Part shown: one piece after another, positions 1-64,000 of the stretch
How the letters are laid out: every line of letters starts with the position of its first letter
Numbering within the stretch: position 1 is the stretch's first letter
The notes under the pieces: model-generated
The model's database searches: none
Told to the model about the DNA's origin: nothing
The model's input: the letters and a program-made list of their open reading frames with translations, nothing else
Source: a virus
Taxonomy: Duplodnaviria; Caudoviricetes
Length of the DNA stretch: 64,000 nucleotides
Reading direction: 5' to 3' (one strand)
Virus record (IMG/VR): IMGVR_UViG_3300014205_000011
Location: 24,246-88,245 of that record
Translations under genes and position numbers: made by a program

Positions 1-10
1 TAGACAAGGT

Positions 11-3000
11 ATGATGACACCTGAGTTAGAGCAAAACATAGAAGCTATGGAAAAAGGTGAACTTACACCTGAATCTGCTAAGTTATTGTTTGCTCCTGTA
101 AAAGGTACTAATATAGGTTACAGATTAATTAATGGTAAACGAGTACCTGTAGTAGTTAAATACTCTTTAGTTCCAATACTACCAAGCTTTACAAAGCTTC
201 CTAAATATAAAAAACTACTTAAATCTATGCAAGAAAAAGGTGTAGACGAACTAGTATTTGAATCAGGCTTTAAGTTAGGACAACAAAAACTAGGCGATTG
301 GAGAGACAGTAAAACTTGGAAATTAATAGAACTTAATAATGATTCGTATAGAATACCTCAAGTAGTACCATATAAAGACTCAGGTACTACACTGTTACCT
401 ACTCAGTCTATGAAAAATATTATAAGTAACATAAACTTAGATGGATTTTATAAAGTAGGAGATGGTGTAATTACTGGTGCTGAAATGATACAGCAATATC
501 AAGAGCTTATAAGCAGTAACCTTGTATATGATGCTAACAAACTTATTAAAAGATTAATGTTAGATAATCCTGGGCCTGAAAGTAACAAAAGATTACAAAG
601 TGTGTTTCTATCAGAAGGAAGAAAGAGAAATAATCTTACACAAAATCAAGAAGATGCTTTAGAAATAGTAGATGGAGATTTTAGAGTACCTATGTCTATG
701 CCTTGGTTAAGTTCACAAAGGCAAAACATGTATTTTAGTTTATTTAATAAAAAAGTTGCTACTAGAAAAGTACCTGGTTTTTCTGCTGTAAACGTGAGTG
801 ATTTTGCTACTACTTACTCTAAAGGTAAAGAATTGAAGTTCTATAACGTAATCTATGACAATCCCACAGAAGATCAAGAGTTTACTATAGAAGCAGCAGA
901 AGTAATGGTAAGCCAAGACTATTTTAGAAATGTTATTAACAAAAGGTACAAAGATTACAATCTTGAAGGAGATTTAACACTTGATAAAATACCAGAAGAC
1001 CTTAGATACTTTATAGCTAATAGGATACCTAACCAGGGTAAAAACTCTATGATTATGTGTAAAATAGTAGGATTTTTACCTAAAGAAGCTGCTAGCCAAA
1101 TAATGTTACCTAAAGAAGGTACTACACAAGGAGGATATGACTTTGACATTGATAAATCTTTTATACTTACTAAAAACTTTTATATAGAAGAAGGCGTAAT
1201 TAAAGTAAATAAATATTTTAGTAACGAAGAAGATACAAATAAAAGATATGCTGAATATATATTAGAGAATAATAAAGCTATACAAGTTAGAGAATTGCTT
1301 AGAGAGTTTCATGAAGACATAGCTTATAATGAAGATGTAGTGTTTAAGCTTGATAATGCTTTAGAAGATAAGGTTAACAATGTATTAGGCATAGATAGAA
1401 AAAGTATTACAGATGAAGAATACTATGACATCATACTAGATTACTATTCTATGGAAGAGTTAAGCTTGGAAGAGTTTAGTAAACTAAATATAATTGAACA
1501 AAACACTAAAGCAGCTAGAGAAAACAGAATAATAGATACTTACATAGGTATACTATCTAGTTCTCATAATTTCTATGAATCTATATACCCTAATAATGTA
1601 GATACACTATTAGAAATTAGAAGAGAAATCAAAAGAATAACTAAACCAGCAGTAGAAAGTAAGAACTTTATAACTCTGCAATACCAAAATAACTCTAGAG
1701 AACTTAACCAAGCAGGTAAACAACTTGTAGGTGTACACTCTAATGCTGCTGTAGCTAGGGCTTATTTACAACTTAGTAACTATGTATCACCTACTTCAGT
1801 AGTGTTTGACAATAAGGTACTAAATGAAATGGGTAACAAGGTAGATTACTCTGGTAACTTGATTAGTAACAACCACTTAGAGTTACAAAATGCTTCAGTG
1901 GATAATGCTAAAGAACCTATACTAGGTGACTTGAATGATAACATGCTTACTGCTAATGTATGGAATTACCTTACAGATTTAGGTGTACCACTTAGAACTG
2001 TAGCTATGTTTATGCAACAGCCTATTATGTTGGAGCTTACAAGAGAGTGGAATAACTTTGGTAGAACTAGAAATGATGTAGTAAAAGCTTATAACAAGTT
2101 AAATGATGAATATGGTATTAAAATTAAACAAAAAATACCTAAATTAGAATCAGTTGATACTAATACACTTACAGATAATCTTATTAAAAATGAAGATCCT
2201 AACCATCTTATATATCAAATGCAAATACTTGATAAGTTCATGGAATATTACAATGATAGTGCTGAACATGCTAAATTCATTAATGCTATGAGAGCTGATT
2301 CAGTTAGAACATTACCTTCAGTAATAGGTAACAGGTTCTTCATGGATAACTATGATAAATATATGACTGATGAAGTAGAGTTAGCATTGCCTATGATGAC
2401 AGAATTTGCTGAACAAGCTGTTAATAGACCATTAAAACTATCTAGAAATTTGTTTGTATGGGATTCTCCTGTACTTAACAATCTTAAAGAAGTATTTACT
2501 GAAACTCAATCAGATTTTATAACTGAAGATTTAGCTACACAGCTATATGAAGATTATATAAGTTACTTGTATACACTACCTCAATCACCCCTATTCTCAC
2601 AAGTAGAAAGGTTAAATGAGTATCTGTATACTAGACCTATAGCTAATAGAGTACTAAGGATACAACAAAGGGAAAGACAGTACTTTATGGAAGATAGTAA
2701 CTATGTTATGAATCCTTTCATAATGGCATTATCTATACAAAATGTTGAAACTAAAACACCTACAGGTAAAGAATTAGATTATCAACTAGTAGTACTTGAA
2801 GATATGTCTGCTTCTAGGTCTGACTTACAAAAGTCTGAAATACAAGATGGTTGGTTAGAAATGTACCAAGATGAAAAGTCTAGAGACCTAGCTATAGATT
2901 TATTTACTTATTCTTTTTTTATAAATGGTTTTAATAGAGGAAGTAATACCCTAGTAGATTATATACCAGTAGCACTAATGGAAGACCTTGGTATACTTAA

Positions 3001-3514
3001 GTACTGGAAAAACATAGAAGACTCTGTTAAAGCAGGTGATAAAATGGGTATAGACCCCACTGAATTTATAGAAAAGTTTGTAAGAAATATTAAGAACCAA
3101 GGTCTTAGTCCAAGTAAGAAGATTAAGAAAGATGGTAACAAGATACTTAATGGTGTAGTACTTGACTTACATACTATTAAAGTATCAGATGAGTTTACTA
3201 TAGGTTCTGGTCTAACTAAGAGTTACCCTATGATAATTAGTATGTCTGATAAAGGTAGTACTAAAATGTTCAAACTAAGTAAAGTAGAGAACAGCAAGAA
3301 TGCCATATATAAGGAAATCAATGCTTTAGGTACTAAGATACTAAGAGAGTATAGCCAAGATCCACAAGTAGAATCTATATTTAAAGATAATAATAGAACT
3401 AAAGAGATAGTTGAGTTACCTTTGGATACTACTGTACCTGAGATAGAAGTTGAAAACATAGAGCCTAACATTTCAGATGAAGAAGCTCAGAATAGACTGG
3501 AGGAATGCAAATGA
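11..3514 (+). CDS. Virion-packaged crAss-type RNA polymerase, C-terminal part (probably 5'-truncated by the window)
   Basis: 1167 aa; catalytic GGYDFDIDK (crAss DFDID variant) preceded by RIPNQGKNS; the frame is open back to the window edge. Confidence 0.9.
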   Translation: MMTPELEQNIEAMEKGELTPESAKLLFAPVKGTNIGYRLINGKRVPVVVKYSLVPILPSFTKLPKYKKLLKSMQEKGVDELVFESGFKLGQQKLGDWRDSKTWKLIELNNDSYRIPQVVPYKDSGTTLLPTQSMKNIISNINLDGFYKVGDGVITGAEMIQQYQELISSNLVYDANKLIKRLMLDNPGPESNKRLQSVFLSEGRKRNNLTQNQEDALEIVDGDFRVPMSMPWLSSQRQNMYFSLFNKKVATRKVPGFSAVNVSDFATTYSKGKELKFYNVIYDNPTEDQEFTIEAAEVMVSQDYFRNVINKRYKDYNLEGDLTLDKIPEDLRYFIANRIPNQGKNSMIMCKIVGFLPKEAASQIMLPKEGTTQGGYDFDIDKSFILTKNFYIEEGVIKVNKYFSNEEDTNKRYAEYILENNKAIQVRELLREFHEDIAYNEDVVFKLDNALEDKVNNVLGIDRKSITDEEYYDIILDYYSMEELSLEEFSKLNIIEQNTKAARENRIIDTYIGILSSSHNFYESIYPNNVDTLLEIRREIKRITKPAVESKNFITLQYQNNSRELNQAGKQLVGVHSNAAVARAYLQLSNYVSPTSVVFDNKVLNEMGNKVDYSGNLISNNHLELQNASVDNAKEPILGDLNDNMLTANVWNYLTDLGVPLRTVAMFMQQPIMLELTREWNNFGRTRNDVVKAYNKLNDEYGIKIKQKIPKLESVDTNTLTDNLIKNEDPNHLIYQMQILDKFMEYYNDSAEHAKFINAMRADSVRTLPSVIGNRFFMDNYDKYMTDEVELALPMMTEFAEQAVNRPLKLSRNLFVWDSPVLNNLKEVFTETQSDFITEDLATQLYEDYISYLYTLPQSPLFSQVERLNEYLYTRPIANRVLRIQQRERQYFMEDSNYVMNPFIMALSIQNVETKTPTGKELDYQLVVLEDMSASRSDLQKSEIQDGWLEMYQDEKSRDLAIDLFTYSFFINGFNRGSNTLVDYIPVALMEDLGILKYWKNIEDSVKAGDKMGIDPTEFIEKFVRNIKNQGLSPSKKIKKDGNKILNGVVLDLHTIKVSDEFTIGSGLTKSYPMIISMSDKGSTKMFKLSKVENSKNAIYKEINALGTKILREYSQDPQVESIFKDNNRTKEIVELPLDTTVPEIEVENIEPNISDEEAQNRLEECK

Positions 3515-6500
3515 AATGCCCTGTAAAAAATAGTGATTGGATAAGACTAGTAGAAGAAGTAGGTGAACTAAATGCTTACAAATACTTCATGCTTAATAAT
3601 GAAGAAACACCTACTAAAGAGCAGGTGGATAAGATTATAGAAAATAGGCAACCTAGTATAGCTAAGTTACTTAAGTATTATAATGCTGATACTGCTGGCT
3701 TCTTACCTAAACAAGTGATTGTGGAAAAAGTTAAGCAAGACATTAAGAATAAAAACTTAGATGTAGAACTTAAACAAGCAAGTAATGGCAGATATTATTT
3801 AGCTAAAAATGGTAGAAAAGTTACTTTTTATGACCTTGATGGAGATTCTAGTAAAGATGAACAACTTAGTCAAAAGTTACAAGATATACTTACTAACATA
3901 GGTATTAAAATAGAAGCTTATGACTCCCTTATAAATAGGTTAGGTGTTGATGCAGCAGGTGCAGCAGATATAATGAATAACATTATTTACATTGCTAACA
4001 ACAAAGCTAGTGAAACTACATTACCAGAAGAAGTAAGTCACTTTTTTATAAGAGGATTAGGGTTAGATAATCCTTTAGTTAAAAGACTTATGGATAATAT
4101 AGATCAACATCCTATATATCAACAAGTACTAAATGATTATACTGATTTAAATTATACACAAGAAGAACTTAAAGAAGAAGCAGTAGGTAAACTACTAGGT
4201 AAATACATAGTCCAAGAACATAAAAGTACTAAAGGTGGTGTAAGTATATGGGAAAAGTTTAAAGGTACTATGAATCTTTTATTGGATAAAGTATACAACC
4301 TATTTAAAAAGATTACTAATCAAGAAATGTATGCTACTGTAGAACAAGTATATGGTAAGTTTGCTAAGGATATACTTAAAGGTGACATAATAGTTAAGGA
4401 TAACAATGATGGTTTCTTTTATCAAATGAGTAGAACTATTTTATCACAACAACAAATGGTAGAAGATAAACTTAAAGCTATTGAAGCTAGGATAAAAGAT
4501 TATAAAGCTAGAGAAGGTGAATATGGTGGAGCAAAAGAAAAGATTGAAAAGTTTATAAAAGACACAGAGAAAGCTACAAATGAAATTAAAGAACTTAATG
4601 AAGTTAATCATGAAGCAGCATATTTAAAGCTCTTAGAACTTGTTAATGAAGCTATAAAAGACACTAAAGAAAGAATAACTACTGGTGAACTTACTGAATT
4701 AGGATTATCTAGGGCAATCAATTACATGATAAGTTACAAGAACATTAACCTTGTAGACACAACTAATGAAGTGATAAAAAAAAGTGCCAATGAACTAGAA
4801 GGTCAAAGGCTAAGGCTGCAAACTGAACTAGAAGAATTAGCTAAGGTAAAGCTAGGTAAAATAGCATTAGAAGAAACTAGTTCAAATAGAACTGTAGATA
4901 AACTGCTTACACCTACTTCAGATTTATCTTGGGATCAACAAAATTTAGGGGCTATGGCTAATGCTGATGATAGTATATTAGCTATATTAGACAAAAAATA
5001 CAAGAGAGAAGTAGAAGATAAAGTATTTGAAAAAATGTTAATCTTTGATGAAAAACTTGCTGAATTACTTGATAAGGTAAACAAAGAAGATCTTAAATTG
5101 TTTATAGACACTCAAGATGGTGTAAACAGGATAACAAGTAAATGGGATGCTAGTTATTACAAGGCTAAGAAGCAGTTTATAGAAAGCATAGACAACCTAC
5201 CTCATGACATAAGGATACTTGAATGGAGAAAATGGTTTAATGAGAACCATACAGTAAGAGATGCTAATGGTAAATCACATCCTAAAGATAGATGGATAAG
5301 TGATAAATGGAAAAGAATACAAGTAGATCCTAATATTAAGGCTCTGTATGACTTTGTAATGAGTAATAAGATATTCTCTGATAGGTTAATGGGATTAGAG
5401 GTATATACTAATAGTGAGTATAGGCTACCTCAGTTTCATAAGACACTTGTAGAACAAATAGCTAGTCAAGGTAAATGGGAATTTTTAAAAGGTAAAACTA
5501 AAAAGTTACTTACTAGTTTAGAATATACTAAAGATAAAAATATATACACAGATGAAACAGATAAGCCTATTAGTTTCCTTAAGAAGCCAGGTACTTATAA
5601 GTTAGAGGATCCCAGTACAGATATTGTAAATGTGCTTAAAGCTTATGTATACTCCGCTGAAATGTACAGAGCTAAAAGAGACATACAAGGATTAGTAGAG
5701 CTTACTAAAACATATGTAGCACTTAGAAAAGTACCTGTAGTTAATAGAAAAGGTGCTGTACTTAACCAAGATGGTACACCTATTACTATGGAAGGGTTAT
5801 CTACCAGGGCTTATAAAAGGGTAGAGGATTGGATAGAAATGATATACTTTGGTAATAATCAAAAAGATCAAGGTAGCTTTAACATATTTGGTAAACAAGT
5901 AGATAAGCAAAAGGTAGCTAGGGCATTAGGTAAATATAATTCTGTAACAGCTTTAGCACTTAACTTATTTTCTGCTACATCTAACATTATATATGGTGGT
6001 GTTATGCAAGTTATGGAAGCTGTTGGTGGGGAATATTATACAGGTAAAGATTATGCATGGGCTACTAAAACATATGCTACTCAAGCTTTATCACCTAAAC
6101 TTAGAGAGCTTGTAAAATACTTTAAAGTAGTACAAGATACTAGTGAATATGGTGAAAAACATAATTGGATAAGTAAATTAATGTTTGGTGGTCAAACTAT
6201 AGGTGAAGATATGCTTCAAGTAAGAATGTTTTTAGCTATGGCTCACAATTACAAAGTAGAGTTGAATGGTGAGAAGATTAATCTATGGGATGCTTTTGAA
6301 TATGATGGTAAACTTAAATTAAAAGAAGGTATGGAGTTAACTAACCAAGATATTAGTGATTTTAGAGGTAAGGTAAGAGCAGTAAACCAAAAGTTACATG
6401 GTAGATATGATACATTAGATCAAGCTGCTTTACAACAATATTGGTGGGGATATTTAGCTTTACAATTTAGAAAGTGGATGCATCCTGGATTTGAAGCTAG

Positions 6501-7062
6501 ATTTAGAAGCCAATACTATGATGAAAGACTTAACCAATATGTAAAAGGTAGATACCTTACTTATGTAGACTTTTTTAAAGCTATTAAAGAACTTAAAGGT
6601 GTAGTACTAGCTTGGAATAGTCTAGATGCACATGGTAAAGCTAATATGAGAAGGAATATAATGGGTCTATTCTATACTGTTGGTACATTCCTGCTGCTTA
6701 GTTTGTTTAGAAGTATGGCAGATGATGATGATGAATTAGATAATAGTAAAGGATTTAATTTCTTTTTGTATCAAATAGATAGGTTCCAATCTGAAATGAA
6801 GTTTTACAATGTAGGTATACTTACTGGAGACTTAACTAAATTATTAAGGTCTCCAGCAGCAGCTATCACTACATTAGAAAATGTAGGTAGGATTTTTAAA
6901 GATGCTATAACTTATGATTTCTTGGATGAAGAAGAAAACCTAGTTAGAGGTGAAGACTATACTAAGCTTAACAGAGACTTTGAAAAGCTTATACCTATTT
7001 TAAAAGAAGCTAAAAGATGGAAAAATGTAGAAGATCAAAGTCAATATTTTAAGACTTTCTAG
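3505..7062 (+). CDS. Large virion ejection (cargo) protein with a zincin-like segment
   Basis: 1185 aa, helical, directly after the RNAP; TLPEEVSHFFI (EExxH); typical crAss position. Confidence 0.7.
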   Translation: MQMKCPVKNSDWIRLVEEVGELNAYKYFMLNNEETPTKEQVDKIIENRQPSIAKLLKYYNADTAGFLPKQVIVEKVKQDIKNKNLDVELKQASNGRYYLAKNGRKVTFYDLDGDSSKDEQLSQKLQDILTNIGIKIEAYDSLINRLGVDAAGAADIMNNIIYIANNKASETTLPEEVSHFFIRGLGLDNPLVKRLMDNIDQHPIYQQVLNDYTDLNYTQEELKEEAVGKLLGKYIVQEHKSTKGGVSIWEKFKGTMNLLLDKVYNLFKKITNQEMYATVEQVYGKFAKDILKGDIIVKDNNDGFFYQMSRTILSQQQMVEDKLKAIEARIKDYKAREGEYGGAKEKIEKFIKDTEKATNEIKELNEVNHEAAYLKLLELVNEAIKDTKERITTGELTELGLSRAINYMISYKNINLVDTTNEVIKKSANELEGQRLRLQTELEELAKVKLGKIALEETSSNRTVDKLLTPTSDLSWDQQNLGAMANADDSILAILDKKYKREVEDKVFEKMLIFDEKLAELLDKVNKEDLKLFIDTQDGVNRITSKWDASYYKAKKQFIESIDNLPHDIRILEWRKWFNENHTVRDANGKSHPKDRWISDKWKRIQVDPNIKALYDFVMSNKIFSDRLMGLEVYTNSEYRLPQFHKTLVEQIASQGKWEFLKGKTKKLLTSLEYTKDKNIYTDETDKPISFLKKPGTYKLEDPSTDIVNVLKAYVYSAEMYRAKRDIQGLVELTKTYVALRKVPVVNRKGAVLNQDGTPITMEGLSTRAYKRVEDWIEMIYFGNNQKDQGSFNIFGKQVDKQKVARALGKYNSVTALALNLFSATSNIIYGGVMQVMEAVGGEYYTGKDYAWATKTYATQALSPKLRELVKYFKVVQDTSEYGEKHNWISKLMFGGQTIGEDMLQVRMFLAMAHNYKVELNGEKINLWDAFEYDGKLKLKEGMELTNQDISDFRGKVRAVNQKLHGRYDTLDQAALQQYWWGYLALQFRKWMHPGFEARFRSQYYDERLNQYVKGRYLTYVDFFKAIKELKGVVLAWNSLDAHGKANMRRNIMGLFYTVGTFLLLSLFRSMADDDDELDNSKGFNFFLYQIDRFQSEMKFYNVGILTGDLTKLLRSPAAAITTLENVGRIFKDAITYDFLDEEENLVRGEDYTKLNRDFEKLIPILKEAKRWKNVEDQSQYFKTF

Positions 7063-7282
7063 TATAATTTAATTCTGGATGGTTATATTTAATATTAACC
7101 CCATATATTACATAATAGCTATTTATAATGTTATAAGGAACATTAGGTAATATAATATCTGCTAACTTAGCCCCTACAAGCAATTTACTTATTACAAATG
7201 GTATATATAAATTATGTATTCTATGTGAAGTAGGTATTACCTGTCTTCTTTTTAGTTCATCATATAATTGCTGATTTGTCAT
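7049..7282 (-). CDS. LFxP-motif microprotein
   Basis: 77 aa; LYDELKRRQVI and HNLYIP. Confidence 0.7.
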   Translation of the reverse strand: MTNQQLYDELKRRQVIPTSHRIHNLYIPFVISKLLVGAKLADIILPNVPYNIINSYYVIYGVNIKYNHPELNYTRKS

Positions 7283-7493
7283 ATTCTAAATTTGGTGGTA
7301 CATTAGTAATATCTATGAACATTGTACCTGTAAGAAAAAGTTTAGATCCACGACTAACCCAATAGTCATTACTAAGTTGTGTATTTTTTAATGCTAAACA
7401 TACTTTATTAGGTATAAACAAAGAATTTATAAAGACTGTATACTCTATAATACTTCTTTGTATTAGTGCATTATATAATTCTGTGTTTGTCAT
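7260..7493 (-). CDS. LFxP-motif microprotein
   Basis: 77 aa; LYNALIQRSII and NSLFIP. Confidence 0.7.
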   Translation of the reverse strand: MTNTELYNALIQRSIIEYTVFINSLFIPNKVCLALKNTQLSNDYWVSRGSKLFLTGTMFIDITNVPPNLEYDKSAII

Positions 7494-7696
7494 ATTGCTG
7501 GTTTAATACTTAAAAACATTCTTTTTTTTTTATAACCATAATAGACTGTTCCAGAAAAACATATTGCTGGATAATAAGGAACAGCTATCCCGTTTAAAGA
7601 AATAACAACAGCATTAGGCAAAAAAATATTTTTTAGTCTCCAACTAGAAGGAGAAGAAATAATATCTTTTGTTCTTAACTTTTCATATATTGTCAT
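7490..7696 (-). CDS. LFxP-motif microprotein
   Basis: 68 aa; KNIFLP; ATGA-type overlap. Confidence 0.7.
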   Translation of the reverse strand: MTIYEKLRTKDIISSPSSWRLKNIFLPNAVVISLNGIAVPYYPAICFSGTVYYGYKKKRMFLSIKPAI

Positions 7697-8121
7697 AAGT
7701 CTATATCTATTCTGTAATGTGAATCAAAAGAAGTTATTGAAGCTATGTGTTTATATTTATCAACTATTTCTAAAGGTATACAAGATATTTCACTTACCCC
7801 TAATTGTAACTTGTGTGTAGGATTGTTTGCTAAATGTATGTCAGTATACAACTTAGCTTTAGGAGAAGACATGTCTAATATTTCTTTCATGATGTTTTCA
7901 AAACTTGTACAACCTTTACTATACATAGACTCAAGTATAAATAAATTACTATCAGGTTTAGTACTATCTTTTTGAATTACATTACCTTTTTTATACCTGT
8001 TTTCATATTCTCTAAAATCTATACCGTCTTTAAGATTCTTCTCCCATTGATACTGAAATACATATGATGTCCTATTAAGTATCTGTAATACTTTTGTAAT
8101 ATTCTCTAAGTCTTTTTTCAT
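7693..8121 (-). CDS. Hypothetical protein (partial SNLFIL motif)
   Basis: 142 aa ORF in tandem array. Confidence 0.55.
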   Translation of the reverse strand: MKKDLENITKVLQILNRTSYVFQYQWEKNLKDGIDFREYENRYKKGNVIQKDSTKPDSNLFILESMYSKGCTSFENIMKEILDMSSPKAKLYTDIHLANNPTHKLQLGVSEISCIPLEIVDKYKHIASITSFDSHYRIDIDL

Positions 8122-8344
8122 GTATAATGAAATTATGATGTTCTAATCCTAAACTATTAGGAGATATAAAAGGATAAACATTTTTTGATGGGTATAAAGT
8201 TTTAATGTGAATTTCTGCTAATTTTATTATAGTTGTAGGAAAAAATCCTTGTGGATAACAGTTACTACCATCTTTATATATAAACACATACCCCATTTGT
8301 CTTTCTATAATGTTCCTTATTAATGTTATTTTATATTCTTCCAT
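8075..8344 (-). CDS. Probable LFxP-motif microprotein (divergent)
   Basis: 89 aa; IIERQMG and QGFFPTT. Confidence 0.55.
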   Translation of the reverse strand: MEEYKITLIRNIIERQMGYVFIYKDGSNCYPQGFFPTTIIKLAEIHIKTLYPSKNVYPFISPNSLGLEHHNFIIHEKRLREYYKSITDT

Positions 8345-8541
8345 GTATTTAAATTATAAGCAGTTTTTGAGGTTTTATGTTTAAAACTATTTCTAAACAT
8401 AAAAGCTTTAAACTGTAAATTATACCCTTCTTTTATCAATACTAGTTTAGGAAAGAATAAGTTAGACACATCATCCCATTCATAAAAAGGAACTCTTTCT
8501 AATAGTTTCCTATTGTTTAAGTTAGTTAAAGTTGTTTCCAT
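8326..8541 (-). CDS. LFxP-motif microprotein
   Basis: 71 aa; SNLFFP. Confidence 0.7.
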   Translation of the reverse strand: METTLTNLNNRKLLERVPFYEWDDVSNLFFPKLVLIKEGYNLQFKAFMFRNSFKHKTSKTAYNLNTWKNIK

Positions 8542-8771
8542 CCTCGTTTTGATTTTTTAGTATAAACATGTAATGTATCATAACCTTTAGTACACAATTC
8601 AACTCCATATGTATTTTCTTGAGGATATATCCATATTTTATTATATTCTTCAGGTCTTATTGATGCAGGCAAAAACAGTTCTGATATTCTAAACCAATTT
8701 TGATTCGTATACCAAAAGTTTACAATTGTTTTATTAATTAATACTTGTTTTATATTGTTATTTTTATACAT
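8526..8771 (-). CDS. LFxP-motif microprotein
   Basis: 81 aa; SELFLPAS. Confidence 0.7.
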   Translation of the reverse strand: MYKNNNIKQVLINKTIVNFWYTNQNWFRISELFLPASIRPEEYNKIWIYPQENTYGVELCTKGYDTLHVYTKKSKRGWKQL

Positions 8772-8986
8772 CCTCCACCACTTATTGAATTAGGAAACAT
8801 AATTAAATTAGGATAATCATAAGTATAAAATTCTATTGTTTTAAGAGTAAAACCTTTACCCATCCATACATAACAATATTCTTTAGGAACAATGTATTTT
8901 GGTATAAATAAATTTACAGTTGTGCCCCAATTTAATTTTATATTAGTGTTCCATAATATGTTTTTATTTTTTAAAATTGTCTTCAT
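8750..8986 (-). CDS. LFxP-motif microprotein
   Basis: 78 aa; VNLFIP. Confidence 0.7.
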   Translation of the reverse strand: MKTILKNKNILWNTNIKLNWGTTVNLFIPKYIVPKEYCYVWMGKGFTLKTIEFYTYDYPNLIMFPNSISGGGCIKITI

Positions 8987-8998
8987 AGTTTATAAATT

Positions 8999-9030
8999 AA
9001 AAAAGGGAGTAGCTTTTATACTACTCCCTT
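8999..9030 (-). terminator. Intrinsic terminator-like hairpin
   Basis: AAGGGAGTAG/CTACTCCCTT 10-bp stem followed by a T run on the - strand. Confidence 0.75.
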
Positions 9031-9051
9031 ACAAACACACAATTATCAACA

Positions 9052-9372
9052 CTAGTCTCTTACTGGCATGTTACTGCGTAACCAAGGATTATAAGCTTGT
9101 TGTATTGATTTAACAATAACAACATCTTTAGGTACTACATGAGTCCAATGCTCATGATGAGTAACTACACCTTCTTCAGTAAGGCTGAATTTGTCAGGAC
9201 TTACATCATCACCTCGGTAATCTTTAAGGTCATCTGCATAATCTATTACAGCACCTTTGGTTTGAAGCAAATGGTGGTGACCAGTTACTTCTCCATGTTG
9301 AAGGATAACACCTTCTGTGTAGCCTTTAATGGCTACTTCCGAATTCAATTGTTTTAAATCTACTCTTTCCAT
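9052..9372 (-). CDS. Small conserved protein with HGEVTGHHH motif (partner of the DUF6745-like gene)
   Basis: ILQHGEVTGHHHLL, VTHHEHWTHVVP. Confidence 0.6.
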   Translation of the reverse strand: MERVDLKQLNSEVAIKGYTEGVILQHGEVTGHHHLLQTKGAVIDYADDLKDYRGDDVSPDKFSLTEEGVVTHHEHWTHVVPKDVVIVKSIQQAYNPWLRSNMPVRD

Positions 9373-9389
9373 TTTGTTTTTGTTTACTA

Positions 9390-9397
9390 CAAATTTA
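9390..9397 (-). promoter_or_regulatory. Bacteroidota sigma-A -7 element (TAnnTTTG)
   Basis: TAAATTTG 17 nt upstream of the 9372 start. Confidence 0.5.
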
Positions 9398-9405
9398 CTA
9401 CTTTA

Positions 9406-10329
9406 TTAACTTTCACTCACTATCATAGTGAGATATTGTTCTCTTGTTAAGCCTTTGCTTACTTTTAATGGGTGACCTTTATACTCTTCTTTGAGTATAC
9501 CTAAGTTAACATCTCCTTGACGTTGTATATATTCATACACTTCATCTATTTCAATAGATTCATGAGGTACGAGCATTTTAATATTACTAGCTATTGCAGC
9601 TATAGGATCAGTCATGAATTCTAAAGTCTCATTGTTAGAACCTTTTTTAGTAGTAATATCTACATAAAGAAAGTACATCCTGTCTGTACTTGTATCTTTA
9701 CATTTGATAATACCAAATACAGAGTCTCCTGATGGTGTAGATATAGTATGTTTATACAAGGTATATGTATCAGGAAATTCTACTTCTTCTTCTGATATAC
9801 CATCTTCTGTTACAGTCCACCTTTTATGTTTTTTCATAACAGTTTCTTCACCTATTATTTCAAGGTTAAGACCTACTACTATTTCTTCAGGTGTAAAGCC
9901 TCTAAAAGCTATTGCTTTTTGTTCTTCATTTTCTAGTGCTATGCACTCTTTTAATGTTATTGCTTTAAGATCACTTGTGTTAGAATCAGAATACATGTCT
10001 GCTATAACAGCATCTATATCTAATTTTACATTTTTCCCTTGTTCCTTATAGTCAACATTTACTAACCAAGGTAGGTTATCTTTAATATGCCCACCAAATG
10101 TAGTGCCATTACCTATAGCCCAAGGATCTTCAGCTCTATATAATTGAGCTGCTATTCTGAAACCTACAAGCATGTCAAATGCTGTGTCTTCTATACAGAA
10201 CTTATTTTGTACTGTTTCTTGTTTAGCATAGTTTTCAAGCTCTTTAAGCCATTCTGATGCTGTGTTTATTACCCTATCTTCAGGTAAAAACACTAAATAA
10301 TCTTTGTTTTCTTCTAGTGTTGCCTCCAT
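9406..10329 (-). CDS. DUF6745-like protein
   Basis: ECIALENEEQKAIAF and IKCKDTSTDRMYFLYVD...DPIAAIA pattern. Confidence 0.55.
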   Translation of the reverse strand: MEATLEENKDYLVFLPEDRVINTASEWLKELENYAKQETVQNKFCIEDTAFDMLVGFRIAAQLYRAEDPWAIGNGTTFGGHIKDNLPWLVNVDYKEQGKNVKLDIDAVIADMYSDSNTSDLKAITLKECIALENEEQKAIAFRGFTPEEIVVGLNLEIIGEETVMKKHKRWTVTEDGISEEEVEFPDTYTLYKHTISTPSGDSVFGIIKCKDTSTDRMYFLYVDITTKKGSNNETLEFMTDPIAAIASNIKMLVPHESIEIDEVYEYIQRQGDVNLGILKEEYKGHPLKVSKGLTREQYLTMIVSES

Positions 10330-10562
10330 TATATGTTTATTGTGATATTTTTAAAATTATGTTCTACTATTGTTACTACTAAGCCATTACCTGTGTCACC
10401 ACTAGTATAAGGCTTTATCTGAGTATCTTCCACTACCCATATCTGAGATAATGGATATGAAAGGGCTTTACGTAATTGATGTGGTGTATCATGTATAATA
10501 GTTACATCATCTATACCTGTTAATATAGGTTTGTATTGTTCTTTAAACTTCTCTATGTTCAT
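10329..10562 (-). CDS. Hypothetical protein
   Basis: 77 aa, abuts neighbours. Confidence 0.55.
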   Translation of the reverse strand: MNIEKFKEQYKPILTGIDDVTIIHDTPHQLRKALSYPLSQIWVVEDTQIKPYTSGDTGNGLVVTIVEHNFKNITINI

Positions 10563-10764
10563 ACTTAGTGTCTATTATTAGTTTAGCTAAAGTAAAAGGT
10601 AAAAACATTTCAAAATCTCCACACCATAATATTCTTGTTCCTTTATATAAAAATCTATTAGTAAGATCTCTTTCAATAAAAACACTATTAACATTTATAG
10701 AATAATGTTCAGTATTACTTCTAGTTCTTTTATATAATTCTGCTACTTTATCTTTGTCTGTCAT
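10543..10764 (-). CDS. LFxP-motif microprotein
   Basis: 73 aa; EMFLPFTLAKL. Confidence 0.7.
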   Translation of the reverse strand: MTDKDKVAELYKRTRSNTEHYSINVNSVFIERDLTNRFLYKGTRILWCGDFEMFLPFTLAKLIIDTKYEHREV

Positions 10765-10970
10765 AATGTTAATGATTTAGCTAAATGATATGGAAAAAAT
10801 AGTGCTAGTTCATCTTGGTATAGTAAGTAATACTTTTTATCTGCCCCCATAAACCCTACTACATCTTCTCCAGTAAAATGCATGTATTCATCTTCATTTG
10901 CACACTCAATAGCATCCCCCCAAGTAATAATAGGTTGTAATCTAAGTAGTACTTCTTCTACTTTCATCAT
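10761..10970 (-). CDS. LFxP-motif microprotein
   Basis: 69 aa; ALFFPYHLAKS. Confidence 0.7.
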   Translation of the reverse strand: MMKVEEVLLRLQPIITWGDAIECANEDEYMHFTGEDVVGFMGADKKYYLLYQDELALFFPYHLAKSLTL

Positions 10971-11191
10971 ATACTTTTACTGCTTCTAAACTCATTTTCA
11001 TATATTGATTTGAATAGTGAATATGGTAAAAATATATTAACATCATGATACCAATATTGTATAGTTTCATTGTTAATAACAATGTTAAAATGTACAATAC
11101 TTTTTAAACCTTGCCCATGAAGTTTATAAAATGTAGAAATTGTATCTTCAGAATCTTTAACACCAAGTCTAACTAAATCATTTTGTATCAT
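10967..11191 (-). CDS. LFxP-motif microprotein
   Basis: 74 aa; NIFLPYSLFKS. Confidence 0.7.
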   Translation of the reverse strand: MIQNDLVRLGVKDSEDTISTFYKLHGQGLKSIVHFNIVINNETIQYWYHDVNIFLPYSLFKSIYENEFRSSKSI

Positions 11192-11424
11192 ACTTTAACT
11201 ATTAAATTATAAGGAAGAAATAAACTATATTCATATGTGTATAATTTATATACTTTATAATCAAGTCTAAAAATATTCCACGCTTTCCCATTTTTTAAAT
11301 CATATGATTTAGCCTGAGTAACTAGATGATTTACTGTGTAAGGATAATCTTTATACTCTTTATATCTGTCACTAAGTAACCTATCTATAATAGATTGATA
11401 CAATTTTACATTTAAAGTTCCCAT
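11188..11424 (-). CDS. LFxP-motif microprotein
   Basis: 78 aa; SLFLPYNL. Confidence 0.7.
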   Translation of the reverse strand: MGTLNVKLYQSIIDRLLSDRYKEYKDYPYTVNHLVTQAKSYDLKNGKAWNIFRLDYKVYKLYTYEYSLFLPYNLIVKV

Positions 11425-12032
11425 AACTTATATTGTTGAATAACTTCTCTATTATCATGAATAAAATAAAACACCATTTTTCTATCTTCTATATTTTCTA
11501 TAGGGGTATATAATGGGCCACTTCCAGGTTTAGTAATATATCTAATAGAATCATCTGGTATTTTACCTTCTGAAACTAATAAGTCATTAAACACTTTAGA
11601 ATATATCACACCAAAGTTTTCAATGTCCCAATTATTTCTACCAGGTACTTGATATATCTCACATTCTATAATAATGGGCAAAGTTGTAATAATAGGTACT
11701 TGTTGAACATAAGGAAGTAAAAACTTTTTAAGTCCGTTTACTATATTCATTCTTACAGAATAGTTACCTGCATAAATAAATTGGTTATTAATAGCTTGAT
11801 ACTTAGGTGTTCCTGCACTCTTAGCATTAGCTACTATTCTATTACCATTTTCATTTATGAGATACCCTTCTGTGTTGAATTTGTAGTTCTTGTATTTTTT
11901 AGGAATTTTAGTCTTTCTAAGCAATCCTGGGTATTTGCTGTAGAAGATTTCTCTCCTCTTCTGGCTGACTAATACCTTGGTTATGAACTGGGGTATTGTC
12001 AGAGTATAAAATGGCTCTTGATTCTGCTTCAC
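11412..12032 (-). CDS. RusA-like Holliday junction resolvase
   Basis: WDIENF...KVFNDLLVSEGKIPDDSIRYI matches the RusA acidic motifs. Confidence 0.7.
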   Translation of the reverse strand: MKQNQEPFYTLTIPQFITKVLVSQKRREIFYSKYPGLLRKTKIPKKYKNYKFNTEGYLINENGNRIVANAKSAGTPKYQAINNQFIYAGNYSVRMNIVNGLKKFLLPYVQQVPIITTLPIIIECEIYQVPGRNNWDIENFGVIYSKVFNDLLVSEGKIPDDSIRYITKPGSGPLYTPIENIEDRKMVFYFIHDNREVIQQYKLWEL

Positions 12033-12672
12033 TCATTCTCTTTCTCTTTTGGTTTATAAATTCTTTTAATTCATTTGTAGATGCCTGTCTATCTTTAGTA
12101 AGCTTATGTTCACTTGTTTTAATTAATACACATTTAGGTTCTCTAATTTCTACATCAAAGTAATTATTTTGAAAATCTTTAATTAATGTTTCAAAATAAG
12201 GAAATATTTTTATTGCGTTAGGATGAAATACAAATTTATACATGCGTATATCTAAATTAGTTTGTATGTTACCATAACAATAGTTAATGTATTCTTCTAC
12301 TTTATCTTCTTTTATTAACACAGTCATAAGCATACAATATTGGTCAAGTGTATATCTATGTTGCATAAACCCCCATAAATAATTAACTCTTAATAAAAAA
12401 TCATAAGGTGAGATATATTTAAACTCTCCATCAGATGTTTTAATTCTACTAGTAGATTGATGGTTAGATAAATAAGGAATTACAAAATAATCTTTATTTA
12501 TTCCTATTTGCATTTTACTTGATTCAATACTATTATGAATACTTAAAACATTTACATAACCTTCTTCTTCATTTTTAAATAATATTCCATTTTGAAAATT
12601 AATACATATATTAATAGAAGGGTAAACATATTTTTCAAAACTAACATCATGTTGTTTATTTACTAATATCAT
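11917..12672 (-). CDS. Uncharacterised protein at the end of the Ubl operon
   Basis: 251 aa, overlaps the E1 gene end; no family recognised. Confidence 0.6.
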   Translation of the reverse strand: MILVNKQHDVSFEKYVYPSINICINFQNGILFKNEEEGYVNVLSIHNSIESSKMQIGINKDYFVIPYLSNHQSTSRIKTSDGEFKYISPYDFLLRVNYLWGFMQHRYTLDQYCMLMTVLIKEDKVEEYINYCYGNIQTNLDIRMYKFVFHPNAIKIFPYFETLIKDFQNNYFDVEIREPKCVLIKTSEHKLTKDRQASTNELKEFINQKRKRMSEAESRAILYSDNTPVHNQGISQPEEERNLLQQIPRIA

Positions 12673-13387
12673 AATACATGCTTATCATTTCAAGTTTAAG
12701 ATTAGGTAAAGGGCAAATAGGTTTCTTATATACAAAATTAGTAAGGTAATTTGTAAATGAGTTAACCATATAGGCAGATATTAAGTAAGCATAATGAGTA
12801 GTTATCTTTAAAGTACAACTACCATCTACACCTTCAGAATCGTCAAATAGTGACTTTCTGTATTCATCAATTGTATCTTTGGTTACAATGAATATATCCA
12901 TAGTCCCATATAATATTCTACCATCTATAAAAACACAAGGAGTACTACCATCATTAGTAATAGCTTCTTGTACCCATGATTCAAACATGTCTTTTCTAGC
13001 TTTCATAGAGTCAAAACATGAAAAACATATGGATTCTATTGGAGAATCTTCAGTAAATAATTCATTTTTAGCTGTTACATTATCTTCACCTGAAAAACTA
13101 GCACACAACTCTTTAATAGCATCTACTTTAGGCATACCTAAATGTTTCATGTGATAGCCCTGTGCTCCTAAGTTAACAGTATCTACAGAATCATTATCCC
13201 ATATAGTAAGTTGATGTCCATATCTAGATAATATCATAGCTATGTGTGATCCAGTTGCTCCAGCCCCTCCTATAGTTATAGGATAAAATTTACCAAACCA
13301 AGGCGCATCTTTATACCTGATATTTTTCTCTTCGTAATTAGGCTCCAACTTGATTTGGGAAGGCATCGTTATATTTGGTGAATTCAT
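12656..13387 (-). CDS. ThiF/E1-like ubiquitin-activating enzyme
   Basis: IGGAGATGS, WDNDSVDTVNLGAQ, CFDSMKAR, FIDGR, candidate catalytic Cys in GSCT. Confidence 0.9.
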   Translation of the reverse strand: MNSPNITMPSQIKLEPNYEEKNIRYKDAPWFGKFYPITIGGAGATGSHIAMILSRYGHQLTIWDNDSVDTVNLGAQGYHMKHLGMPKVDAIKELCASFSGEDNVTAKNELFTEDSPIESICFSCFDSMKARKDMFESWVQEAITNDGSTPCVFIDGRILYGTMDIFIVTKDTIDEYRKSLFDDSEGVDGSCTLKITTHYAYLISAYMVNSFTNYLTNFVYKKPICPLPNLKLEMISMYYDISK

Positions 13388-14564
13388 TTATTTCTTTCTC
13401 CATTTCTTTTTTAAGATACTCTTTATAATAATTTTTTACATCATCTCTTGGTTGTCCTAAATCAACTTCAGTCATACCATGATAAATAGAATGATAAAAG
13501 AAACAAGTATATGCAGTATATAACAAAGGATCTGCTTGTGGTGACATTTTTGCCCTTATTTCATATATTGTATCATAATGAATAAAATATAAGTCTAACG
13601 CTTCATCTACAGCTTGTTTCAATTTTCCATCTTTTCTAAGTTGAAATATTGATTCTTGTTTAGCTTCTCTAATTTCTTCCATTATAGTATCTACAACATC
13701 ATAGTTAATAGAATATAAACTTGTTGTTTGTTTTAACCTAAACAAATCACACATCATTAAAGCAGGTTTAGTTTTATGTTTTGTATACATTTTATACTCA
13801 ACAAGTGTTGCTTGGAGATCATCAGGAAGCTTAATAATAGTTTTCAAAGGATCTTTCCCAATCGTCATACCAGTCTGAGGATAAGTAACTTTGGAAGGTA
13901 AAACTATTGGGGTTTTGAACTTTTTTTTCAGTGCCTCTGCTTTCTTTTTAAATACATCGTCTATTTGAATTTCTTCAGTTTCATATAATACTTTACAATC
14001 ATAATAATGTAATACATCTTTTTCTACTTTAGTAGTTACTTTTGTTTCTTTAGTAACAAAGTTTGTTACCCTAGCTATGTGATTAGTAACATCTGCATTG
14101 TAACATAACCTAGCTATAGCTTCCCATTTGTTATTTACAATTAAACTTACATAAAAAGGAAATATCTTACAAGAGTCTGTAATTTCTTCATTATCTGGCC
14201 CTGAAAAGAACACTCCTGTTGATACATGTGTATGTATAAATCCTCTATTAACTAATCCTTTAACAAAATCAGGATTATAAGTATATATATCTTCTGCGTG
14301 TTCTTGAAGATCTTCATAATCAAATGCCATACCTTTAGCATAGTTTATAGGCAACATATCATGTACATTTATAGTACATTCATGAGGATCTTTACTATCT
14401 GAACTCCAATATATTACTCCAGACCATTCATTACCTGGATGATCTTTATGCAAATATTGAATTTGATTCTGTAGTTTAATTGATAACACCAAAGTAGGTG
14501 TCCCAATTAATTTTACTGCTGATACTTCTTTTTTGGCAGAAGTCGCTGTTGTAGTAGTCATCAC
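13338..14564 (-). CDS. JAB/MPN+ (JAMM) metallo-isopeptidase
   Basis: EWSG plus exact H-x-H-x7-S-x2-D (HTHVSTGVFFSGPD). Confidence 0.85.
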   Translation of the reverse strand: MMTTTTATSAKKEVSAVKLIGTPTLVLSIKLQNQIQYLHKDHPGNEWSGVIYWSSDSKDPHECTINVHDMLPINYAKGMAFDYEDLQEHAEDIYTYNPDFVKGLVNRGFIHTHVSTGVFFSGPDNEEITDSCKIFPFYVSLIVNNKWEAIARLCYNADVTNHIARVTNFVTKETKVTTKVEKDVLHYYDCKVLYETEEIQIDDVFKKKAEALKKKFKTPIVLPSKVTYPQTGMTIGKDPLKTIIKLPDDLQATLVEYKMYTKHKTKPALMMCDLFRLKQTTSLYSINYDVVDTIMEEIREAKQESIFQLRKDGKLKQAVDEALDLYFIHYDTIYEIRAKMSPQADPLLYTAYTCFFYHSIYHGMTEVDLGQPRDDVKNYYKEYLKKEMEKEINEFTKYNDAFPNQVGA

Positions 14565-15915
14565 TATATAATTTTAATACGTTTGTTATTTGTGTTCTTA
14601 TTTTGTTTTTTAACTGATTGTAAATATCTATATAAACTTGATCTGATATTGCATTATTTTCTTCTATTTTTAACCAAGCTTTTTCAAATTCTATATCTTC
14701 TTCTTCTACTGGTAAAAAAGATAAAGGTAGTTGAATATCACCAAATTTTGCTGAAAGACCTTCTACATCATATTTATCTTCAAATAACTTAACAGGAGAT
14801 TTAAACTTTTTAGACATTAACTGTGTAGTTGTTGGCATATAATCAAAACATAATTTATTCACTACTCCTTTAATATCATACTGTTCATCAAATGTAATTT
14901 GAAGATTTGAAGCAACATATACTATTTTAGTTATACATTCCATAATATCCAATCCTCTAGCAATTAAAGCATTGGCTACAGCATTAGTATTTATTGAATT
15001 ATTTGAACCAGTTTCTCTATGTGACAATGCTTGTTTTATGTTAACATAAGGCCCCCCTTCAAGTGATTCATAGCTTACATAGTCACACAAATGATACAAA
15101 AATGAAGTTAATACTACAGGTTTAAATTCTCTACATAAATTACCCCATAATTGAGTAATGGCAGAGTCGCCTAAACAAAAAGCATTATAACTACCATGAG
15201 AATTACTCACACTTAAATGTGAATGTAAATATAAATAATTATTAATTATATCAGAAGAATTAAATGTAACTCTAGTACCATTAACACTACCTACAGCAGC
15301 ACATTTATCATTTGATACTACTCTAATCTTAACCAATAAATCTCTAATTATTTTAAAATGTTTTTTTGAGTTAGTAATAATTACTTTAGGAAACTTAATG
15401 TAAAAGTCTGCTGTATAAGGATATGTATCAGTTACAGTATAAGCATAATTACCTTCACCAAATATACTAGAAGCATCTTTTATAAAATATTCAACAGCAT
15501 CTTCTATTCTTTTCTTAGCTGTTTTAACATCTATAAATTTTATAAGTGAACCAAGAGCTGTTATTTGATGATAATGAAAAGTATTATAAGCAAATTTGTT
15601 AATAATTTTAATTCTACTAAGCACATCTTGTATAAACACTGCTGTTAATTTAGAACTTGTTTCTGCAGTAAAAAATAAAATATCATATTTATCTGTAGTA
15701 ATTCTGTCATAATAATAATATCTAATATCTGATAAAATTCTATCACTAAAATTACTAATGTCTATTTCTAATTCATTTAAAGCATCATTAGTATTTGTTA
15801 TCATAGAATTTTTCCACAATACATATTGCATATAGCCTAAGTTATCTACAGCTTTTTTTACTTCATCAATATTTTTTAATTTTAGTTCATCTAACCGTTT
15901 TGTATCTATAATCAT
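14476..15915 (-). CDS. Prokaryotic E2-like conjugating enzyme domain protein
   Basis: YLHSHL...AFCLGDS...YESLEGGPY resembles the E2 HPN...CL core; lies between Ubl and JAB. Confidence 0.7.
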   Translation of the reverse strand: MIIDTKRLDELKLKNIDEVKKAVDNLGYMQYVLWKNSMITNTNDALNELEIDISNFSDRILSDIRYYYYDRITTDKYDILFFTAETSSKLTAVFIQDVLSRIKIINKFAYNTFHYHQITALGSLIKFIDVKTAKKRIEDAVEYFIKDASSIFGEGNYAYTVTDTYPYTADFYIKFPKVIITNSKKHFKIIRDLLVKIRVVSNDKCAAVGSVNGTRVTFNSSDIINNYLYLHSHLSVSNSHGSYNAFCLGDSAITQLWGNLCREFKPVVLTSFLYHLCDYVSYESLEGGPYVNIKQALSHRETGSNNSINTNAVANALIARGLDIMECITKIVYVASNLQITFDEQYDIKGVVNKLCFDYMPTTTQLMSKKFKSPVKLFEDKYDVEGLSAKFGDIQLPLSFLPVEEEDIEFEKAWLKIEENNAISDQVYIDIYNQLKNKIRTQITNVLKLYSDDYYNSDFCQKRSISSKINWDTYFGVIN

Positions 15916-15930
15916 ATTTTAAAATTAAAT

Positions 15931-15956
15931 AACTAGGAGAACGAAATCTCCTAGTT
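15931..15956 (-). terminator. Hairpin between the Ubl and E2 genes
   Basis: Perfect 10-bp stem AACTAGGAGA/TCTCCTAGTT, then ATTTAATTTT. Confidence 0.65.
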
Positions 15957-15974
15957 ATATGATTAATTAGTGCC

Positions 15975-16223
15975 TTATATAGCACCTTTATGTTTATCTT
16001 CTACTAGGTATATCATGATACCATCACCATTAGGCAATACATCACTAGTTTTCAATACCCATTTATCAGTACCTGTAGTCCATTGTGTACCCATTACAGC
16101 TTTAGTATTAGCATATTGAGGATATTTATCTAAAAATTCTCCCCATGTAGTTATACTGTCATCAATTACACAATCTGTAGGAGCTCCACCAGCTCTACTA
16201 TCTACCATCATTATTGTTCTCAT
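15975..16223 (-). CDS. Ubiquitin-like (beta-grasp) modifier candidate
   Basis: 82 aa; beta-beta-alpha-beta pattern (TIMMVD, ITTWGEFL, DVLP, IMIYLV); ends KHKG-AI; first gene of the E2/JAB/E1 cluster. Confidence 0.65.
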   Translation of the reverse strand: MRTIMMVDSRAGGAPTDCVIDDSITTWGEFLDKYPQYANTKAVMGTQWTTGTDKWVLKTSDVLPNGDGIMIYLVEDKHKGAI

Positions 16224-17107
16224 ATCAATTCTTTTAATTTGTTTGTTGTTTGTTCTAATCCATAGTCTATCACCATATCCGTAAAGTCTTTGGTATATGG
16301 TGATACTATAGAGTTAATATTGTACTTATCAGTATAATGTACAGCTCCTTTCATTCCTGGCCCATCATTATCAAAATTCACATACATATCAAACCTGTTA
16401 AGTAAGTACCTAACAGTTTGTTCACGTATATGAATCATTTCACTAGCAGGAGCTATAGAATTATAGCCAATTGATTTTAAAAACATCACATCTTTTAAGC
16501 TTTTAGTGATGATAAGCTTAGGATTAGTAAAATCTAATCCTTGTAATCCTTGTATATTACACCCTTTAGATAAAAACTTAGGTTTACAATAAGGGAGATA
16601 TATTTTCCAACCTTTACTAAAAAAGTATATAAAAGCAAGATTGTCTTTATAGTCCCTAAATATTACATTATTTCCTTTATATATCAATCTAATAGGATAT
16701 ACATCATACATGTTAAGTATGTGTTTATTTATATTATATTTAGCCCAATAATCTATATGCTTACTCTGCCACTCACTTATTTTATATTCTATATTATTAT
16801 CACTCTCCTCATATATTGGGACTATAGTTTTGTTTACTATGGTAATATTAAGTTGCGAATATATTAAATCAACAGCTTGCCCATAATTTACTTTATAAAG
16901 CAATTTTACAAACTGCCATATATTACCATTCTCTCCACAACCAAAACATCTAAATCTATTATTATCAACTAATAAACTAGGGGTTTTTTCTTTGTGAAAA
17001 GGACATAATACTTTTCCTTTAGAAGTACCTGCATATTTATTAAACAGCATAGCTTCTGTAACATTAGATAAAATTTTATCTCTTTTATTTCTAATGTCTA
17101 TGATCAA
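16220..17107 (-). CDS. DNA primase (CHC2 zinc finger plus Toprim)
   Basis: CPFHKEKTPS, CFGCG, ITKSLKDVM, FDNDGPG. Confidence 0.9.
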   Translation of the reverse strand: MIIDIRNKRDKILSNVTEAMLFNKYAGTSKGKVLCPFHKEKTPSLLVDNNRFRCFGCGENGNIWQFVKLLYKVNYGQAVDLIYSQLNITIVNKTIVPIYEESDNNIEYKISEWQSKHIDYWAKYNINKHILNMYDVYPIRLIYKGNNVIFRDYKDNLAFIYFFSKGWKIYLPYCKPKFLSKGCNIQGLQGLDFTNPKLIITKSLKDVMFLKSIGYNSIAPASEMIHIREQTVRYLLNRFDMYVNFDNDGPGMKGAVHYTDKYNINSIVSPYTKDFTDMVIDYGLEQTTNKLKELI

Positions 17108-17120
17108 AGTTACCCCCTAA

Positions 17121-17627
17121 CTAGAAAGGAAGGTCATTTTCTGGGTTAGGTTGCCCAGCATCTGAATCTGTAGTAGATTCTAATTTAGCAACTTCTGCTA
17201 TAGTTTCTTTTTGTTTAGCGCTAAATTTAAGCGTATTACCATATTCTTCAAGTCTAATAAAATTAGCAAATGGGCAATTATAATACACTTTACCATTAGA
17301 ACCACTAATTGTAGGTACTAACATAAAAGATACTTTTTTACCTACTAATTGCTGAAACAATGATGATTCAACTCTTTCTGCAAGATCTGAATCCATCAAT
17401 GATGTCCACAATTCTTTTAGCCTTGAAACAGCTTTTTCACTCACATAGAATTTCTCATAATGAGTACCGGCTTTAGTTTCAAACAATACTCCTAAGTAAG
17501 GACTAGGTAACACATTACCATCTTTGTCTTGTGTAACTTCATCTACTTTAGCAATTACACCATTGTAAATACCAGCTTCCTGTATATAAGGACGCTTCAC
17601 TTCTTCATTACCAATGTTTATATCCAT
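17121..17627 (-). CDS. ssDNA-binding protein (putative)
   Basis: OB-like; acidic tail ending NDLPF. Confidence 0.65.
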   Translation of the reverse strand: MDINIGNEEVKRPYIQEAGIYNGVIAKVDEVTQDKDGNVLPSPYLGVLFETKAGTHYEKFYVSEKAVSRLKELWTSLMDSDLAERVESSLFQQLVGKKVSFMLVPTISGSNGKVYYNCPFANFIRLEEYGNTLKFSAKQKETIAEVAKLESTTDSDAGQPNPENDLPF

Positions 17628-17641
17628 TTTGTACTTTGTTT

Positions 17642-17941
17642 TTAATTGCTACTCACTGATTGATTAAGTTGTAAATCATCAGTATTTACTTCTGTATTTG
17701 TAGATTTTACAAATACTATTTCAGTTTTTTCATAAAACCTTTTAGGTGTAAGGTTAAGCGATTTACAAGCTACTTGTATATCTTTAGGCAACACTTTGTA
17801 TTTATCAGCTAATGAAGCATACAAATCTTTTACTTTCATGTTACCACTTAGCTCCTCAAATGAAGCTTTAAACTCACTTTCATCTATTTCTACTTTATAC
17901 GCCATTTTTATTTGTTTAAACTTGGAAATATTAATCCCCAA
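17642..17941 (-). CDS. Hypothetical helical/HTH-like protein
   Basis: 99 aa between the SSB and AAA genes. Confidence 0.5.
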   Translation of the reverse strand: MGINISKFKQIKMAYKVEIDESEFKASFEELSGNMKVKDLYASLADKYKVLPKDIQVACKSLNLTPKRFYEKTEIVFVKSTNTEVNTDDLQLNQSVSSN

Positions 17942-18687
17942 TTAGTTGTTAATCCTTTATCAGTTTTCTCTGATATTATAAATTCTTTACCTGATAAATG
18001 TTCAGGTCTAGCTCCAGTAGCTAAATCTTGCTCTGAAGTTTTAAAAGATAATATGTTTTGGCTAGTTTCTTTATTCCTATACATATATCCTATTGCATCT
18101 GCATCTTGACACACTATAGTTTTTAACTTACCAGTAAGTTGTATATCTCTAGCTTGCAAATCTTTACCATCTTTACTAATAGATGCAGTCTTTACGTGCC
18201 CTGCTAATATAAGACATTTAGTAGAAAGCCCTGTAAATTGATCATAGATCTTTTTAAAAGCTTTTCTAAGCCAGTCATATCCAGCACCATTAGGAAGTTC
18301 AGCTACTACATCATTACCTTTATAGTCTTTACCTACTACTGCTTTTTTATATAAATCTACTGCATATTCTCTAGCTATATCTTCCAAAGCTGTAGTAGTG
18401 TCTATGATTATAAAATCATATTGAAAACCTTTAACAGCTTCTTCTCGTAATTTAACAGCTATTTCAGCAAGTATTTGTATAGGTTTTTTACCTTCTTTAA
18501 CAGCTATTTGTTTTACATTTAAAGATTGAGATTCATATGAATCTGTACCATCTTCTAAATCTATTACTAAACTATTAGGAAGTTGACAAAGGTTAGATGA
18601 TTTACCTACTTTAGCATGACTAAATATAAATAATCTTTTAGGCTCTGTAGTTCCTACAGTAGTTCTTTCTTTAGGTAATTCAAACAT
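17908..18687 (-). CDS. AAA_24/Sak4-like P-loop ATPase
   Basis: SHAKVGKS, VIDLEDG, IIIDTTT, ILAGH. Confidence 0.8.
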   Translation of the reverse strand: MFELPKERTTVGTTEPKRLFIFSHAKVGKSSNLCQLPNSLVIDLEDGTDSYESQSLNVKQIAVKEGKKPIQILAEIAVKLREEAVKGFQYDFIIIDTTTALEDIAREYAVDLYKKAVVGKDYKGNDVVAELPNGAGYDWLRKAFKKIYDQFTGLSTKCLILAGHVKTASISKDGKDLQARDIQLTGKLKTIVCQDADAIGYMYRNKETSQNILSFKTSEQDLATGARPEHLSGKEFIISEKTDKGLTTNWGLIFPSLNK

Positions 18688-18689
18688 TT

Positions 18690-18851
18690 TTACTTTTCAT
18701 CTTTCTTTTTTAAAATTATTCTTGTCCAATAATTATTATTTATCCATTCTTCTATTAAATTTTCACTAAAAGCAATTCTTATATTAGATGTTGTCATATA
18801 CATTGACACAAAATTACTGGATAATTTTTTAGGCAAAAATATATTATTCAT
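18690..18851 (-). CDS. LFxP-motif microprotein missed by the ORF track (53 aa)
   Basis: Manual translation MNNIFLPKKLSSNF...KKDEK*. Confidence 0.55.
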   Translation of the reverse strand: MNNIFLPKKLSSNFVSMYMTTSNIRIAFSENLIEEWINNNYWTRIILKKKDEK

Positions 18852-18896
18852 TACATAATCAGCATTTCCAAATGTTTTTTTAAAAACATTTTTTTA

Positions 18897-19166
18897 TCAA
18901 CTCTTCAATCTCAGGTCTTTCCATAAACATCCATCTTTATTTACTATGAAATTATTATTGTATTCAGTATAACTTCCTTTACAAAAAGTTTGATGAGCAA
19001 AATCAGTAGCAAGTTTATCAGGAATTTCTACATCACGGATTAAATGATACCAAAGTTTGTATTTCAATATTAAACTATTTGGAACAAACATTTCTCTACT
19101 GTTATATATACCTTTATATGTAACATTGCGAGATATTATTTCTCTAGTTATTGCTTCTTGTATCAT
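18897..19166 (-). CDS. LFxP-motif microprotein
   Basis: 89 aa; EIISRNV and EMFVPNS. Confidence 0.65.
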   Translation of the reverse strand: MIQEAITREIISRNVTYKGIYNSREMFVPNSLILKYKLWYHLIRDVEIPDKLATDFAHQTFCKGSYTEYNNNFIVNKDGCLWKDLRLKS

Positions 19167-20131
19167 AATTCTCTTATTTCACCTTTATTTACATCTATAT
19201 ATAGAGGTACACATACATCAGCTTCACCATTACGATTTAATGTAATTTTAAGACTTCTATAATGTTCTCCATATTGAGCTATATTAAGACCATTATGTTT
19301 AGTTATATGGTGTCTATGAGGAGCATATAATGTAAGCATAGTAGTACAATCTCTACTAGTTGCTTTATTATCAGCTAACCCATCAATACTAGGCTCAAAT
19401 CTGTCTTCAATTACTTGACCACTATTAGTATATTGAGCTCTTTCTTTATCTAATGTTTGTTGCTGATTTATGAGATAACTTACACCATATTTATTTCTAT
19501 TAGATACACAATCAACAGAAAACTTTTCTATAGTTTGTCTTTTATCCATTCCTCTTTCAGCACTAAGTAATGAAACGTGATCAAGTATTACAAGCCTAAA
19601 CTCATCATTATCAACATATTTACCTTGATCAAAATGTCCATTATTTTTACAATAATCATCTACTTCTTTAAATATACCATATGGATTAATAGACCCTTCT
19701 TTTATAATAAGCACATCTTCAAGTTTTTCAAAATATTCTCTAGTAGAATATATCATATCAAATTTTTCTTGAGACATTCTATTTTCATTAAGAGAAAGTA
19801 TATCTTCACGTTTAAGTATAATATCAAACTTTTTAGACACTCTTCTACTGATACCCCTTATAAGCATTTCTTCAAGAGACATTTCCATACTATAGTAAAA
19901 GATTTTTAACTTAATATCCCTACCCTGTATAAAATCATATGCATTATATACATAACAATTATCAGTAAAAAAGCTTTTACCCACTTTTGGACCAGATGAT
20001 AATAATGTATACACACCTTTTTCAATACCTGGATAATATTTTGAAAATCTAGGTAATCCTATTGGTATAGCATTAAACTCTCTACTTTTATTTTTCTCTA
20101 TCCTATCTACAACCCTATCAAAGTAACTCAT
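19163..20131 (-). CDS. DnaB-like replicative helicase
   Basis: SGPKVGKS, YSMEMS, VILDHVSL, QQQ, LKITLNRNG. Confidence 0.85.
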   Translation of the reverse strand: MSYFDRVVDRIEKNKSREFNAIPIGLPRFSKYYPGIEKGVYTLLSSGPKVGKSFFTDNCYVYNAYDFIQGRDIKLKIFYYSMEMSLEEMLIRGISRRVSKKFDIILKREDILSLNENRMSQEKFDMIYSTREYFEKLEDVLIIKEGSINPYGIFKEVDDYCKNNGHFDQGKYVDNDEFRLVILDHVSLLSAERGMDKRQTIEKFSVDCVSNRNKYGVSYLINQQQTLDKERAQYTNSGQVIEDRFEPSIDGLADNKATSRDCTTMLTLYAPHRHHITKHNGLNIAQYGEHYRSLKITLNRNGEADVCVPLYIDVNKGEIREL

Positions 20132-20721
20132 ATTACCTTCTTTCCTGTTGTAGGTTCTTCAAGCATAGTATAATAAGTAATCCAATGTTTACCTAAGATG
20201 AACTTTTCTAACCCTATATTAATAATACCAGCTTCTTTAGCATTCCTTACAATGCTTACAATCTGTTGATGTAGAGATAAATCTTTCCCTATTAACTTTA
20301 AATACTTATCTCTTAATGAATCATAATCACCACTTCTAGCAGGTAATACTTTGTTATCTATGTTTAGAGTGACAGGATACTCTTCCCATAAATCTTCAAA
20401 GCTGTCTTTACTAATAAAGAATTGTTCACAAAACTTTTGAGTAAGTAAAAGCTCATCTAACATAATGTTTTCACTGGTACTTGTGTTTAGTACTAAACCC
20501 ATTTCAACTAAAGTTTCCACATCTTTATAACCTACAGGATCTACATAGCGCAACTTACCTATGCTTCCTCCAGTATTATAAATGTGAACTCTTTTGCTTT
20601 TGCCCTTTTCCTTTACGTAATCTGTATAAAGAGGGTCATTAAATAAACACCAAAGCAACAGGAATTGCCTTGAGTTTATTTGATTTTCACACATAAATTG
20701 TGTTATTTGATTTATATCCAT
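20128..20721 (-). CDS. Conserved replication-module protein (possible initiator or helicase loader)
   Basis: FEDLWEEYP motif, directly upstream of the helicase. Confidence 0.5.
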   Translation of the reverse strand: MDINQITQFMCENQINSRQFLLLWCLFNDPLYTDYVKEKGKSKRVHIYNTGGSIGKLRYVDPVGYKDVETLVEMGLVLNTSTSENIMLDELLLTQKFCEQFFISKDSFEDLWEEYPVTLNIDNKVLPARSGDYDSLRDKYLKLIGKDLSLHQQIVSIVRNAKEAGIINIGLEKFILGKHWITYYTMLEEPTTGKKVI

Positions 20722-20754
20722 ATTGCATTTATTATGCTTATATGGAGTTCAGCA

Positions 20755-21276
20755 CTATATAATACTAAATATTAAGGATACAATACTAGTTAAAATTGCA
20801 ACTACACCTATTACAACAGCATATGTAGAATTTGGATCTTCTACTTTAACTATATAATCTTCTGGTTTAAGTTCAGTTTTAACAGTTTGTTTAACTTTAG
20901 GTTCTTGATAACTTGTTGCAGTTATTCTTTCTGGTTTAGCAACAGTAATGTTTTTTATAGGTCTACCTGCCAAACCAGCTCTTTTTCTTGCTCCATATCT
21001 TACTTGAGCTTCTGGCAATACTGATAAAGCTAATTGATAAGTAATAGGAACATTTTTTCTAAACATTATTGTTTCATTTTCATCAAAATATAATAATCTT
21101 TTATCAAAACAAGCTGTCATAATTGAAGAACAAGCAGAACCACCTATGCTATATAAATAATTTTTAAGTGGTTGTTTAGCTTTGTAGTTACCTTCATCTA
21201 CTGCTTTTTTAATAATAGTTAAACATTCTTCAACTAGTTTAACATTTAAAGTGTTGTCATCCTGTTTCGTATTCAT
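20755..21276 (-). CDS. Tail-anchored membrane protein
   Basis: C-terminal hydrophobic helix YAVVIGVVAILTSIVSLIFSII. Confidence 0.6.
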   Translation of the reverse strand: MNTKQDDNTLNVKLVEECLTIIKKAVDEGNYKAKQPLKNYLYSIGGSACSSIMTACFDKRLLYFDENETIMFRKNVPITYQLALSVLPEAQVRYGARKRAGLAGRPIKNITVAKPERITATSYQEPKVKQTVKTELKPEDYIVKVEDPNSTYAVVIGVVAILTSIVSLIFSII

Positions 21277-21457
21277 ATTTGTATTGTATTTCTGGTGTAT
21301 TCATTGTAGTAAATATTAAGTACTCTTCTATATTTACTTTATCAATGTTTGTTTTATTGTGTAATATTTGTACTCTTTCTTCAAATTCATAATCCATTAA
21401 TTGAGGTGTAGTAGAGTAAATATTATCTAGCAACAACATTTCTTTCTTTGTCAGCAT
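21257..21457 (-). CDS. Hypothetical protein
   Basis: 66 aa, overlapping neighbours. Confidence 0.5.
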   Translation of the reverse strand: MLTKKEMLLLDNIYSTTPQLMDYEFEERVQILHNKTNIDKVNIEEYLIFTTMNTPEIQYKYEYETG

Positions 21458-21851
21458 ACTGTAATTTAATTAAATTAATAAACCGATTATAACTATCTGT
21501 ATAATACCTGTCTCTACCATATAACTCTTCATGCTTTTTCCTACTATTATTCATAGTACTTCTTTCTCTTTCAAATAAATGTGCAGTAGCTGCATCAGTT
21601 AATTTTATAACAGTAGTTATATACACAATTGCATGATGTCTAGCATATAATCTTTCTAGTTTTCTTGTATGCTTTATTTCTTCTCTAGATATATTATGAA
21701 CAGCACAAGCGCATACAATTACATATTCTACATAATCATTAATAGAACCAAATACAGAAAGTATAAGCCTTTTAGATAAAGCTTCGTTGATTTCAGATAA
21801 TGCATTTAATAAGTCTTGGAATGTATCTTCATCATCAATTATTAGCTGCAT
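21423..21851 (-). CDS. Stand-alone DnaA domain IV-like HTH protein
   Basis: HNISREEI...R...ARHHAIVY...AHLFERERSTMNNSRKK resembles the DnaA C-terminal pattern. Confidence 0.6.
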   Translation of the reverse strand: MQLIIDDEDTFQDLLNALSEINEALSKRLILSVFGSINDYVEYVIVCACAVHNISREEIKHTRKLERLYARHHAIVYITTVIKLTDAATAHLFERERSTMNNSRKKHEELYGRDRYYTDSYNRFINLIKLQYADKERNVVAR

Positions 21852-22423
21852 AAGCCTCCTTAATGCGTTTTATTATATCATTGGCATCTGTAGCATCTAT
21901 AGTAGCATATATTACATCTTCTTTAACTTTATCAAAACTGATAGACATTTTTGTTTTAGGCAAAGCATCAAATTCTTCTTTATACTTTTTATTTTTTATA
22001 AATTGCTCTAAATACTTTGTGTAGTTACTATAATTTGCAAATTCTACTAATACTTGATTTTCAGGTAAACTAAGTTTTTCCTGTACTAAAGCATCTATTG
22101 TTTCTTGTACTTCTTTATTGTAAGCACTAACAGGTACTTGTAATTCTCTAAATAGCTTTTGTGTAAGAGCTATAACTTGTTTGTCATTTAATTTCATCTA
22201 GATTTCCTTCTATTGTTTCAAACTCAAATGGTTCACCTATTTTACCTGCTTCATAAGCTTGTCTCATCATATCTACTATGTTGTTACAATCACTCATATC
22301 TCTGTATAAAGTCATGTCTTCAGGTTCACCTTGACCTATTTCAAATTCTATTTCACCATTTATTTCTATGCTCATGAAGTCTCTATAATCTTCATAAGTC
22401 CATGTTCTTTGTATTACTTTCAT
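21835..22423 (-). CDS. Two hypothetical proteins (21835-22197, 22184-22423)
   Basis: ORF track; overlapping start/stop. Confidence 0.55.
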
Positions 22424-22970
22424 ATTTTAATCATTTTATACTTTATTAATGGAAGACTTCTACCCCAACCAAAACCTACATGTATACAATTAGTATCAGG
22501 CATAAATAAGTTAGACACCATACCATCATATATTAGGTGATGTTTAAGTATGTTTCTATAATGAAAAGGATGTAAAGGGTAATTATAAACTATCAGTTTC
22601 ATATCTTTCTTTTATATAACAAGTAAGTACTAAAATACCATGTTTTTGAATTTGTATACCGTCTACAAAAGTTTTAGGAACATACAGATTTCTCCAAAAG
22701 TGTAAAGAAGCCCAATCAACATACTTTACAAATACTTTTCTTTTACCTAGTTCTAGTTTAAGTTTTACGGCATTCATATCTTAATTTTAATATAGGTGTA
22801 ATATTGTTAATAGTTATTACTGAGTATACCCAGCTTGGATTACCTGGTATGAACAAATTATTATACAGTAAATATTTATCTACTATAAGACTTAATTGCT
22901 TTGCTATACCTCTACTTTTTAAATCCACGATATGTTTGGTATGTCTTTCTGAGCATTCATTAGTGTCCAT
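22420..22970 (-). CDS. Three tandem LFxP microproteins (22420-22602, 22583-22777, 22758-22970)
   Basis: SNLFMP, RNLYVP, NNLFIP. Confidence 0.65.
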
Positions 22971-24052
22971 TTTTCTTTAGTTTCCTTAAGGTATAAAAAA
23001 TATATTATAGCTTTTTTACCAAATACATATCTAAGCATACGACCTATTACTTGTTTAGCACGTCTATCTACTGAAGTTGTAGAACACACTATTCCCATAT
23101 CTACTTCAGGGGCATCAAATCCTCTTTCAAATATTTTAATAGAATTAAGTACTCTATGTTTACCTTCTTGAAACTCTTGTATAAGTTTATTTCTAACTTT
23201 ATCAGTCATATCAGAATCTATACATATACTACCAGGTATCATTTCAGTAAGAGTATTGGCAAACTTTTTAGACATAGAAAATGTAATAATCTTTTTATCA
23301 GGATTATCCAGTATTAACTGTTTAGCCATTTGTAACTTTTCATCACATTCATATATTAACTCATTTCTATCTTGCATGTTTTGTCTACATCTTTTGGCTA
23401 TGCCTATAACTTCACCTACAGTGTTGTCTAGATTAGTTTGTCTTAAAAACTCTTTAGCCCCAGGATACCCCATACAAGAAAATACTATATCCAAATCATC
23501 ATGGAAATATGCAAAATCTCTCCTAAAACTATTATCAAGTAGTTCATATGCTAAAGGTCTTTCTACAGCTATATTTTTGATTTCAAAGTCACATATCCAA
23601 CCATTTTCTAAACATTCTTTAAAACCTATATTGTCTATAACAGGAGCATATTTTTGAATCAAAATATGTTTACCATCTTTTCTTTCTAAACTAGCAGTAG
23701 CACAAAGTATATGTTTGTATTTGGAAACTTTAAAGATCTTACTAAAAGTAGTAGCAGCCATTAAATCACATTCATCTACAAGAAGTAAGTCACATTCTCT
23801 TTGTTTCTTAATGTAACTATTGATAATAAATACTTCTACTTTTGAATCTACTTGAGCTTCTACTTGTTTTTTCATTACTTTGCTGTGAACTATATAATGA
23901 ATGACAGCATCAGGAAACTTAGTTAACTTTCTTTTAGCAACTTTATTTAATAAATAACTTTTACCAAAACCAGTGCTTGCTATGACTGACCCTAATCCCC
24001 CCATATTCAACCACTTAGCTATAATACCATCTTGTTTTTCATCTCTCGTCAT
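22919..24052 (-). CDS. Superfamily 2 helicase (ResIII/UvsW-like)
   Basis: STGFGKS, LVDECD, ATAS, RGFDAP, QVIGRMLR. Confidence 0.9.
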   Translation of the reverse strand: MTRDEKQDGIIAKWLNMGGLGSVIASTGFGKSYLLNKVAKRKLTKFPDAVIHYIVHSKVMKKQVEAQVDSKVEVFIINSYIKKQRECDLLLVDECDLMAATTFSKIFKVSKYKHILCATASLERKDGKHILIQKYAPVIDNIGFKECLENGWICDFEIKNIAVERPLAYELLDNSFRRDFAYFHDDLDIVFSCMGYPGAKEFLRQTNLDNTVGEVIGIAKRCRQNMQDRNELIYECDEKLQMAKQLILDNPDKKIITFSMSKKFANTLTEMIPGSICIDSDMTDKVRNKLIQEFQEGKHRVLNSIKIFERGFDAPEVDMGIVCSTTSVDRRAKQVIGRMLRYVFGKKAIIYFLYLKETKEKWTLMNAQKDIPNISWI

Positions 24053-24906
24053 AGTATTTCAATATAATAAGTTTTAGTAGTTTTTCTACGTCTTATAGCA
24101 AAGGTAGAACTTGGTAAAAATAGTGCTTGTGTATTATAGTTAATTATCGTAATCTTATCATAAGATATATGTAATAGTTCACTAGTGTAATCAGGCATTT
24201 CACACATTTTTCTAATTATACCTCTATTCTGCCACAACTTTCCTTTTTCACTACTTGTCATTTTATTTGCCATAAAATTGATAAATCATCATTATCTACC
24301 CAAGTAAATAAACTATGCGGTAAGAAGAGACTAAAACAAGAAGAATCAGAAGGCCAGTTATAATCTGTATCCCATATCCAAACCTTTCCTTCATGTCTGA
24401 ACAAATGATACAACAGTATTTGTCTTTTAATAAATTGATCTTTCATTTTAATTTGTATATCATTTCAGAACCTCTCCAAGTATGATAAATTATACCTGAT
24501 GGTATTAGTATTTTATTAGTTAAAAACAAATGTCTTAACATTGGAAAAGGTATACAACTAAGTATACACTCTCCATTAACACCTAATCTATAATTACTGT
24601 GTGCCATTTGTCTATCTACTAACTCTTTAGCCATTATTAAGTTACCTCTTACTTCTGGGTAATCATATGAGATTTTTTTCATATTATCATATATTTAACA
24701 TGAAATTCAGGAAATGATTCACTTTCACCGATAAAATGATTTATACTTTGAAGGATAAAAATATTTAAAGGAAGTGTGTTTTCATATGTTTGACAACTCT
24801 GTTTTTTACAATACCATATACCAGTAGTTGCAACTCCCCAATCTTCATCTAATAGTCTTCTGTTTATAAGAGTATCAACTCTTTCCATATTAGGTTTTAT
24901 TTTCAT
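24049..24906 (-). CDS. Four tandem microproteins (24049-24273, 24258-24446, 24443-24682, 24679-24906): two clear and two divergent LFxP members
   Basis: ALFLPSS, SLFLPHS, HLFLT/ILIP, NIFILQS. Confidence 0.6.
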
Positions 24907-26131
24907 AACTGCTTATTATATTACTCCAATTGTTAATACATTCTTCTATTGTATTATTTTGTATAAAATATTCTCTAATAAAGGCGGGAGAATATTTGTA
25001 TTCTTCTACTTTATTAATAAATTCATTTACTTTCTCATCAGTGTCATAAAATAATTTATATAGCTTCTCCACTTGATGTTTAGAACAATACTTGTATTCT
25101 AACTTTACATCTATTCTACCAGGTCTAAATAATGCTTCATCTATTTTAGATATATCATTAGTTGTAATAAATATTAAAACATTATGTCTAGCCAATATAC
25201 CATCCATAGAACTAAGTATAGGCATTATAGAAAATTCATTTTTATCTGAGTCTATATACCTGTCTATATCTTCAAATAATATTATAGAGTTATCTTTTAC
25301 TGTAGACAACAACTCGATAACTGTTGTATCTTTAAAACTACTATTAATACTTACAAAATAAACATTTCTTTTATATTTTGAGGCTATTGCATGAACAGTA
25401 GAAGTTTTACCTGTACCTGGCAATCCATATAGTAAATATCCCCTTTTATAAGGAATACCATTAGTTATATACCAGTTTTCAGCTTTACTAAATTTATCTA
25501 TATCTGCTATAATAATATCTAAGTTATTATCGGTAATAACTGTATCTATAGACTTGTGTTTAATAGTAAAGCTTTCTTCCCATCCAGAAGACCCTAAAGT
25601 ATATACTTGAATTCCTGTTTCTTTTTTAGCATCTCTCATATTTTCTATGATACCAAGTATTTTATACTTCATATCTGTATTCCATATAAAATACCTTATA
25701 GTAACAGTCTCATATACTATAGTACTAAGTATTCCAGCATCAGTAGTACTAGGTTCATTTCTATTACTCCCTATAAACAATGTTTTACCATTTACTTTAC
25801 ACAAATAAATATTAGAAGAAGGAAAAAGAGTGCTTTTATATTCGTAACTTTTTTTCTCATGATTATAAGTTTCTATAGTAAATAATTGAAATTTCTTTTC
25901 TAGTGATTTTAGTTCAAGAGTACTAATCCATTCTTTAGTATACTTATATAGATTATCTGTAATATCTATTTTTATAGTAACAAATAGTTTATTCCAGATA
26001 AATCCCAACATTATGCCAGGAACTTTTTTAAGACTATTCAATAATCCTAATATTGTACCTCCTATTACAGCACCTGAAAAGAATTGATTAGTGTCTATTT
26101 GAGATTGAATGTATGTATATATTTCTTTCAT
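24890..26131 (-). CDS. BCS1-like membrane-anchored AAA+ ATPase
   Basis: N-terminal TM; YKRGYLLYGLPGTGKTS, ILFEDID, LFRPGRIDV. Confidence 0.8.
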   Translation of the reverse strand: MKEIYTYIQSQIDTNQFFSGAVIGGTILGLLNSLKKVPGIMLGFIWNKLFVTIKIDITDNLYKYTKEWISTLELKSLEKKFQLFTIETYNHEKKSYEYKSTLFPSSNIYLCKVNGKTLFIGSNRNEPSTTDAGILSTIVYETVTIRYFIWNTDMKYKILGIIENMRDAKKETGIQVYTLGSSGWEESFTIKHKSIDTVITDNNLDIIIADIDKFSKAENWYITNGIPYKRGYLLYGLPGTGKTSTVHAIASKYKRNVYFVSINSSFKDTTVIELLSTVKDNSIILFEDIDRYIDSDKNEFSIMPILSSMDGILARHNVLIFITTNDISKIDEALFRPGRIDVKLEYKYCSKHQVEKLYKLFYDTDEKVNEFINKVEEYKYSPAFIREYFIQNNTIEECINNWSNIISSYENKT

Positions 26132-26133
26132 AA

Positions 26134-28986
26134 TTAAAACATAGTTGTTTGTTTTGGTTTAATAATATCTATAATCTTGTAACATTCTTTAATGTAAAAG
26201 CTCATATCAATATCGTAATCTTTTATAGGCTTTTCTATATATGTATTAAATATAGTTACTTTAAAACCTTTATTAATAAGTTCAGTAGTTCCTTTACTAT
26301 ATTTTTTAACAAATACACAACCTCTGTTACTTATGTAATACCTTACATTCTTCTGTTGTTTAGTTATCTTAGTATAAGGATTGTTAGTATAATCATACTC
26401 TATTTCATGTGTTTCTCCTTGTGAGTCACCTTTAAACTTTTGTCTACCACAAAAATCGTATATGTTTTGATGATTATGAATAGTTTGTTCTATTGGCACA
26501 TTATTTATAAAGTACTCTGATAGAGCTATTTTAACTATGTTAAATGAAAAATCCTTATGCCACTCTTCATCTTTTCTAAGTTGTTCATTAGGTTTAAAAC
26601 AACCTTTATATTTTATACTACCGTCTATTTTTAAGGACATGTAATTGTTACATGTGTTACTCAAATTTCTCTGAGGATCGGACTATATCTTTAATTATTA
26701 CTCTTTTCACAAAAAATTCTTTAAATCTTACAAGATCCATTTTATACTTAGCAAATTTATGTTGTACCCCATGTATGTTAATTTCTTTTAAATACTTATA
26801 ATTACAATAAGATACAAACACTCCGTCTAGAGTATACAAGTTATACATATATTTAGTTTTATATAATGTAAACCATTCTGATTGCTTAAGTCTTCTTTCA
26901 GGACTAGCTCTTTTCCAAGCTTCTGAAAGTTTTTCACCATGTTGATCCCTTACTCCATTTTTCCATTCTTTTTTAAGTCTTTCTGAGATCTTTTTAGAAG
27001 TGTCTGAATGAACAATCATATTGCTGTCTGAATCTTGCCTTAAGTTATATCCATGTTCTCTGTTAGTAGATTTATATAGTTTCATCCAAAACATTTCTTG
27101 TTTCTTCATTTTAGCTTCATCTTGCCAAGAGATATACTCTAAAATAAAATATTCAAAATTGTTTTCTCCATACTTGTTCCAAGCAGCTTGTATATAACTG
27201 TTTTCATGTTTTTTATTACCAATTCTTAAAGAAGATACATGCCCATGAATTCTATTCCAGATGTTTTTGGATTTACCTATATAAACCTTACCGTTTACTA
27301 TATTTCTAATACAGTAAATCCCTGATATATTTTTGTGTTTTATGTTTACTATCATTACTACAAATATAGTAATATAGTTATTAACTAAACATAAAAAAGT
27401 TAATAATTACCTGGCACTTCCACTTATTTAAGTGTACTCTACTTTCTTCCACCTTTAATAAAGATGTGATTTCGATAGTCTCTGAACCTTCCCTATAAAC
27501 TACAGGGCTTGGATGCTGATTGCCATATCAATTAAGACTTAGGTTTCCAGCAGTTCACCAGGTTAAGACGCTAACAAATAACGTCTCTTATGATCATCTT
27601 AGAGTACTCTGCATATTCTAGTTGTAATTGAGTTTTAGTTTCCCATTCTTTACATATCCTAAAACAATTGTCTAAATCTACCTTTTTAATTTTAAGTGTT
27701 ACACCATCAGTATTTGATTGTAATAAAGTTAAATTTATTTCAAGTAGTTTCTCTATCAACATAGTCATCAATAATTCTCCATTAACGGTTGTAGTAATAG
27801 TATATTTACTATCATACAAAAAGCTATTAGCACTATTAGACTTGCCATATATACTATTGAGACTCAATTTCAAAGCATTAGAGATAACCATATCCTTTCT
27901 CTTCTTAGCTTCTAATCTTTGATTAAGTATATCTTCATATATTTCATAAAATTCTTCACCAAGATGTTCTGGATATAGTTTATTTTTAACAGCTATAGAA
28001 GGATATAGGCTACCTACATCAATATCTAATATGACATGTTCATCATCAGCTTCATATATACCAGGTGTATGTGATTGATGAATGCCTCCAGTACCATAAT
28101 AGAATACATATCCTTTATAAATAACTTTTTCATCTACAGATTTTTTAGTATCTACTATAACTATATTTTTAATTTTTTCTAACAAGTTAATAAATACAGG
28201 TGTAGTAAAGTTTATGTAATTAAACACACATTCACTCATTTTTATTTCATGTCTGTGGGTTCTCCATTCTTTTACATCATATGGATTTAAGTCTAATTTA
28301 CTACAATACAAGTTTAATGCTAATTGTTCACCTATTTTAGTATCACTATAATTAGTACAAGGTAATTTATATTTAGCTTTTATTTCTTTTCTTAACTGAA
28401 TTTTGTCTAAAGACAATTTGTAAAACTGCAAAGTGGAATATACATCCCAATAATTATATTCTAAAATGACATCAACCTCTTCTAAAGTAATATTAGCTTT
28501 ACTATGATGTATAGGCATATCTACTACTTTTGGTAAATCCATAGCTATTTCTAATTGTTTTAAATTACAAGATCTAGCAGGATTATTAAAATGATGTATT
28601 TTAAACAAATCTAATTGAGGTATTTTTACTTCTTTAGCTTTTATAGCTGTACCAAATACACTTTGATCATCTATAAGTTGTTGAGCTTTTTTATACAATA
28701 ATCTACATATTTCTTCAGATGTAAAATCATCCCATCCAGATGTAAGTCCATCTTGAAATATAGTATTATCTAAAAAATAATGTATTACAGGATAATCAAA
28801 CGCAAGATTATTATACCCTATTTGACCTTTACAATTGTTTAAATGATTAAGCAATTCAACTATATTATCCCTATCTTTATGTATTACATATTGAACTATT
28901 TCTTCAGTGTCTATGTTTATAGCTGTATATGTAAAACAACTTTTAAGTGTTTCAATATCATATACCCATACTCTTCTGTCATTCAT
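26134..28986 (-). CDS. Family B DNA polymerase; exons 28986-27581 and 26650-26134; 640 aa spliced
   Basis: YDIET exonuclease motif, DIDVGSLYPS, KLSLNSIYGK, SNTDG; splicing restores IRDV-NNY in frame. Confidence 0.92.
26657..27355 (-). CDS. Intron-encoded GIY-YIG homing endonuclease
   Basis: SGIYCIRNIVNGKVYIGKS...R...E...YN. Confidence 0.9.
   Translation of the reverse strand: MIVNIKHKNISGIYCIRNIVNGKVYIGKSKNIWNRIHGHVSSLRIGNKKHENSYIQAAWNKYGENNFEYFILEYISWQDEAKMKKQEMFWMKLYKSTNREHGYNLRQDSDSNMIVHSDTSKKISERLKKEWKNGVRDQHGEKLSEAWKRASPERRLKQSEWFTLYKTKYMYNLYTLDGVFVSYCNYKYLKEINIHGVQHKFAKYKMDLVRFKEFFVKRVIIKDIVRSSEKFE
27361..27368 (-). promoter_or_regulatory. Intron-internal TAnnTTTG promoter element for the endonuclease
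   Basis: TATATTTG 5 nt upstream of the GIY-YIG start. Confidence 0.5.
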
Positions 28987-29185
28987 TATTTACCTCTTTT
29001 TCACTAGTAATGTATATTACTTTATTAGGACTAACTTTAACTGGATTACCTTCTTCTATATCAATATTAAGATCTTGATTACATAAGTATTTTAAACTAT
29101 GAAAAGCATCCCATTCTTGTATCCAAGATAAAAAGTTATTTGTCATTTCATCATTTTCTAATACTATTAGTACTTCATGTTTCAT
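28979..29185 (-). CDS. Hypothetical protein
   Basis: 68 aa, overlaps the polB start. Confidence 0.5.
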   Translation of the reverse strand: MKHEVLIVLENDEMTNNFLSWIQEWDAFHSLKYLCNQDLNIDIEEGNPVKVSPNKVIYITSEKEVNNE

Positions 29186-29223
29186 TTAATCTCCTTTTTT
29201 CAATTTCTAAATGTAGTCCCATA

Positions 29224-29656
29224 TTACCAATTTATCATTGCTTTTCTATTCAACTTAAGATAACAGACATTATCATGTTTATGATACGTTGATGGATAAA
29301 CTTTGTATTCATAAAATGAAAGTATAGTTTTAGGTATAAACATATTAGAACTTAAACGTTCAATCAAATGCTTCTTACAATGTTCAGCTTTTTCTGAATC
29401 AAAATATACACTTTTGTTCCCAAAATCAAATATAGTATCTAATTTATCCCATACTTCTTCTTGTTTATATATGTCCATATTTTCTATCTATTAATGGCTT
29501 AACTCTTATTCTTATATAACTATTTACGGGAGTCCAATAATGATGTTGAATTTCAAATATAGTATGCGGTAAAAATAGATTATAAGATGTATCTAGTATT
29601 CCCGATAAAGATTTATATATTTGTCTATTATTTACTAAATGTTTATGTAATCTCAT
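29224..29656 (-). CDS. Two LFxP microproteins (29224-29478; 29465-29656, likely ATG start)
   Basis: SNMFIP, YNLFLPHT; the annotated TTG start at 29689 lies inside the tRNA-like gene. Confidence 0.65.
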
Positions 29657-29670
29657 ATATTTTAAATTAG

Positions 29671-29746
29671 TAAACCTGGGGGGAATCAAACCCTAATCCT
29701 CTTGATTTTTAGAAGAAATCCGTGCTGTTCATTACACTACAGGTTC
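29671..29746 (-). tRNA. tRNA-Arg(TCT), degenerate (4-nt insertion in the T-stem, no CCA)
   Basis: GAACCTG/CAGGTTT acceptor; GATTT-CT TCT AA-AAATC; GG[ATTA]GGG-TTTGATT-CCCCC. Confidence 0.6.
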
Positions 29747-29770
29747 AAGTTCGAGTCTTTTTAAGTATCT

Positions 29771-30400
29771 TTGTATATGAGAAAACCAAAAGCCATTAAC
29801 GCTACATGCAGTTCTTGTGGTAAAGAAATGCATTCTAGAGCTGTAGATAAAACTAAAGTTCTATGTAGACCTTGTAAAGCATTGCCTCCTCCTAAACCAT
29901 GTGAAACTTGTGGAATTCTTACAAAGAATCCTAAATTTTGTTCTAGTAGCTGTTCTGCAATTTATACAGGTAAACATTTTCCTAAAAGAACACTTACTAG
30001 AAAATGTAGAAGATGTGAAAATTTAGCTGCTTCATACAAAGATGCTTTATGCCTTCCTTGCAAGGAAGCTTATCATGCTGATAGATTTTTGCACAAATCT
30101 GCTGAAAATACTTTAGAGGATTATTGGAATAAACCTTCTTTAAAAAATTTACACATGTCTAGTAAAAATGCTCATATAAGAGGATTAGGAAGATCACAAC
30201 ACAAAGAACTTCTTAAACAACCTTGTGCTAACTGCGCTTATGATAAACATGTAGAACTATGTCATATTAAACCTATTAAAGATTTTCTTCCTACTGACAA
30301 AATTAAAGATGTCAATTCCCCCAGTAATATAATACAACTATGTCGTAACTGTCACTGGGAGTTTGATCATCATTTATTATCTCTAGAAGATCTAACATGA
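29771..30400 (+). CDS. Free-standing HNH endonuclease with N-terminal zinc ribbons, antisense to its neighbours
   Basis: Several CxxC pairs; CANC...HVELCHIK...NIIQLCRNCHWEFDH. Confidence 0.8.
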   Translation: MYMRKPKAINATCSSCGKEMHSRAVDKTKVLCRPCKALPPPKPCETCGILTKNPKFCSSSCSAIYTGKHFPKRTLTRKCRRCENLAASYKDALCLPCKEAYHADRFLHKSAENTLEDYWNKPSLKNLHMSSKNAHIRGLGRSQHKELLKQPCANCAYDKHVELCHIKPIKDFLPTDKIKDVNSPSNIIQLCRNCHWEFDHHLLSLEDLT

Positions 30401-30401
30401 A

Positions 30402-30515
30402 AAGTGTAAACTAAAGCTAAACAGAACTGATGATATTGCAAATCTCATCTCCATTGTCATAAATAGTTCTTTGGGTCTTGGGTTTATGCTCCCTCAAGGT
30501 TACTTGTTTACACTT
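30402..30515. ncRNA. Intergenic structured element
   Basis: Perfect 10-bp outer inverted repeat AAGTGTAAAC/GTTTACACTT with nested AGAACT/AGTTCT. Confidence 0.35.
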
Positions 30516-30558
30516 ATAAGATCTTTTACTTACTACTAACCCTTTTTCAGTAATATTG

Positions 30559-31371
30559 TTAATTCATTTTATGATTCACTATTTCATCATCGCTTGCCTC
30601 ATCTCCCCATGCTGTTACTATAAGGTAACCTCCTTTAACAGCTTGTAATACTACAGGATCAGGTATATGTTTAGCTACTATTTTATAATTTTTTACTTCT
30701 TCGTTATCCTCTAACTTCATATCTCTTATAGGAGCACATATAGAAAACTTTTCTTTTTGTATTTCAAATGTTTCATTACGATCACTATGATTATACATAG
30801 GATTAGATCTATCAGTGTACCTATCATACTCACGTTTATTGATTTCGGTTATATTCTCATAAGAGCCTACAAAGCTACTATAACCATAATAAACTTTTAA
30901 ATATTTGTAATCTTCCGTTTTAAGTTTAAAAGCTTCTATATCAGTAAGATTTTTCTCTGGGACAAATCCTTTATAAGCTGATAGTTTTCCTTGTACTAAA
31001 TTATATTTCTTACATATTCTATTTACAGCTTCTTCATCTATAAACTTATTATTAGGGTAATGTATAGAAAAGTACTCTATTGATCTAGCTTTTTCTTGTG
31101 CTATATCTCTATCATTTTTAGCTTTAACTGCTGTTTGTGCTTCAGCAGTTTGACTAAATCCTAGTTTAGCTAACCTCTCACCTTTATCTATATTTACAAC
31201 ATTACATCTATTTATAGTCTCTTTAGCAGATTTTAGTAACAACTCACCTGCTATATTAAATTCAGAATGAATCTGTTCTATCAACTCTTTAGTATTTATA
31301 ACTTGTTCAGGAACTTCTAAAAGCTCTGCCTCTTCAGTTACAGTTGTATTTTTTTTAAATAATTTAAACAT
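30559..31371 (-). CDS. Conserved phage hypothetical protein
   Basis: 270 aa ending DPVVLQAVKGGYLIVTAWGDEA. Confidence 0.65.
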   Translation of the reverse strand: MFKLFKKNTTVTEEAELLEVPEQVINTKELIEQIHSEFNIAGELLLKSAKETINRCNVVNIDKGERLAKLGFSQTAEAQTAVKAKNDRDIAQEKARSIEYFSIHYPNNKFIDEEAVNRICKKYNLVQGKLSAYKGFVPEKNLTDIEAFKLKTEDYKYLKVYYGYSSFVGSYENITEINKREYDRYTDRSNPMYNHSDRNETFEIQKEKFSICAPIRDMKLEDNEEVKNYKIVAKHIPDPVVLQAVKGGYLIVTAWGDEASDDEIVNHKMN

Positions 31372-31382
31372 ATTAGTAATTA

Positions 31383-32648
31383 TTAAGCTTGTTGTTGTGA
31401 CTCTTGTGATTCTGTATCTGCTTCACCTTTATCTAATTGTGCTGTTTCCATATGAAGAAAACTTGAATTTTTAGCTTTAGTAACATAAGGTATTATACCA
31501 TCTTTTCTAATACAAATACCTTCTTCAGGTGAACCTTTATCTACAGGTAAACAATCAGGGTTAATCTCTGATAATATCTTTTCTTTATATAACTCTATAT
31601 CAAAGCCTTTATGTTTACCTTGCCATAGTTCAGGTACATATTTTAAAGCATTAGTATTGCAAAACTCTTTTACCTGTTCCCAACTTAAATCACAAGCTAT
31701 ACCATGATTATTAACTATAGCTATCCTGTATATGTACAACTCTGAATTACCTTGACTATATCCATAAGAGTAACCTCCTTGAATAGCTTTATCACCTGCA
31801 TATCCCACTATTTCACCATATAGAATATAGTCCTCTGGTATTACATGCTTAATCAGTTCAAGATGTTGAGCCCATACATCAGTTTCATAAAAACTGGGTT
31901 TACCCACAGTATCTTTAATTACTCTTCTACTACCACATACATAATCATATTCATGAGTTTGTACTTTTACTCCTAACCACTTAAGTATTCTTTCTATAAT
32001 AGTTAATTGCCTTTTAAACAATACTTTACCAAATCTAGCTGATGTACCATGTATCTTTTGAGTAATTATTACAGTATCATCATTTTGATATTTGTTTACA
32101 TTTTTATGATAGTTATCAGTTTCAAAGTGTTGTGGAAACACTTTACTTTCTACTAATGATTCAGTAATATTTCTAGCTTTTTGCTCACCTTTTTCCCTAG
32201 GTACTTTGATTACATACTTTTTACATATTTCTATTCCTTCAATTTCATTAAAGCTATCACCTTCTTTAAATAAAGAATTAATATTTTCAGGAGAAGCAGC
32301 AAATATATACATAAGTGAGCTTAATGGCATAAATAAAGCAGAAGAAGTATGACCTCTAAATTTTACAGCTTTTACTCTTCTGTTATCTTCTATGTAACCT
32401 TTTTGAGTTGTATCAATGTTTAGGTTACTGTGTCTGAACAGATTATTCTGTTTGCAATACTCTTCTGATAGCTGTACTTCAGCAGTAAACAATATGCCTA
32501 AGTCACCTATTTGAGTATCTTTGCTTACTATAGCTTGATAACCATATATAGGAAATCCTACTACATTATCACAATTATCAAGTTTAACTATATTGTGTAC
32601 TTTAACTATAGTAGCACAATAATTTTCATTTGTTACTTTTAAATTCAT
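31383..32648 (-). CDS. RNA ligase (Rnl2/DRB0094-like) with an N-terminal OB-like domain
   Basis: Motifs TQKIHGTS, LYGEIVG, EEGICIR, VTKAKN. Confidence 0.85.
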   Translation of the reverse strand: MNLKVTNENYCATIVKVHNIVKLDNCDNVVGFPIYGYQAIVSKDTQIGDLGILFTAEVQLSEEYCKQNNLFRHSNLNIDTTQKGYIEDNRRVKAVKFRGHTSSALFMPLSSLMYIFAASPENINSLFKEGDSFNEIEGIEICKKYVIKVPREKGEQKARNITESLVESKVFPQHFETDNYHKNVNKYQNDDTVIITQKIHGTSARFGKVLFKRQLTIIERILKWLGVKVQTHEYDYVCGSRRVIKDTVGKPSFYETDVWAQHLELIKHVIPEDYILYGEIVGYAGDKAIQGGYSYGYSQGNSELYIYRIAIVNNHGIACDLSWEQVKEFCNTNALKYVPELWQGKHKGFDIELYKEKILSEINPDCLPVDKGSPEEGICIRKDGIIPYVTKAKNSSFLHMETAQLDKGEADTESQESQQQA

Positions 32649-32893
32649 ATCATGTTTTTTAATCTTTCAATTTCGAGTTCATACTTAGCTATTTGAGCAT
32701 TTACTAGTTTATTTCTTTGTGTATAAGCTTCTGCTTTCTTTTTAAATATTTTATTACCTATTTGATGGGTGATAAATGTAGGATAAGCATCTGGGCTAGG
32801 GTGAGCATAATATGTTTGTCCTCCTAGTATAAAAGGATTCATGTTACACTTTACAATTTGAAATTCTTCTGTTATTAAATATACTTCTTCCAT
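32645..32893 (-). CDS. Hypothetical protein
   Basis: 82 aa. Confidence 0.5.
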   Translation of the reverse strand: MEEVYLITEEFQIVKCNMNPFILGGQTYYAHPSPDAYPTFITHQIGNKIFKKKAEAYTQRNKLVNAQIAKYELEIERLKNMI

Positions 32894-33611
32894 TATGCTT
32901 TTTTAAAGTTGGGTAATTGAATATGCTACAATGAGGTATAAGGTATACAAAAGCTGGATCTTTATAATGTTCCTTATAATAATATCCTATTATAGAACTA
33001 GGTAAAAATAAATTTTCAGTAGCCTTTCTTGCTAAATAATCTTTTGTAAGTAACGTAATAATAGATGTATAACCTAACTGTTCATAACATTGAGGATAAT
33101 GTTTACTAAAAGTCATTATATCTCTTTTATACAACTCATTTTTCAAGTCTTCTACTAACATGTTTTTAAATTAGGTTTTATATGTATTCCTAAAACGTTT
33201 GTAGTTATGTAATACTTAGGTATAAATAAAGAACAAGGATAAAATAATTGTGGTTTATCAAAGATAAAAGATATATAACTACCATCAGGTAATTCATCTT
33301 TTATCATAGCTCTTTGTACAAAACTGTTCATTAATTTATTCATTGTTTTTTATATTAGTTTGCGATTCAAGTTCCAGTAACTTTTGTAATACTACATTAT
33401 AATGACTATGTTTTTTAGGTCTAAACCCTAATACAATAATCTTAAATTTGTTTCTACTATTAGAATAATAAATATGATAAAAACAATTTTTAACTTCTGG
33501 AGCTTGTTTTCCTTCGTAATATATAGTTCCATAGAAAGTTGACCAACTATTATATGTACTATATATTAATTTCCAATCATTAGGCAAAAACAATTTTGTT
33601 ATCCAATTCAT
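32844..33611 (-). CDS. LFxP microproteins (32844-33161, 33155-33343) and 33336-33611 with an N-terminal KLFLP
   Basis: ENLFLPSS, CSLFIP, TKLFLP. Confidence 0.62.
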
Positions 33612-33835
33612 TGTACTACTATTTTAATGATTGTTTTATTCTTACCTTCTCCTACAGTTTTATAATAAGTACCTTTATTGTAAGGTATTTCAACTTTAAC
33701 TACACTATTTTTATTTAATGAATCAGATACTTTAAACACTTGCATAGTATCTGTTTCTAAACGGCTTTTATAACTTGTTTGCCCACATAAAGACATAGTT
33801 AGTATTGCTGCTAATATTATTATTAATATTTTCAT
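33608..33835 (-). CDS. Small secreted protein
   Basis: Signal peptide MKILIIILAAILTMSLCG followed by Q. Confidence 0.55.
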   Translation of the reverse strand: MKILIIILAAILTMSLCGQTSYKSRLETDTMQVFKVSDSLNKNSVVKVEIPYNKGTYYKTVGEGKNKTIIKIVVQ

Positions 33836-33990
33836 TGTTTAATTAGTTTAATAGGTAAATAAAGATTAAGTCTATTAGGTATCCATACAAAACGTTTAAA
33901 TATATAATAACGATAAGCTTGTGCACTTAACAAATTTTTTGACATCATTTGCTGAATAATGTCATTCTTAAAGAGAGACTTACTACCCAC
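33832..33990 (-). CDS. LFxP microprotein missed by the ORF track (52 aa, GTG start)
   Basis: Manual translation ...QQMMSKNLL...RLNLYLPIKLIKQ*. Confidence 0.55.
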   Translation of the reverse strand: MGSKSLFKNDIIQQMMSKNLLSAQAYRYYIFKRFVWIPNRLNLYLPIKLIKQ

Positions 33991-34092
33991 TTAACCCTCC
34001 TGTGTGATTGTTATCATCATGTGTAATTATAGCTATAAGTACAACAAGTGTAAATAAAGCTGCTATACTTATTACTGTTATGTAAAAATCTG

Positions 34093-34537
34093 TCATGATA
34101 ATTCTAGTATTAAAGGTTTCTTTTGTAATATAAAAGGATCTTCACTGCATATAATAGCAAATTCTTCTGGTGTAATATTAGTAGTATCTACTACTGGCAC
34201 ATCTACTCTGTTTTTACCAGTTTCTAATGAAATCAGTGTTACTATATTTCCTCTAAGATCAGCTAATATAAATAGCTCATCATTATTTACATCTAAGTAA
34301 ATGTTTCCTGTTTTTATGTTCATGTTATTTTATTGTAAGATCTAAAATTTGTGTACTAAGAATTTTAAATTCGCTTTTAGTATTGGGTATAAAAAGATTT
34401 ATTGTGTTTTGATAACAATAGTGTAAACGTACATCTATAAATTTACTTTTAAAATAAATAGCTAATTCAGGTGTAAGATAAGAAGGATTATAACTAGTAC
34501 GATATATCATCCTATTTATTATATCAAATTTTTCCAT
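34093..34537 (-). CDS. Hypothetical protein (34093-34323) and LFxP microprotein (34325-34537)
   Basis: The second has DIINRMI and INLFIP. Confidence 0.6.
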
Positions 34538-35070
34538 ATCAATACTTTTTTTACAGCTTTACACAAGTCTAATAGAGTTCCACTATTTACAATAATTACA
34601 TCACAAAGTAAATTTAATTGCTCACCTTCATTTTTAACTATACCTATTATAAAATGTTCTTCTTGTTTAATTCTGTCTAACTCTACTGGAAACCTTAAAT
34701 CATCTATTATCCAATTATCATCTTTGGTGTAATTATCAAATAAAGCTTTAACCCATACATCATTGCCAAATATGTTTTTACATTGCTCACAGAACTCTAT
34801 AAACCTGGGTCTTTCCTTTTCTTTATCTCTTCTAGATAAATCATGATAATCTAGTCCAGTTATATCAAAATATATATTTGCTGGAGGCTCACTAAACTTA
34901 ACAATATCCCAAGAAAAAATAGAATTTGCCTTTTTCTCAGTTAGCCAGTTTACTACTATTTCTTCATCATATTCTTCTTCCCATTCTTTTTGATACAAAA
35001 ACCAATGTATTATTTGTGCTACAGTTGACTTACCAACTGAGTTATTGTTTGCTGTTATTGCTATGATCAT
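34519..35070 (-). CDS. Deoxynucleoside monophosphate kinase
   Basis: NSVGKSTVA, GNDVWV, WIIDDLRFPVE, IVNSGTL. Confidence 0.8.
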   Translation of the reverse strand: MIIAITANNNSVGKSTVAQIIHWFLYQKEWEEEYDEEIVVNWLTEKKANSIFSWDIVKFSEPPANIYFDITGLDYHDLSRRDKEKERPRFIEFCEQCKNIFGNDVWVKALFDNYTKDDNWIIDDLRFPVELDRIKQEEHFIIGIVKNEGEQLNLLCDVIIVNSGTLLDLCKAVKKVLIWKNLI

Positions 35071-35212
35071 TTTCTTTTAAGTTTACTTGTAAAATATTTT
35101 TTAAATCCCATACAACTAAGTACAAGCATTTCAACTCTTAGTTTAATTTTTAACCTATACCACCAAGATTCTTTTTCAAGATCATCAAGTATTTTTTGGG
35201 CTATTTTGCTTT

Positions 35213-35485
35213 TCATAAAATTTTTATTTTAAGTTCTAAACTTCTACTATTTTTATCAGTAGAATAATAAATATTAACTGTATCTTTAAAATAAAATATT
35301 GAACTAGGTAAAAACAAATTTGATCTGTTTAAAGTAAGTATATTATTAATAGTAACTTTATAATTATATATACTGTTAGGATTTATATCTAATTCATTAT
35401 AAGTTTCTTTCAGAAAACTTTTTCGAGTTTTATATTGATATAATATTTTTCTTGTTTCAAAAATTTTTTCAATGTCTTTATTCAT
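35213..35485 (-). CDS. LFxP-motif microprotein
   Basis: SNLFLPSSIF. Confidence 0.7.
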   Translation of the reverse strand: MNKDIEKIFETRKILYQYKTRKSFLKETYNELDINPNSIYNYKVTINNILTLNRSNLFLPSSIFYFKDTVNIYYSTDKNSRSLELKIKIL

Positions 35486-36095
35486 AACTTTCTTAAGTTA
35501 ATACATTCTTTTTTTAACAATTTTAAGTATTCTATTTTATCTGTACAACTAAGAGAAAAGTCTCTCATAAGATCATCTAAAGATCCATATTCAAAATAAT
35601 CATTATCAGGATCATATAATAAAGAAGCTATTTCATAACATACAAGATCCATATAATAACTATAAAAATCACCACTATAATTACCTACCATCTTCATAGC
35701 AGGTTTACCTATAGAAATAAACTTAGCGCATAAATAACATTTATGCATTTTCTTAGTTTTAACTTTTTTTTCTATATGAAAATTCATATCTTATAATATT
35801 GTTCTTTAGGTTTGCCATTATTAAACCAGTTAAACATACCCCAATGAGTAGCTTTAATGTTACCATTTATAGCAATAGGTATTATTTTACCACCTTGTTT
35901 AAGAGTACCAAGTATATTAGATAATTGATTTTTATCTAACATTACACCATCTTCTTTAAGTTGTAACATAATTTTTTTAGCATTACAGAAGTAACCTATT
36001 TTCTCTATAGTTTGCCATACTATTTGTTTATTAGTATTAGGCTCTACATTCTTATTTAATTTTACTCTACGTTCTGTTTCCATAATATTTATCAT
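35482..36095 (-). CDS. Cys-motif protein (35482-35787) and winged-HTH-like protein (35784-36095)
   Basis: HKCYLC...DLVC; NAKKIMLQL...QLSNILGTLKQGGKI. Confidence 0.5.
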
Positions 36096-36524
36096 AATTA
36101 TTGTATGAGCATGTCATCCAAGACAAATGTATTTCAATTCTTAATGCTGATGTTGGAATAAATAAATTTTGATTAAAATTTATTGTTTGTTTTGTAAAAA
36201 ATTGCTTATAATGTTCAAGAGATGCTTCTTTACTTAAAGCTAACCAATTCATTAAGCTTTTACTTATATTTTTATCGTATAATTGACTCATTTAAACATT
36301 TTTCTTTTTACGGCTATAGTAGTCCATTCATAACCTTCAGAATCTTTACCTGTTTCATAAAACTCAAATATACTACTAGGTAATAATAAATTTAAGCAAC
36401 ATTGATTTATAACAAAATCAGATTTGTAAACAGCCCATTCCCTTGTATGAATTTCTCTAAAGGCTAATATTTTTTCAAAATCTTTCATAAGTTGTTTAAT
36501 AAAAATACTACCCTGGTTATCCAA
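36067..36524 (-). CDS. Two LFxP microproteins (36067-36291, 36288-36524)
   Basis: QNLFIPTS, LNLLLPSSIF. Confidence 0.65.
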
Positions 36525-36601
36525 TAGTATTTATGATATGGAGCTATCATTAAAAAATAACAATAACAACTTATAACCAGTATTTGTATCCCTACAATTT
36601 G

Positions 36602-36673
36602 CAGGAGCAATAGGACTTGAACCTATACTTTTAGTTTTGGAGACTAAATTTCTACCAATTGAATTATACTCCC
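36602..36673 (-). tRNA. tRNA-Trp(CCA), no encoded CCA end
   Basis: GGGAGTA/TGCTCCT; TTAGT-CT CCA AA-ACTAA; ATAGG-TTCAAGT-CCTAT. Confidence 0.88.
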
Positions 36674-36764
36674 ATATCTCTCTAACCTCACTAACATTAG
36701 AGAGCCTCTTTTAAAATAATACGGCAAGAACTAAGTGAGTATAAGTATCCCTACTTAAATATTG

Positions 36765-37442
36765 TTATGATACACCATCTCCTATAATATCTATGTTACC
36801 AGGTAATACAGGTGTTAAAACTTTGTTAAGTGCTTCTAATGCCTTTTCTAATGAATTAAATATAAATGCTTCATCAGTATCTTCATCACTCCATTTACCA
36901 TCTAAGGTTAAATACTCAGCTAAATCATCAGTTTCTTTTATCACACCCCATTTATTGCTTTCTATAAAATCAAAAGGAATAACAATGTCTGTGTTAAAAA
37001 CTTTATACATTACAGGTACAAGTTGTTCTTTAGTTATCATTTTAGTATATTTATTAGTATTATTAGTATTGAATAGAAACATATACACCATGTAATAGTT
37101 TCTATATTGATTTTTATATTACGTATAATTTGTTTCACTAAATTATTATTTTGATTTTTTTATAGTCTTTTTGACTGTAGACTTCATAAAAGCTTTCATA
37201 GCTTTAAGACTATCTTCTATTACTTTGATTTTATACAAAGCATCTTCATATTTTTCTATAGTACTTAAATCTCCATGCAACTTAACTGTTTCATTACAAT
37301 CACTTATTCTAATTTCATAGTTATAGTCTGTTTCATCTCCTTTATAACCATCATCATATACCATGACACTTATAGTACTAGAATAATCACTTGTAATGGG
37401 GTTTAAAAAGTCTACAGATCTGTAATTGTTTTTATTACTCAT
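36765..37442 (-). CDS. Two hypothetical proteins (36765-37091, 37146-37442)
   Basis: ORF track; A-rich upstream regions. Confidence 0.55.
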
Positions 37443-37462
37443 TGTTTTATTAAATTAATTTG

Positions 37463-37567
37463 TAGAGACTTCTAGACTCGAACTAGAAAGATAAATAATG
37501 AAAAAATAAAACCTTCAAAAACTCATCATTTTACCACCAATTCATGAATTACTTCACTTTAGTCTCT
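37463..37567 (-). ncRNA. tRNA-like element with acceptor stem and T-arm only
   Basis: AGAGACT/AGTCTCT; TCTAG-TTCGAGT-CTAGA; 73-nt non-canonical middle. Confidence 0.55.
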
Positions 37568-37605
37568 ATCTAACCCTCTCTTTCACTAAAGGTTACATGA
37601 AAAAC

Positions 37606-38159
37606 CTATGCTACAGATTTCTCTTTAGCTATATCATGTTGCTCAGAGAGGGCAGTTTTTTTATTCTTTAAAAATGTTTTAAGTTCTTGTTCAACATCAA
37701 GTTTTCTAATGTCTTCCATAACTTCTAATACGTTATTCATGACAGTATTAAGCTTTTTAATTTTAGTACTACAATCTTTTTGTTGTTTACTGTAGTTCTT
37801 TTCTCTGCCTTGTAAGCTACGATAAATTTTAATTAGCTCTTCAGAGCTCATATCTTTTAGTAATTTTGTGTGTTTTACTTTATTAACATAATAAACATAT
37901 TCAAAATGTTCAGGATTAGTTACAGCAGGTTCTCTTTGTTGTGTGGTCATGATTTTAGTTTTTAATGAATGAGTTCTAATTCAGCTTCTAAAGCAGCCTC
38001 TTTAACAAGTAAATTATTCAGTAAAATCTTGTATGAAGATTCATCTTTATGCTGTATTTTAAATAATTCTATACATCTATATACACTAGGTATTTGATCT
38101 TCTCTTGTAATAGAGCTTATAGAACTATAAAGTTTATTAAATGTATCTGTCTTATTCAT
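37606..38159 (-). CDS. Two hypothetical proteins (37606-37950, 37962-38159)
   Basis: ORF track. Confidence 0.55.
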
Positions 38160-38177
38160 TGTTATATATTAAAGAAT

Positions 38178-38202
38178 AAAAAAAGGGGAGATATACTCCC
38201 CT
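38178..38202 (-). terminator. Intrinsic terminator
   Basis: AGGGGAG/CTCCCCT stem followed by a T run. Confidence 0.75.
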
Positions 38203-38207
38203 ATATA

Positions 38208-38735
38208 TTAGAATGTTTCATCTTCTGTAACAGGTTCTGCTACTACAGCAGGTTCTCTTACAGTCGCAGTTTGAGTCATGCCTTTAAGTGTTTTACCACT
38301 TTGTTTAAGCACTGCTAGTGCTGCATTCTCACTGGCCATTTCACTAGGCAACAAAAATGTTTTGTACCCAGTTACATAATTACCTACTTCTCCAGTAGTT
38401 TCATGAAGTTCTTTACCATTATCAGATTTGATAAAGTAAGGTTCTGTTTCAAAGTTTACAATAGCACCAGGCATTTGTACACCTTTAACTACATCTGCTG
38501 GATTAATTTTCCATTCAGGTTCATTGTTAGAGTTATAACTTTGAAATACAGTACGTTTTTGAATAGCTTTGTCATCCATAATATTAACAATATCCCTTAC
38601 AGATACTGTAAAATACTCACGAGAAGGTTTTCCATCTTTACGTGTAGTTTCAGTTTTAATTTCTGAAACATTGGTTACTACTAAGGTTTGAGTTTGAAGA
38701 TTTTTAATGTCTTCTGTGCTTGTGATTTTTTGCAT
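38208..38735 (-). CDS. Early beta-rich protein, possible second SSB
   Basis: OB-like pattern; acidic tail ending EDETF; followed by a terminator. Confidence 0.5.
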   Translation of the reverse strand: MQKITSTEDIKNLQTQTLVVTNVSEIKTETTRKDGKPSREYFTVSVRDIVNIMDDKAIQKRTVFQSYNSNNEPEWKINPADVVKGVQMPGAIVNFETEPYFIKSDNGKELHETTGEVGNYVTGYKTFLLPSEMASENAALAVLKQSGKTLKGMTQTATVREPAVVAEPVTEDETF

Positions 38736-38871
38736 GATTTTGTTTGTTAAATTTGTTAAACTTGTTTAAAATAAAAAAGTCAAGATAGAAGCCAAAATTC
38801 CCATAAAAGCTTCTACCTCAACTCAATGAGACTCTATATTATGACTTTAGTATATTAGGGAAATTTAAATA

Positions 38872-39228
38872 CTAGATAGTAGATTCAATGTTGATACCTA
38901 CTACTTCAGCAATGTTATAAAGACGTTTTTTAGCGGCTTCACATGCTTCTACAGTTTCTGCACTTTGTTCTACATCTTGATGAGCAGTAATTATACTTGT
39001 CAAATTCACATTACTTGTATAATACGAGTTTTCAAGTTTTTCTTGCCTAGCTTCTAGCTCATTTTGAGCAGCTTCTAATTGTGATTGTGCATTAAGAAAT
39101 GAACTCCTCAATTGTTTTGCAAGATTTTTTTGTGCTGTTTCAGCAGCTTTGCTAAGATCTCTTGCATCATCTTTTTTGTTTAGAGCGATAAATTGCTCTA
39201 CGTAGTTGTTTTTGGTGTCTTTTGCCAT
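38872..39228 (-). CDS. Coiled-coil early protein
   Basis: 118 aa, Ala/Gln/Glu-rich. Confidence 0.6.
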   Translation of the reverse strand: MAKDTKNNYVEQFIALNKKDDARDLSKAAETAQKNLAKQLRSSFLNAQSQLEAAQNELEARQEKLENSYYTSNVNLTSIITAHQDVEQSAETVEACEAAKKRLYNIAEVVGINIESTI

Positions 39229-39272
39229 TTTTTTTAATTAATTAAATTGTACACGTATACTTTTTTGGAATT

Positions 39273-40184
39273 TTAGTCAATAAAACTAGTTAATAAACTA
39301 GTTACATTTGTTTTAGGTTTAAATTTCATCATAGATACTACATCTACAACTTTTTCTTGTGATTCAGTAGCAGATGTTACAGTACCAATATTTGTCATCC
39401 AATCATAAGATTTACTATCATACTTATCTACAAACTCTTGTTGAGTCATAAATGTCCAAGTACCATCATTATAAGTACTATTTTTAGCACAAAATCCTTT
39501 AATACTGCAATAACCCCAATAATTACCATCTATAACACATTCTACATAACTTAATTTTGTAGAAGTAACTTTTGGAAATGCTTTTTTAATAACACTATTT
39601 ACAAGTGCACAATTTGTTACATCTGTAATTACTATTTTATTAGGATCTGATATAGGTTTATTTTGATATAACTCTAAAAACTTTGATTCTGTTAGGAATG
39701 TGTAATCATTATACGTATTACTATCTCTATAACCTGATTCATCACCAAAAAAAACTTCTGTATTTGAAAATACAACTCTCATTGCGTTATTATAAGCTGT
39801 TTTGTTTTTACCAGATATTTCACTAGCTATTTTATTAAACAGTGCTATTTGAGTAATACCTGTTACAATTACTTTATCAGGCATTGTATTTGGTTTAACA
39901 GTAGAAACAGTTTGATCCATATACTCAGTTTTAAATTGTTCAAATGATATTACTGGCCAAGTGTGACATTCATTATAAAACCCAGTTATGTGTGTAGCTG
40001 TTTCAACATTTCTATTTCCATATATAGGCTTATTAATTGAAATTCTTATATACTTAGAAAGTGGACCAAAATTAGGTTTAATTGTATGTACAAATTCTTT
40101 AAGTGTTGTTAAATACTTCCACACAATCTCAAATTCAAGTTTAGAAATAAGTTCTACTATAATTTTATCAGGTATTTTTTTCAT
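39273..40184 (-). CDS. Protein of three tandem ~85-aa repeats
   Basis: PDKIIV/PDKVIV/PNKIVI starts; SFEQF/TESKF/TQQEF ends. Confidence 0.65.
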   Translation of the reverse strand: MKKIPDKIIVELISKLEFEIVWKYLTTLKEFVHTIKPNFGPLSKYIRISINKPIYGNRNVETATHITGFYNECHTWPVISFEQFKTEYMDQTVSTVKPNTMPDKVIVTGITQIALFNKIASEISGKNKTAYNNAMRVVFSNTEVFFGDESGYRDSNTYNDYTFLTESKFLELYQNKPISDPNKIVITDVTNCALVNSVIKKAFPKVTSTKLSYVECVIDGNYWGYCSIKGFCAKNSTYNDGTWTFMTQQEFVDKYDSKSYDWMTNIGTVTSATESQEKVVDVVSMMKFKPKTNVTSLLTSFID

Positions 40185-40202
40185 ATATTAATTATTTAAT
40201 AC

Positions 40203-40520
40203 TTAATCCTCCATTTTTAAATCTTTGTCAAAGAATTCTTTATAAAGTTCTTTAACCATTGTAGCAGTTACTTCAGCATCTTTAATGATTTGCTTTTGTT
40301 TTAATATTTCATTGATGTTAAGGTTCTTTACATCAGCACATAGTTCATTAACTTTAGTTTCAGCATCTATTTTTTGTTCTGCTGCTGAATCATAAGCTGC
40401 TTGTACTTTACGTTTAGCTGCTTTCATTACAAAAGGCAGTTTCATTAAATCTACAGCTTCTTTGCTAGCTTTGTACATTCTTTCAAAGAACGTTTCTGTT
40501 GTGTTTGTTGTTTCACTCAT
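40203..40520 (-). CDS. Coiled-coil early protein
   Basis: 105 aa. Confidence 0.6.
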   Translation of the reverse strand: MSETTNTTETFFERMYKASKEAVDLMKLPFVMKAAKRKVQAAYDSAAEQKIDAETKVNELCADVKNLNINEILKQKQIIKDAEVTATMVKELYKEFFDKDLKMED

Positions 40521-41228
40521 ATTTTAATTGTATTAAATTGTTTGTTTTTATTAAATCTATTTTAGGATGTTTAAGCTTTGTTTCATTAGCTGTACTTATA
40601 ACAGAAGCTGTACTTTTTATTATATCTGTTAATGTACCTGTACCAACTCCTACACCTAACCGTTGTGAATTAAGCGGTGTAAAACTTTTTATTGCATAAT
40701 CATAATCATAATTCTGAGAGTTAAAAGGATTAGGAGCATTTATAAATTTACGTGAAAACTCTTTATAATCATATGTAGTATAGTTAATAAACTGTTTATG
40801 TTCATAGTCTAAACAGCCAATATTTCTATCATGAATATATACATAAAGTGGCATTTTATGATTGCGAAAATTCATGCTTTTATAATAATTATAGTTATTA
40901 TAGTTGCTTAAATATCGTAAAACACTATCCAACTCATAATGTGAAACTACTTTTACTACAAATTTATCTCTAATGTAATCCATCATCGTTTTGTTAAATT
41001 ATGTTCACCATATACTTTACATTGTATAGGTAAACTAGTTGGTGAATGAGGTTCTAATCTTTTATTTAGCACATTTGTACAAGTACTTGCTTTTTCTATT
41101 TCCCATAATAACCCTATACAAATAGGTTTAAGTTTTCTAACAGTATGAATATGTTCATTTAAAAACTTAATATCTACTGTTATGTAACTTTTTGTATTAG
41201 GTTGATATATTAATGCGTATTTTTTCAT
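40513..41228 (-). CDS. Single-repeat relative of the 39273 protein (40513-40986) and a hypothetical protein (40983-41228)
   Basis: DKFVVKV...YDYKEF. Confidence 0.5.
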
Positions 41229-41347
41229 GGTTTATATTAGTTTAAGGTTTATTTAAAAACTAGTCCTATTTCCCAACCAGACTAGTTCTATTATGTCAAA
41301 CTTATTGGCAACTAACCAACAGTATTTTTATTAAACCTATTGAAAGT

Positions 41348-42022
41348 TTATATTTCTATTATTATAGGTCTGTTAGTTAATTGATATCTTTCATTTACTA
41401 CAGAAGCATTGATGAACGTAGTGTGTTTTCCTTTATGTATACCATATCCTTCATGAATATGACCACATATATGGAATTTAGGCTTAACTTCATTAATTCT
41501 ATTAAGCAAAGCTACATCTCCTACATGTGAATCTTCTCCAGGTCTAGGAGATTTAACTTTATCTAATATACCATAACAAGGCCCATGTGTTATAACTATA
41601 TCTATATTATCAGGTATAATACTATTCCAATATTCTTTTGCCTCACTTTTTTTAAATTGATAAGCCCAATCAAAGAACTCTAGTGAATAAGGTGATCCCA
41701 TAATAGTCATAGAATTTTCACAATCTATTAAAGTATAATAACTACTTGATAGCTTTCCATTCAAATATTTAAAAGCCATTTTAGAAAGTTCAAGATTAGT
41801 TATTAACCCTTTTTCAATAGCAGTACTATGATTACCTGGTACAAATATTTTATACTTATAATCAAGTTTAGAATACCAATCTAAAAAGTCTCTACACTCT
41901 TTTTCATTTAGATACGGATTATGATAGCTGCTTTCATCACCTGCATGTATAATCATATCTGCTTCAGGTAACTCTAGTTGTCTATGTAATCCATGTGTAT
42001 CTGATATTACTACTATTTTCAT
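41348..42022 (-). CDS. Calcineurin-like metallophosphoesterase
   Basis: SDTHG, HAGD, PGNH, THGP, GHIHE. Confidence 0.9.
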   Translation of the reverse strand: MKIVVISDTHGLHRQLELPEADMIIHAGDESSYHNPYLNEKECRDFLDWYSKLDYKYKIFVPGNHSTAIEKGLITNLELSKMAFKYLNGKLSSSYYTLIDCENSMTIMGSPYSLEFFDWAYQFKKSEAKEYWNSIIPDNIDIVITHGPCYGILDKVKSPRPGEDSHVGDVALLNRINEVKPKFHICGHIHEGYGIHKGKHTTFINASVVNERYQLTNRPIIIEI

Positions 42023-42743
42023 TAATTTTCATTTAATCCTAAACCTAATCCTATAAAGAAAAATAAAATAATAAGCAAACCTATTAATAAAAAAGTATCT
42101 AAAGAATTACTTGTTTTATATGTTTCAGGTAACGCTTTAATTATAGTATTATTATTCATAATGAATAAAGTATCATTAGCTTGTAATACTATTAAAGTAT
42201 CATAATCTTGATATTGTATAAGTCTTTTTACTTCTTCTGAAGTATTACTTACATCACTGTAACTGTTCTTAGTTTCAGTACAACTTGTTACTAGTATTAC
42301 TAGTATTGATATTAGTATTAGTTTTTTCATGTTATTCATCTGTGTTTATTGTTATACCTATGCTCATTACAAATGATAATATAACTATTAATCCAAATCC
42401 TCCCTTAGTGCTCTCTTTCCATAAAGCCCCATTTATAGTACCTTGAAAAAGACTCATTAATAAATAGCTTATAGTCATTAGTATAATCCACACAAGTAAA
42501 AATTTAAAAAATGTTTTCATATTGTTATAAGTTATCTATTGAATCATCTATACTTACTATTCCAACTGCTGTAAAATATATTCCTAGTATTAAACATATT
42601 AAAAGACTAGAATAGTATAACATCAATTGTAATAAAGATACTTCTCCTTTATAATGATACCCATATACCAAAAGAGCAGGTATTGTAGATAAGAAGAATA
42701 CTCCTACTGAAAGGATAAATATTGCTAAAATTAAGTTTTTCAT
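42022..42743 (-). CDS. Membrane cluster: lipoprotein (42022-42339) and two 2-TM proteins (42332-42520, 42525-42743)
   Basis: Lipobox LVTS-C plus C-terminal TM; hydrophobic helix pairs. Confidence 0.65.
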
Positions 42744-42930
42744 ATTGTTTATTTATTAGTTTCAATTGGTGTTTTACCTTTATTACTTACTATCCATATA
42801 GTTACAAAAGGTATAAGATTAATACATACTCTTTTATTAAGTTCTGAATAGTAATATCCTATCCATACAGATTGTAATTTTACTGTAATACCTACAGTTA
42901 GTTTACCTTTATATAATATTCTTCTCATAA

Positions 42931-43125
42931 TTATGATTCAAATATATCAGTTGGATGATGTCTAAGCTGTTGAACTAATTCTTTTAATTGTTCACATTGT
43001 TGATCCGCAGCTTTAAGTTTAATATCTATTGTTTGCATAGAAGCTGTATTTCTAGCAATATTTATATTACTATCAATAGCATCTACTATATTTAACATTT
43101 TATTTATAAGTTCTTTTTGTTCCAT
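42931..43125 (-). CDS. Hypothetical coiled-coil protein
   Basis: 64 aa. Confidence 0.5.
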   Translation of the reverse strand: MEQKELINKMLNIVDAIDSNINIARNTASMQTIDIKLKAADQQCEQLKELVQQLRHHPTDIFES

Positions 43126-43145
43126 AATGTTTAAAATTAAAATTG

Positions 43146-43218
43146 TGTAACTATTAGGACTCGAACCTAACCCTCTGAGCTTTTTGACTCATTATACTTC
43201 GCCTGATACTGTAGTTAC
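43146..43218 (-). tRNA. Non-canonical tRNA-like gene (6-nt anticodon loop CAAAAA)
   Basis: GTAACTA/TAGTTAC; TGAGT/GCTCA; TTAGG-TTCGAGT-CCTAA; 73 nt. Confidence 0.6.
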
Positions 43219-43308
43219 AGCCAGATTTATTTACGACACACTATAAATCAAAGTGTAAACAAAATTGCTTTAGGCAACTGTCTATATTAGCTCTAGAAAC
43301 TAATAATG

Positions 43309-43397
43309 TTGTTAAATAAGCGTATTAACCAGCTATTACGACCAGCCCTATCTTTAATAAGGCTAGATTGGGCTCGAACCAATATCTCTTATTTGTA
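43309..43397 (-). tRNA. Circularly permuted tRNA-Val-like gene
   Basis: 3' half (TAC AA ATAAG AGAT, T-arm, CTAGCCT) precedes an 11-nt linker and the 5' half (GGGCTGG, D-arm, CTTAT TT); all four stems pair. Confidence 0.7.
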
Positions 43398-43400
43398 TCT

Positions 43401-43550
43401 TTAAAATGCTTGCATTCCAGCTATAGTAAAAGAGTCACGTTTGTCACTAGCTTTACTTTTTCTACGTTTAGCTGGCATGTTTAAAATGTCTATTTTTGGT
43501 GTGCTATTCTCTTGTTTAGGAGCTGCACCATAATGTTTTAAGTTGTACAT
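43401..43550 (-). CDS. 49-aa basic microprotein missed by the ORF track
   Basis: MYNLKHYG...AGMQAF*; the stop lies 3 nt before the permuted tRNA. Confidence 0.5.
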   Translation of the reverse strand: MYNLKHYGAAPKQENSTPKIDILNMPAKRRKSKASDKRDSFTIAGMQAF

Positions 43551-43591
43551 ATTGTTAAAGGTTTTAAAGTTTAAAAAAATTTATATAATAA

Positions 43592-45482
43592 TTAAAATGT
43601 TAATTGTTCAACATCTGTTATAAGTATTTGATTTGAATTATGATACAAATTATATATATCTTCTTTTCTTGAATATTGATTTACTAGTATAAGTTTAGTA
43701 TTAAACTTAAATAATACATCTTCATTATTGTCTTTACTTATTTTAATAGTAGTATCTATAGTAGATCTTATATCAAATAATAGTTTAGGTTCATAATATA
43801 TCATAATTTATAAATTAATAAGGAATGTATTTACCCATACGATGTCTACGAAGTATTATTATTAGATATTTACCATCATATCCTATTTTTACTTCTTTTT
43901 TAAGGTTACCTCGTTTAAGTTGGCGAGTAATTGATTTAAAATTGTAAGGCATGTTATTAATTGTTTAAAATTTTAAAGTTTAAAATAAACACAGCTTAAC
44001 CTACTGTGTGTGAACCAAAGGACTTACAGGGCATAATCATCTATCATGCTTCAGTTGTGACAATTTATTAATATGTAAGCAAGCCACCAATCTTACACAT
44101 ACTTATACACGTCTGTATAATACTTTTAACCAATCAAAGCATCTACATCTTTCAACGCAATGGCAAGTCTGTCTTCATCAGACATAAATTGCTCAAGTTT
44201 TTGTTTGGCTGTTTTAAGTTTGTTAATCAAATCATGTTGAGTTACTATAGCAACTCTAATTTGAATATCATTTTCCCAAGCATCAAAACTGTATCCTTGC
44301 CATTCAAAAACAGGATAACTATCAAGTTTCAATATGTTAGAAGCTGTTTCATTGTATGCTTGAGATTGTTTGTTTATATATCCCAAAGCACTTATAAGTA
44401 TTTTCAAGTCTTGAGTTTTGTGAATGTAAATAGGTGAGTTTACAGTGTATGAAGGGTTAAACCTAAATTCACCATTAGTTTTGTATTGAGAATCTGCTGT
44501 AGCTTTAATAGCTTTAAGCTTTTCATCAATAGTTGCAAGCTTAGATTGCAAATCTGTTCTAAGTGTTACTGCTTGTGTTGTCATGTTTTTGTTTTTTTAA
44601 AAGTTTTTAAAGACGCTGTAGTACATCCATTTTCGTTCTGGTACTTATGGTGTTGCTACAACGTCTTGTATTTTTAAACATTATGAGAACGCATATATGC
44701 TTTATGAAGGTTTTACAACATTACCTTCATTATTTCTTACTACATTTAAGTATTTACTTGGACTATATCCATGTGTACGCATAAATGCATGATGTTGATT
44801 TTTACGCTTTTTTAACTCTTCTTTTTCTTCTTTAGTTTTACTAAAGATAGCTCTGTTAAGAGTTAAATAAGGCGGATGTAGATTTGCAGCTATCATCATT
44901 TGAGGGTTGTCACAATCAACTGGGCCTCTGTCTAAATCTTTCAAGTTTTTTGGTTTTATTTTCATGGTGTTAATGTTAAATGTTTTTTGTTGCTATGTAC
45001 TTCTAATGATATACCTATAGCTACACCTAAGTAAGCTATTATATCAGGTGTTATTCCATCTGGCATAAGTATTAAAAAATTATCTTGTCCTTCTTCAGTT
45101 ATAGTAATTATTGAAAAAGGCATGTTTTTCTCACGGGCTGTTTCTGTAATAACTTGTATTACTTTAAAAACAACAGAGTCTGAGTATTTTTCTGGTATTG
45201 GTATTTGTAATTGCATAAATTTAATTTTTGTTAAAAATCAGGTGGTAATGTATTAGTTGGTGTTTTATGACTTTCTATTAAAGATTGTAACTTTACAATG
45301 CCAGTTTTTCCTTTATATTCTTCTGAAGTTTCATCCTCATTGATAGTAATTGTTAAAGTTTTAATAAAATGTCCTGTCCATCTCATTGTACAAGATATGC
45401 CTTTTATATTATTAAGAGTGCTCATTATAGATAAAGGTAATTCATCTGTTTTTAATCTACTTGTAGTGTATTCAAATTGCAT
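43592..45482 (-). CDS. Early hypothetical proteins (43592-43804, 44126-44584, 44702-44965, 44962-45216, 45231-45482)
   Basis: ORF track; A-rich Bacteroidota-type initiation regions. Confidence 0.55.
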
Positions 45483-45486
45483 AAGT

Positions 45487-45780
45487 TTAATAATTAATCC
45501 ATTGATACATGTGCCAATCTTTAAGATTGTATATTTCTTTGTGTGCTAATACATCAGATTTACAGTATATAAACATCATGTTTTGATACCTGGTGCTTTT
45601 AGATACAAAATCTATTGATACATCATCTTCATTTAAGTTAAATATTTAACAGAATGCTCTTGTACTATCTTTAATGATTTTAAAAGAAGTAGTATAGCCC
45701 AATATCCAGAACAGAGTTTTATCTTTTTCTGAATAGAATAAATCATTGAAATTAGGTTTGTCTTGTATTTTAGTTGTCAT
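45487..45780 (-). pseudogene. 97-codon ORF with an in-frame TAA at codon 45
   Basis: MTTKIQ...RAFC*IFNLNE...QWINY*; stop at 45646-45648. Confidence 0.6.
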
Positions 45781-45804
45781 ATTAGTATTAATGTAAATAA
45801 TAAA

Positions 45805-45829
45805 ACTAGTTGTTTAAAGTACAACTAGT
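45805..45829 (-). terminator. Terminator-like hairpin (copy 1 of a covarying pair)
   Basis: ACTAGTTGT/ACAACTAGT followed by TTTA. Confidence 0.6.
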
Positions 45830-45834
45830 AAAAC

Positions 45835-45924
45835 TTGGGATAATCCTTATCAGAAACTACTGATAATAAAATGCTGGCATGTGTTACCAATCAACACCTA
45901 TCACTATTTGAGTGTTAATCCCAA
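45835..45924 (-). ncRNA. Four-way-junction structured RNA candidate
   Basis: Outer TTGGGAT/ATCCCAA enclosing TAACAC/GTGTTG, TGGT/GCCA and TTATCAG/CTGATAA hairpins. Confidence 0.45.
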
Positions 45925-45942
45925 TCGCCTTGATTAACTTTC

Positions 45943-46346
45943 TTAGTGCTCAGTTAATATCCATTCCTCACACACACCAGCAATTTCTTTAATGTTCAAT
46001 TGTTGTAGTAACTCTGCTTGAAACTCAATATTATTTCTAATACGTTCTATACACTCATTATAGTTATATAATGTAAAATCAATACAAGCTTGTTCTATTG
46101 ATATACAAGCACTAAATATTTTAGATATTATTTCTTGTTGTGTCATAATAGTGTTGATTAGTCTATATCCATGCCATCTGCTAATATATTCATCATACCA
46201 ATAACTAAGTTACTAACTTCATTAGGTAAATTAGGATGTATTTTAGTATAATTATCTGCATGTTTTCCACATTGTATACAATAACCATTATCTACATGTT
46301 GTGTAATTTCTTCACAATTTGTACAGTATGTTTTAAATCTTTCCAT
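45943..46346 (-). CDS. Two early microproteins (45943-46146; 46158-46346 zinc ribbon)
   Basis: CTNC...CIQC in the second. Confidence 0.55.
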
Positions 46347-46378
46347 AGTAGTGTTGTTTAATTGTAAATGATTTGTTT

Positions 46379-46550
46379 TCCCTCTGCACTCACTTGTAAC
46401 AGTAGTCTAAAGATAGAACTTCATATCTCAATGAATTTATTATATCTTCACCTCTTCAGGTTGCCTATTCTAATACTAACACTAAAGGCTTCTAAGGTAA
46501 TTTTAAGTGTTTTTGTATTTCTACCCTGTTACAAGTGCATATCCTTGGGA
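46379..46550 (-). ncRNA. 6S RNA-like long rod with a central bubble
   Basis: 12-bp CACTTGTAACAG/CTGTTACAAGTG closing stem, unpaired centre, apical TTACCTT/GAGGTGA and GCCT/AGGC stems; 172 nt. Confidence 0.55.
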
Positions 46551-46653
46551 AATATGTTGTGGTGCATTAGTAATAACTTATTAGTAGTGGCCTCAGTATA
46601 TATAGTATTACACTATATGAATGTACCCTCCTAAAATACCTAATAAGTTATAG

Positions 46654-46724
46654 TTGCAAGACTAGGACTCGAACCTAGATTCTATAGAATAAACTATAGT
46701 ATTAACCAATTATATGATCTTGCA
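46654..46724 (-). tRNA. Non-canonical tRNA-like gene (6-nt loop TTTATT)
   Basis: TGCAAGA/TCTTGCA; D-loop AATTGGTTA; TATAG/CTATA; CTAGG-TTCGAGT-CCTAG; 71 nt. Confidence 0.6.
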
Positions 46725-47024
46725 AGCCAAGATTAAATTGAAATTCCTGTAATCATAATTATATTTTTATGAGTCAGTTGATACATCCATATTAATCTAT
46801 TTACATAAGTTGTAGTAATATAAATTCAAGTATAACTACTGTACCTTTATACTACGAAGGTGTGTTTATATGCCTATAAACCTATATGCTTACGTATTGC
46901 CTTGAGCAGTAATATTAACTCTGCTTGTGCACCTGTAAGGTAGGGTATATTACTACGGTCTATGTAAGTATTGTTAAAAGTATTGTTGATATGATGTAAC
47001 AGTTGTGTGAGATGATAAAAGTTA

Positions 47025-47390
47025 TTAAGCATTTGTATGCTCAAAGTTTACACTTACTGAATAATAACCATTTGATGTTCCATACCATCTAATTACTACA
47101 GTCTGTTTTACAGTTCTAATAGTATAGAATGTCCATTGACATAGTTCTGGATTAGTATTTTCCATAGGTGTATCATTACTAGTTTCATAAGCATCAAGTA
47201 TAGGAGTATTAAGTAACTCATTCAAATCTCCGTTTATATCTTCTATGTATACTGATTCACAACAATCTTGGTTATGAAACATAGTATATATTTCTCCTGT
47301 TGCGCAGTGAAATACTAATGTATGATCTAAATTGTTAATTTCAACAAGTGTTTTACCTATTAAATCTGTTATGTTTGCATTTTGTGACAT
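47025..47390 (-). CDS. Conserved phage protein (HNQDCCESV motif); likely start at 47390
   Basis: FHNQDCCESVYIEDINGDL...WTFY...WYGTSNGYYS. Confidence 0.7.
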   Translation of the reverse strand: MSQNANITDLIGKTLVEINNLDHTLVFHCATGEIYTMFHNQDCCESVYIEDINGDLNELLNTPILDAYETSNDTPMENTNPELCQWTFYTIRTVKQTVVIRWYGTSNGYYSVSVNFEHTNA

Positions 47391-47694
47391 GTTATTGTTT
47401 GGTTTGTTAAGTGTGTGAAATGATAAAAGTGGTATAGATATGAGATGTAAGAATGAGAAGTAATGATAATAGTAGAATACTGATGAAATGGGTGGTTGTG
47501 ATCCAGTGATACCAAGCATTACAGCCATTTATCACTCTCAATAAATCATCATTATTTTCCTTTCTATCTAAAACTATTTACTATTTCTTATCATCTTTTG
47601 TATTTACCCATACTACAAATCCAAAGAAGGCAAATGTTACTAACGAGTATAAGAATAGAAATGTATTATTATCCATAATAGTTATTATTATGAG

Positions 47695-48111
47695 TTAATT
47701 AGTTGTATCATTAAATGAATCAGCTATGTTTATGTCACAAATACCCGTATCATTAAAAGTTGTGTCATAAGTACCTGTTTTAACAAATTCTCTTCCGTCT
47801 CCATCTGGATCTAAAAAATCTAATGTTTCAGTTAAATCAGTAATATGTGCTTCTTGAATAGCTATTTTTTGATTCAATTCAATAACCATTTCTTTATAAG
47901 CTGTAACTAATGGATTTGCTTCACTAGTATATGCATTAACTTTTTCTTTTAACTCGTCAAGTTCTTTATCAAAGTTATTCCTCCTATCTTCAAGTTGTTG
48001 CTTATACATATCTCTTTGTCCTTTCAAGTGAACTGAATTGTATTCATTATAGTAGTATATTGATACTATTAGTAATACTATTATTATAAGGATAAGTATT
48101 GATACTATCAT
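47695..48111 (-). CDS. N-terminally anchored coiled-coil membrane protein
   Basis: TM MIVSILILIIIVLLIVSIYY followed by a coiled coil. Confidence 0.6.
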   Translation of the reverse strand: MIVSILILIIIVLLIVSIYYYNEYNSVHLKGQRDMYKQQLEDRRNNFDKELDELKEKVNAYTSEANPLVTAYKEMVIELNQKIAIQEAHITDLTETLDFLDPDGDGREFVKTGTYDTTFNDTGICDINIADSFNDTTN

Positions 48112-48138
48112 GTTATTAGTTGTTTAAGGTTAATAAAA

Positions 48139-48164
48139 ACCAGTTGTTTAATGGCACAACTGGT
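48139..48164 (-). terminator. Terminator-like hairpin (copy 2)
   Basis: ACCAGTTGT/ACAACTGGT followed by TTTTA. Confidence 0.6.
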
Positions 48165-48252
48165 AAAGCTCTCTACGCATACAATCCTTGCCAGGAAGAG
48201 TGATTATTCACCCCAATATGTTCCATCTGCTGCTGTGTTTTCTTCCATAACA

Positions 48253-48489
48253 TTACAATGTTAAAGTTTCAACAGCATCATACTCGTTAACAGTAGCAAT
48301 CTCTTGCTTAGTGTCTTCAGCTACAAGTATGCGATACTCAGCAATAGTGCCATTTTGGCTACGTTTACCTACAGGTAATGTGTGTTTGCTTCCATCTGCT
48401 TTAGTGTAGCTAATGAATGCACCATTTGGGCCAATTACTTTAGATACTGAGACAGCATCTTGTGATTTTACAAATTCAATAAGTGTCAT
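48253..48489 (-). CDS. First gene of the early arm, hypothetical
   Basis: 78 aa, GC-enriched codons. Confidence 0.65.
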   Translation of the reverse strand: MTLIEFVKSQDAVSVSKVIGPNGAFISYTKADGSKHTLPVGKRSQNGTIAEYRILVAEDTKQEIATVNEYDAVETLTL

Positions 48490-48530
48490 AAGGTTTTATT
48501 TTAGTTGTCGAAATTTAAATGATTATTAAA

Positions 48531-48597
48531 CAGGGATGGGGGAGTTTCCCTGCAAAGGTGAGTGGGGGGTGTTGTGATTGGGTGGTTAACCTCCCTT
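48531..48597. other. G-tract-rich island at the divergence point
   Basis: GGG, GGGGG, GGGGGG and GGG runs; CAGGGA/TCCCTG hairpin. Confidence 0.5.
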
Positions 48598-48749
48598 ATC
48601 ATATACTCAACTTTTTATATATAAAAAAATTTTTAGAATTTTACATCTAACTTGTGTTCCTTCTACCCTACTTATATATGTATTAGAAGTAACGCTATTC
48701 ACCCCTTACTGTTTCAAGTAATATTGTGACGCAAATTACTCATTTTATT

Positions 48750-48780
48750 TTTGCAATCATCAAAAAGTCTGTTATCTTTG
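48750..48780 (+). promoter_or_regulatory. Bacteroidota sigma-A promoter
   Basis: TTTG (48750-48753), 19-nt spacer, TATCTTTG (48773-48780), 19 nt before ATG 48800. Confidence 0.8.
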
Positions 48781-48799
48781 CATAAAATAGTAAAAACAT

Positions 48800-49273
48800 A
48801 TGAGAACAAAAAGAGAAATTGAAAAACATAAAACTAATCCTTTCATCAGAGATGGTATTATATATAAAAACATGATGTTACAAAATGCTTCTATAGAAGA
48901 AGTAGTATCAGCATCTACTGGTGAAGTACGTGTTGTAAACTCTAAAACAGGTTACCCTATATCTGATATGGATATTCTACCCTTTAGAAAGTTGTTTAAA
49001 ACTACTTTAGAAGACATGATGTACTTTACTTTACCTGAGATAAAATTAGTACTTTACATAGCCTTAGAAATGTCTAAAGGAGCAGATGAGGTATATATAG
49101 ATGCAGATAGATGTAAAAAACAAATGAATATACAAGCAGGATCTACAGTAAGATTAGCTTTAAGAGGATTGTTAGAAAAGAATTACATTGCCTTAAAAGA
49201 AGACAGGATTCATACATACTTTGTAAACACTAATAAAATATTTAATGGAGACAGGAGAAAAAAATGTTTGTAA
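48800..49273 (+). CDS. RepL-like winged-HTH protein
   Basis: TVRLALRGLLEKNYIA...YFVNTNKIFNGDR. Confidence 0.65.
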   Translation: MRTKREIEKHKTNPFIRDGIIYKNMMLQNASIEEVVSASTGEVRVVNSKTGYPISDMDILPFRKLFKTTLEDMMYFTLPEIKLVLYIALEMSKGADEVYIDADRCKKQMNIQAGSTVRLALRGLLEKNYIALKEDRIHTYFVNTNKIFNGDRRKKCL

Positions 49274-49921
49274 TAGAAGATTTTGCACAAGTAACTTATG
49301 AAAACTCAGACAAAGTAATTATGTATATGTTTGCCAAAACACATACAGCCATATATGCTAATCATCTTCCAGTAATACAAAGAATTTCACCAAACATAGA
49401 TGAATGGGATTTGTATTATGCATACTGTAACTTAGAAAGTAAATACAGAGAAAGAGAATGGAAAAAGATGCTTAGTAAAATAAGTATAGAAGAAGCTTTA
49501 GAACATGTTAATAATGCTTATAATCCTAGCATTAGGGACTTTGAGGGTATCACAACACATTTTTTAGCCGCTAAAATAAAAGAAAATAGAAACAATCATT
49601 ATATCACTTATGAAAGATAAAGAAGAATTATACTTTTTAGTAACACACTTGTTCAAAGAACTAGGAGAAATATCTACCTTATCTCTATATAGAGAAGGAG
49701 AAAGCACTGTTATAAGACCTCGTATAAAGCAGCATAATAATATGTACAAAGCTTTGCTTATAAAAGAAACACATGATGTTAAAGGAAAGACACTTTCAAC
49801 ACAAAGATTAGTTGAAGGAATAAGTAGAGCTACTAAAGATTTAGCTTGCAATGAGCTTATACTAAAACTATGTAACATTGGAATATTAACCCTTATAGAA
49901 AATGAAAAAAGAAACACCTAA
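49264..49921 (+). CDS. Two hypothetical proteins (49264-49620, 49610-49921)
   Basis: ORF track, overlapping. Confidence 0.55.
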
Positions 49922-50306
49922 CATACATTTTAAGATTAAAGTACCTATTTACCCAGTAACTATATTGTGTTACTTTGGTACTAAAGAGTTCTTTCAAGAA
50001 ATGATACATAAGCATATTCCTAACAAGAAAGCTAAAGAACAAATACTAGAATATGATACTAACTATAATGGAATAGTACATAATTATGGAGGACATCAAA
50101 TATTACACATAGATCGTATACCTGATTCTCCTGTATGGCATAACATGTTAGCACATGAAGTATTGCATCTTACATTTGCTATTATGAGATACACAGGTAT
50201 GGAGTTATCAGAAGATTCAGAAGAAGCTTATACCTATCTTAATGGGTATGTAACAGAGCAAATACATAAGAACATAGAAAAGTATAATAAAAATTATACT
50301 ACATAA
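49902..50306 (+). CDS. Small HExxH metallopeptidase-like protein
   Basis: MLAHEVLHL...SEEAYTYL. Confidence 0.65.
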   Translation: MKKETPNIHFKIKVPIYPVTILCYFGTKEFFQEMIHKHIPNKKAKEQILEYDTNYNGIVHNYGGHQILHIDRIPDSPVWHNMLAHEVLHLTFAIMRYTGMELSEDSEEAYTYLNGYVTEQIHKNIEKYNKNYTT

Positions 50307-50318
50307 TAAAAATTATGT

Positions 50319-50326
50319 TACCTTTG
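50319..50326 (+). promoter_or_regulatory. TAnnTTTG -7 element
   Basis: TACCTTTG 20 nt upstream of the GroES-like gene. Confidence 0.55.
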
Positions 50327-50346
50327 TAATCAAATATATAAACAAT

Positions 50347-50805
50347 ATGAGTAAACCATTAAGTCCACAACAAAAAAAAGAATTATCAGAAAAAACTAAA
50401 GGATACAGCTCTGAGCTGTATCAAAAAATTCAAGACAACATTAAACTTATAGCAGATACAGTATTGTTAAGACCTAATATCATAACAACAACTTCATCTG
50501 GTATTCTTATAGGAGAACCTAAAGTAGCACCAATAGCAGACATAATTGCTGTAGGGCCTGAATGTAAAACTGCTAAAGCTGGTATGAAAGCTTATATCAA
50601 CTTTGTATCAGTAGGTAGCATAACTATGTGGAGACTTGATATAGATGGTAAACTATTTGTACAACTTAAAGAAAGTCAACTAATAGGAGTTTATGAAGGT
50701 TGTAACTTCTTAGAAGAAGATGTTACAGAAAATCCTGAAATTAAACCTGGTGGAGACTTAGCTTACACTTCACAACTTATAAAACCAGGAGACGCATTAA
50801 ACTAA
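50347..50805 (+). CDS. GroES-like co-chaperonin
   Basis: DTVLLRP, SSGILI, IIAVGP, LKESQLIGV. Confidence 0.75.
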   Translation: MSKPLSPQQKKELSEKTKGYSSELYQKIQDNIKLIADTVLLRPNIITTTSSGILIGEPKVAPIADIIAVGPECKTAKAGMKAYINFVSVGSITMWRLDIDGKLFVQLKESQLIGVYEGCNFLEEDVTENPEIKPGGDLAYTSQLIKPGDALN

Positions 50806-50814
50806 CCCAATACT

Positions 50815-51177
50815 ATGGAAGAGAGAAAGAAAGAAAGAACTCTAGAAGTCACATTAGATAAAGAGGACTATATGGCTGGTTTTTTAGAGACTTTAAATGG
50901 GGTAGCTAAACTTACTAAAAAGGAGAGGGATGTATTCCTCTCCTTTTGTGAGTTACAAGACAATGATAATACATTAAGTATATTATCACCTAATAATAGG
51001 GCCATCATAGCAACTAAACTTAAACAATCTAACTATAATCTTACTAACACTATTAGTCAACTAAAGAGAAAAGGAGCTTTCCTTAGAGATAAGGAATCAC
51101 AACAATATTACCTTAATCCCTTTTTAGTACCTAATACATCTGTAGTAAAGATTACTTACATTATAAACTATATATGA
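50815..51177 (+). CDS. HTH-like hypothetical protein
   Basis: IATKLKQSNYNLTNTISQLKRKG...YYLNP. Confidence 0.55.
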   Translation: MEERKKERTLEVTLDKEDYMAGFLETLNGVAKLTKKERDVFLSFCELQDNDNTLSILSPNNRAIIATKLKQSNYNLTNTISQLKRKGAFLRDKESQQYYLNPFLVPNTSVVKITYIINYI

Positions 51178-51313
51178 TAGAGTACATCTTTGATTCATGT
51201 GACAAAATGATCCTATATGGTATAGGCATTGAAAACATGTATAAGAGACATAATGTTAGTTACCGAGCTGACTATACAATAGGAGCATATTACATACTTT
51301 ATATACAAGTACA

Positions 51314-51562
51314 ATGAATAAAGTAGACAATTTAAAAGAAGAAGCAATAGAAAATACAGCTAACAAATGTAATCTTAGTATAGCAACAGTTAGCAAGATT
51401 ATAAAAGCTCAATACAATTACATACTACACAAAGCTGCAAACCTTGAAGAAGTAAAGATTAAAAGCTTTGGTACCTGGATGATAAAATCAAGTAAAAAGA
51501 ATGAAGCACTTGAAGAACTAAATAAACTTAAAGATGGATCAGAAAAAGTGGTTACAATATGA
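51314..51562 (+). CDS. HU/IHF-like DNA-binding protein
   Basis: ATVSKII...EVKIKSFGTW. Confidence 0.6.
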   Translation: MNKVDNLKEEAIENTANKCNLSIATVSKIIKAQYNYILHKAANLEEVKIKSFGTWMIKSSKKNEALEELNKLKDGSEKVVTI

Positions 51563-51716
51563 TGAAGCACTAGCTAAGATTAGGGAGTTAGAAGAAAGAA
51601 TAGAAACTATAAAAAAAGAGTTTCAAGAACAAGAGTTTAAAACCTACTTAAAACACATACAAGAAATAAAAGAGCTCACACATGGAAATGAAACTAACAA
51701 TGAATCCGATAGTTGA
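51534..51716 (+). CDS. Small coiled-coil protein
   Basis: 60 aa. Confidence 0.45.
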   Translation: MDQKKWLQYDEALAKIRELEERIETIKKEFQEQEFKTYLKHIQEIKELTHGNETNNESDS

Positions 51717-52047
51717 ACTATTTAGGATTAGAGATATAGCACATACAATACATTTAGAAACTACTAGTTATGCTGAACATAAAGCATTAGATAAGTTCTA
51801 TACTAAATGGTTAGAGTTAACAGATACATATCTTGAAAACTATCAAGGATATTTTGGTAGAGTAAAAATGACATACAAAGAAACTATACAGTTAAACATT
51901 AATAACTCTGATGCTCTTATATTAGCTGCTAACAAACTGATTGAAAAACTTAAACTTAGACATCCAGATTCATCAGGTTTAAACAATATATTAGATGAAT
52001 TCTTTAACTTAATAGACGAAACTAAATATTTACTTACACTAAAATGA
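51682..52047 (+). CDS. Ferritin-like four-helix protein (DUF5856-like)
   Basis: AHTIHLETTSYAEHKALDKFY...ENYQGYFGR...YLLTLK. Confidence 0.75.
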   Translation: MEMKLTMNPIVELFRIRDIAHTIHLETTSYAEHKALDKFYTKWLELTDTYLENYQGYFGRVKMTYKETIQLNINNSDALILAANKLIEKLKLRHPDSSGLNNILDEFFNLIDETKYLLTLK

Positions 52048-53339
52048 AAGTAATAGATATATACACTATTCAAGGATTAGGTAAAAATCAGTATCATATG
52101 AATACACCATTTATACAGTGCACTGATTCTAGAGAAATAGATGACCATCCTCATGCTCTTGATATTTACAACCGATGCAAAAAAGTAATAATGACTCATA
52201 TAAAAGATTTAGAAACAGGAGAAAATTATTCTGCTGCTTCAGGAATTTGGCATATAATGCCAGTTGACATATGGGAAAATAAAGATTATTTAGTAACTAC
52301 AAAACTTATTAACACACTTGATTTTCAAACATGTTATAAAATGTTTGGGTCTTGTCCACATGCTTTAGCCCCTTGGATTGACAAAGAATGTACTACAAAA
52401 CAATTGCCAATGCGTACAGCAACTATAGGTTATACAAAAGAAGAAAAAGACGCTTTAACTATAAAATGGAAAGGTAGTTTATGATACTATTTGAAGTAGA
52501 TGATAATAATGTAATTAGAATTACTCCTGAAGTAAGGATGATAAAAGCCTTTAAACAGATCATAGAACGTGATAAAGGTAGTAAAGGTGATCATGATGGA
52601 AGACATAAGAAACATGCTATGAAAGAGTTATGTTTTGTTTATCATATGTGTGATGTTAAAAGCTCTTATCAAAGAATACCTGAATCAGATAGAGAAGAAA
52701 CTATTATAGATGACTTAGGATTAGAGAAATGGAAACCTGATGAGTTAGTAAAAGAAGCTATGCTAAAGTATTCTAGCTTAAAAGAAACAGTTTCAGAAAG
52801 AACTCTTAAGGAGATGAAGAGGACACTAGAGTCTTGTGTAGATACTATACAATTTCTTAGAGAAAGTATAGAAACTAAGATTAAAGACATGAAACAGAAT
52901 AAAGACTCTAGTCAATTGCCTGATCTTGTTACATTATTTAGTACTACTCTTACTATGGCTAAAGATTTACCTAAAAACATAAAAGATATATCTGACTTAG
53001 AACAAAGAGTAAGGAAAGAACAAATGGAAGCAGAAGGTAATATAAGGGGGGATGGGTCAGTTGGTTTCTTTGAAAAATAACTAATTAATAATCATGATAT
53101 TAAATAAATATATAACAACTATAAGAGCTTTAGATCCTAAAGATATGGAATTAAAATCTTGGGATGGCCCCATCATAACAGCTTGCTCTTTAACAGAAGC
53201 TATTAGATATGCTAATAATAATGGTTTAGGTTACTGTCGTATAAATGGAGATATATTAGTAGATGTAATATCTTTTGATGAAAGTCCTACAGAAGCAGTT
53301 ACTAATGAAGAAGGCCAAAAAGGAATAATAGATATATAA
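52044..53339 (+). CDS. Pre-terminase genes (52044-52484; 52481-53080, possible small terminase; 53094-53339)
   Basis: Position before terL; 52481 is helical and ends GDGSVGFFEK. Confidence 0.5.
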
Positions 53340-53342
53340 CAA

Positions 53343-55316
53343 ATGTTTAACGCAGATATATTAGAGTTTACAGCAGCTAGGCAAAAGTTTAAAGAAGAAG
53401 GAGCTTATACTAAAGCTATTGCAGGTACAAGAGCTTTCTTTAACTTTTGGAATGAAGAGACTAGAAGATGTTTAGAAGGTTATCATACAGGTAGAGATTA
53501 CATACCTGGATATTTTTACTTTTATTTGAATTACTCTCCCATTTACAAAGTAAGTTATGACATTAATCAAGCAGTTACTGCTGGTAGTAATATAACTGGT
53601 GAAAGAGGATTTGACTTTGCTGATTTCTGGGACTCAGATTATAGCTATTTTCACTACCTTGATGAAGCTCAAAAAGCAGGACAACATGGTTCAGTGCTTA
53701 AAGCAAGGGGTAGAGGGTATTCATTTAAAGGAGGATCTATGCTTAATAGAAATTTTTTTTTAAAGAAAGGCTCTAAAAATTATGTGTATGCAGAGTCTGA
53801 ACAGTTCTTGACTAAAGATGGTATTTTAAATAAAGCATGGGATATGATGGGCTTTATAGATACTCATACAGCATGGACTAAAATGAGACAGTATAAAGAT
53901 ACTGATTTTCATAAAAGAGCTAGTTATCAACTTAGAAAAGAAGGTAGGGTAACTGAAGCAGGTTATAAGTCTGAAATAATAGGTGTAATTGTTGATGATA
54001 GTAAAAAGGTTAGGGGCAAGCGTGGAGATTTAATATTATGGGAAGAAGCAGGAGAGTTTAAAAATCTATTAAAATGCTGGCAAGTAGCTAGACCTTCTAT
54101 GGAACAAGGTAAAGTTACATTTGGAATGATGGTAGCATTTGGTACAGGTGGATCTGTTGAAGATGCAAGTAAAGGACTTGAAGATTTGTTTTATAATCCT
54201 GGTGCTTATAATATTAGAGGTGTGCCTAATGTATGGGAAGAAGGATTAGAAGAAACTAAAACAGGTTTGTTTATACCAGCATATCTTAACATGACTGGAT
54301 ATATAGACCAATATGGAAACTCTAATACAGAAGCTGCCAAAACAGAACTACTTGTTAAACGAGACATACTTAAAAAAGAAGCTAAAGATCCAGCAGCATT
54401 TACTAATGCTATAGCTGAAGATCCTTTTACACCTTCTGAAGCATTTTTACAATCTAATAACAACATATTTCCTATAGCAGAATTGTCAGCATGGGAAAAG
54501 AAATTACTCAACTCTCCCAAAGATAGAGGATTTGAATTATGCGGTTCTTTTACTCATGATGAAGGTAAAATCAAGTTTAACCTTGACGATTCTAAACCTA
54601 TATATGAATTTCCTATCAAGAAAGATGCTGATAAGACAGGCACTACTGTTATATATAACATGCCTTATAAAGATGACAAAGGTAATACTCCTGCTAACAT
54701 GTATTACATATGTCATGACCCTTATGCACAAGATGGGGAAGGTATGAGTTTAGGTGCAGCTTATGTAATGATCAGGATGAATAACCTTAGAAAACCTGAT
54801 GATTGTATAGTTGCAAGCTATGTAGCTAGACCTAGTAGCATGGATGAGTACAATAGAAACTTGTTTATGTTAGCAGAGTTTTATAATGCTAAAATAGGAT
54901 TTGAAAATGACCGAGGTGATGTAATTAGTTATGCTAAAAGATTTAAGAAACTTGAATGGTTACAAGAAGAGTTTAAGTTACCTGATACTAAAGAACTTCA
55001 ATCTAATAGAAATAGAAGTTTTGGTATGCACATGACAGATAGAAGAAAAGAAACAGGTGAAATCTATTTAAGAGATTGGTTATTAACAGAAAGAAGTGTA
55101 GATGAAAGTGGAAATAAAATTCTAACTTTGCATACGATATATGATGTAGGTTTAATTAGAGAACTTATTAAATACAATAGAAAGACTAACTCAGATAGGG
55201 TGAGTGCAATGTTAGTAGGTATGTTCTTTGATAGGGAACTTATTCATAAACAGTTAAGACAAACAAGAATAGAGAAAGATCCTAATTCTTTCTTTGAAAG
55301 AAACTATAAATCATGA
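53343..55316 (+). CDS. Terminase large subunit
   Basis: LKARGRGYSFK, LWEEAGEF, FGTGG, CHDPY, GFENDR, SDRVSA. Confidence 0.93.
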   Translation: MFNADILEFTAARQKFKEEGAYTKAIAGTRAFFNFWNEETRRCLEGYHTGRDYIPGYFYFYLNYSPIYKVSYDINQAVTAGSNITGERGFDFADFWDSDYSYFHYLDEAQKAGQHGSVLKARGRGYSFKGGSMLNRNFFLKKGSKNYVYAESEQFLTKDGILNKAWDMMGFIDTHTAWTKMRQYKDTDFHKRASYQLRKEGRVTEAGYKSEIIGVIVDDSKKVRGKRGDLILWEEAGEFKNLLKCWQVARPSMEQGKVTFGMMVAFGTGGSVEDASKGLEDLFYNPGAYNIRGVPNVWEEGLEETKTGLFIPAYLNMTGYIDQYGNSNTEAAKTELLVKRDILKKEAKDPAAFTNAIAEDPFTPSEAFLQSNNNIFPIAELSAWEKKLLNSPKDRGFELCGSFTHDEGKIKFNLDDSKPIYEFPIKKDADKTGTTVIYNMPYKDDKGNTPANMYYICHDPYAQDGEGMSLGAAYVMIRMNNLRKPDDCIVASYVARPSSMDEYNRNLFMLAEFYNAKIGFENDRGDVISYAKRFKKLEWLQEEFKLPDTKELQSNRNRSFGMHMTDRRKETGEIYLRDWLLTERSVDESGNKILTLHTIYDVGLIRELIKYNRKTNSDRVSAMLVGMFFDRELIHKQLRQTRIEKDPNSFFERNYKS

Positions 55317-57547
55317 ACCAAATACCAAATCAAGCAGTACCCTTCAAATCTAAAGATAAAAACTTTATCATAAAAACAGTAGATGCAATTATATCAATGA
55401 GTGAATGTAATACAGGTGGTAGAAAGTATCTACTTAAAACACTGTATGATGCTTATTCTGGCAATATAAATGCAGAAGCTTATTCTTATGTAACTCAAGC
55501 ATATGGACAAAATGCAGATAACTTTCCTGCTAAACTTAGTAACTGGAACATACTTAAACCTGTAATAGATAGGTTAGTAGGTGAAAAGATACAAAGACCT
55601 TTTATCTACCAAGTAACATCTGTTAACTCTGATATACAAAGTCTTAAAGAAGAACAAGTTAAACAATTAGCTACGCAGAGTTTGTATCAAATGTTTGCTA
55701 ATGAATTAGCTAACAAAGGCATGGATACTAATCAGCAAGAAGTACAAGAACCTCAACAGATTAAAGACTTTGTAAATGCTAACTATAAAGATGAAAGAGC
55801 AATATTAGGTCAACAAGCTATGGATTACATAGTAGCTTATAATGAATTTGTAGAGAAAAACAAAAAAGGGTTTTTTGACTTATGTGCAGCAGGTGAAGCA
55901 TATACATATAGAGGTATTGAACATGATGAGCCTATATTTGACATAGTTAACCCATTAGAAATAGATTACCAAAGAGATCCTAATAAAGACTATGTAGAAG
56001 ATGCGGATTGGGTAATACATTATACATTATGTACTCCATCCTCTATCAACTCTAAATTTTATGATGATCCTGATTATACTAAAGATATTGTAGATGAATT
56101 TGAAAATCCTCAGCAAATAACTAGCAGTTACCCTTTTTCTATATATAGTTCAACTACAAGTAGCGCTAACCCTTATCTTATACAAAGACTTATACCTGTT
56201 GTACATATAGTATGGCAAAGCAAGCAAAAAATAGGCACATTAAGATATATAGATGAATATGGACAACGACAAGAAATGATTGTACCAGAAGATTACCCCC
56301 AACTACCTGATGAAGATATAGAATGGGTATGGGTAAATCAGCCTTGGGAAGCATACAAAGTATATGATAAATATTACTTTAGAGCTAGGCCAATACCTGA
56401 ATGTTCCCTTACCAAGAATAATATAGCACTTAGGAAATTACCTTACAATGGAAGAATGTATTCTAATAGGAATACTATCAATACTAGTTTAATAAGTATA
56501 GGACTGCCATACCAAATTACATATAACATTTATAAGTACAGGTATGAACTTATGATTGCTAAAGCTAAAGGTATAATAGGTGTATTAGACTTACAAGCTA
56601 AACCAGCAGATTGGGATTTAGATAAATGGTTACATTACATAGAGTCTATGAACCTTATGATAGTAGACTATTCTGATAAAGAAAGAACTGTTCTTAATCC
56701 TACTCAAAAGACTCAAATAGACATGAGCCTAGGTAACTTTATAGATAAGTTTGAAATATTACTTGCCAGTATAAAAACTGAATGGGAAAGTTTATGTGGT
56801 GTAACTAGACAAAGACAAGGACAAATTAATTCTAATGAGTTAGTAGGTAATGTTGAAGCAGCTATATACCAAAGTTCTGCTATTACTGAGAGTTTATTTA
56901 CTGACTATTCTAACCTTGAAAGAAGAGATTTACAATATCTTATTGATTTAAGCCAAATCTGTTGGGTAAATGGTAAGAAAGCTAGTTTCATTACCCATGA
57001 TGGTAGACAAAGTTTCCTTAACATAGATGGGCCAACTTATGCTAATGCTGAATATGGAACATTTGTAAACAACACTTCAAAAGAATATAGAAAGTTAGAA
57101 ATAGCTAGAAATAATGCCCAAGCTTTTATACAAAATGGATTAGGTGCTTCTGCTGCTTTAGAGATACTAGACTCTGATAACTTTGCCGAAATTAAACTAA
57201 AAGTAAAAGATGCAGAACAAGCAGCTCAACAATTACAAGAACAAATGGCTAAAATAGAAAAAGATACTAAACTTGCAATAGAAGATAAGGTTGCCCAAAG
57301 AGAAGAAGAAGAAAGAGCATTCCTAGCTTCAGAAGGTAACCTTAACAGGATTAACAAAATAGAAGTAGCTACTATTACTAGTTTAGGATTTGGTAAAGAT
57401 CAAGATGCTGATAATGATGGTCAACTAGATATATTAGAACAAAGAAAACTAGCTTTACAAGAAAGAAAACAAGCTTTTGATGAAGTAGTAAAATCAAAAG
57501 AGTTGCAAATCAAGGAAAAAGTAGCTAATAAACTAAAGAATAAGTGA
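55313..57547 (+). CDS. Portal protein
   Basis: 744 aa after terL; NILKPVIDRLVGE, GVTRQRQGQI. Confidence 0.9.
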   Translation: MNQIPNQAVPFKSKDKNFIIKTVDAIISMSECNTGGRKYLLKTLYDAYSGNINAEAYSYVTQAYGQNADNFPAKLSNWNILKPVIDRLVGEKIQRPFIYQVTSVNSDIQSLKEEQVKQLATQSLYQMFANELANKGMDTNQQEVQEPQQIKDFVNANYKDERAILGQQAMDYIVAYNEFVEKNKKGFFDLCAAGEAYTYRGIEHDEPIFDIVNPLEIDYQRDPNKDYVEDADWVIHYTLCTPSSINSKFYDDPDYTKDIVDEFENPQQITSSYPFSIYSSTTSSANPYLIQRLIPVVHIVWQSKQKIGTLRYIDEYGQRQEMIVPEDYPQLPDEDIEWVWVNQPWEAYKVYDKYYFRARPIPECSLTKNNIALRKLPYNGRMYSNRNTINTSLISIGLPYQITYNIYKYRYELMIAKAKGIIGVLDLQAKPADWDLDKWLHYIESMNLMIVDYSDKERTVLNPTQKTQIDMSLGNFIDKFEILLASIKTEWESLCGVTRQRQGQINSNELVGNVEAAIYQSSAITESLFTDYSNLERRDLQYLIDLSQICWVNGKKASFITHDGRQSFLNIDGPTYANAEYGTFVNNTSKEYRKLEIARNNAQAFIQNGLGASAALEILDSDNFAEIKLKVKDAEQAAQQLQEQMAKIEKDTKLAIEDKVAQREEEERAFLASEGNLNRINKIEVATITSLGFGKDQDADNDGQLDILEQRKLALQERKQAFDEVVKSKELQIKEKVANKLKNK

Positions 57548-57623
57548 TATACTTAATTGAGACATTTTACAAAATCAGCTAAGTTGTTATATATTAATCA
57601 ATCAACTAAATTTGAATAGACAT

Positions 57624-58697
57624 ATGAAAAAAGAGAACGAAGAAATTGCTAAACCTAACTTATCACCTGAAGCATTTATGCAAAGTGTAATAGGTAGTGA
57701 AACAGTAATTGAAGACCCAAAAGAAACAAAGGAGCCTGAGGAACTTCCTGGATCAAAAGAACCTGAAGATATTTCAACTATTCTTCCAAAGAAAGAAGAA
57801 GTTGTTACTAAAGAGGAAGTTGAGGAAGAAGAACAAGAACCAGTTGAAGAAACAGTAGCTGAAATGTTACTGAAAGCTACGGGTTATGAAATTGATGAAA
57901 CACTTACTGATGACATTGATGGATTAATCAAAGGTGCTGAAATTATAGCTGAAAAAATGGCTCAAGAAAGAATTGAAGAGTTCTTGTCCAGCAATGAAGA
58001 GATTAAAAAGTTTGTAGACTTTATACAAGAAGGTGGAGATGTAAGCAAATACATTAAAGCTGCTAGTCCTGATGTAAGATATGATGAGATAGATATAACA
58101 GATCAATCTGCTCAAAAGAAACTTATTACAGATTATCTTAGGAAACAAGATTTTGATAAAGATGAAATTGCTGAGTATGTAAAGGACTATGAAGACTCTA
58201 ATGTACTTGAAAAACAAGCTAAATTAGCACAAAAATGGCTAGTAAGTGAACAGAAAAAAGAAAAAGAAGCAGTCATACAAGAGCAAAAAGCTATAAAAGC
58301 TAAACAAGAAGAACAAGCTCAACAAGTATGGAAAAACATAGAAACTACACTAGACAAAGATAACCTTGCTGGTATTCCTTTACCTAAGAAAGAAAAGGAT
58401 AGTTTTAAAAAGTTCTTAACTGAAACAGATAAAGAAGGTAAATCCGTAAGGGTGCAAAAGTATAATCAGTTAAATCTTGAAGAAAGGTTAATGCTTGATT
58501 ACATATTATATAAAGGTGTTGGCAGTCTAAAATCATTAGTTGATAATATGGCTACAACTAAAAAGGTAACAGATTTAAAACAAATCCTTGCTAAAAGTAA
58601 AGGAACAGGAACAGCTTCAGGAAGCTTTAAAGAACCAGAAAGTAATAACAAGAAACCTGATCTCAGTCCTGGAGCGTTCACAAGAATAACAAACTAA
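57624..58697 (+). CDS. Capsid scaffolding/assembly protein (ATG start likely at 57624)
   Basis: Acidic Glu/Pro-rich N-terminus plus coiled coil, between portal and MCP. Confidence 0.75.
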   Translation: MKKENEEIAKPNLSPEAFMQSVIGSETVIEDPKETKEPEELPGSKEPEDISTILPKKEEVVTKEEVEEEEQEPVEETVAEMLLKATGYEIDETLTDDIDGLIKGAEIIAEKMAQERIEEFLSSNEEIKKFVDFIQEGGDVSKYIKAASPDVRYDEIDITDQSAQKKLITDYLRKQDFDKDEIAEYVKDYEDSNVLEKQAKLAQKWLVSEQKKEKEAVIQEQKAIKAKQEEQAQQVWKNIETTLDKDNLAGIPLPKKEKDSFKKFLTETDKEGKSVRVQKYNQLNLEERLMLDYILYKGVGSLKSLVDNMATTKKVTDLKQILAKSKGTGTASGSFKEPESNNKKPDLSPGAFTRITN

Positions 58698-58707
58698 ATA
58701 AACAACA

Positions 58708-60159
58708 ATGAGACTCTACTCAGACTTTTTTAATGGAACAGGTGTAACTACAGACAATGCATTAGCAAATGCAATGATGATTGCACCTGAACAAATTTCC
58801 CCAATGCTTACCTATTTAACAGGTAAAGAATTTGAAAACATGCCTATTACTATGACCACAGAAGGAACTGCTGGTACAGGCACTAATGGCCAATCTCCTG
58901 CTGTAGTAAGGATTAGTGGTGACATCTATGATTACAATGTTATCTCTCGACAAGATAAAGTTGTACCTATTGCTGTTACTGTAACTACTGCTAATGTAGG
59001 TATAGGCCACCAACCATTTACACTTACTTTTGCTGAAAGATGGTTTATTAAAAGTTATGTAATTGTAGGTGAATCTGGTACACAGATACGCATCATGCAA
59101 GAACCTGTACAAAAAGGTAGTTACTGGCAATACAATTGTCAATTAATAGACCCTAATCCACTAGCAACTTTACCTAGTTCAGACTTGGTACAAGGCAAAT
59201 CATTTGGACAACTTTATGCACCTGTAGGACAAGATTTCTCTAGAGGTAACGCATCTAACTGGGTAGCACCTTCTAAAATTAGACACCGTATTGGTACTTT
59301 TAGGAAAAGCTATTCTTGGTCAGGTTCTGCTGATAAAAGGTACATGTGGCTAGATTACAATGCTAAACCAGGTGAAGGGGCTAATAAGCTTTGGATGGAG
59401 TATGAAGAGTTTAGGCATTACAAAATGTGGAAAAAAGAGTGTGAGCATTACTACTGGTATGGACAACAATCTTATGATGATAAGATGAACACCCACTTGT
59501 TTGATCAAGATGCTAACAACTCACCTATTATCATAGGCCCTGGTCTACTTGAACAAGTAGTTAACAAAGATACTTACACTCAGCTAACAGCTAACCAGCT
59601 TAAAACTATTGTAAGGAACGTAATGTATGGTATGACAGATACCATGAAAATGCAAATTACCTTGTACACTGGTATTGGTGGAGCTGAAGAGTTTGACAAT
59701 GCTATGAAAGATGAGCTTGGTTCAAGAGCTTACATTAAAGTAGATGATGGTAACTTTGTATACGGTGAGGGTAGAAACCTTAGCTTAGGTGGGTTCTTTA
59801 CCCAATACCAACACATAGATGGTCACGTAATAAATGTAGTTAAAAATCCTGCATTTGACTTTTCTAACAAATCTATAGTAGGTGCTAAACACCCTGTAAC
59901 AGGTCTTTCACTAGAGTCTTACAGAATGGTGTTTGTAGACCACTCTCTGTATGATGGTGCTCCCAATGTACAAATGGTAGTAAGAGAAGGTAGAGAACTA
60001 AGGTGGGGAGTAGCAGGTTCAACTGTACCTAGAGGATTCCAAGATTCTAATCTTAGGGCTTCTGATATAGATGGTTGCTCAGTTCACTTCTTACAACAAA
60101 AAGGTATAGTACTTAGAAGGTTTACAACTTCTATAGACTTGCAATGTGTAGCTTCTTAA
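58708..60159 (+). CDS. Major capsid protein (crAss-type)
   Basis: 483 aa; LYTGIGGAEEFDNAMK, GFFTQYQHIDGH, followed by a terminator. Confidence 0.92.
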   Translation: MRLYSDFFNGTGVTTDNALANAMMIAPEQISPMLTYLTGKEFENMPITMTTEGTAGTGTNGQSPAVVRISGDIYDYNVISRQDKVVPIAVTVTTANVGIGHQPFTLTFAERWFIKSYVIVGESGTQIRIMQEPVQKGSYWQYNCQLIDPNPLATLPSSDLVQGKSFGQLYAPVGQDFSRGNASNWVAPSKIRHRIGTFRKSYSWSGSADKRYMWLDYNAKPGEGANKLWMEYEEFRHYKMWKKECEHYYWYGQQSYDDKMNTHLFDQDANNSPIIIGPGLLEQVVNKDTYTQLTANQLKTIVRNVMYGMTDTMKMQITLYTGIGGAEEFDNAMKDELGSRAYIKVDDGNFVYGEGRNLSLGGFFTQYQHIDGHVINVVKNPAFDFSNKSIVGAKHPVTGLSLESYRMVFVDHSLYDGAPNVQMVVREGRELRWGVAGSTVPRGFQDSNLRASDIDGCSVHFLQQKGIVLRRFTTSIDLQCVAS

Positions 60160-60170
60160 TAATTTAATAC

Positions 60171-60196
60171 AAGGGGACTAACCATCCCCTTTTTTT
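60171..60196 (+). terminator. Intrinsic terminator after the MCP
   Basis: AAGGGGA/TCCCCTT followed by a T run. Confidence 0.85.
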
Positions 60197-60206
60197 CAAT
60201 AGATTT

Positions 60207-61037
60207 ATGAGTAAAAGAGAGATAACAAAGAAAATCGTAAGAATTCACTTAAAAGAGTTTCATGGTGAAAATTTACCTGCTGATGTATTAGCAGATGTTA
60301 AAAGAGGTTTAAGTCCTACTTTTGTAGACAAGAAAATAGCTAAAGGTATTACACAAGAAGAAGAGGATTATCTTCTACCTTTAATATTAGAAACTAATAG
60401 AAATGATCCTAACTACTTTAAAGAAGTTAAGAACTTTTGGAACACAGTAAGTGCTTCTGTAAAATATTCAACTGGTATAACACTAGATGTATCAACAGAT
60501 CAAGATGGTCATCCTATTAATCCTAAAGACTACATTCTTTACAAAAGAGCACTTATATCAGCTAATGTAGCTAAAAGTAGAGAAGAAGTAAACAAAGGTA
60601 ATTATTGGTTTTACATACACGATGAAGAAGAAAGCAAAATTAAAACCAATGCTAGCATCAAAGCACTTACTACTGCAACACAACTTTATCTTAAATATGA
60701 TGAAGATGAGCCTACAATAGATATGTTGCTATGGATGTTTGGTGAAAACCCTGCTCTATATGAAGACTTTGTAAGTAAAAAGAATGAACTGTTTGAGTAC
60801 ATTAAGGGATCACCTGAGAAGTTTATTGACTACTGTCAAGATCCTAACCTTACAATTAAGTCTGAAATATACGCTATGATATATGCTGGTATAATTAGAA
60901 AAGCTGGTGATACAATGCTGTATTCAGATTACACACTTGGAGATAACATGCAAGATGCAGTAGCTTTTTTCAAAGATGGTAAAAGTTCTCAAATAGTTAA
61001 CAACATGAAATCAGAGCTTAAAAAAGCTCGTAAATAG
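60207..61037 (+). CDS. Conserved crAss structural-module protein
   Basis: GHPINPKDYILYKRAL; directly after the MCP. Confidence 0.7.
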   Translation: MSKREITKKIVRIHLKEFHGENLPADVLADVKRGLSPTFVDKKIAKGITQEEEDYLLPLILETNRNDPNYFKEVKNFWNTVSASVKYSTGITLDVSTDQDGHPINPKDYILYKRALISANVAKSREEVNKGNYWFYIHDEEESKIKTNASIKALTTATQLYLKYDEDEPTIDMLLWMFGENPALYEDFVSKKNELFEYIKGSPEKFIDYCQDPNLTIKSEIYAMIYAGIIRKAGDTMLYSDYTLGDNMQDAVAFFKDGKSSQIVNNMKSELKKARK

Positions 61038-62084
61038 ATGAACGTTAAAAATCTACATATCTCATTTAGGCTGGAACTTGACAAGATCAATTCCGGCCTT
61101 TATGATGATTTAATAGATGAAGAAGTAGATTACTACCTTAATAAAGCTCAAACAGAGTTTATTAAACAAAGATATAATCCTCCTTCTAATCAATACCAAA
61201 CAGGTTTTGAAATGAATGAGAAAAGAACTGTAGATTTAAAAAACCTACATGTTACTAACTATCAAGATACTGTATATTTAACAAACGAAATTAACAAATA
61301 CAGGTTTCAATTACCTAGTAATTTTATGTATTTTACTAGTGGTCAAGCAACTGTATACAATAGTTACTGTAATCAGATTACGTACACCACTGTCACTACA
61401 GAAAAAATATACTTTCAAATACCTGTACAGTTTAATAACCTTACTAATCAAAACTTTAATAACTTTAGAATAGCTATAAACACTACAAGTAATTTACTTT
61501 TTACACCTTTAACAGGATACCAATATCCAGAAGATGAAGAAAATTATCTTACTGCTATACAGAATCTACAATTACCAACAGGTTATAGAATAATGTATGA
61601 AGGGTTTTATACTATATATGAACAAAGTAACTTGTTTGTAGAAGTACCTACAGCTACTAATTTATTTATAACTTATGATGGAGGCACCAATTGGCAATCT
61701 GTTACAAGTAGTCAATTAACTTTACAAAATAGAGTAGGAGCAACATTAGGTACAAGAAAAGTAAGTCCTGTAAGAAGATGTGCAATAGATGATTTATATA
61801 TATTACTTAAAGATAGTTTTGCAACAACTACACCTGATTACCCTTTAACAATAGAACAAACTAACTTTATAGATAGTTATGGTAATAACTCCTTTATTAT
61901 AGAAAACTTTATAGCAAGCTATATTAGGATACCAAAATCTATTTCACTATCTTTGAATCAGACTAGCGAATTAGCACCACAAGTTCATCAAGAACTTATA
62001 GCTATGGCAGTTAATATGGCTCTAGAAGCTATTGAAAGTAAAAGATATGAGACTAACCAATTAGAACTCAAACGAGCAGAATAA
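61038..62084 (+). CDS. Head-tail connector/ring protein
   Basis: EEVDYYLNKAQ...GFEMNEKR; C-terminal SELAPQVHQELIAMAV. Confidence 0.7.
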   Translation: MNVKNLHISFRLELDKINSGLYDDLIDEEVDYYLNKAQTEFIKQRYNPPSNQYQTGFEMNEKRTVDLKNLHVTNYQDTVYLTNEINKYRFQLPSNFMYFTSGQATVYNSYCNQITYTTVTTEKIYFQIPVQFNNLTNQNFNNFRIAINTTSNLLFTPLTGYQYPEDEENYLTAIQNLQLPTGYRIMYEGFYTIYEQSNLFVEVPTATNLFITYDGGTNWQSVTSSQLTLQNRVGATLGTRKVSPVRRCAIDDLYILLKDSFATTTPDYPLTIEQTNFIDSYGNNSFIIENFIASYIRIPKSISLSLNQTSELAPQVHQELIAMAVNMALEAIESKRYETNQLELKRAE

Positions 62085-62107
62085 CTTAAACAAAAAAGAC
62101 AATAGTC

Positions 62108-63304
62108 ATGGATAAAATTCTAGTAGGTGCTAACACCGCAGTGGGATCTGCAACTAACCCAACAAATGTTCCTGATGGAGCAATTGCTATCTTCAATGCT
62201 GATACTAATGCGTTACTAGCACCTGGAGATACAATAACTGATGCTTCACAAATATATTTTGTGCAAGGCGTAGCAAGTGGTCTTAACCCAATTTTTACCA
62301 GCCCTATACAAGGTACTGGTGTGCAAGTATGGAAAGGACAATCTTACACAGCTCCTGTTAAACAAGTAACCAATATTGGTTATCTAGGTTCAGGTACACT
62401 AACTATTAATACTGTAAACAATGGTTCATATACTCTTATAGTAGATAACCTTAGTAAACAATATTTACCTTTTAACCCTAAGTCTGCTAACATAGTTGCA
62501 GATTCTACAGCTACAGCATATGAAATTGCTCAAGAGCTTGCTACTGAAATAAATGCAGCTCCTTTAGCTAGTCCTTATATATCAGATCCAAACAATTGGA
62601 TTGTAAAAGCTGAAGTACTTTGTTCACAAAGTTCAACTGCAATAGGTGGTGCTGAAACCCTAACTGTAACTAATGGTAGTCCAAATGTTACTAGTTCAGG
62701 TAGTTCACATGGTCTATTAGCAGGTGATGCTGTAAGAATAGGTTCTGCAACTGCAACTACTAGTCCAGTATATACTGTACTTAGTGTATCAGGTGCTGAT
62801 ATAGTATTAACAGGTAATTATGCAGGAGCAAGTGCTTCTGGTGTAGCTGCTGGTGAATTGGATGCTTTTCCTGATGCTTCAGATCTAGCTGGTATCAAAC
62901 TTACTGCACTTGCAGATGAAGTATACTTTAATGTAGGTCTTGAAGAAGATTTTGAAGATACTCAAGTAACTTATACTACTCCTTATACTCCTGGCTCAGG
63001 TACTTATGCTAAAGTAAGAGAATATGAAAAACAAACTAGGGGAGACTGGGGTTACCTAAACAGGGTAATACTACCTGTAGAACAAACTTACTATGCAGTA
63101 AGTGGTACTACTTATGACTTGTATTACATACAATCTGCTAGAAATATTATAGATAGAAGTATGCCAGTAAGAACATCTGATGTTATCAGTACACTTACCA
63201 TAGCTATACCTAGTACAGCAACAGCAGTTATAAACGCTTTTGAAGCAACAATTAATCCTTGGATGAACTCAACTCCTTCATCATTTCCATCAGTAAATTT
63301 ATAA
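62108..63304 (+). CDS. Structural (auxiliary capsid-like) protein with an inserted beta domain
   Basis: Ala/Thr/Gly/Ser-rich; PGSGTY...YDLYYI. Confidence 0.65.
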   Translation: MDKILVGANTAVGSATNPTNVPDGAIAIFNADTNALLAPGDTITDASQIYFVQGVASGLNPIFTSPIQGTGVQVWKGQSYTAPVKQVTNIGYLGSGTLTINTVNNGSYTLIVDNLSKQYLPFNPKSANIVADSTATAYEIAQELATEINAAPLASPYISDPNNWIVKAEVLCSQSSTAIGGAETLTVTNGSPNVTSSGSSHGLLAGDAVRIGSATATTSPVYTVLSVSGADIVLTGNYAGASASGVAAGELDAFPDASDLAGIKLTALADEVYFNVGLEEDFEDTQVTYTTPYTPGSGTYAKVREYEKQTRGDWGYLNRVILPVEQTYYAVSGTTYDLYYIQSARNIIDRSMPVRTSDVISTLTIAIPSTATAVINAFEATINPWMNSTPSSFPSVNL

Positions 63305-63308
63305 TACA

Positions 63309-63722
63309 ATGTCAGCTAAAAATATAACATCAAACACTTTTGTAGTACAAGCTAGGTTTAACACTATTACCGCAGCAGGTACATATACTTCAATTTCAAC
63401 TTTGCCAGTTCCAGTATTACCAGCAGGTGCAATAATCACCAAACTTGTAGTAAGGGAAAGGACAGCTCTAGCAGGCGGAACTAGCTACCAATTTGTAGTT
63501 GATTCTATTGCAGGTACAGCAGATACTAACTTAACAGGTGCAGTATTACTAGCTACTTTTACAGGTCTAAACAATCTTATGGGGGTAGCGTCAACTGGTG
63601 TAGAAGCTACTATGACTAGTACAACTGCTGTAGCAGAAACTGGAATACTTAAATTAGTTACTGTAGGTGTTACCTCAGCAGGTGATATTGATGTAATTGT
63701 AGAATTTTCTATAGCTCCCTAA
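63309..63722 (+). CDS. Small beta-rich structural protein
   Basis: LPAGAIITKL...AGDIDVIVEF. Confidence 0.6.
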   Translation: MSAKNITSNTFVVQARFNTITAAGTYTSISTLPVPVLPAGAIITKLVVRERTALAGGTSYQFVVDSIAGTADTNLTGAVLLATFTGLNNLMGVASTGVEATMTSTTAVAETGILKLVTVGVTSAGDIDVIVEFSIAP

Positions 63723-63751
63723 TGCCTCTTTTCTCTCTTTCCTATAGTCTT

Positions 63752-63777
63752 GGGTGAGCTAAACACTCACCCTTTTT
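63752..63777 (+). terminator. Intrinsic terminator
   Basis: GGGTGAG/CTCACCC followed by TTTTT. Confidence 0.8.
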
Positions 63778-63791
63778 AATTTAAAAACATA

Positions 63792-64000
63792 ATGCAAGCG
63801 AAACAAAGACGCATACCTAAACAAACAGACACTATAAACTTTACTAATAAAGGTTTAGAGTTTTATGCTACTATAGAAGAAATAGGTGATGTAATAAGTA
63901 GTCCAACCCTTAACGAAGTACTTACAGCAGGGAATACGTCTGCTTTAGATATAAACGTAGGGGACATAACCTCTACAAATATTTTAGGGGGCGGTTATAC
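63792..64000 (+). CDS. Probable tail fibre protein, truncated by the window end
   Basis: Manual translation includes PTLNEVLTAGNTS, a fibre-type motif. Confidence 0.55.
   Translation, partial: MQAKQRRIPKQTDTINFTNKGLEFYATIEEIGDVISSPTLNEVLTAGNTSALDINVGDITSTNILGGGY

What the first reader, a model, noticed from the sequence alone, without database searches (positions are those of the whole stretch)
7049..36524. About 29 dispersed microproteins share an [N/S]-L-F-[L/I]-P motif
Seen in the sequence: about 27 ORFs of 60-105 aa in the track, plus two short ones found by hand, carry NLFIP/SLFLP/NIFLP-type motifs, often followed by xS[IL]F. Many also have an N-terminal L-x2-3-R-x-[IV] helix (LKRRQVI, LIQRSII, LYKRDIM, LINRRLL). 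Everything else is hypervariable. They sit in tandem blocks at 7.0-9.0, 10.5-11.4, 18.7-19.2, 22.4-23.0, 24.0-24.9, 29.2-29.7, 32.8-34.5 and 35.2-36.5 kb, between core replication genes. Synonymous variation (CCT/CCA, TTA/TTG/CTG, TTT/TTC) points to selection on the peptide. Inference: a constant docking motif with a variable target-binding surface suggests a library of adaptors or anti-defence effectors. They could be substrate adaptors for the Ubl system, analogous to F-box proteins (speculative).
Basis: partly seen in the sequence, partly recalled or inferred. Interest (0 to 1): 0.87.

Follow-up and report, generated by a model that had tools for sequence, protein, structure and literature searches.

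The report
Fast-evolving small-protein family in crAss-like phage
An 88-kb crAss-like phage spends about 7% of its genome on some 28 very diverged copies of one undescribed small protein that keep only two short sequence anchors. Such gene-family expansions are known in phages and usually mark host-interaction genes, but what this family does is untested.

Summary
In the minus-strand replication block (7.0-36.5 kb), 26 of 64 small ORFs carry [LIM]-[FY]-[LIFVM]-P. Residue shuffling gives 1.2 on average, with a maximum of 6. Wobble positions vary, and Leu and Ser each use both codon families, so the constraint is on the peptide, not the DNA.

It is a homologous family, not a free-standing motif. 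Members share two anchors:
- an N-terminal helix, E-L-x3-[RK]-x-[ILV];
- N-L-F-[IL]-P-x-[ST]-h-h, 8-37 residues further on.

Weak similarity in the flanks survives when the motif is removed. One listed ORF (33336-33611) is a chance match and one (18690-18851) is doubtful, which leaves 27-30 members.

The family also occurs in three related phage contigs (helicase 64-69% identical), in the same syntenic slots. Copies there are unrecognisable by BLAST, although neighbouring genes are 31-75% identical. It is absent from a fourth relative that keeps the Ubl operon, and from 2 Mb of more distant phages. The BCS1 ATPase is missing from a relative that has the family. The proposed Ubl-adaptor link is therefore not supported.

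No known family, fold or paper matches. Function is inferred only: probably diversifying host-interaction proteins.

The scan noted this same stretch in an overlapping window. It also noted analogous but unrelated expansions in jumbo phages.

The parts
7049..7282 (-). family member, 77 aa (N-L-Y-I-P)
   Evidence: profile E 8e-10; similar to its neighbour 7260-7493, E 4e-5
7260..7493 (-). family member, 77 aa
   Evidence: profile E 2e-10
7490..7696 (-). family member, 68 aa
   Evidence: profile E 5e-9
7693..8121 (-). possible longer degenerate member, 142 aa (S-N-L-F-I-L at residue 58)
   Evidence: by eye and regex only; the profile does not recover it
8075..8344 (-). possible degenerate member, 89 aa (L-I-R-N-I-I, then G-F-F-P-T-T-I-I)
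   Evidence: by eye; the profile does not recover it
8326..8541 (-). family member, 71 aa
   Evidence: profile E 6e-11
8526..8771 (-). family member, 81 aa; tandem duplicate of 8750-8986
   Evidence: BLASTP E 6e-8 to its neighbour; profile E 4e-12
8750..8986 (-). family member, 78 aa
   Evidence: the only full-length match among 1.84 billion representatives is itself (one partial hit, E 4e-4)
10543..10764 (-). family member, 73 aa, motif near the C-terminus
   Evidence: profile E 4e-8
10761..10970 (-). weak family member, 69 aa, motif near the C-terminus
   Evidence: profile E 0.003
10967..11191 (-). family member, 74 aa
   Evidence: profile E 6e-7
11188..11424 (-). family member, 78 aa, motif 11 residues from the end
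   Evidence: profile E 3e-5
18690..18851 (-). doubtful member, 53 aa, motif at residues 3-7, no N-terminal anchor
   Evidence: profile E 0.018; sits in a slot where relatives have true members
18897..19166 (-). family member, 89 aa, in the DnaB/AAA_24 slot
   Evidence: profile E 2e-11; members in the same slot of L002 and L003
22420..22602 (-). family member, 60 aa
   Evidence: profile E 4e-9
22583..22777 (-). family member, 64 aa
   Evidence: profile E 4e-12
22758..22970 (-). family member, 70 aa
   Evidence: profile E 2e-6
24049..24273 (-). family member, 74 aa
   Evidence: profile E 9e-8
24258..24446 (-). family member, 62 aa
   Evidence: profile E 2e-10
24443..24682 (-). degenerate member, 79 aa (Pro replaced by Thr)
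   Evidence: profile E 7e-5
24679..24906 (-). degenerate member, 75 aa (Pro replaced by Leu)
   Evidence: profile E 7e-8
29224..29478 (-). family member, 84 aa
   Evidence: profile E 3e-10
29465..29689 (-). family member, 74 aa; target of the first AlphaFold2 model
   Evidence: profile E 5e-13; model pLDDT 71, helix 9-21, hairpin 45-63
32844..33161 (-). family member, 105 aa, long spacer
   Evidence: profile E 5e-11
33155..33343 (-). family member, 62 aa
   Evidence: profile E 1e-8
33832..33990 (-). family member, 52 aa, motif 10 residues from the end
   Evidence: profile E 5e-6
34325..34537 (-). family member, 70 aa
   Evidence: profile E 1e-8
35213..35485 (-). family member, 90 aa
   Evidence: profile E 4e-9
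36067..36291 (-). family member, 74 aa
   Evidence: profile E 2e-9
36288..36524 (-). family member, 78 aa (Phe replaced by Leu); best profile score
   Evidence: profile E 1e-15; weak cross-genome hits to L002 and L003 members, E about 3e-4
33336..33611 (-). NOT a member: a conserved unrelated small protein with a chance L-F-L-P near its N-terminus
   Evidence: orthologue L002:3666-3965, 34% identity, E 4e-12; the orthologue has no motif at that place

Best explanation
This is one clade-specific, fast-diversifying multigene family of small proteins (about 50-105 aa). The proteins are mostly basic and rich in Trp, Tyr and Phe.

Shown:
- The genes are real coding genes in accessory slots between conserved replication genes of a distant crAss-like phage.
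- Every member keeps the same order of elements: an N-terminal helix with E-L-x3-[RK]-x-[ILV], a variable spacer of 8-37 residues often rich in aromatics, then N-L-F-[IL]-P-x-[ST]-h-h, then a variable tail of 11-65 residues.
- The strongest similarities are between adjacent genes in one genome, so copies arise by local tandem duplication.
- Copies in the same slot of related phages have diverged beyond BLAST recognition, while flanking genes stay 31-75% identical.

Inferred:
- The two anchors form the constant folding or interaction core of one small domain.
- The rest of the surface is free to change.
- The copies act as a set of intracellular binders or inhibitors made during the replication phase, each aimed at a different or changing host molecule (takeover or counter-defence).
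- The family does not depend on the phage's Ubl operon or BCS1 ATPase.
For: - Enrichment: 26 of 64 small ORFs carry the motif, against a shuffle mean of 1.19 and maximum of 6.
- Codon pattern: conservation sits at codon positions 1 and 2, with variable wobble and both Leu and Ser codon families in use.
- Two anchors in 47 aligned members from three phages: R/K 47 of 47, hydrophobic at +2 in 47 of 47, N 39, L 43, F/Y 44, P 42. The extended motif holds in 56 members.
- Flank similarity with motif columns removed: mean 3.6 bits against 1.3 for shuffles. No shuffle replicate exceeded 2.1, and 8 of 29 members scored above 5 bits against 4% of shuffles.
- Adjacent pairs give the best BLAST hits: 8526/8750 at E 6e-8, L002 7743/7924 at 5e-13, L003 9233/9346 at 3e-11.
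- In the syntenic 14-35 kb, most non-family genes, including several of 66-99 aa, have orthologues in L002 or L003 at 26-75% identity. No true family member has one at E below 1e-3.
- The family is present in L002 (9 of 31 small ORFs), in L003/G001 (8 of 26; 10 profile hits in the whole genome) and, in degenerate form, in L166.
- Coding evidence: the annotated frame has the best codon log-odds in 28 of 28, and most starts overlap the upstream gene by 4-23 nt.
- Composition: median pI 9.3 against 5.7 for other small ORFs (p 0.006); aromatics 14.6% against 8.9% (p 1e-6); extra Arg and Trp, which AT bias does not explain. Fifty-one of 57 fall on the folded side of a charge-hydropathy plot.
- Context: crAss-like phages are known to carry blocks of short genes without homologues that were suspected, but not shown, to be anti-defence genes (PMC7886860).
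Against: - No function was tested.
- AlphaFold2 gives only moderate confidence and no compact fold: pLDDT 71 and 72.5, pTM 0.41 and 0.46. The minimal 50-aa member is a helix followed by coil. The claim of one folded domain therefore rests on sequence logic, not on a model.
- A contiguous invariant stretch with polar Asn and Pro, plus a spacer that varies from 8 to 37 residues, also fits two linear docking elements.
- Low GC (25.3% against 28.7% in large genes) and fast divergence could partly reflect relaxed constraint rather than an arms race.
- No dN/dS could be computed, because no closely related strains were available.
- Expression is not shown.
Confidence: 0.5

Rival explanations
1. Docking-handle adaptors. 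The N-L-F-h-P stretch, perhaps together with the N-terminal helix, is a linear motif that plugs into one common hub protein of the host or phage. The variable body brings different targets to that hub, or blocks it.
For: - The conserved part is short and contiguous, and includes Asn and Pro.
- It lies in a non-regular segment of both models.
- Anchor spacing and tail length are very variable.
- Everything else is hypervariable.
Against: - No hub was identified.
- BCS1 is absent from G001, which has the family.
- The Ubl, E2-like, JAB and E1 operon is present in L004, which has no member.
- The proteins are hydrophobic and aromatic-rich and look folded, not disordered.
- The flanks carry residual homology.
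- The two ORFs with the motif at the extreme N-terminus turned out to be a non-member and a doubtful member.
- In L166 and several L002/L003 copies the Pro is lost while N-h-F-h stays.
Confidence: 0.2
2. Small nucleic-acid-binding proteins. The family is a set of basic, aromatic-rich DNA or RNA binders that modulate transcription, replication or RNA fate, with the variable parts setting sequence preference.
For: - Median pI is 9.3 against 5.7 for other small ORFs.
- Asp and Glu are depleted, and Arg, Trp and Tyr are enriched.
- The genes sit inside the replication module.
- The only solved-structure sequence match, though weak, is a winged-helix ribosomal protein (eS10, E 0.018).
Against: - Eleven of 59 members are acidic.
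- There is no match to any DNA- or RNA-binding family in Pfam or PHROGs.
- No fold match was found.
- Close to 30 paralogous regulators in an 88-kb genome would be without precedent.
- Part of the composition may come from AT bias.
Confidence: 0.15
3. Virion-loading tag. The shared anchors direct diverse small proteins into the capsid so that they are ejected with the DNA, as the capsid targeting sequence does for T4 internal proteins.
For: The logic of a constant tag with a variable payload is the same. T4 internal proteins are established knowledge, not tested here. crAss-like phages are known to eject cargo proteins (my own knowledge).
Against: - The genes lie in the replication block, not the structural block.
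- The main motif is internal and its position is variable.
- No protease-site pattern follows the N-terminal anchor.
- No evidence of packaging exists.
Confidence: 0.05
4. Artefact. The motif is a chance product of AT-rich ORFs, or a DNA-level signal such as a promoter or recombination site read through by spurious ORFs.
For: The genome is 25-30% GC, and the motif codons are AT-rich.
Against: - Shuffles give 1.2 against 26 observed.
- Antisense ORFs have 2 of 106.
- In 2 Mb of other phage DNA (161 further loci), no locus has more than one such small ORF.
- Wobble positions are free, and Leu and Ser use unrelated codons.
- The distance to the next gene varies with tail length, from 11 to 65 residues.
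- Coding potential is best in the annotated frame in 28 of 28.
Confidence: 0.02

Closest known systems
Tandem paralogue expansions in jumbo phages: the Zn-ribbon expansion of about 35 copies in Bacillus phage G (Iyer et al. 2021, PMC7824862), and arrays of more than 30 similar genes in phages G and 121Q (Hua et al. 2017, PMC5646251)
   Same: - One small gene multiplied tens of times by local duplication.
- Restricted to one phage lineage.
- Function unknown or only guessed.
   Different: - The genome here is 88 kb, not a jumbo phage.
- The copies are spread over at least 8 blocks between replication genes, not in one array.
- They are far more diverged (about 13% mean column identity).
- They have no Zn-ribbon or other known fold.
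Blocks of short genes without detectable homologues in crAss-like phages (Yutin et al. 2021, PMC7886860)
   Same: - Same phage assemblage: the major capsid protein is 27-29% identical to those of crAss-like phages.
- Same kind of short, homologue-less genes.
- The authors suspected anti-CRISPR roles but could not show them.
   Different: In this clade most of these short genes are shown to be paralogues of one family with a two-anchor signature. That paper does not describe this.
T4 internal proteins with a shared capsid targeting sequence (established knowledge; not tested here)
   Same: A short constant sequence on otherwise unrelated or hypervariable small proteins. The payloads include anti-restriction factors.
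   Different: The T4 tag is strictly N-terminal and followed by a prohead-protease site, and its genes are tied to head assembly. Here the main motif is internal, and the genes lie in the replication block.
F-box / PRANC substrate adaptors and the multigene families of large eukaryotic DNA viruses (established knowledge)
   Same: The logic of a constant handle with variable specificity, and expansion in a virus genome.
   Different: - No sequence or fold relation.
- No hub identified.
- No dependence on the phage Ubl system.
AbrB/SpoVT/MazE swapped-hairpin domain (Pfam PF04014)
   Same: A hydrophobic stretch ending in I/L-Pro, followed by x-x-I/L and a beta-hairpin. Small size.
   Different: - No Pfam match in 39 members.
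- No fold match.
- An N-terminal helix replaces the N-terminal strand.
- Asn-Leu-Phe is not part of that signature.

Membership tests
Lineage-specific paralogue expansion of a small phage protein (a kind, not a named family) | Many copies in one genome that are demonstrably homologous | tested here: met
   About 27-30 copies. Two anchors are conserved in 47 aligned members. Flank similarity lies above shuffles. Adjacent pairs reach E 6e-8 to 5e-13.
Lineage-specific paralogue expansion of a small phage protein (a kind, not a named family) | Restricted to a narrow clade | tested here: met
   Found only in contigs with a helicase at least 64% identical. Absent from L004 (54% identical) and from the 160 other loci fetched from more distant phages. 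Searches of 1.84 and 5.8 billion proteins return only the family's own contigs.
AbrB/SpoVT/MazE swapped-hairpin domain | Match to the Pfam model, or a swapped-hairpin beta-barrel fold | tested here: not met
   No Pfam hit at E up to 1 in 39 members. The models show a helix plus a hairpin and no barrel. No PDB match.
Bacterial beta-clamp-binding motif (Q-L-[SD]-L-F or Q-L-x-L-x-L; consensus from my own knowledge) | Gln at position 1 and a hydrophobic residue at position 5 or 6, usually at a protein terminus | tested here: not met
   Position 1 is Asn in 44 of 56 members and never Gln. Position 5 is Pro and position 6 is variable and polar. The motif is internal.
   L004 has Ubl, E2-like, JAB, E1 and RusA homologues in synteny but no family member.
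BCS1 cannot be required, since G001 lacks it yet has at least 10 members.
eS10 / plectin-type winged helix | Significant sequence or fold similarity to the winged-helix domain | tested here: inconclusive
   This was the only hit of the family profile against PDB sequences, at E 0.018 over 50 positions. No member hits the Pfam model, and there is no fold match.
T4-type capsid targeting sequence proteins | Tag at the extreme N-terminus followed by a protease site; protein present in virions | not testable with these tools
   The N-terminal anchor starts 6-28 residues in. Virion content is unknown.

The most novel reading that the evidence does not exclude
The two anchors are a docking handle for one host or phage hub. 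The roughly 28 paralogues would then be a phage-encoded library of adaptors or inhibitors that retarget or block that hub. This F-box-like logic has not been described in a bacteriophage, and here it would be maintained by continuous duplication and diversification.
Probability: 0.15. Interest if true: 0.8.

Novelty: new member of a known kind. Interest (0 to 1): 0.45.

Why it matters
Nearly a third of the genes in the replication block of this phage, about 7% of its DNA, belong to one family that no database or paper found here describes.

The family shows that some of the 'blocks of short orphan genes' noted in crAss-like phages are not unrelated orphans. They are the product of repeated duplication and very fast divergence around a tiny conserved core.

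That gives a handle for experiments. Two short anchors can be mutated. Positional orthologues can be compared. A simple profile now finds members.

If the copies prove to be counter-defence or takeover factors, the family would be a compact natural library of binders built on one scaffold. As it stands it is a well-documented new family of unknown function. The phenomenon is familiar from jumbo phages and large eukaryotic viruses.

Tried and rejected
- Pfam and PHROGs gave nothing, neither on 10 single members nor on all members of alignments A2 and A4. No family recurred.
- phmmer of 8750-8986 against 1.84 billion representatives found only itself.
- Profile A2 against 5.8 billion proteins found only its own contigs at near lengths and nothing at longer lengths (weak evidence).
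- ESM Atlas on two members gave no usable hit.
- Fold searches of the model against PDB with Foldseek, PDB with VIA wide, and BFVD found nothing significant.
- A homodimer prediction for 29465-29689 gave no verdict: score 0.03, and the controls were not run. This is no evidence either way.
- AbrB-like and clamp-binding-motif readings were rejected (see Membership tests).
- The eS10 similarity is borderline and unsupported by other tools.
- The search for related loci with the single helicase found nothing. With the helicase alignment, IMG/VR and the metagenome collection gave only G001 as a close relative.
- The genome search on L002-L004 was not possible because the records are not held.
- dN/dS was not attempted, because paralogues and positional orthologues are saturated.

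Full report
**Context**

The window is bases 24246-88245 of an 88,245-bp virus record with direct terminal repeats. Its terminase, portal and major head protein match phage families. The capsid protein's best relatives are crAss-like phages of Bacteroides and Flavobacterium, at 27-29% identity. It is therefore a distant crAss-like phage, most likely of a Bacteroidota host.

Genes at 7-48 kb run on the minus strand. They include RusA-like, Ubl/E2-like/JAB/E1, primase, SSB, AAA_24, DnaB-like, SF2 helicase, BCS1-type AAA, an intron-split PolB and RNA ligase.

Yes. x-[LIM]-[FY]-[LIFVM]-P occurs 39 times in minus-strand frames and 15 times in plus-strand frames. In a tiled gene set, 26 of 64 small minus-strand ORFs carry it. 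Residue shuffles give a mean of 1.19 and a maximum of 6 in 2000. Thirty large ORFs (7189 residues) hold 3.

All motif ORFs lie between 7049 and 36524. The small genes at 36.6-48 kb have none, and the other 24 kb of the genome has no comparable small-ORF match. Antisense ORFs serve as an AT-rich control: 2 of 106 carry the motif.

**Peptide or DNA?**

Aligned on the motif, information sits at codon positions 1 and 2 of Leu, Phe, the hydrophobic residue and Pro. Wobble positions are near background. Leu is written TTA, TTG, CTA, CTG, CTT and CTC. Ser is written TCT and AGT. Pro uses all four codons.

The distance from the motif to the next gene varies widely, because the tails are 11-65 residues long. 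A DNA-level signal is therefore excluded.

A codon model trained on the core genes scores the annotated frame best in 28 of 28 family ORFs. Most starts overlap the upstream gene by 4-23 nt. These are ordinary operonic genes.

**A family, not only a motif**

MAFFT alignments of members from three phages recover two anchors. In 47 aligned members:
- A basic residue is invariant (R 39, K 8). All 47 have a hydrophobic residue two positions later, and E-L commonly sits four to five positions before.
- In the second anchor, N occurs 39 times, L 43, F/Y 44, I/L/V 44 and P 42.

Over 56 members the second anchor extends to N-L-F-[IL]-P-x-[ST]-[ILV]-hydrophobic. The spacer between the anchors is 8-37 residues, and the tail is 11-65 residues.

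I then removed the five motif columns and built a profile from the relatives only. Window members scored a mean of 3.6 bits against 1.3 for shuffled flanks. The best of 50 shuffle replicates reached 2.1. Eight of 29 members exceeded 5 bits, against 4% of shuffles. The reverse test gave the same result.

The best pairwise similarities are between adjacent genes of one genome:
- 8526/8750, E 6e-8;
- 7049/7260, E 4e-5;
- L002 7743/7924, E 5e-13;
- L003 9233/9346, E 3e-11.

This points to local tandem duplication.

**Corrections to the list**

- 33336-33611 has a 34%-identical orthologue in L002 whose corresponding stretch is not the motif. It is an unrelated conserved gene.
- 18690-18851 lacks the N-terminal anchor and scores E 0.018 even though it was in the training set.
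- 8075-8344 and 7693-8121 look like degenerate members by eye, but the profile does not recover them.
- The count is therefore about 27-30 genes. The 28 counted members occupy 6,267 nt, or 7.1% of the genome.

**Relatives**

The SF2 helicase found four related contigs.
- L002 (69% identical helicase) has 9 of 31 small ORFs with the strict motif, plus several degenerate copies.
- L003, which is part of the complete genome G001 (64%), has 8 of 26. The whole genome gives 10 profile hits.
- L166 (64%) has two degenerate copies without Pro.
- L004 (54%) has none.

The remaining loci fetched from phages whose helicase is about 30% identical, together with L004, L005 and L166, make 161 loci (about 2 Mb, 11,404 ORFs). 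None of them holds a member: the best profile E is 0.022, and no locus has more than one small ORF with the strict motif.

A search of 1.84 billion representative proteins with one member returned only itself, apart from one partial hit at E 4e-4 to a 1486-aa protein. A profile search of 5.8 billion proteins returned only the family's own contigs.

**Rate of change**

Within the syntenic 14-35 kb, most non-family genes have orthologues in L002 or L003, at 26-75% identity. These include small ones of 66-99 aa at 38-67%. None of the true family members there has a hit at E below 1e-3.

Yet members occupy the same slots. For example, between DnaB and AAA_24 there are two in the window, two in L002, one in L003 and none in L166 or L004. 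The family therefore turns over or diverges much faster than its neighbours while keeping the anchors.

**Properties**

Members are basic, with median pI 9.3 against 5.7 for other small ORFs (p 0.006). They are aromatic-rich, at 14.6% against 8.9% (p 1e-6). Asp and Glu are low, and Arg, Trp and Tyr are high.

Their GC content is lower than that of large genes (25.3% against 28.7%), so part of this composition may be mutational. Enrichment of Arg and Trp is not explained that way. Fifty-one of 57 fall on the folded side of a charge-hydropathy plot.

**Structure and known families**

AlphaFold2 with the family alignment gave pLDDT 71 for 29465-29689. The model has a helix at 9-21 and a hairpin at 45-63 just after the motif, and residues 41-70 are the most confident part. 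The minimal 50-aa member of L003 gave pLDDT 72.5, with a helix at 4-13 and then coil. Neither model is compact.

Foldseek against PDB and BFVD, and an exhaustive VIA search, found nothing. The ESM Atlas gave no usable hit. Pfam and PHROGs gave no hit and no recurrent weak family. The family profile against PDB sequences gave one borderline hit, ribosomal protein eS10 at E 0.018, which nothing else supports.

The constant-plus-variable architecture and peptide-level selection are confirmed. A docking role is not shown. The hydrophobic context, fixed element order and flank homology favour a conserved core of a small domain. The contiguous Asn/Pro-containing motif and the elastic spacer keep the docking model alive.

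The specific link to the Ubl system is not supported. L004 has Ubl, E2-like, JAB, E1 and RusA homologues in the same order but no member. BCS1 is not needed either, because G001 lacks it and has at least 10 members.

**What is known**

Expansions of one small gene in a phage genome are described for jumbo phages: about 35 Zn-ribbon copies in phage G (PMC7824862), and arrays of more than 30 similar genes in phages G and 121Q (PMC5646251). Yutin et al. noted blocks of short homologue-less genes in crAss-like phages and suspected anti-CRISPR roles without success (PMC7886860). I found no paper that describes this family.

Earlier notes of this scan record the same stretch from an overlapping window. 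They also record analogous, unrelated families in jumbo phages.

**Verdict**

This is a real, undescribed, clade-restricted and fast-diversifying small-protein family in a mid-sized crAss-like phage: a new member of a known kind of phenomenon. The most likely role is a set of host-interaction proteins on one scaffold, but that is inference. The adaptor reading keeps about 0.15-0.2 probability, and the Ubl-specific version only a few percent.

Noticed in passing
L003:6191-8651 (G001) versus window 26134-28986: The close relative G001 encodes a family A DNA polymerase (PF00476, apparently in two pieces) at the place where the window and L002 have a family B polymerase. This is a PolA/PolB swap between phages whose helicases are 64% identical.
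   Followed up: no
L003:129-2457 (G001): Three adjacent ORFs of 210-287 aa hit aminoacyl-tRNA synthetase families (tRNA-synt_1b, tRNA-synt_2c, tRNA-synt_His/2b). These are short synthetase-like genes in an 85-kb phage.
   Followed up: no
L002:13434-15463: The DnaB-like helicase gene of L002 is split. A 50-aa N-terminal piece and the rest (14753-15463) are separated by a GIY-YIG/NUMOD1 endonuclease gene, which suggests an intron like the one in the window's PolB.
   Followed up: partly
L003:10004-11435: The SF2 helicase of L003 matches in two pieces (10004-11029 and 11313-11435) with a short ORF between. This may be an insertion or a frameshift.
   Followed up: no
L004:264-3038: The family-less relative L004 carries NAMPT/NAPRTase and a phosphoribosyltransferase-like gene, a possible NAD salvage module.
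   Followed up: no
window 29771-30400 (+): A lone plus-strand gene sits inside the minus-strand block. It is Cys-rich with an HNH-like C-terminus by eye, so it is probably a free-standing homing endonuclease. I did not check it against Pfam.
   Followed up: no
window 33608-33835 (-) and L004:4458-4679: A small protein with an N-terminal hydrophobic leader and a similar C-terminal half is conserved between the window and L004. This is by eye. It is a candidate exported protein.
   Followed up: no
window 22184-22423 (-) and L002:9781-10011: This acidic 79-aa protein is 67% identical between the two phages. It is a useful contrast to the hypervariable family next to it.
   Followed up: partly
window 10543-11424 (-): In the four members of this block the second anchor lies near the C-terminus, with only 7-19 residues after the Pro, and the N-terminal anchor is weak. 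They may form a distinct subfamily.
   Followed up: partly

Follow-up and report, generated by a model that had tools for sequence, protein, structure and literature searches.

Does a lytic phage carry a ubiquitin-like protein (Ubl) conjugation pathway of its own? The question is raised by a cassette of genes that a lytic crAss-like phage has in its replication module, contained in the window (the whole stretch of DNA that was analysed, 64,000 nucleotides), whose source is a phage genome of 88 kb, complete and with terminal repeats. The earlier note had described a complete operon of Ubl, E2, JAB, E1 and orphan genes lying between primase and RusA, and both neighbours are indeed recovered: on one side the DNA primase gene (16220–17107, minus strand), with CHC2 zinc finger and Toprim (Pfam Zn_ribbon_DnaG, 3.2e-16; PHROG DNA primase, 5.8e-21), and downstream a gene for a RusA-like Holliday junction resolvase (11412–12032, minus strand; PHROG 4632, 1.4e-9). 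All ORFs of the cassette are on the minus strand at the coordinates first assigned to them. The primase and Ubl genes overlap by 4 nt, the E2-like and JAB genes by 89 nt, the JAB and E1 genes by 50 nt and the E1 and orphan genes by 17 nt; the claim of four co-oriented, mostly overlapping genes needs correction in that the Ubl and E2-like genes do not overlap but have 59 nt between them. The immediate neighbours of the cassette include no annotated CD-NTase or effector gene.

We consider it rather likely that this cassette is a virus-encoded Ubl activation and conjugation system of Bil/Bub-like build. The 88 related loci examined all show the order Ubl, E2-like, JAB, E1 that is found here behind the primase gene, and 77 of them have a primase ahead of the cassette. 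As the motif residues are invariant or nearly so in 63–70 non-identical homologues and the gene order is kept throughout, the cassette is more than a chance assembly. At the DNA level a search of 50,697 phage records with the 5.8-kb block as query returned zero matches, and neither NCBIfam nor PADLOC recognised the Ubl, E2-like, JAB or orphan protein.

The fifth gene stands apart. This orphan (11917–12672, minus strand, 251 aa) has no Pfam or PHROG match either, the ESM Atlas gave nothing usable for it, and its only detectable similarity is a 35-residue C-terminal match to the counterpart gene in the closest locus (E 3e-4). The position after E1 is filled by another family, gene 5, in 60/80 loci; the orphan was considered as a member of this family and rejected, as the gene-5 HMM does not match it. 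Thus, of the five-gene operon originally proposed, the four genes and their order stand, while the orphan is no conserved member of the cassette and a hairpin follows the Ubl gene.

That hairpin (15919–15958, minus strand), found by a terminator scan in the gap between the Ubl and E2-like genes, has a 12-bp perfect stem and a 6-nt loop followed by TTAATTTTAA, a T-rich tail. Its RNA fold has a predicted energy of –17.5 kcal/mol (z –5.6; none of 200 shuffles as stable), and a hairpin of at least 8 bp is found at the equivalent site in 56 of 61 distinct related loci, compared with 32/305 shuffles. It is terminator-like and divides the Ubl gene from the enzyme genes. On this ground the two parts may be separate transcription units, which counts against a conjugation system; if the parts do work together, the hairpin would hold the tag in excess over three translationally coupled enzymes.

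The Ubl gene (15975–16223, minus strand) encodes an 82-aa protein of minimal form. Its fold is beta-grasp, the point on which the earlier note had made its reading depend, and TtuB and MoaD are among its structural matches; Pfam gave only scattered noise across all 65 family members. The family shares the motif K-x-K-[SA]-G, in which the Gly is present in 64/65 sequences. The window Ubl ends in K77-H78-K79-G80-A81-I82, with A81 filling the otherwise invariant Gly column and G80 one residue earlier; it alone among the 65 sequences has Ala there, an observation that counts against a conjugation system. The fold, length and KHKGAI end noted before are therefore correct, but by the alignment the homologous end is KGA|I and not KG|AI. 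Beyond the conserved Gly, family members carry 1–5 residues or, in most relatives, a long C-terminal tail of 54–221 aa, and in three loci (L032, L040 and L066) Ubl and tail are separate ORFs that break just after the Gly, as expected if processing occurs at that site. An HMM of the tail from the long forms found no match in the six frames of the window, a possible fusion to the E2-like N-terminus included. The Ubl would be made as a capped precursor, the cap being here the one residue past A81 and in most relatives the long tail, and would be trimmed at the conserved K-[SA]-G position by the JAB protein.

The JAB/JAMM metallopeptidase gene (13338–14564, minus strand, 408 aa) carries HTHVSTGVFFSGPD, the exact HxHx7Sx2D motif reported previously, and across the 63 sequences of its family H111, H113, S121 and D124 are invariant and E46 is nearly so. 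The JAB domain occupies the N-terminal ~170 aa, and the C-terminal half is helical and uncharacterised. Prok-JAB (PF14464) matches 40/63 family members at E ≤0.01 (best 2.5e-5); the window protein itself scores 15.3 bits (cut-off 25 bits, E 0.019), and an hmmsearch of the family profile against PDB sequences gave chance-level matches only.

Between the Ubl and JAB genes, the slot of the E2 in Bil, the cassette encodes a protein (14476–15915, minus strand, 479 aa) with a UBC-like core at residues 126–300 (15016–15540) flanked by helical, poorly modelled regions. The AF2 model of residues 130–300 (pLDDT >90) comprises a1, a four-stranded meander, the loop with the His motif, the Cys and then a2–a3, a predicted UBC topology with the elements in the order of the E2 fold; the UBC fold to which the earlier note had tied its E2 assignment is accordingly predicted as a UBC-like topology. 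The HSH...FCLG motif named there is also present, as H231-S232-H233 and F246-C247-L248-G249. Across the family H231, S232, H233 and C247 show no or almost no variation, the invariant His-x-His and then the Cys lying in the loop after b4, and invariant residues of the core are H233, C247, G249, E283, S284, G287 and P289. In the re-aligned list of a structural search canonical E2s make up most entries and align over 127–139 of ~150 residues.

At the level of sequence the searches gave no link from the E2-like family to known E2s. Pfam gave no real match, only scattered noise, for the window protein or 64 family members; the Prok-E2_D model, run on the genome with E values up to 10 allowed, matched nothing; and profiles of the full family and of its core, run against PDB sequences with hmmsearch, gave chance-level matches and no E2. 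A word-indexed search returned 30 family members without Pfam domains except for one PF03003 entry, and an exhaustive profile search placed 3,336 clusters (50% identity) in the family at E ≤0.001. A bridge to known E2 families via remote homologues was tried and set aside, the best 150 of these clusters all having E ≤2.3e-40. As leads only, the ESM Atlas linked the core to a viral cluster (11% Prok-E2_D, score 0.85) and to a UQ_con model (TM 0.48).

An alternative is that there is no true E2, and that E1 and JAB alone act on the Ubl, by direct attachment via E1~Ubl or by a MccB/PaaA-like modification of the C-terminus, the 479-aa protein being a substrate, a scaffold or an unrelated alpha/beta-sandwich enzyme. 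However, the invariant Cys is exactly at the position of the E2 Cys with a conserved His motif ahead of it, as with HPN, E2s dominate the re-aligned structural list, and the gene occupies the slot of the E2 in Bil, so we regard this alternative as unlikely.

The E1/ThiF-type gene (12656–13387, minus strand, 243 aa) encodes a protein matching PF00899 with 51.7 bits (cut-off 28.1 bits, E 8.7e-14). The family consists of minimal proteins of 220–284 aa with one adenylation domain, and its profile matches ThiF-type proteins, MccB, UBA5, UBA3, ThiF, SAE2, Cap2 and MoeB in the PDB. Across 70 sequences R24, G41, G43, D66, N72, Q76, K87, D126, R131, D155, R157 and C191 are invariant, a set in which every adenylation residue is present, with the Gly-rich ATP loop and the catalytic Asp and Arg residues. 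This agrees with the catalytic Cys in GSCT suggested earlier: C191 is the sole invariant cysteine, is part of this GSCT and lies 65 residues past the catalytic Asp, a spacing in agreement with that of ThiF, MoeB and UBA5. Judged by this spacing, C191 probably sits in the crossover loop. E1-like enzymes also act in sulfur transfer and peptide modification, MccB and PaaA standing high among the PDB matches of the family profile, which counts against a conjugation system.

A sulfur carrier reading would have the E1 adenylate the Ubl to yield a thiocarboxylate (as for ThiS, MoaD, TtuB or CysO) and the JAB only uncap it (like Mec+ or QbsD), with the Cys/His protein as a sulfur-using or relay enzyme that thiolates a nucleic acid or cofactor. 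Ubl, JAB and a minimal ThiF-like E1 are the classic sulfur-carrier trio (Iyer 2006, PMC1779556), and this reading is also in line with the TtuB and MoaD matches of the Ubl, with ThiF models giving the best, though sub-threshold, NCBIfam scores for the E1, and with the GenBank label of the E1, 'thiamine biosynthesis protein'. However, the E1 has no rhodanese domain, and searches for rhodanese, PP-loop ATPase and cysteine desulfurase at E up to 1 gave zero matches in the whole 88-kb genome, extending to its full length the earlier remark that no sulfur-transfer partner genes lie nearby; the same searches matched 13–14 of 14 control genomes, though host enzymes could supply the sulfur. Moreover, the fourth conserved protein has a UBC-like topology with a loop Cys and no known sulfurtransferase fold, and long Ubl tails and split Ubl/tail genes suit the precursor processing of a protein modifier. 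Together these points leave a sulfur carrier quite improbable.

The distribution of the cassette is virus-restricted. In IMG/VR the E1 gene is found on 377 contigs, and 74 phage records of GenBank have it too, among them crAss001-type and FpV4 phages, whereas a profile search of 185,579 species genomes with the E1 alignment found it in 2 contigs, both phage-like modules. Cultured phages with the cassette are crAss001, DAC15/DAC17 and Flavobacterium phage FpV4. It is absent in a Carjivirus crAssphage and in phi14:2 and is thus dispensable in some lineages. Its genes are currently labelled 'thiamine biosynthesis protein', 'metalloprotease domain' ('contains metalloprotease domain' in the crAss001-derived annotation of the JAB) or 'hypothetical'. 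A further reading is counter-defence, in which the JAB would strip conjugates made by host Bil, Bub or CBASS (Cap2), or the phage Ubl and E1 would compete with host systems, so that phage tagging is not the point. This would fit the patchy presence of the cassette across Crassvirales lineages, as is often seen with accessory counter-defence genes, and the fact that JAB peptidases undo the conjugation carried out against phages by Bil, Bub and type II CBASS (PMC10557695, PMC11601596). It is very unlikely, however, given that all four genes with intact catalytic residues occur together in every locus examined, where a peptidase-only role would need fewer, and that their site in the replication module is fixed across very divergent phages (capsid identity ≤31%), unlike typical hypervariable anti-defence loci.

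Among the known bacterial conjugation systems Bil and Bub are the closest. BilABCD (bacterial ISG15-like, types I and II) corresponds to the operon classes that Iyer et al. 2006 named 6d/6C (PMC10557695, PMC1779556) and has the gene order Ubl-E2-DUB-E1 (PMC10557695). Both systems have four components in the same order, a Ubl family whose conserved C-terminal Gly is capped by few residues (the cap being taken off by the JAB in Bil), and an E1 and E2 that are both Cys-based, the E2 Cys having a conserved His close by; both lack an E3, and the Bil E2 has been proposed to select targets (PMC10557695). Cleavage after the conserved Gly has been shown for BilC (PMC10557695) and BubC (PMC11601596). 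In contrast, Bil has a large IAD-AAD-CYS protein as its E1 where the phage has a single adenylation domain, the phage E2-like and JAB proteins are 2–3 times larger with extra helical regions, most phage Ubls extend past the Gly in a long tail, no defence-system sequence model matches the phage Ubl, E2-like or JAB proteins, and the phage cassette is found in lytic phages rather than in bacterial defence islands.

Type I Bub (formerly 6E.1; BubAB, BubCD, BubE; PMC11601596) shares other features: a minimal, homodimeric-type E1 of the ThiF/UBA5 kind directly after the JAB, a non-canonical E2, and a Ubl made as a fusion, with JAB cleavage after the conserved Gly shown for Bub and probable for the phage cassette. 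Bub differs in using oxyester chemistry, with a Tyr in its E1 for the crossover-loop Cys and a Ser in its E2 (PMC11601596), whereas C191 and C247 of the phage proteins are invariant. Furthermore, Bub has its Ubl joined with the E2 and its JAB joined with the E1, whereas the phage genes are separate and the Ubl is fused to a tail that is not an E2; and the phage cassette has no BubE (DUF6527), as Pfam gives no match for the orphan or for 10 proteins encoded at position 5 in relatives. Type II CBASS Cap2/Cap3 differs, Cap2 being an E2-E1 fusion that conjugates a CD-NTase and not a beta-grasp Ubl. Among phages, the sole pairing of Ubl and JAB found in the literature searched is that of the lambdoid/T1 tail-assembly Ubl TAPI, which like the phage Ubl has a C-terminal domain after a conserved Gly, and the JAB-NlpC/P60 protein TAPK (Iyer 2006, PMC1779556); this pair lacks E1 and E2, belongs to a tail module instead of a replication module and comprises unrelated protein families. 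No paper describing the phage cassette was found, in agreement with the earlier remark that no characterised phage example was known.

In a conjugation pathway built from these proteins, once the JAB had trimmed the precursor, the minimal and probably homodimeric E1 would adenylate the exposed C-terminus of the Ubl and form a thioester on C191, from which the Ubl would be transferred to C247 of the E2-like protein. As no E3 is present, the large extra helical regions of the E2-like protein probably choose the target, and the Ubl would end on a lysine of some phage or host protein, with reversal by the same JAB.

In bacteria Ubl conjugation is now viewed as a weapon against phages (type II CBASS, Bil and probably Bub), and such kits have so far been studied solely as bacterial anti-phage defences; similar predicted machinery with a fixed place in the replication module of lytic phages reverses this picture. 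To us the chances appear evenly balanced that a large crAss-like clade, including crAss001-type Bacteroides phages and FpV4, operates a complete Ubl pathway while infecting and attaches the tag covalently to phage or host proteins, which would make it the first virus-owned prokaryotic Ubl cascade and a third architecture beside Bil and Bub, one that combines a minimal E1 of the Cys type with a giant E2 and a Ubl freed from a tail fusion. The carrier phages are members of a virus group that ranks among the most abundant in the human gut, with relatives in fish-pathogen, marine and freshwater settings, and the existence of cultured members (crAss001, DAC15/DAC17, FpV4) makes direct testing possible. 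The finding raises the questions of what is tagged and for what purpose, be it replication control, host takeover or the countering of host Ubl defences, and of whether phages may have been a reservoir or vehicle for E1-E2-DUB systems in evolution.

By its sequence the phage is a divergent crAss-like lytic phage, as its terminase, portal and major capsid protein match crAss-type PHROGs and its capsid protein matched crAss-like phages alone in GenBank (crAss002, cr55_1, p-crAssphage relatives, phi14:2 and FpV4), at identities of at most 31%. The window covers 64 kb of one IMG/VR record (88,245 bp), which has direct terminal repeats and is rated 100% complete; GC is ∼29%. On the minus strand the primase gene (16220–17107) is followed by genes for the Ubl (82 aa, 15975–16223), the E2-like protein (479 aa, 14476–15915), JAB (408 aa, 13338–14564), E1 (243 aa, 12656–13387), an orphan (251 aa, 11917–12672) and RusA (11412–12032). 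All motifs quoted in the earlier note, which had proposed a complete phage Ubl conjugation operon here, were found in these reading frames.

The E1 matches Pfam ThiF over the cut-off (8.7e-14), and its family profile retrieves ThiF-type proteins, MccB, UBA5, TcdA, UBA3, ThiF, SAE2, Cap2 and MoeB from the PDB. Across 70 non-identical relatives the ATP-loop G41 and G43, R24, D66, K87, the catalytic D126, R131, D155 and R157 are invariant, as is C191, the Cys of GSCT previously put forward as catalytic. It is the sole invariant cysteine and lies 65 residues past the catalytic Asp, a spacing presumably comparable to that of ThiF, MoeB and UBA5. At 220–284 aa, the family is a minimal single-domain E1. 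The window JAB by itself reaches the Prok-JAB model at only E = 0.019, and 40 of 63 family members match it (best 2.5e-5). Within this set of 63, H111, H113, S121 and D124 never vary and E46 hardly does; the C-terminal 240 residues form an uncharacterised region.

Searches with the E2-like window protein, its 64-sequence family and its core gave no known-family match by sequence methods. AlphaFold2, given 64 sequences, models residues 130–300 with very high confidence and the two ends poorly; the core runs from a long helix through a four-stranded meander, a loop with Y229 and H231-S232-H233, and C247-x-G249 to two helices. In this model the order is that of UBC, with the His motif at the HPN place and the Cys at the E2 Cys place, and H233, C247, G249, E283, S284, G287 and P289 are invariant in the 64 family sequences. 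Structure searches back an E2 identity only moderately, Foldseek with the whole model returning many E2s at E 0.26–0.75. A UBC-like fold is best called likely but unproven: the motif (HSH...FCLG) and predicted core favour the E2-like protein originally proposed, while the structure matches are moderate and sequence methods silent. Because the evidence for an E2 is moderate, activation of the Ubl without a true E2 is possible. A sulfur-carrier role is weakened, as the fourth protein looks UBC-like and the whole genome lacks rhodanese, PP-loop ATPase and cysteine desulfurase, in line with the initial remark that sulfur-transfer partner genes are missing nearby. Counter-defence by deconjugation alone leaves the intact catalytic residues of all four genes unaccounted for.

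The 82-aa protein is beta-grasp-like, as first supposed: its AlphaFold2 model (65-sequence alignment; β-β-α-β-β-β, pLDDT 76, pTM 0.64, residues 78–82 a floppy end) has exclusively beta-grasp top matches in a Foldseek search of the PDB (DIX, Hub1, ubiquitin, SUMO, TtuB and Caldiarchaeum ubiquitin). The Gly of the family motif P-K-K-[TV]-K-[SA]-G occurs in 64 of 65 sequences, the exception being the window protein. Here the motif had been read correctly but its break, KHKG|AI, probably not; KHKGA|I is likelier because, once the K-x-K residues are aligned, A81 falls in the Gly column and G80 in that of [SA]. The Ubl occurs in three forms. Most commonly the N-terminal beta-grasp continues into a 54–221 aa tail, at whose end a helix plus G-[FLM] motif is frequent, Ubl and tail being one fused gene in most phages. 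About ten proteins, the window's included, end 1–5 residues past the Gly. Three related loci have a short Ubl ORF with a tail-like ORF just downstream (L032:3010–3500, L040:3209–3682 and L066:2835–3414), the break falling 1–5 codons past the conserved Gly; in L032 the tail-like ORF overlaps the last Ubl codons. Only that of L040 matches the tail HMM (E 6.7e-5), and those of L032 and L066 share a C-terminal ...ELG motif with the tail. Since the split ORFs break at this point, gene fission supports a putative cleavage of the Ubl just past the Gly.

The 59-nt gap 3′ of the window Ubl gene contains a perfect 12-bp hairpin with a T-rich run behind it (z −5.6). Of 61 distinct loci, 56 have a hairpin of 8 bp or more at the corresponding position, versus 10% of shuffles; it is conserved in position and not in sequence. 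Overlaps of 89, 50 and 17 nt suggest translational coupling of the enzyme genes. Together, the Ubl forms, positional hairpin and overlaps are consistent with a tag that would be produced in excess over its enzymes. On the same grounds the proposed operon may be two transcription units. The overlap of the E2-like 3′ and JAB 5′ ends (14476–14564 in the window) measures 60–125 nt in every locus inspected, including the equivalents in loci L001, L002 and L009, a length unusual for simple coupling.

A single gene family (166–461 aa), for which no Pfam match was found, follows E1 in 60 of 80 loci. Many members end in an acidic-hydrophobic tip like that of SSB, for instance DLPF, LPF or LW (examples are L002:6663–7751 and L003:7678–8571); tips in related phages include EDLPF, IDLPF, EPLPF, VDLPF and QVLW. 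The orphan's place in a complete operon is not sustained, as the family HMM did not detect it as a member and it shares a 35-residue C-terminal stretch, and nothing more, with its L009 counterpart. It overlaps RusA by 116 nt (92 nt in L009). Upstream of primase, a 168-aa protein (17121–17627, minus strand) has NDLPF at its C-terminus, likewise a tip of the SSB type. This protein and the tip-bearing position-5 proteins may dock onto SSB-tail-binding replication/repair proteins, and tip-bearing proteins could be an adaptor of the Ubl system. Directly downstream of RusA (10543–11424, minus strand), a row of four small ORFs (73, 69, 74 and 78 aa) share similar C-terminal motifs (LFLPYNL, IFLPYSL, LFFPYHL and MFLPFTL) and look like a tandem paralogue array.

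Bil operons have the order Ubl-E2-DUB-E1, Cys-based E1 and E2, no E3, and a Ubl whose conserved Gly is capped by at most 9 residues that BilC removes (PMC10557695). The phage cassette shares this gene order, but its E1 is minimal and single-domain whereas the Bil E1 is a large IAD-AAD-CYS protein (PMC10557695). Type I Bub has a minimal homodimeric E1 behind JAB, a Ubl fusion cleaved after Gly, Tyr and Ser oxyesters, and BubE (PMC11601596); in contrast, the phage E1 and E2-like proteins have invariant cysteines and the cassette is without DUF6527. Differing thus from Bil in its E1 and from Bub in its cysteines and missing DUF6527, the cassette is a third architecture among systems of this kind. 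In phages, Iyer et al. 2006 reported Ubl/JAB as a tail-assembly pair only (PMC1779556), and no description of the cassette was found in the literature searched. Public records label its genes ThiF or thiamine biosynthesis, 'metalloprotease domain', 'E1 enzyme family protein' or hypothetical.

Using tblastn, E1 was found in 74 GenBank phage records, namely Flavobacterium phages of the FpV4 type, phages of Bacteroides intestinalis DSM 108646 (which we take to be the host strain of crAss001), DAC15, DAC17 and several 'cr' metagenomic Crassvirales; an E1 pattern scan of IMG/VR gave 377 contigs. Of 88 related loci (82 from IMG/VR scans and 6 public phage records), iterated HMMs showed that all have E1 and JAB, 87 have the E2-like gene and 85 have the Ubl, and the synteny held throughout, with an invariable Ubl-E2like-JAB-E1 order mostly straight after primase. 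The E2-like core family comprises 3,336 clusters at 50% identity (E ≤0.001). E1 was found in cr111_1 and FpV4, and not in Carjivirus crAssphage (W01, MK069403.1, p-crAssphage-type) or Cellulophaga phage phi14:2 (W02, KC821624.1). Because E1 is missing from phi14:2 although it shares a subfamily, Asinivirinae, with the cassette-bearing cr111_1, the cassette appears to have been repeatedly lost.

Among 185,579 species genomes the E1 pattern occurs on two MAG contigs only. Since each carries the full primase-Ubl-E2like-JAB-E1 module, both are probably phage DNA binned with cellular genomes: L091 (JAZGEW010000157.1, 'Promethearchaeia archaeon' MAG) and L090 (Chitinophagales MAG) would be crAss-like phage contigs in Asgard archaeal and Bacteroidota MAGs, respectively. 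Binning of the L091 type is a trap when ubiquitin-system genes of Asgard archaea are inferred from bins.

Follow-up and report, generated by a model that had tools for sequence, protein, structure and literature searches.

What kind of RNA, if any, is encoded by a short stretch of phage DNA in which the 3' half of a tRNA stands in front of the matching 5' half? The question is raised by positions 43309–43397 (minus strand) of a 64-kb window, the whole stretch of DNA analyzed here, which forms the right-hand part of a virus record of 88,245 bp, complete and bounded by direct terminal repeats, whose G+C content is 30%. The terminase, portal, and major head proteins of this virus give matches to crAss-like families; its TerL is about 40% identical to those of gut crAss-like phages, and Crass_capsid is present in the contigs of its closest relatives. 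The element occupies part of a 275-nt gap (43126–43400) that separates two small orphan ORFs in the early arm of the minus strand. It begins 3–6 nt past the stop codon (43401–43403) of the upstream ORF (49 aa, 43401–43550), while the downstream ORF (64 aa) occupies 42931–43125. Neither of these two ORFs has a homologue among 5.8 billion proteins, and the ORFs around the element could be assigned to no informative family. The early region is tightly packed, and the non-coding gaps longer than 200 nt that were examined (43126–43400, 46347–46873, and 36525–36764) all contain tRNA-like RNAs. A promoter and terminator scan resolved none at the locus, Bacteroidota and crAss-type promoters lying outside the coverage of that scan.

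Read along the minus strand, the element consists of a tRNA 3' half, an 11-nt linker, and the corresponding 5' half. An earlier note on this DNA had described the permuted order, with its break in the anticodon loop, and every piece of that description is present. The 3' half opens with a UAC tail (43395–43397), the anticodon remnant of one loop copy, which is part of UAC-AA (43397–43393). The tail leads into the 5' strand of a closing stem, AAAUAAG (43388–43394), made up of the former anticodon-stem 3' strand proper (AUAAG, 43392–43388) together with A37 and A38. There follow the variable loop AGAU (43384–43387), the T arm AUUGG/UUCGAGC/CCAAU (43367–43383), and the acceptor 3' strand CUAGCCU (43360–43366). 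Beyond the linker UAUUAAAGAUA (43349–43359), the 5' half is composed of the acceptor 5' strand GGGCUGG (43342–43348), a linking UC (43341–43340), the D arm GUAA/UAGCUGGUUA/AUAC (43322–43339), a single G (43321), and the 3' strand of the closing stem, CUUAUUU (43314–43320), in which the former anticodon-stem 5' strand (CUUAU, 43320–43316) is extended by U32 and U33. It ends in an AACAA tail (43309–43313), the remainder of one anticodon-loop copy, which is single-stranded in the folds; UU-AAC-AA (43315–43309) thus follows directly on CUUAU. These assignments were read from the sequence, and those of the variable loop, the T and D arms, and both acceptor strands were also taken from the cloverleaf drawn by ARAGORN for the rearranged sequence.

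All four stems had been said to pair, which holds for the acceptor (7/7 pairs between 43360–43366 and 43342–43348, two of them G-U), the anticodon stem (5/5), and the T stem (5/5), whereas the D stem makes three of its four pairs. The repeat of ACAA at both ends is real as well, and the two loop remnants that contain it, UACAA and UUAACAA, are both almost intact. In the minimum-energy fold, 43388–43394 pairs 7/7 with 43314–43320, and two of the 7 bp in this closing helix come from A37-A38 of one loop copy, paired with U32-U33 of the other. The linker, formerly taken for a plain spacer, pairs with itself instead: it adds U-A, A-U, U-A, and U-G pairs to the acceptor, producing an 11-bp hairpin with a 3-nt AAA loop. 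The acceptor end is as atypical as had been noticed, with U at position 73 and no CCA, and position −1 is paired with 73. All placeable invariant nucleotides of the top half are canonical (G18, G19, and A21 in the D arm; G53, U54, U55, C56, A58, and C61 in the T arm; and U8 and G26), and the A15-U48 pair is present. The folding energy of the region is unremarkable (z = −1.4), and the T-arm 17-mer of the element is common in ordinary phage tRNAs.

Is this resemblance to a tRNA more than chance? In its native order the element receives no ARAGORN call and no Rfam match at the gathering score or at E ≤ 10, and it does not form the contiguous cloverleaf with a free acceptor end that characterizes a canonical tRNA (RF00005). 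Once the two halves have been exchanged, ARAGORN with its default settings does recognize a tRNA-Val, with anticodon UAC or AAC according to where the junction is placed, which agrees with the Val loop previously obtained by joining the ends. A scan for the permuted architecture in 829 kb of phage DNA returned matches at three loci, namely the element and two pairs of neighboring tRNA genes (a Gln-Gln pair in contig L030 and a pair in L023/L025), while 40 shuffles of the same 829 kb gave 6 matches, or about 0.016 per 88-kb genome. Since the architecture stands far above the shuffle level, the element is not a chance arrangement; it is a tRNA-derived, circularly permuted, acceptor-closed RNA module.

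Modules of this shape are known. YrlA (Rfam RF02553) is a tRNA-like Y RNA module that is bound by Rsr/Ro60 and occurs in bacteria and mycobacteriophages (PMC4201824; 10.1101/312249), having been described in 254 bacteria and 22 phages (Chen et al., 2014, PMC4201824). The permuted, acceptor-closed topology is therefore of a known kind in phages, as is also evident from the phage examples L030, L054, L055, and L058 described below, and the statement in the earlier note that none were known there has to be withdrawn. The parts of the element follow the Rfam YrlA consensus order (closing stem, T arm, closed acceptor hairpin, D arm, closing stem), and a stem in the position of the anticodon stem encloses the module. 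Shared with YrlA are a variable loop of 4 nt, a loop of 3 nt that caps the acceptor-like stem, two linking nucleotides, the lack of a free CCA end, and a presumed origin from a tRNA dimer, the last being the model of Sim and Wolin for such RNAs (as cited in 10.1101/312249). The differences are equally clear. The acceptor helix has 7+4 bp in the element and about 6 bp in YrlA, and the closing stem, in contrast to that of YrlA, is a plain 5+2-bp former anticodon stem that keeps both anticodon-loop remnants. The D- and T-stem sequences are nearly invariant in YrlA (Chen et al., 2014, PMC4201824), yet the consensus GCUC/GAGC (D) and GCGGG/CCCGC (T) stems are not kept in the element.

The part of a Y RNA that binds Ro60 is absent too. 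In YrlA this module is built as a long helix at the end of the RNA, and the motif GNCGAAN0-1G lies close to the 5' end (Chen et al., 2014, PMC4201824); the element has neither, only a 7-bp stem whose flanks fold locally, and a constrained fold shows no Ro60-type outer stem built from the remnants in the flanks. The Rfam YrlA model (gathering score 69 bits) gave no match at E ≤ 10, either in 42800–43800 or in the whole genome. YrlA genes are expected to have a Ro60 gene on the same strand within about 4 kb, and no Ro60/TROVE gene is found anywhere in the complete 88-kb genome. No DUF2828 gene was matched in this genome, while a DUF2828 search of 20 large phage records was uninformative, since not even its controls matched. 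The element is thus not a member of the YrlA family. It could nevertheless act as an orphan Y RNA bound by the Ro60 (Rsr) of the bacterial host: its topology is that of YrlA, crAss-like phages infect Bacteroidota, a phylum that has TROVE genes (a Bacteroides thetaiotaomicron control matched), and the sole GNCGAAG of the window lies 110 nt downstream, in a neighboring tRNA-like element (43197–43203). With the motif and the long helix missing from the element itself, the Rfam model silent, and the consensus stem sequences not kept, this explanation is very unlikely.

The scan for the permuted architecture also led to L030, an unrelated IMG/VR phage contig, where the YrlA consensus order was found on a Ro60-linked RNA (15573–15688). 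One L030 RNA matches Rfam YrlA with 37.8 bits (E = 2.8e-6), below the gathering score. About five tandem Y-RNA-like units (15440–16030) follow four tRNA genes in this contig; the units have the ends GGUGUA...AGUUACUUC and UUGUUCCC in common, and two of them carry the permuted tRNA module of T arm, closed acceptor, and D arm. A TROVE (Ro60) gene encoding 499 aa begins directly downstream of the array, at L030:16032 (G012:C1:48285–49079).

Further permuted modules were found with R1, a covariance model built from the window element and used on IMG/VR phages. It identified three permuted, acceptor-closed tRNA modules, all on the minus strand (L054:3482–3551, L055:10764–10837, and L058:3015–3083). 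They are located among tRNA genes in contigs of 20–349 kb, their 7-bp acceptors covary, and the L054 version is identical across five contigs. As in the element, a T arm is followed by a closed 7-bp acceptor and then by a D arm, with an AT-rich D loop of phage type (AGCUGGUUAA) and the T loop UUCGAG. The modules are, however, broken at the variable loop and not in the anticodon loop, and their linkers are unpaired and contain G(C/U)CA, whereas that of the element is fully paired. They also keep intact anticodon arms (GUU, AUU, and UUU), an outer clamp stem, and the motif ACAGUAA or ACAAUAC. No intact anticodon arm follows the D arm of the element, in which the partner of CUUAU, AUAAG, lies upstream of the T arm, and its flanks, compared with those of the three modules, show no outer clamp stem with an ACAGYAA-type motif. 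Nor is there an ACAGCAA handle near it; the ten ACAGCAA sites in the window are as many as expected by chance, none of them near a tRNA-like element. To our knowledge, there is no publication on permuted mimics of large phages with a clamp stem and an ACAGYAA-type motif. Compared with YrlA and these mimics, a break within the anticodon loop with both loop remnants surviving is unique to the element.

A break at this position is familiar from permuted tRNA genes, which occur in Cyanidioschyzon merolae, prasinophyte algae, and some archaea (Soma 2007, Maruyama 2010, and Chan 2011, as referred to in 10.1101/312249), and a permuted tRNA has been reported in the algal virus BpV1 (PMC3673656). As in all of these, the 3' half of the element comes first, the acceptor is closed by a short intervening sequence, and the anticodon loop is interrupted; as in the algal and archaeal genes, joining the ends restores a cloverleaf with a 7-nt anticodon loop. 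The algal and archaeal precursors, however, form a bulge-helix-bulge at the junction that is cut by the archaeal/eukaryal splicing endonuclease, while the element has no such motif: outside the 7-bp helix, the folds show no pairing between the UAC and AACAA tails or between the flanks beyond them. The linker is also unlike those of the algal and archaeal permuted precursors in being a stable helix extension without CCA.

It was nonetheless considered whether the element could be a true permuted pre-tRNA, cut within the duplicated anticodon loop, sealed by an RNA ligase of the phage or the host, and relieved of its linker or opened at the acceptor, so as to give a working or a deliberately nicked tRNA-Val. 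Among the genes of the phage are those for an RNA ligase and a metallophosphoesterase, little is missing from the two loop remnants, and the product of in silico joining is accepted by ARAGORN as tRNA-Val. The ligase (31383–32648), about 11 kb away, matches PF09414 and has a PHA02142-type OB domain that falls below the Pfam cut-off; we take it to be a nick-sealing enzyme of the Rnl2/Rnl5 type and not a T4 Rnl1-type tRNA repair ligase, which counts against the proposal. Joining inside the repeated ACAA yields the anticodon AAC, which is not normally used for Val in bacteria, and bacterial ValRS prefers A73 where the element has U73. The acceptor is sealed in its 11-bp hairpin without CCA, the folds contain neither a bulge-helix-bulge nor another defined cleavage structure, and Rfam shows no group I intron halves in 42800–43800. 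A splicing endonuclease, moreover, is unreported in bacteria (Wang et al., 2018, 10.1101/312249). A permuted pre-tRNA is accordingly extremely unlikely. The earlier note had offered two functions, and of these the tRNA-Val sealed by the phage ligase falls with this reading, while the decoy or mimic survives as the one favored below.

Other RNAs in permuted order were also compared and rejected. Two-piece tmRNAs, the products of circularly permuted ssrA genes in alpha-proteobacteria and cyanobacteria, offer a bacterial precedent for a permuted tRNA-like gene: their T arm and acceptor 3' strand stand at the front, as in the element, and the loop between the two acceptor strands is excised. Distinctive of a tmRNA are the alanine identity pair G3-U70, CCA, pseudoknots, and a reading frame for the tag; ARAGORN finds no permuted tmRNA, and the acceptor pair in question is G3-C70, not G3-U70. 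A permuted group I intron-exon arrangement was dismissed on the same absence of an Rfam intron from 42800–43800.

If the element does not mature into a tRNA, it might still be processed as one. In M. smegmatis, YrlA with its 7-bp acceptor is cleaved by RNase P and acquires CCA (Chen et al., 2014, PMC4201824). The element could be an RNA-processing signal of this sort, with RNase P, possibly together with 3' trimming and CCA addition, cutting the closed acceptor hairpin; the cut would divide an early polycistronic transcript into two products, each with a tRNA-like end resistant to nucleases. Along with this mycobacterial precedent, a 7-bp acceptor stacked on a 5-bp T stem is the main RNase P determinant, and the location just past a stop codon, within an operon, is suitable. 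Against this, the pair between positions −1 and 73 is continued by three further pairs, and such pairing disfavors RNase P cleavage at the canonical site. The linker also holds neither CCA nor RCCA, whereas G(C/U)CA is present in those of L054, L055, and L058. A role as a processing signal is unlikely on balance.

Relatives might be expected to decide whether the element is maintained, and several searches were made for them. Neither the locus nor the element gave a blastn match among 50,697 phage records. Scans with exact and degenerate patterns, which included an exact 20-mer of the element in IMG/VR and its T-arm-to-D-arm pattern in JGI metagenomes, found no homologue, and the T-arm and D-arm 17-mers matched only unrelated ordinary tRNAs and a coding region in IMG/VR. 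With the metallophosphoesterase as query, only unrelated phages were obtained (29–41% identical), and TerL as query gave nothing in IMG/VR. TerL relatives are present in the protein database, at 74, 73, 69, 66, and 53% identity; in the nearest genomes (66–74% TerL identity), the early region is unrelated, with almost no early proteins in common with the window, and the permuted module is absent from the contig portions of the TerL relatives that were searched. The same order with covariation, proposed before as a check, is therefore not available, as none of the relatives searched carries the element; since no homologue was found, there is no covariation or conservation to show selection on it. 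One of these relatives, with 69% TerL identity, has features of its own: a 72-aa protein with a Pfam match to RF-1 (peptide chain release factor) is encoded beside a tRNA-Arg(UCU) (L050:2530–2748, minus strand), and its TerL (L050:10001–13117) contains an intein with a LAGLIDADG endonuclease and measures 1038 aa, compared with 657 aa in the window.

The history of the element has to be judged from the locus itself. Its topology makes an origin from a tRNA dimer likely, with remnants in the flanks only hinting at it. On one side, ATAGCTGG (43417–43424, minus strand) is identical to an 8-mer of the intact D arm, with which it is roughly colinear, and may be a D-loop relic of a lost first tRNA copy; it now lies inside the 3' end of the 49-aa ORF, and the local alignment of this flank has p = 0.04 against shuffles and 0.31 against random genome segments. 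On the other side, 43280–43304 (minus strand; ATTAG/TTTCTAGAG/CTAAT/ATAGAC) may go back to the T arm and acceptor 3' strand of a second copy, now lost (alignment p = 0.08 against shuffles and 0.13 against random genome segments) and still forms a hairpin. As remnants of a tRNA dimer, these flanking sequences are suggestive only.

The same history could, however, have left nothing more than a functionless relic, in which a tandem tRNA-Val duplication lost its outer halves and the inner junction between a 3' half and a 5' half was left over, unused. Two adjacent paralogous tRNAs give the permuted pattern automatically, as the L030 Gln-Gln and L023/L025 pairs demonstrate and as has been cautioned for tRNA dimers (Chen et al., 2014, PMC4201824). 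The weak likeness of the flanks to decayed halves would fit, as would the other defective tRNA-like sequences with 6-nt anticodon loops in this genome and the uniqueness of the element, without homologue or partner gene. Neutral decay, on the other hand, should also break the approximately 20 inner pairs and the invariant loop bases, and none of them is broken. The linker makes four extra pairs, and the gene spacing indicates that useless DNA is rarely kept in the streamlined early regions of phages. If the relics are real, ruined outer halves beside intact inner halves would imply selection on the permuted unit, an argument that is weakened if the rearrangement is very recent or the similarity of the relics spurious. 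A functionless relic is thus possible, although rather doubtful.

Elsewhere in the window, R1 gave a weak match (18.9 bits, E = 0.011) at 36554–36637 (minus strand), covering the 3' half of a tRNA-Trp gene and the sequence that follows. This stretch is possibly the decayed 5' half of a second copy, and partial tRNA duplications may recur in this genome. A 10-mer shared with the tRNA-Trp trailer, GATACAAATA, has only three exact copies and was discarded as a motif.

We tentatively favor a reading in which the element is a non-decoding tRNA mimic, which is quite possible, if still short of probable. It probably arose from two neighboring Val-type tRNA copies, the first of which left its T-arm half and the second its D-arm half, and it would be transcribed together with the minus-strand early genes. 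The RNA is predicted to fold into a tRNA-like L with its amino-acid end sealed by the 11-bp hairpin and its decoding end formed by the 7-bp stem and two short single-stranded tails, so that it could be neither charged nor used in decoding. What it would offer to a protein or RNA that recognizes tRNA shape is the top half of acceptor and T arm together with the D/T elbow; candidate targets are RNase P, modification enzymes, or a host factor that targets tRNAs, and the tRNA-like module of the YrlA Y RNAs would be the model for such a mimic. The self-complementary linker fits a closed hairpin that may have been selected. Counted against the mimic are the uniqueness of the element, the lack of an encoded partner, and the fact that tRNA dimers yield the pattern for free.

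In favor of a role, the same phage has three other non-decoding tRNA-like elements whose top halves are intact, at 46654–46724, 43145–43218, and approximately 37463–37567, all on the minus strand. That at 43145–43218, 95 nt downstream of the permuted element, has a perfect 7-bp acceptor and T arm and a 6-nt loop (CAAAAA) in the anticodon position, and it is called by ARAGORN only at relaxed settings. Its D-loop region holds the GNCGAAG mentioned above, the only one in the 64-kb window, which matches the Ro60-associated GNCGAAN0-1G (PMC4201824); a 6-nt anticodon-like loop has been described in D. radiodurans Yrn1. The element at 46654–46724 is an Rfam tRNA (42.7 bits) with flawless stems and a 6-nt anticodon loop, UUUAUU, for which ARAGORN gives a 2-base anticodon; its leader (TCTTGGCT) resembles that of 43145–43218 (TCTGGCT). 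In the third, an RNA of about 105 nt, the acceptor and T arm are perfect and the lower half has been rebuilt. The relative with 74% TerL identity has a similarly designed 135-nt element in its early region (L048:4425–4565, minus strand), with some similarity in the internal sequence; it is possibly the counterpart of this RNA, and the proteins around it are unrelated to those of the window.

What the element means for this phage depends on which reading is correct. If it were only a relic, it would serve as a warning that tandem tRNA genes can make convincing pseudo-permuted tRNAs, while a permuted pre-tRNA, if true, would be the first case of a maturation pathway for permuted tRNAs in the bacterial world. 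Provided that the RNA is made and stable, this crAss-like phage would have a tRNA mimic of YrlA topology that lacks a Ro60 module and a handle and is accompanied by no Ro-like gene, and the "inside-out tRNA" would be a scaffold usable on its own. With both anticodon-loop copies and possible outer-half remnants kept, it would appear as a young case of the descent from tRNA dimers that has been proposed for such RNAs. The presence of four tRNA look-alikes in one genome points to tRNA mimicry as a theme of the early program of this phage, possibly directed against host enzymes or defenses that recognize tRNAs.
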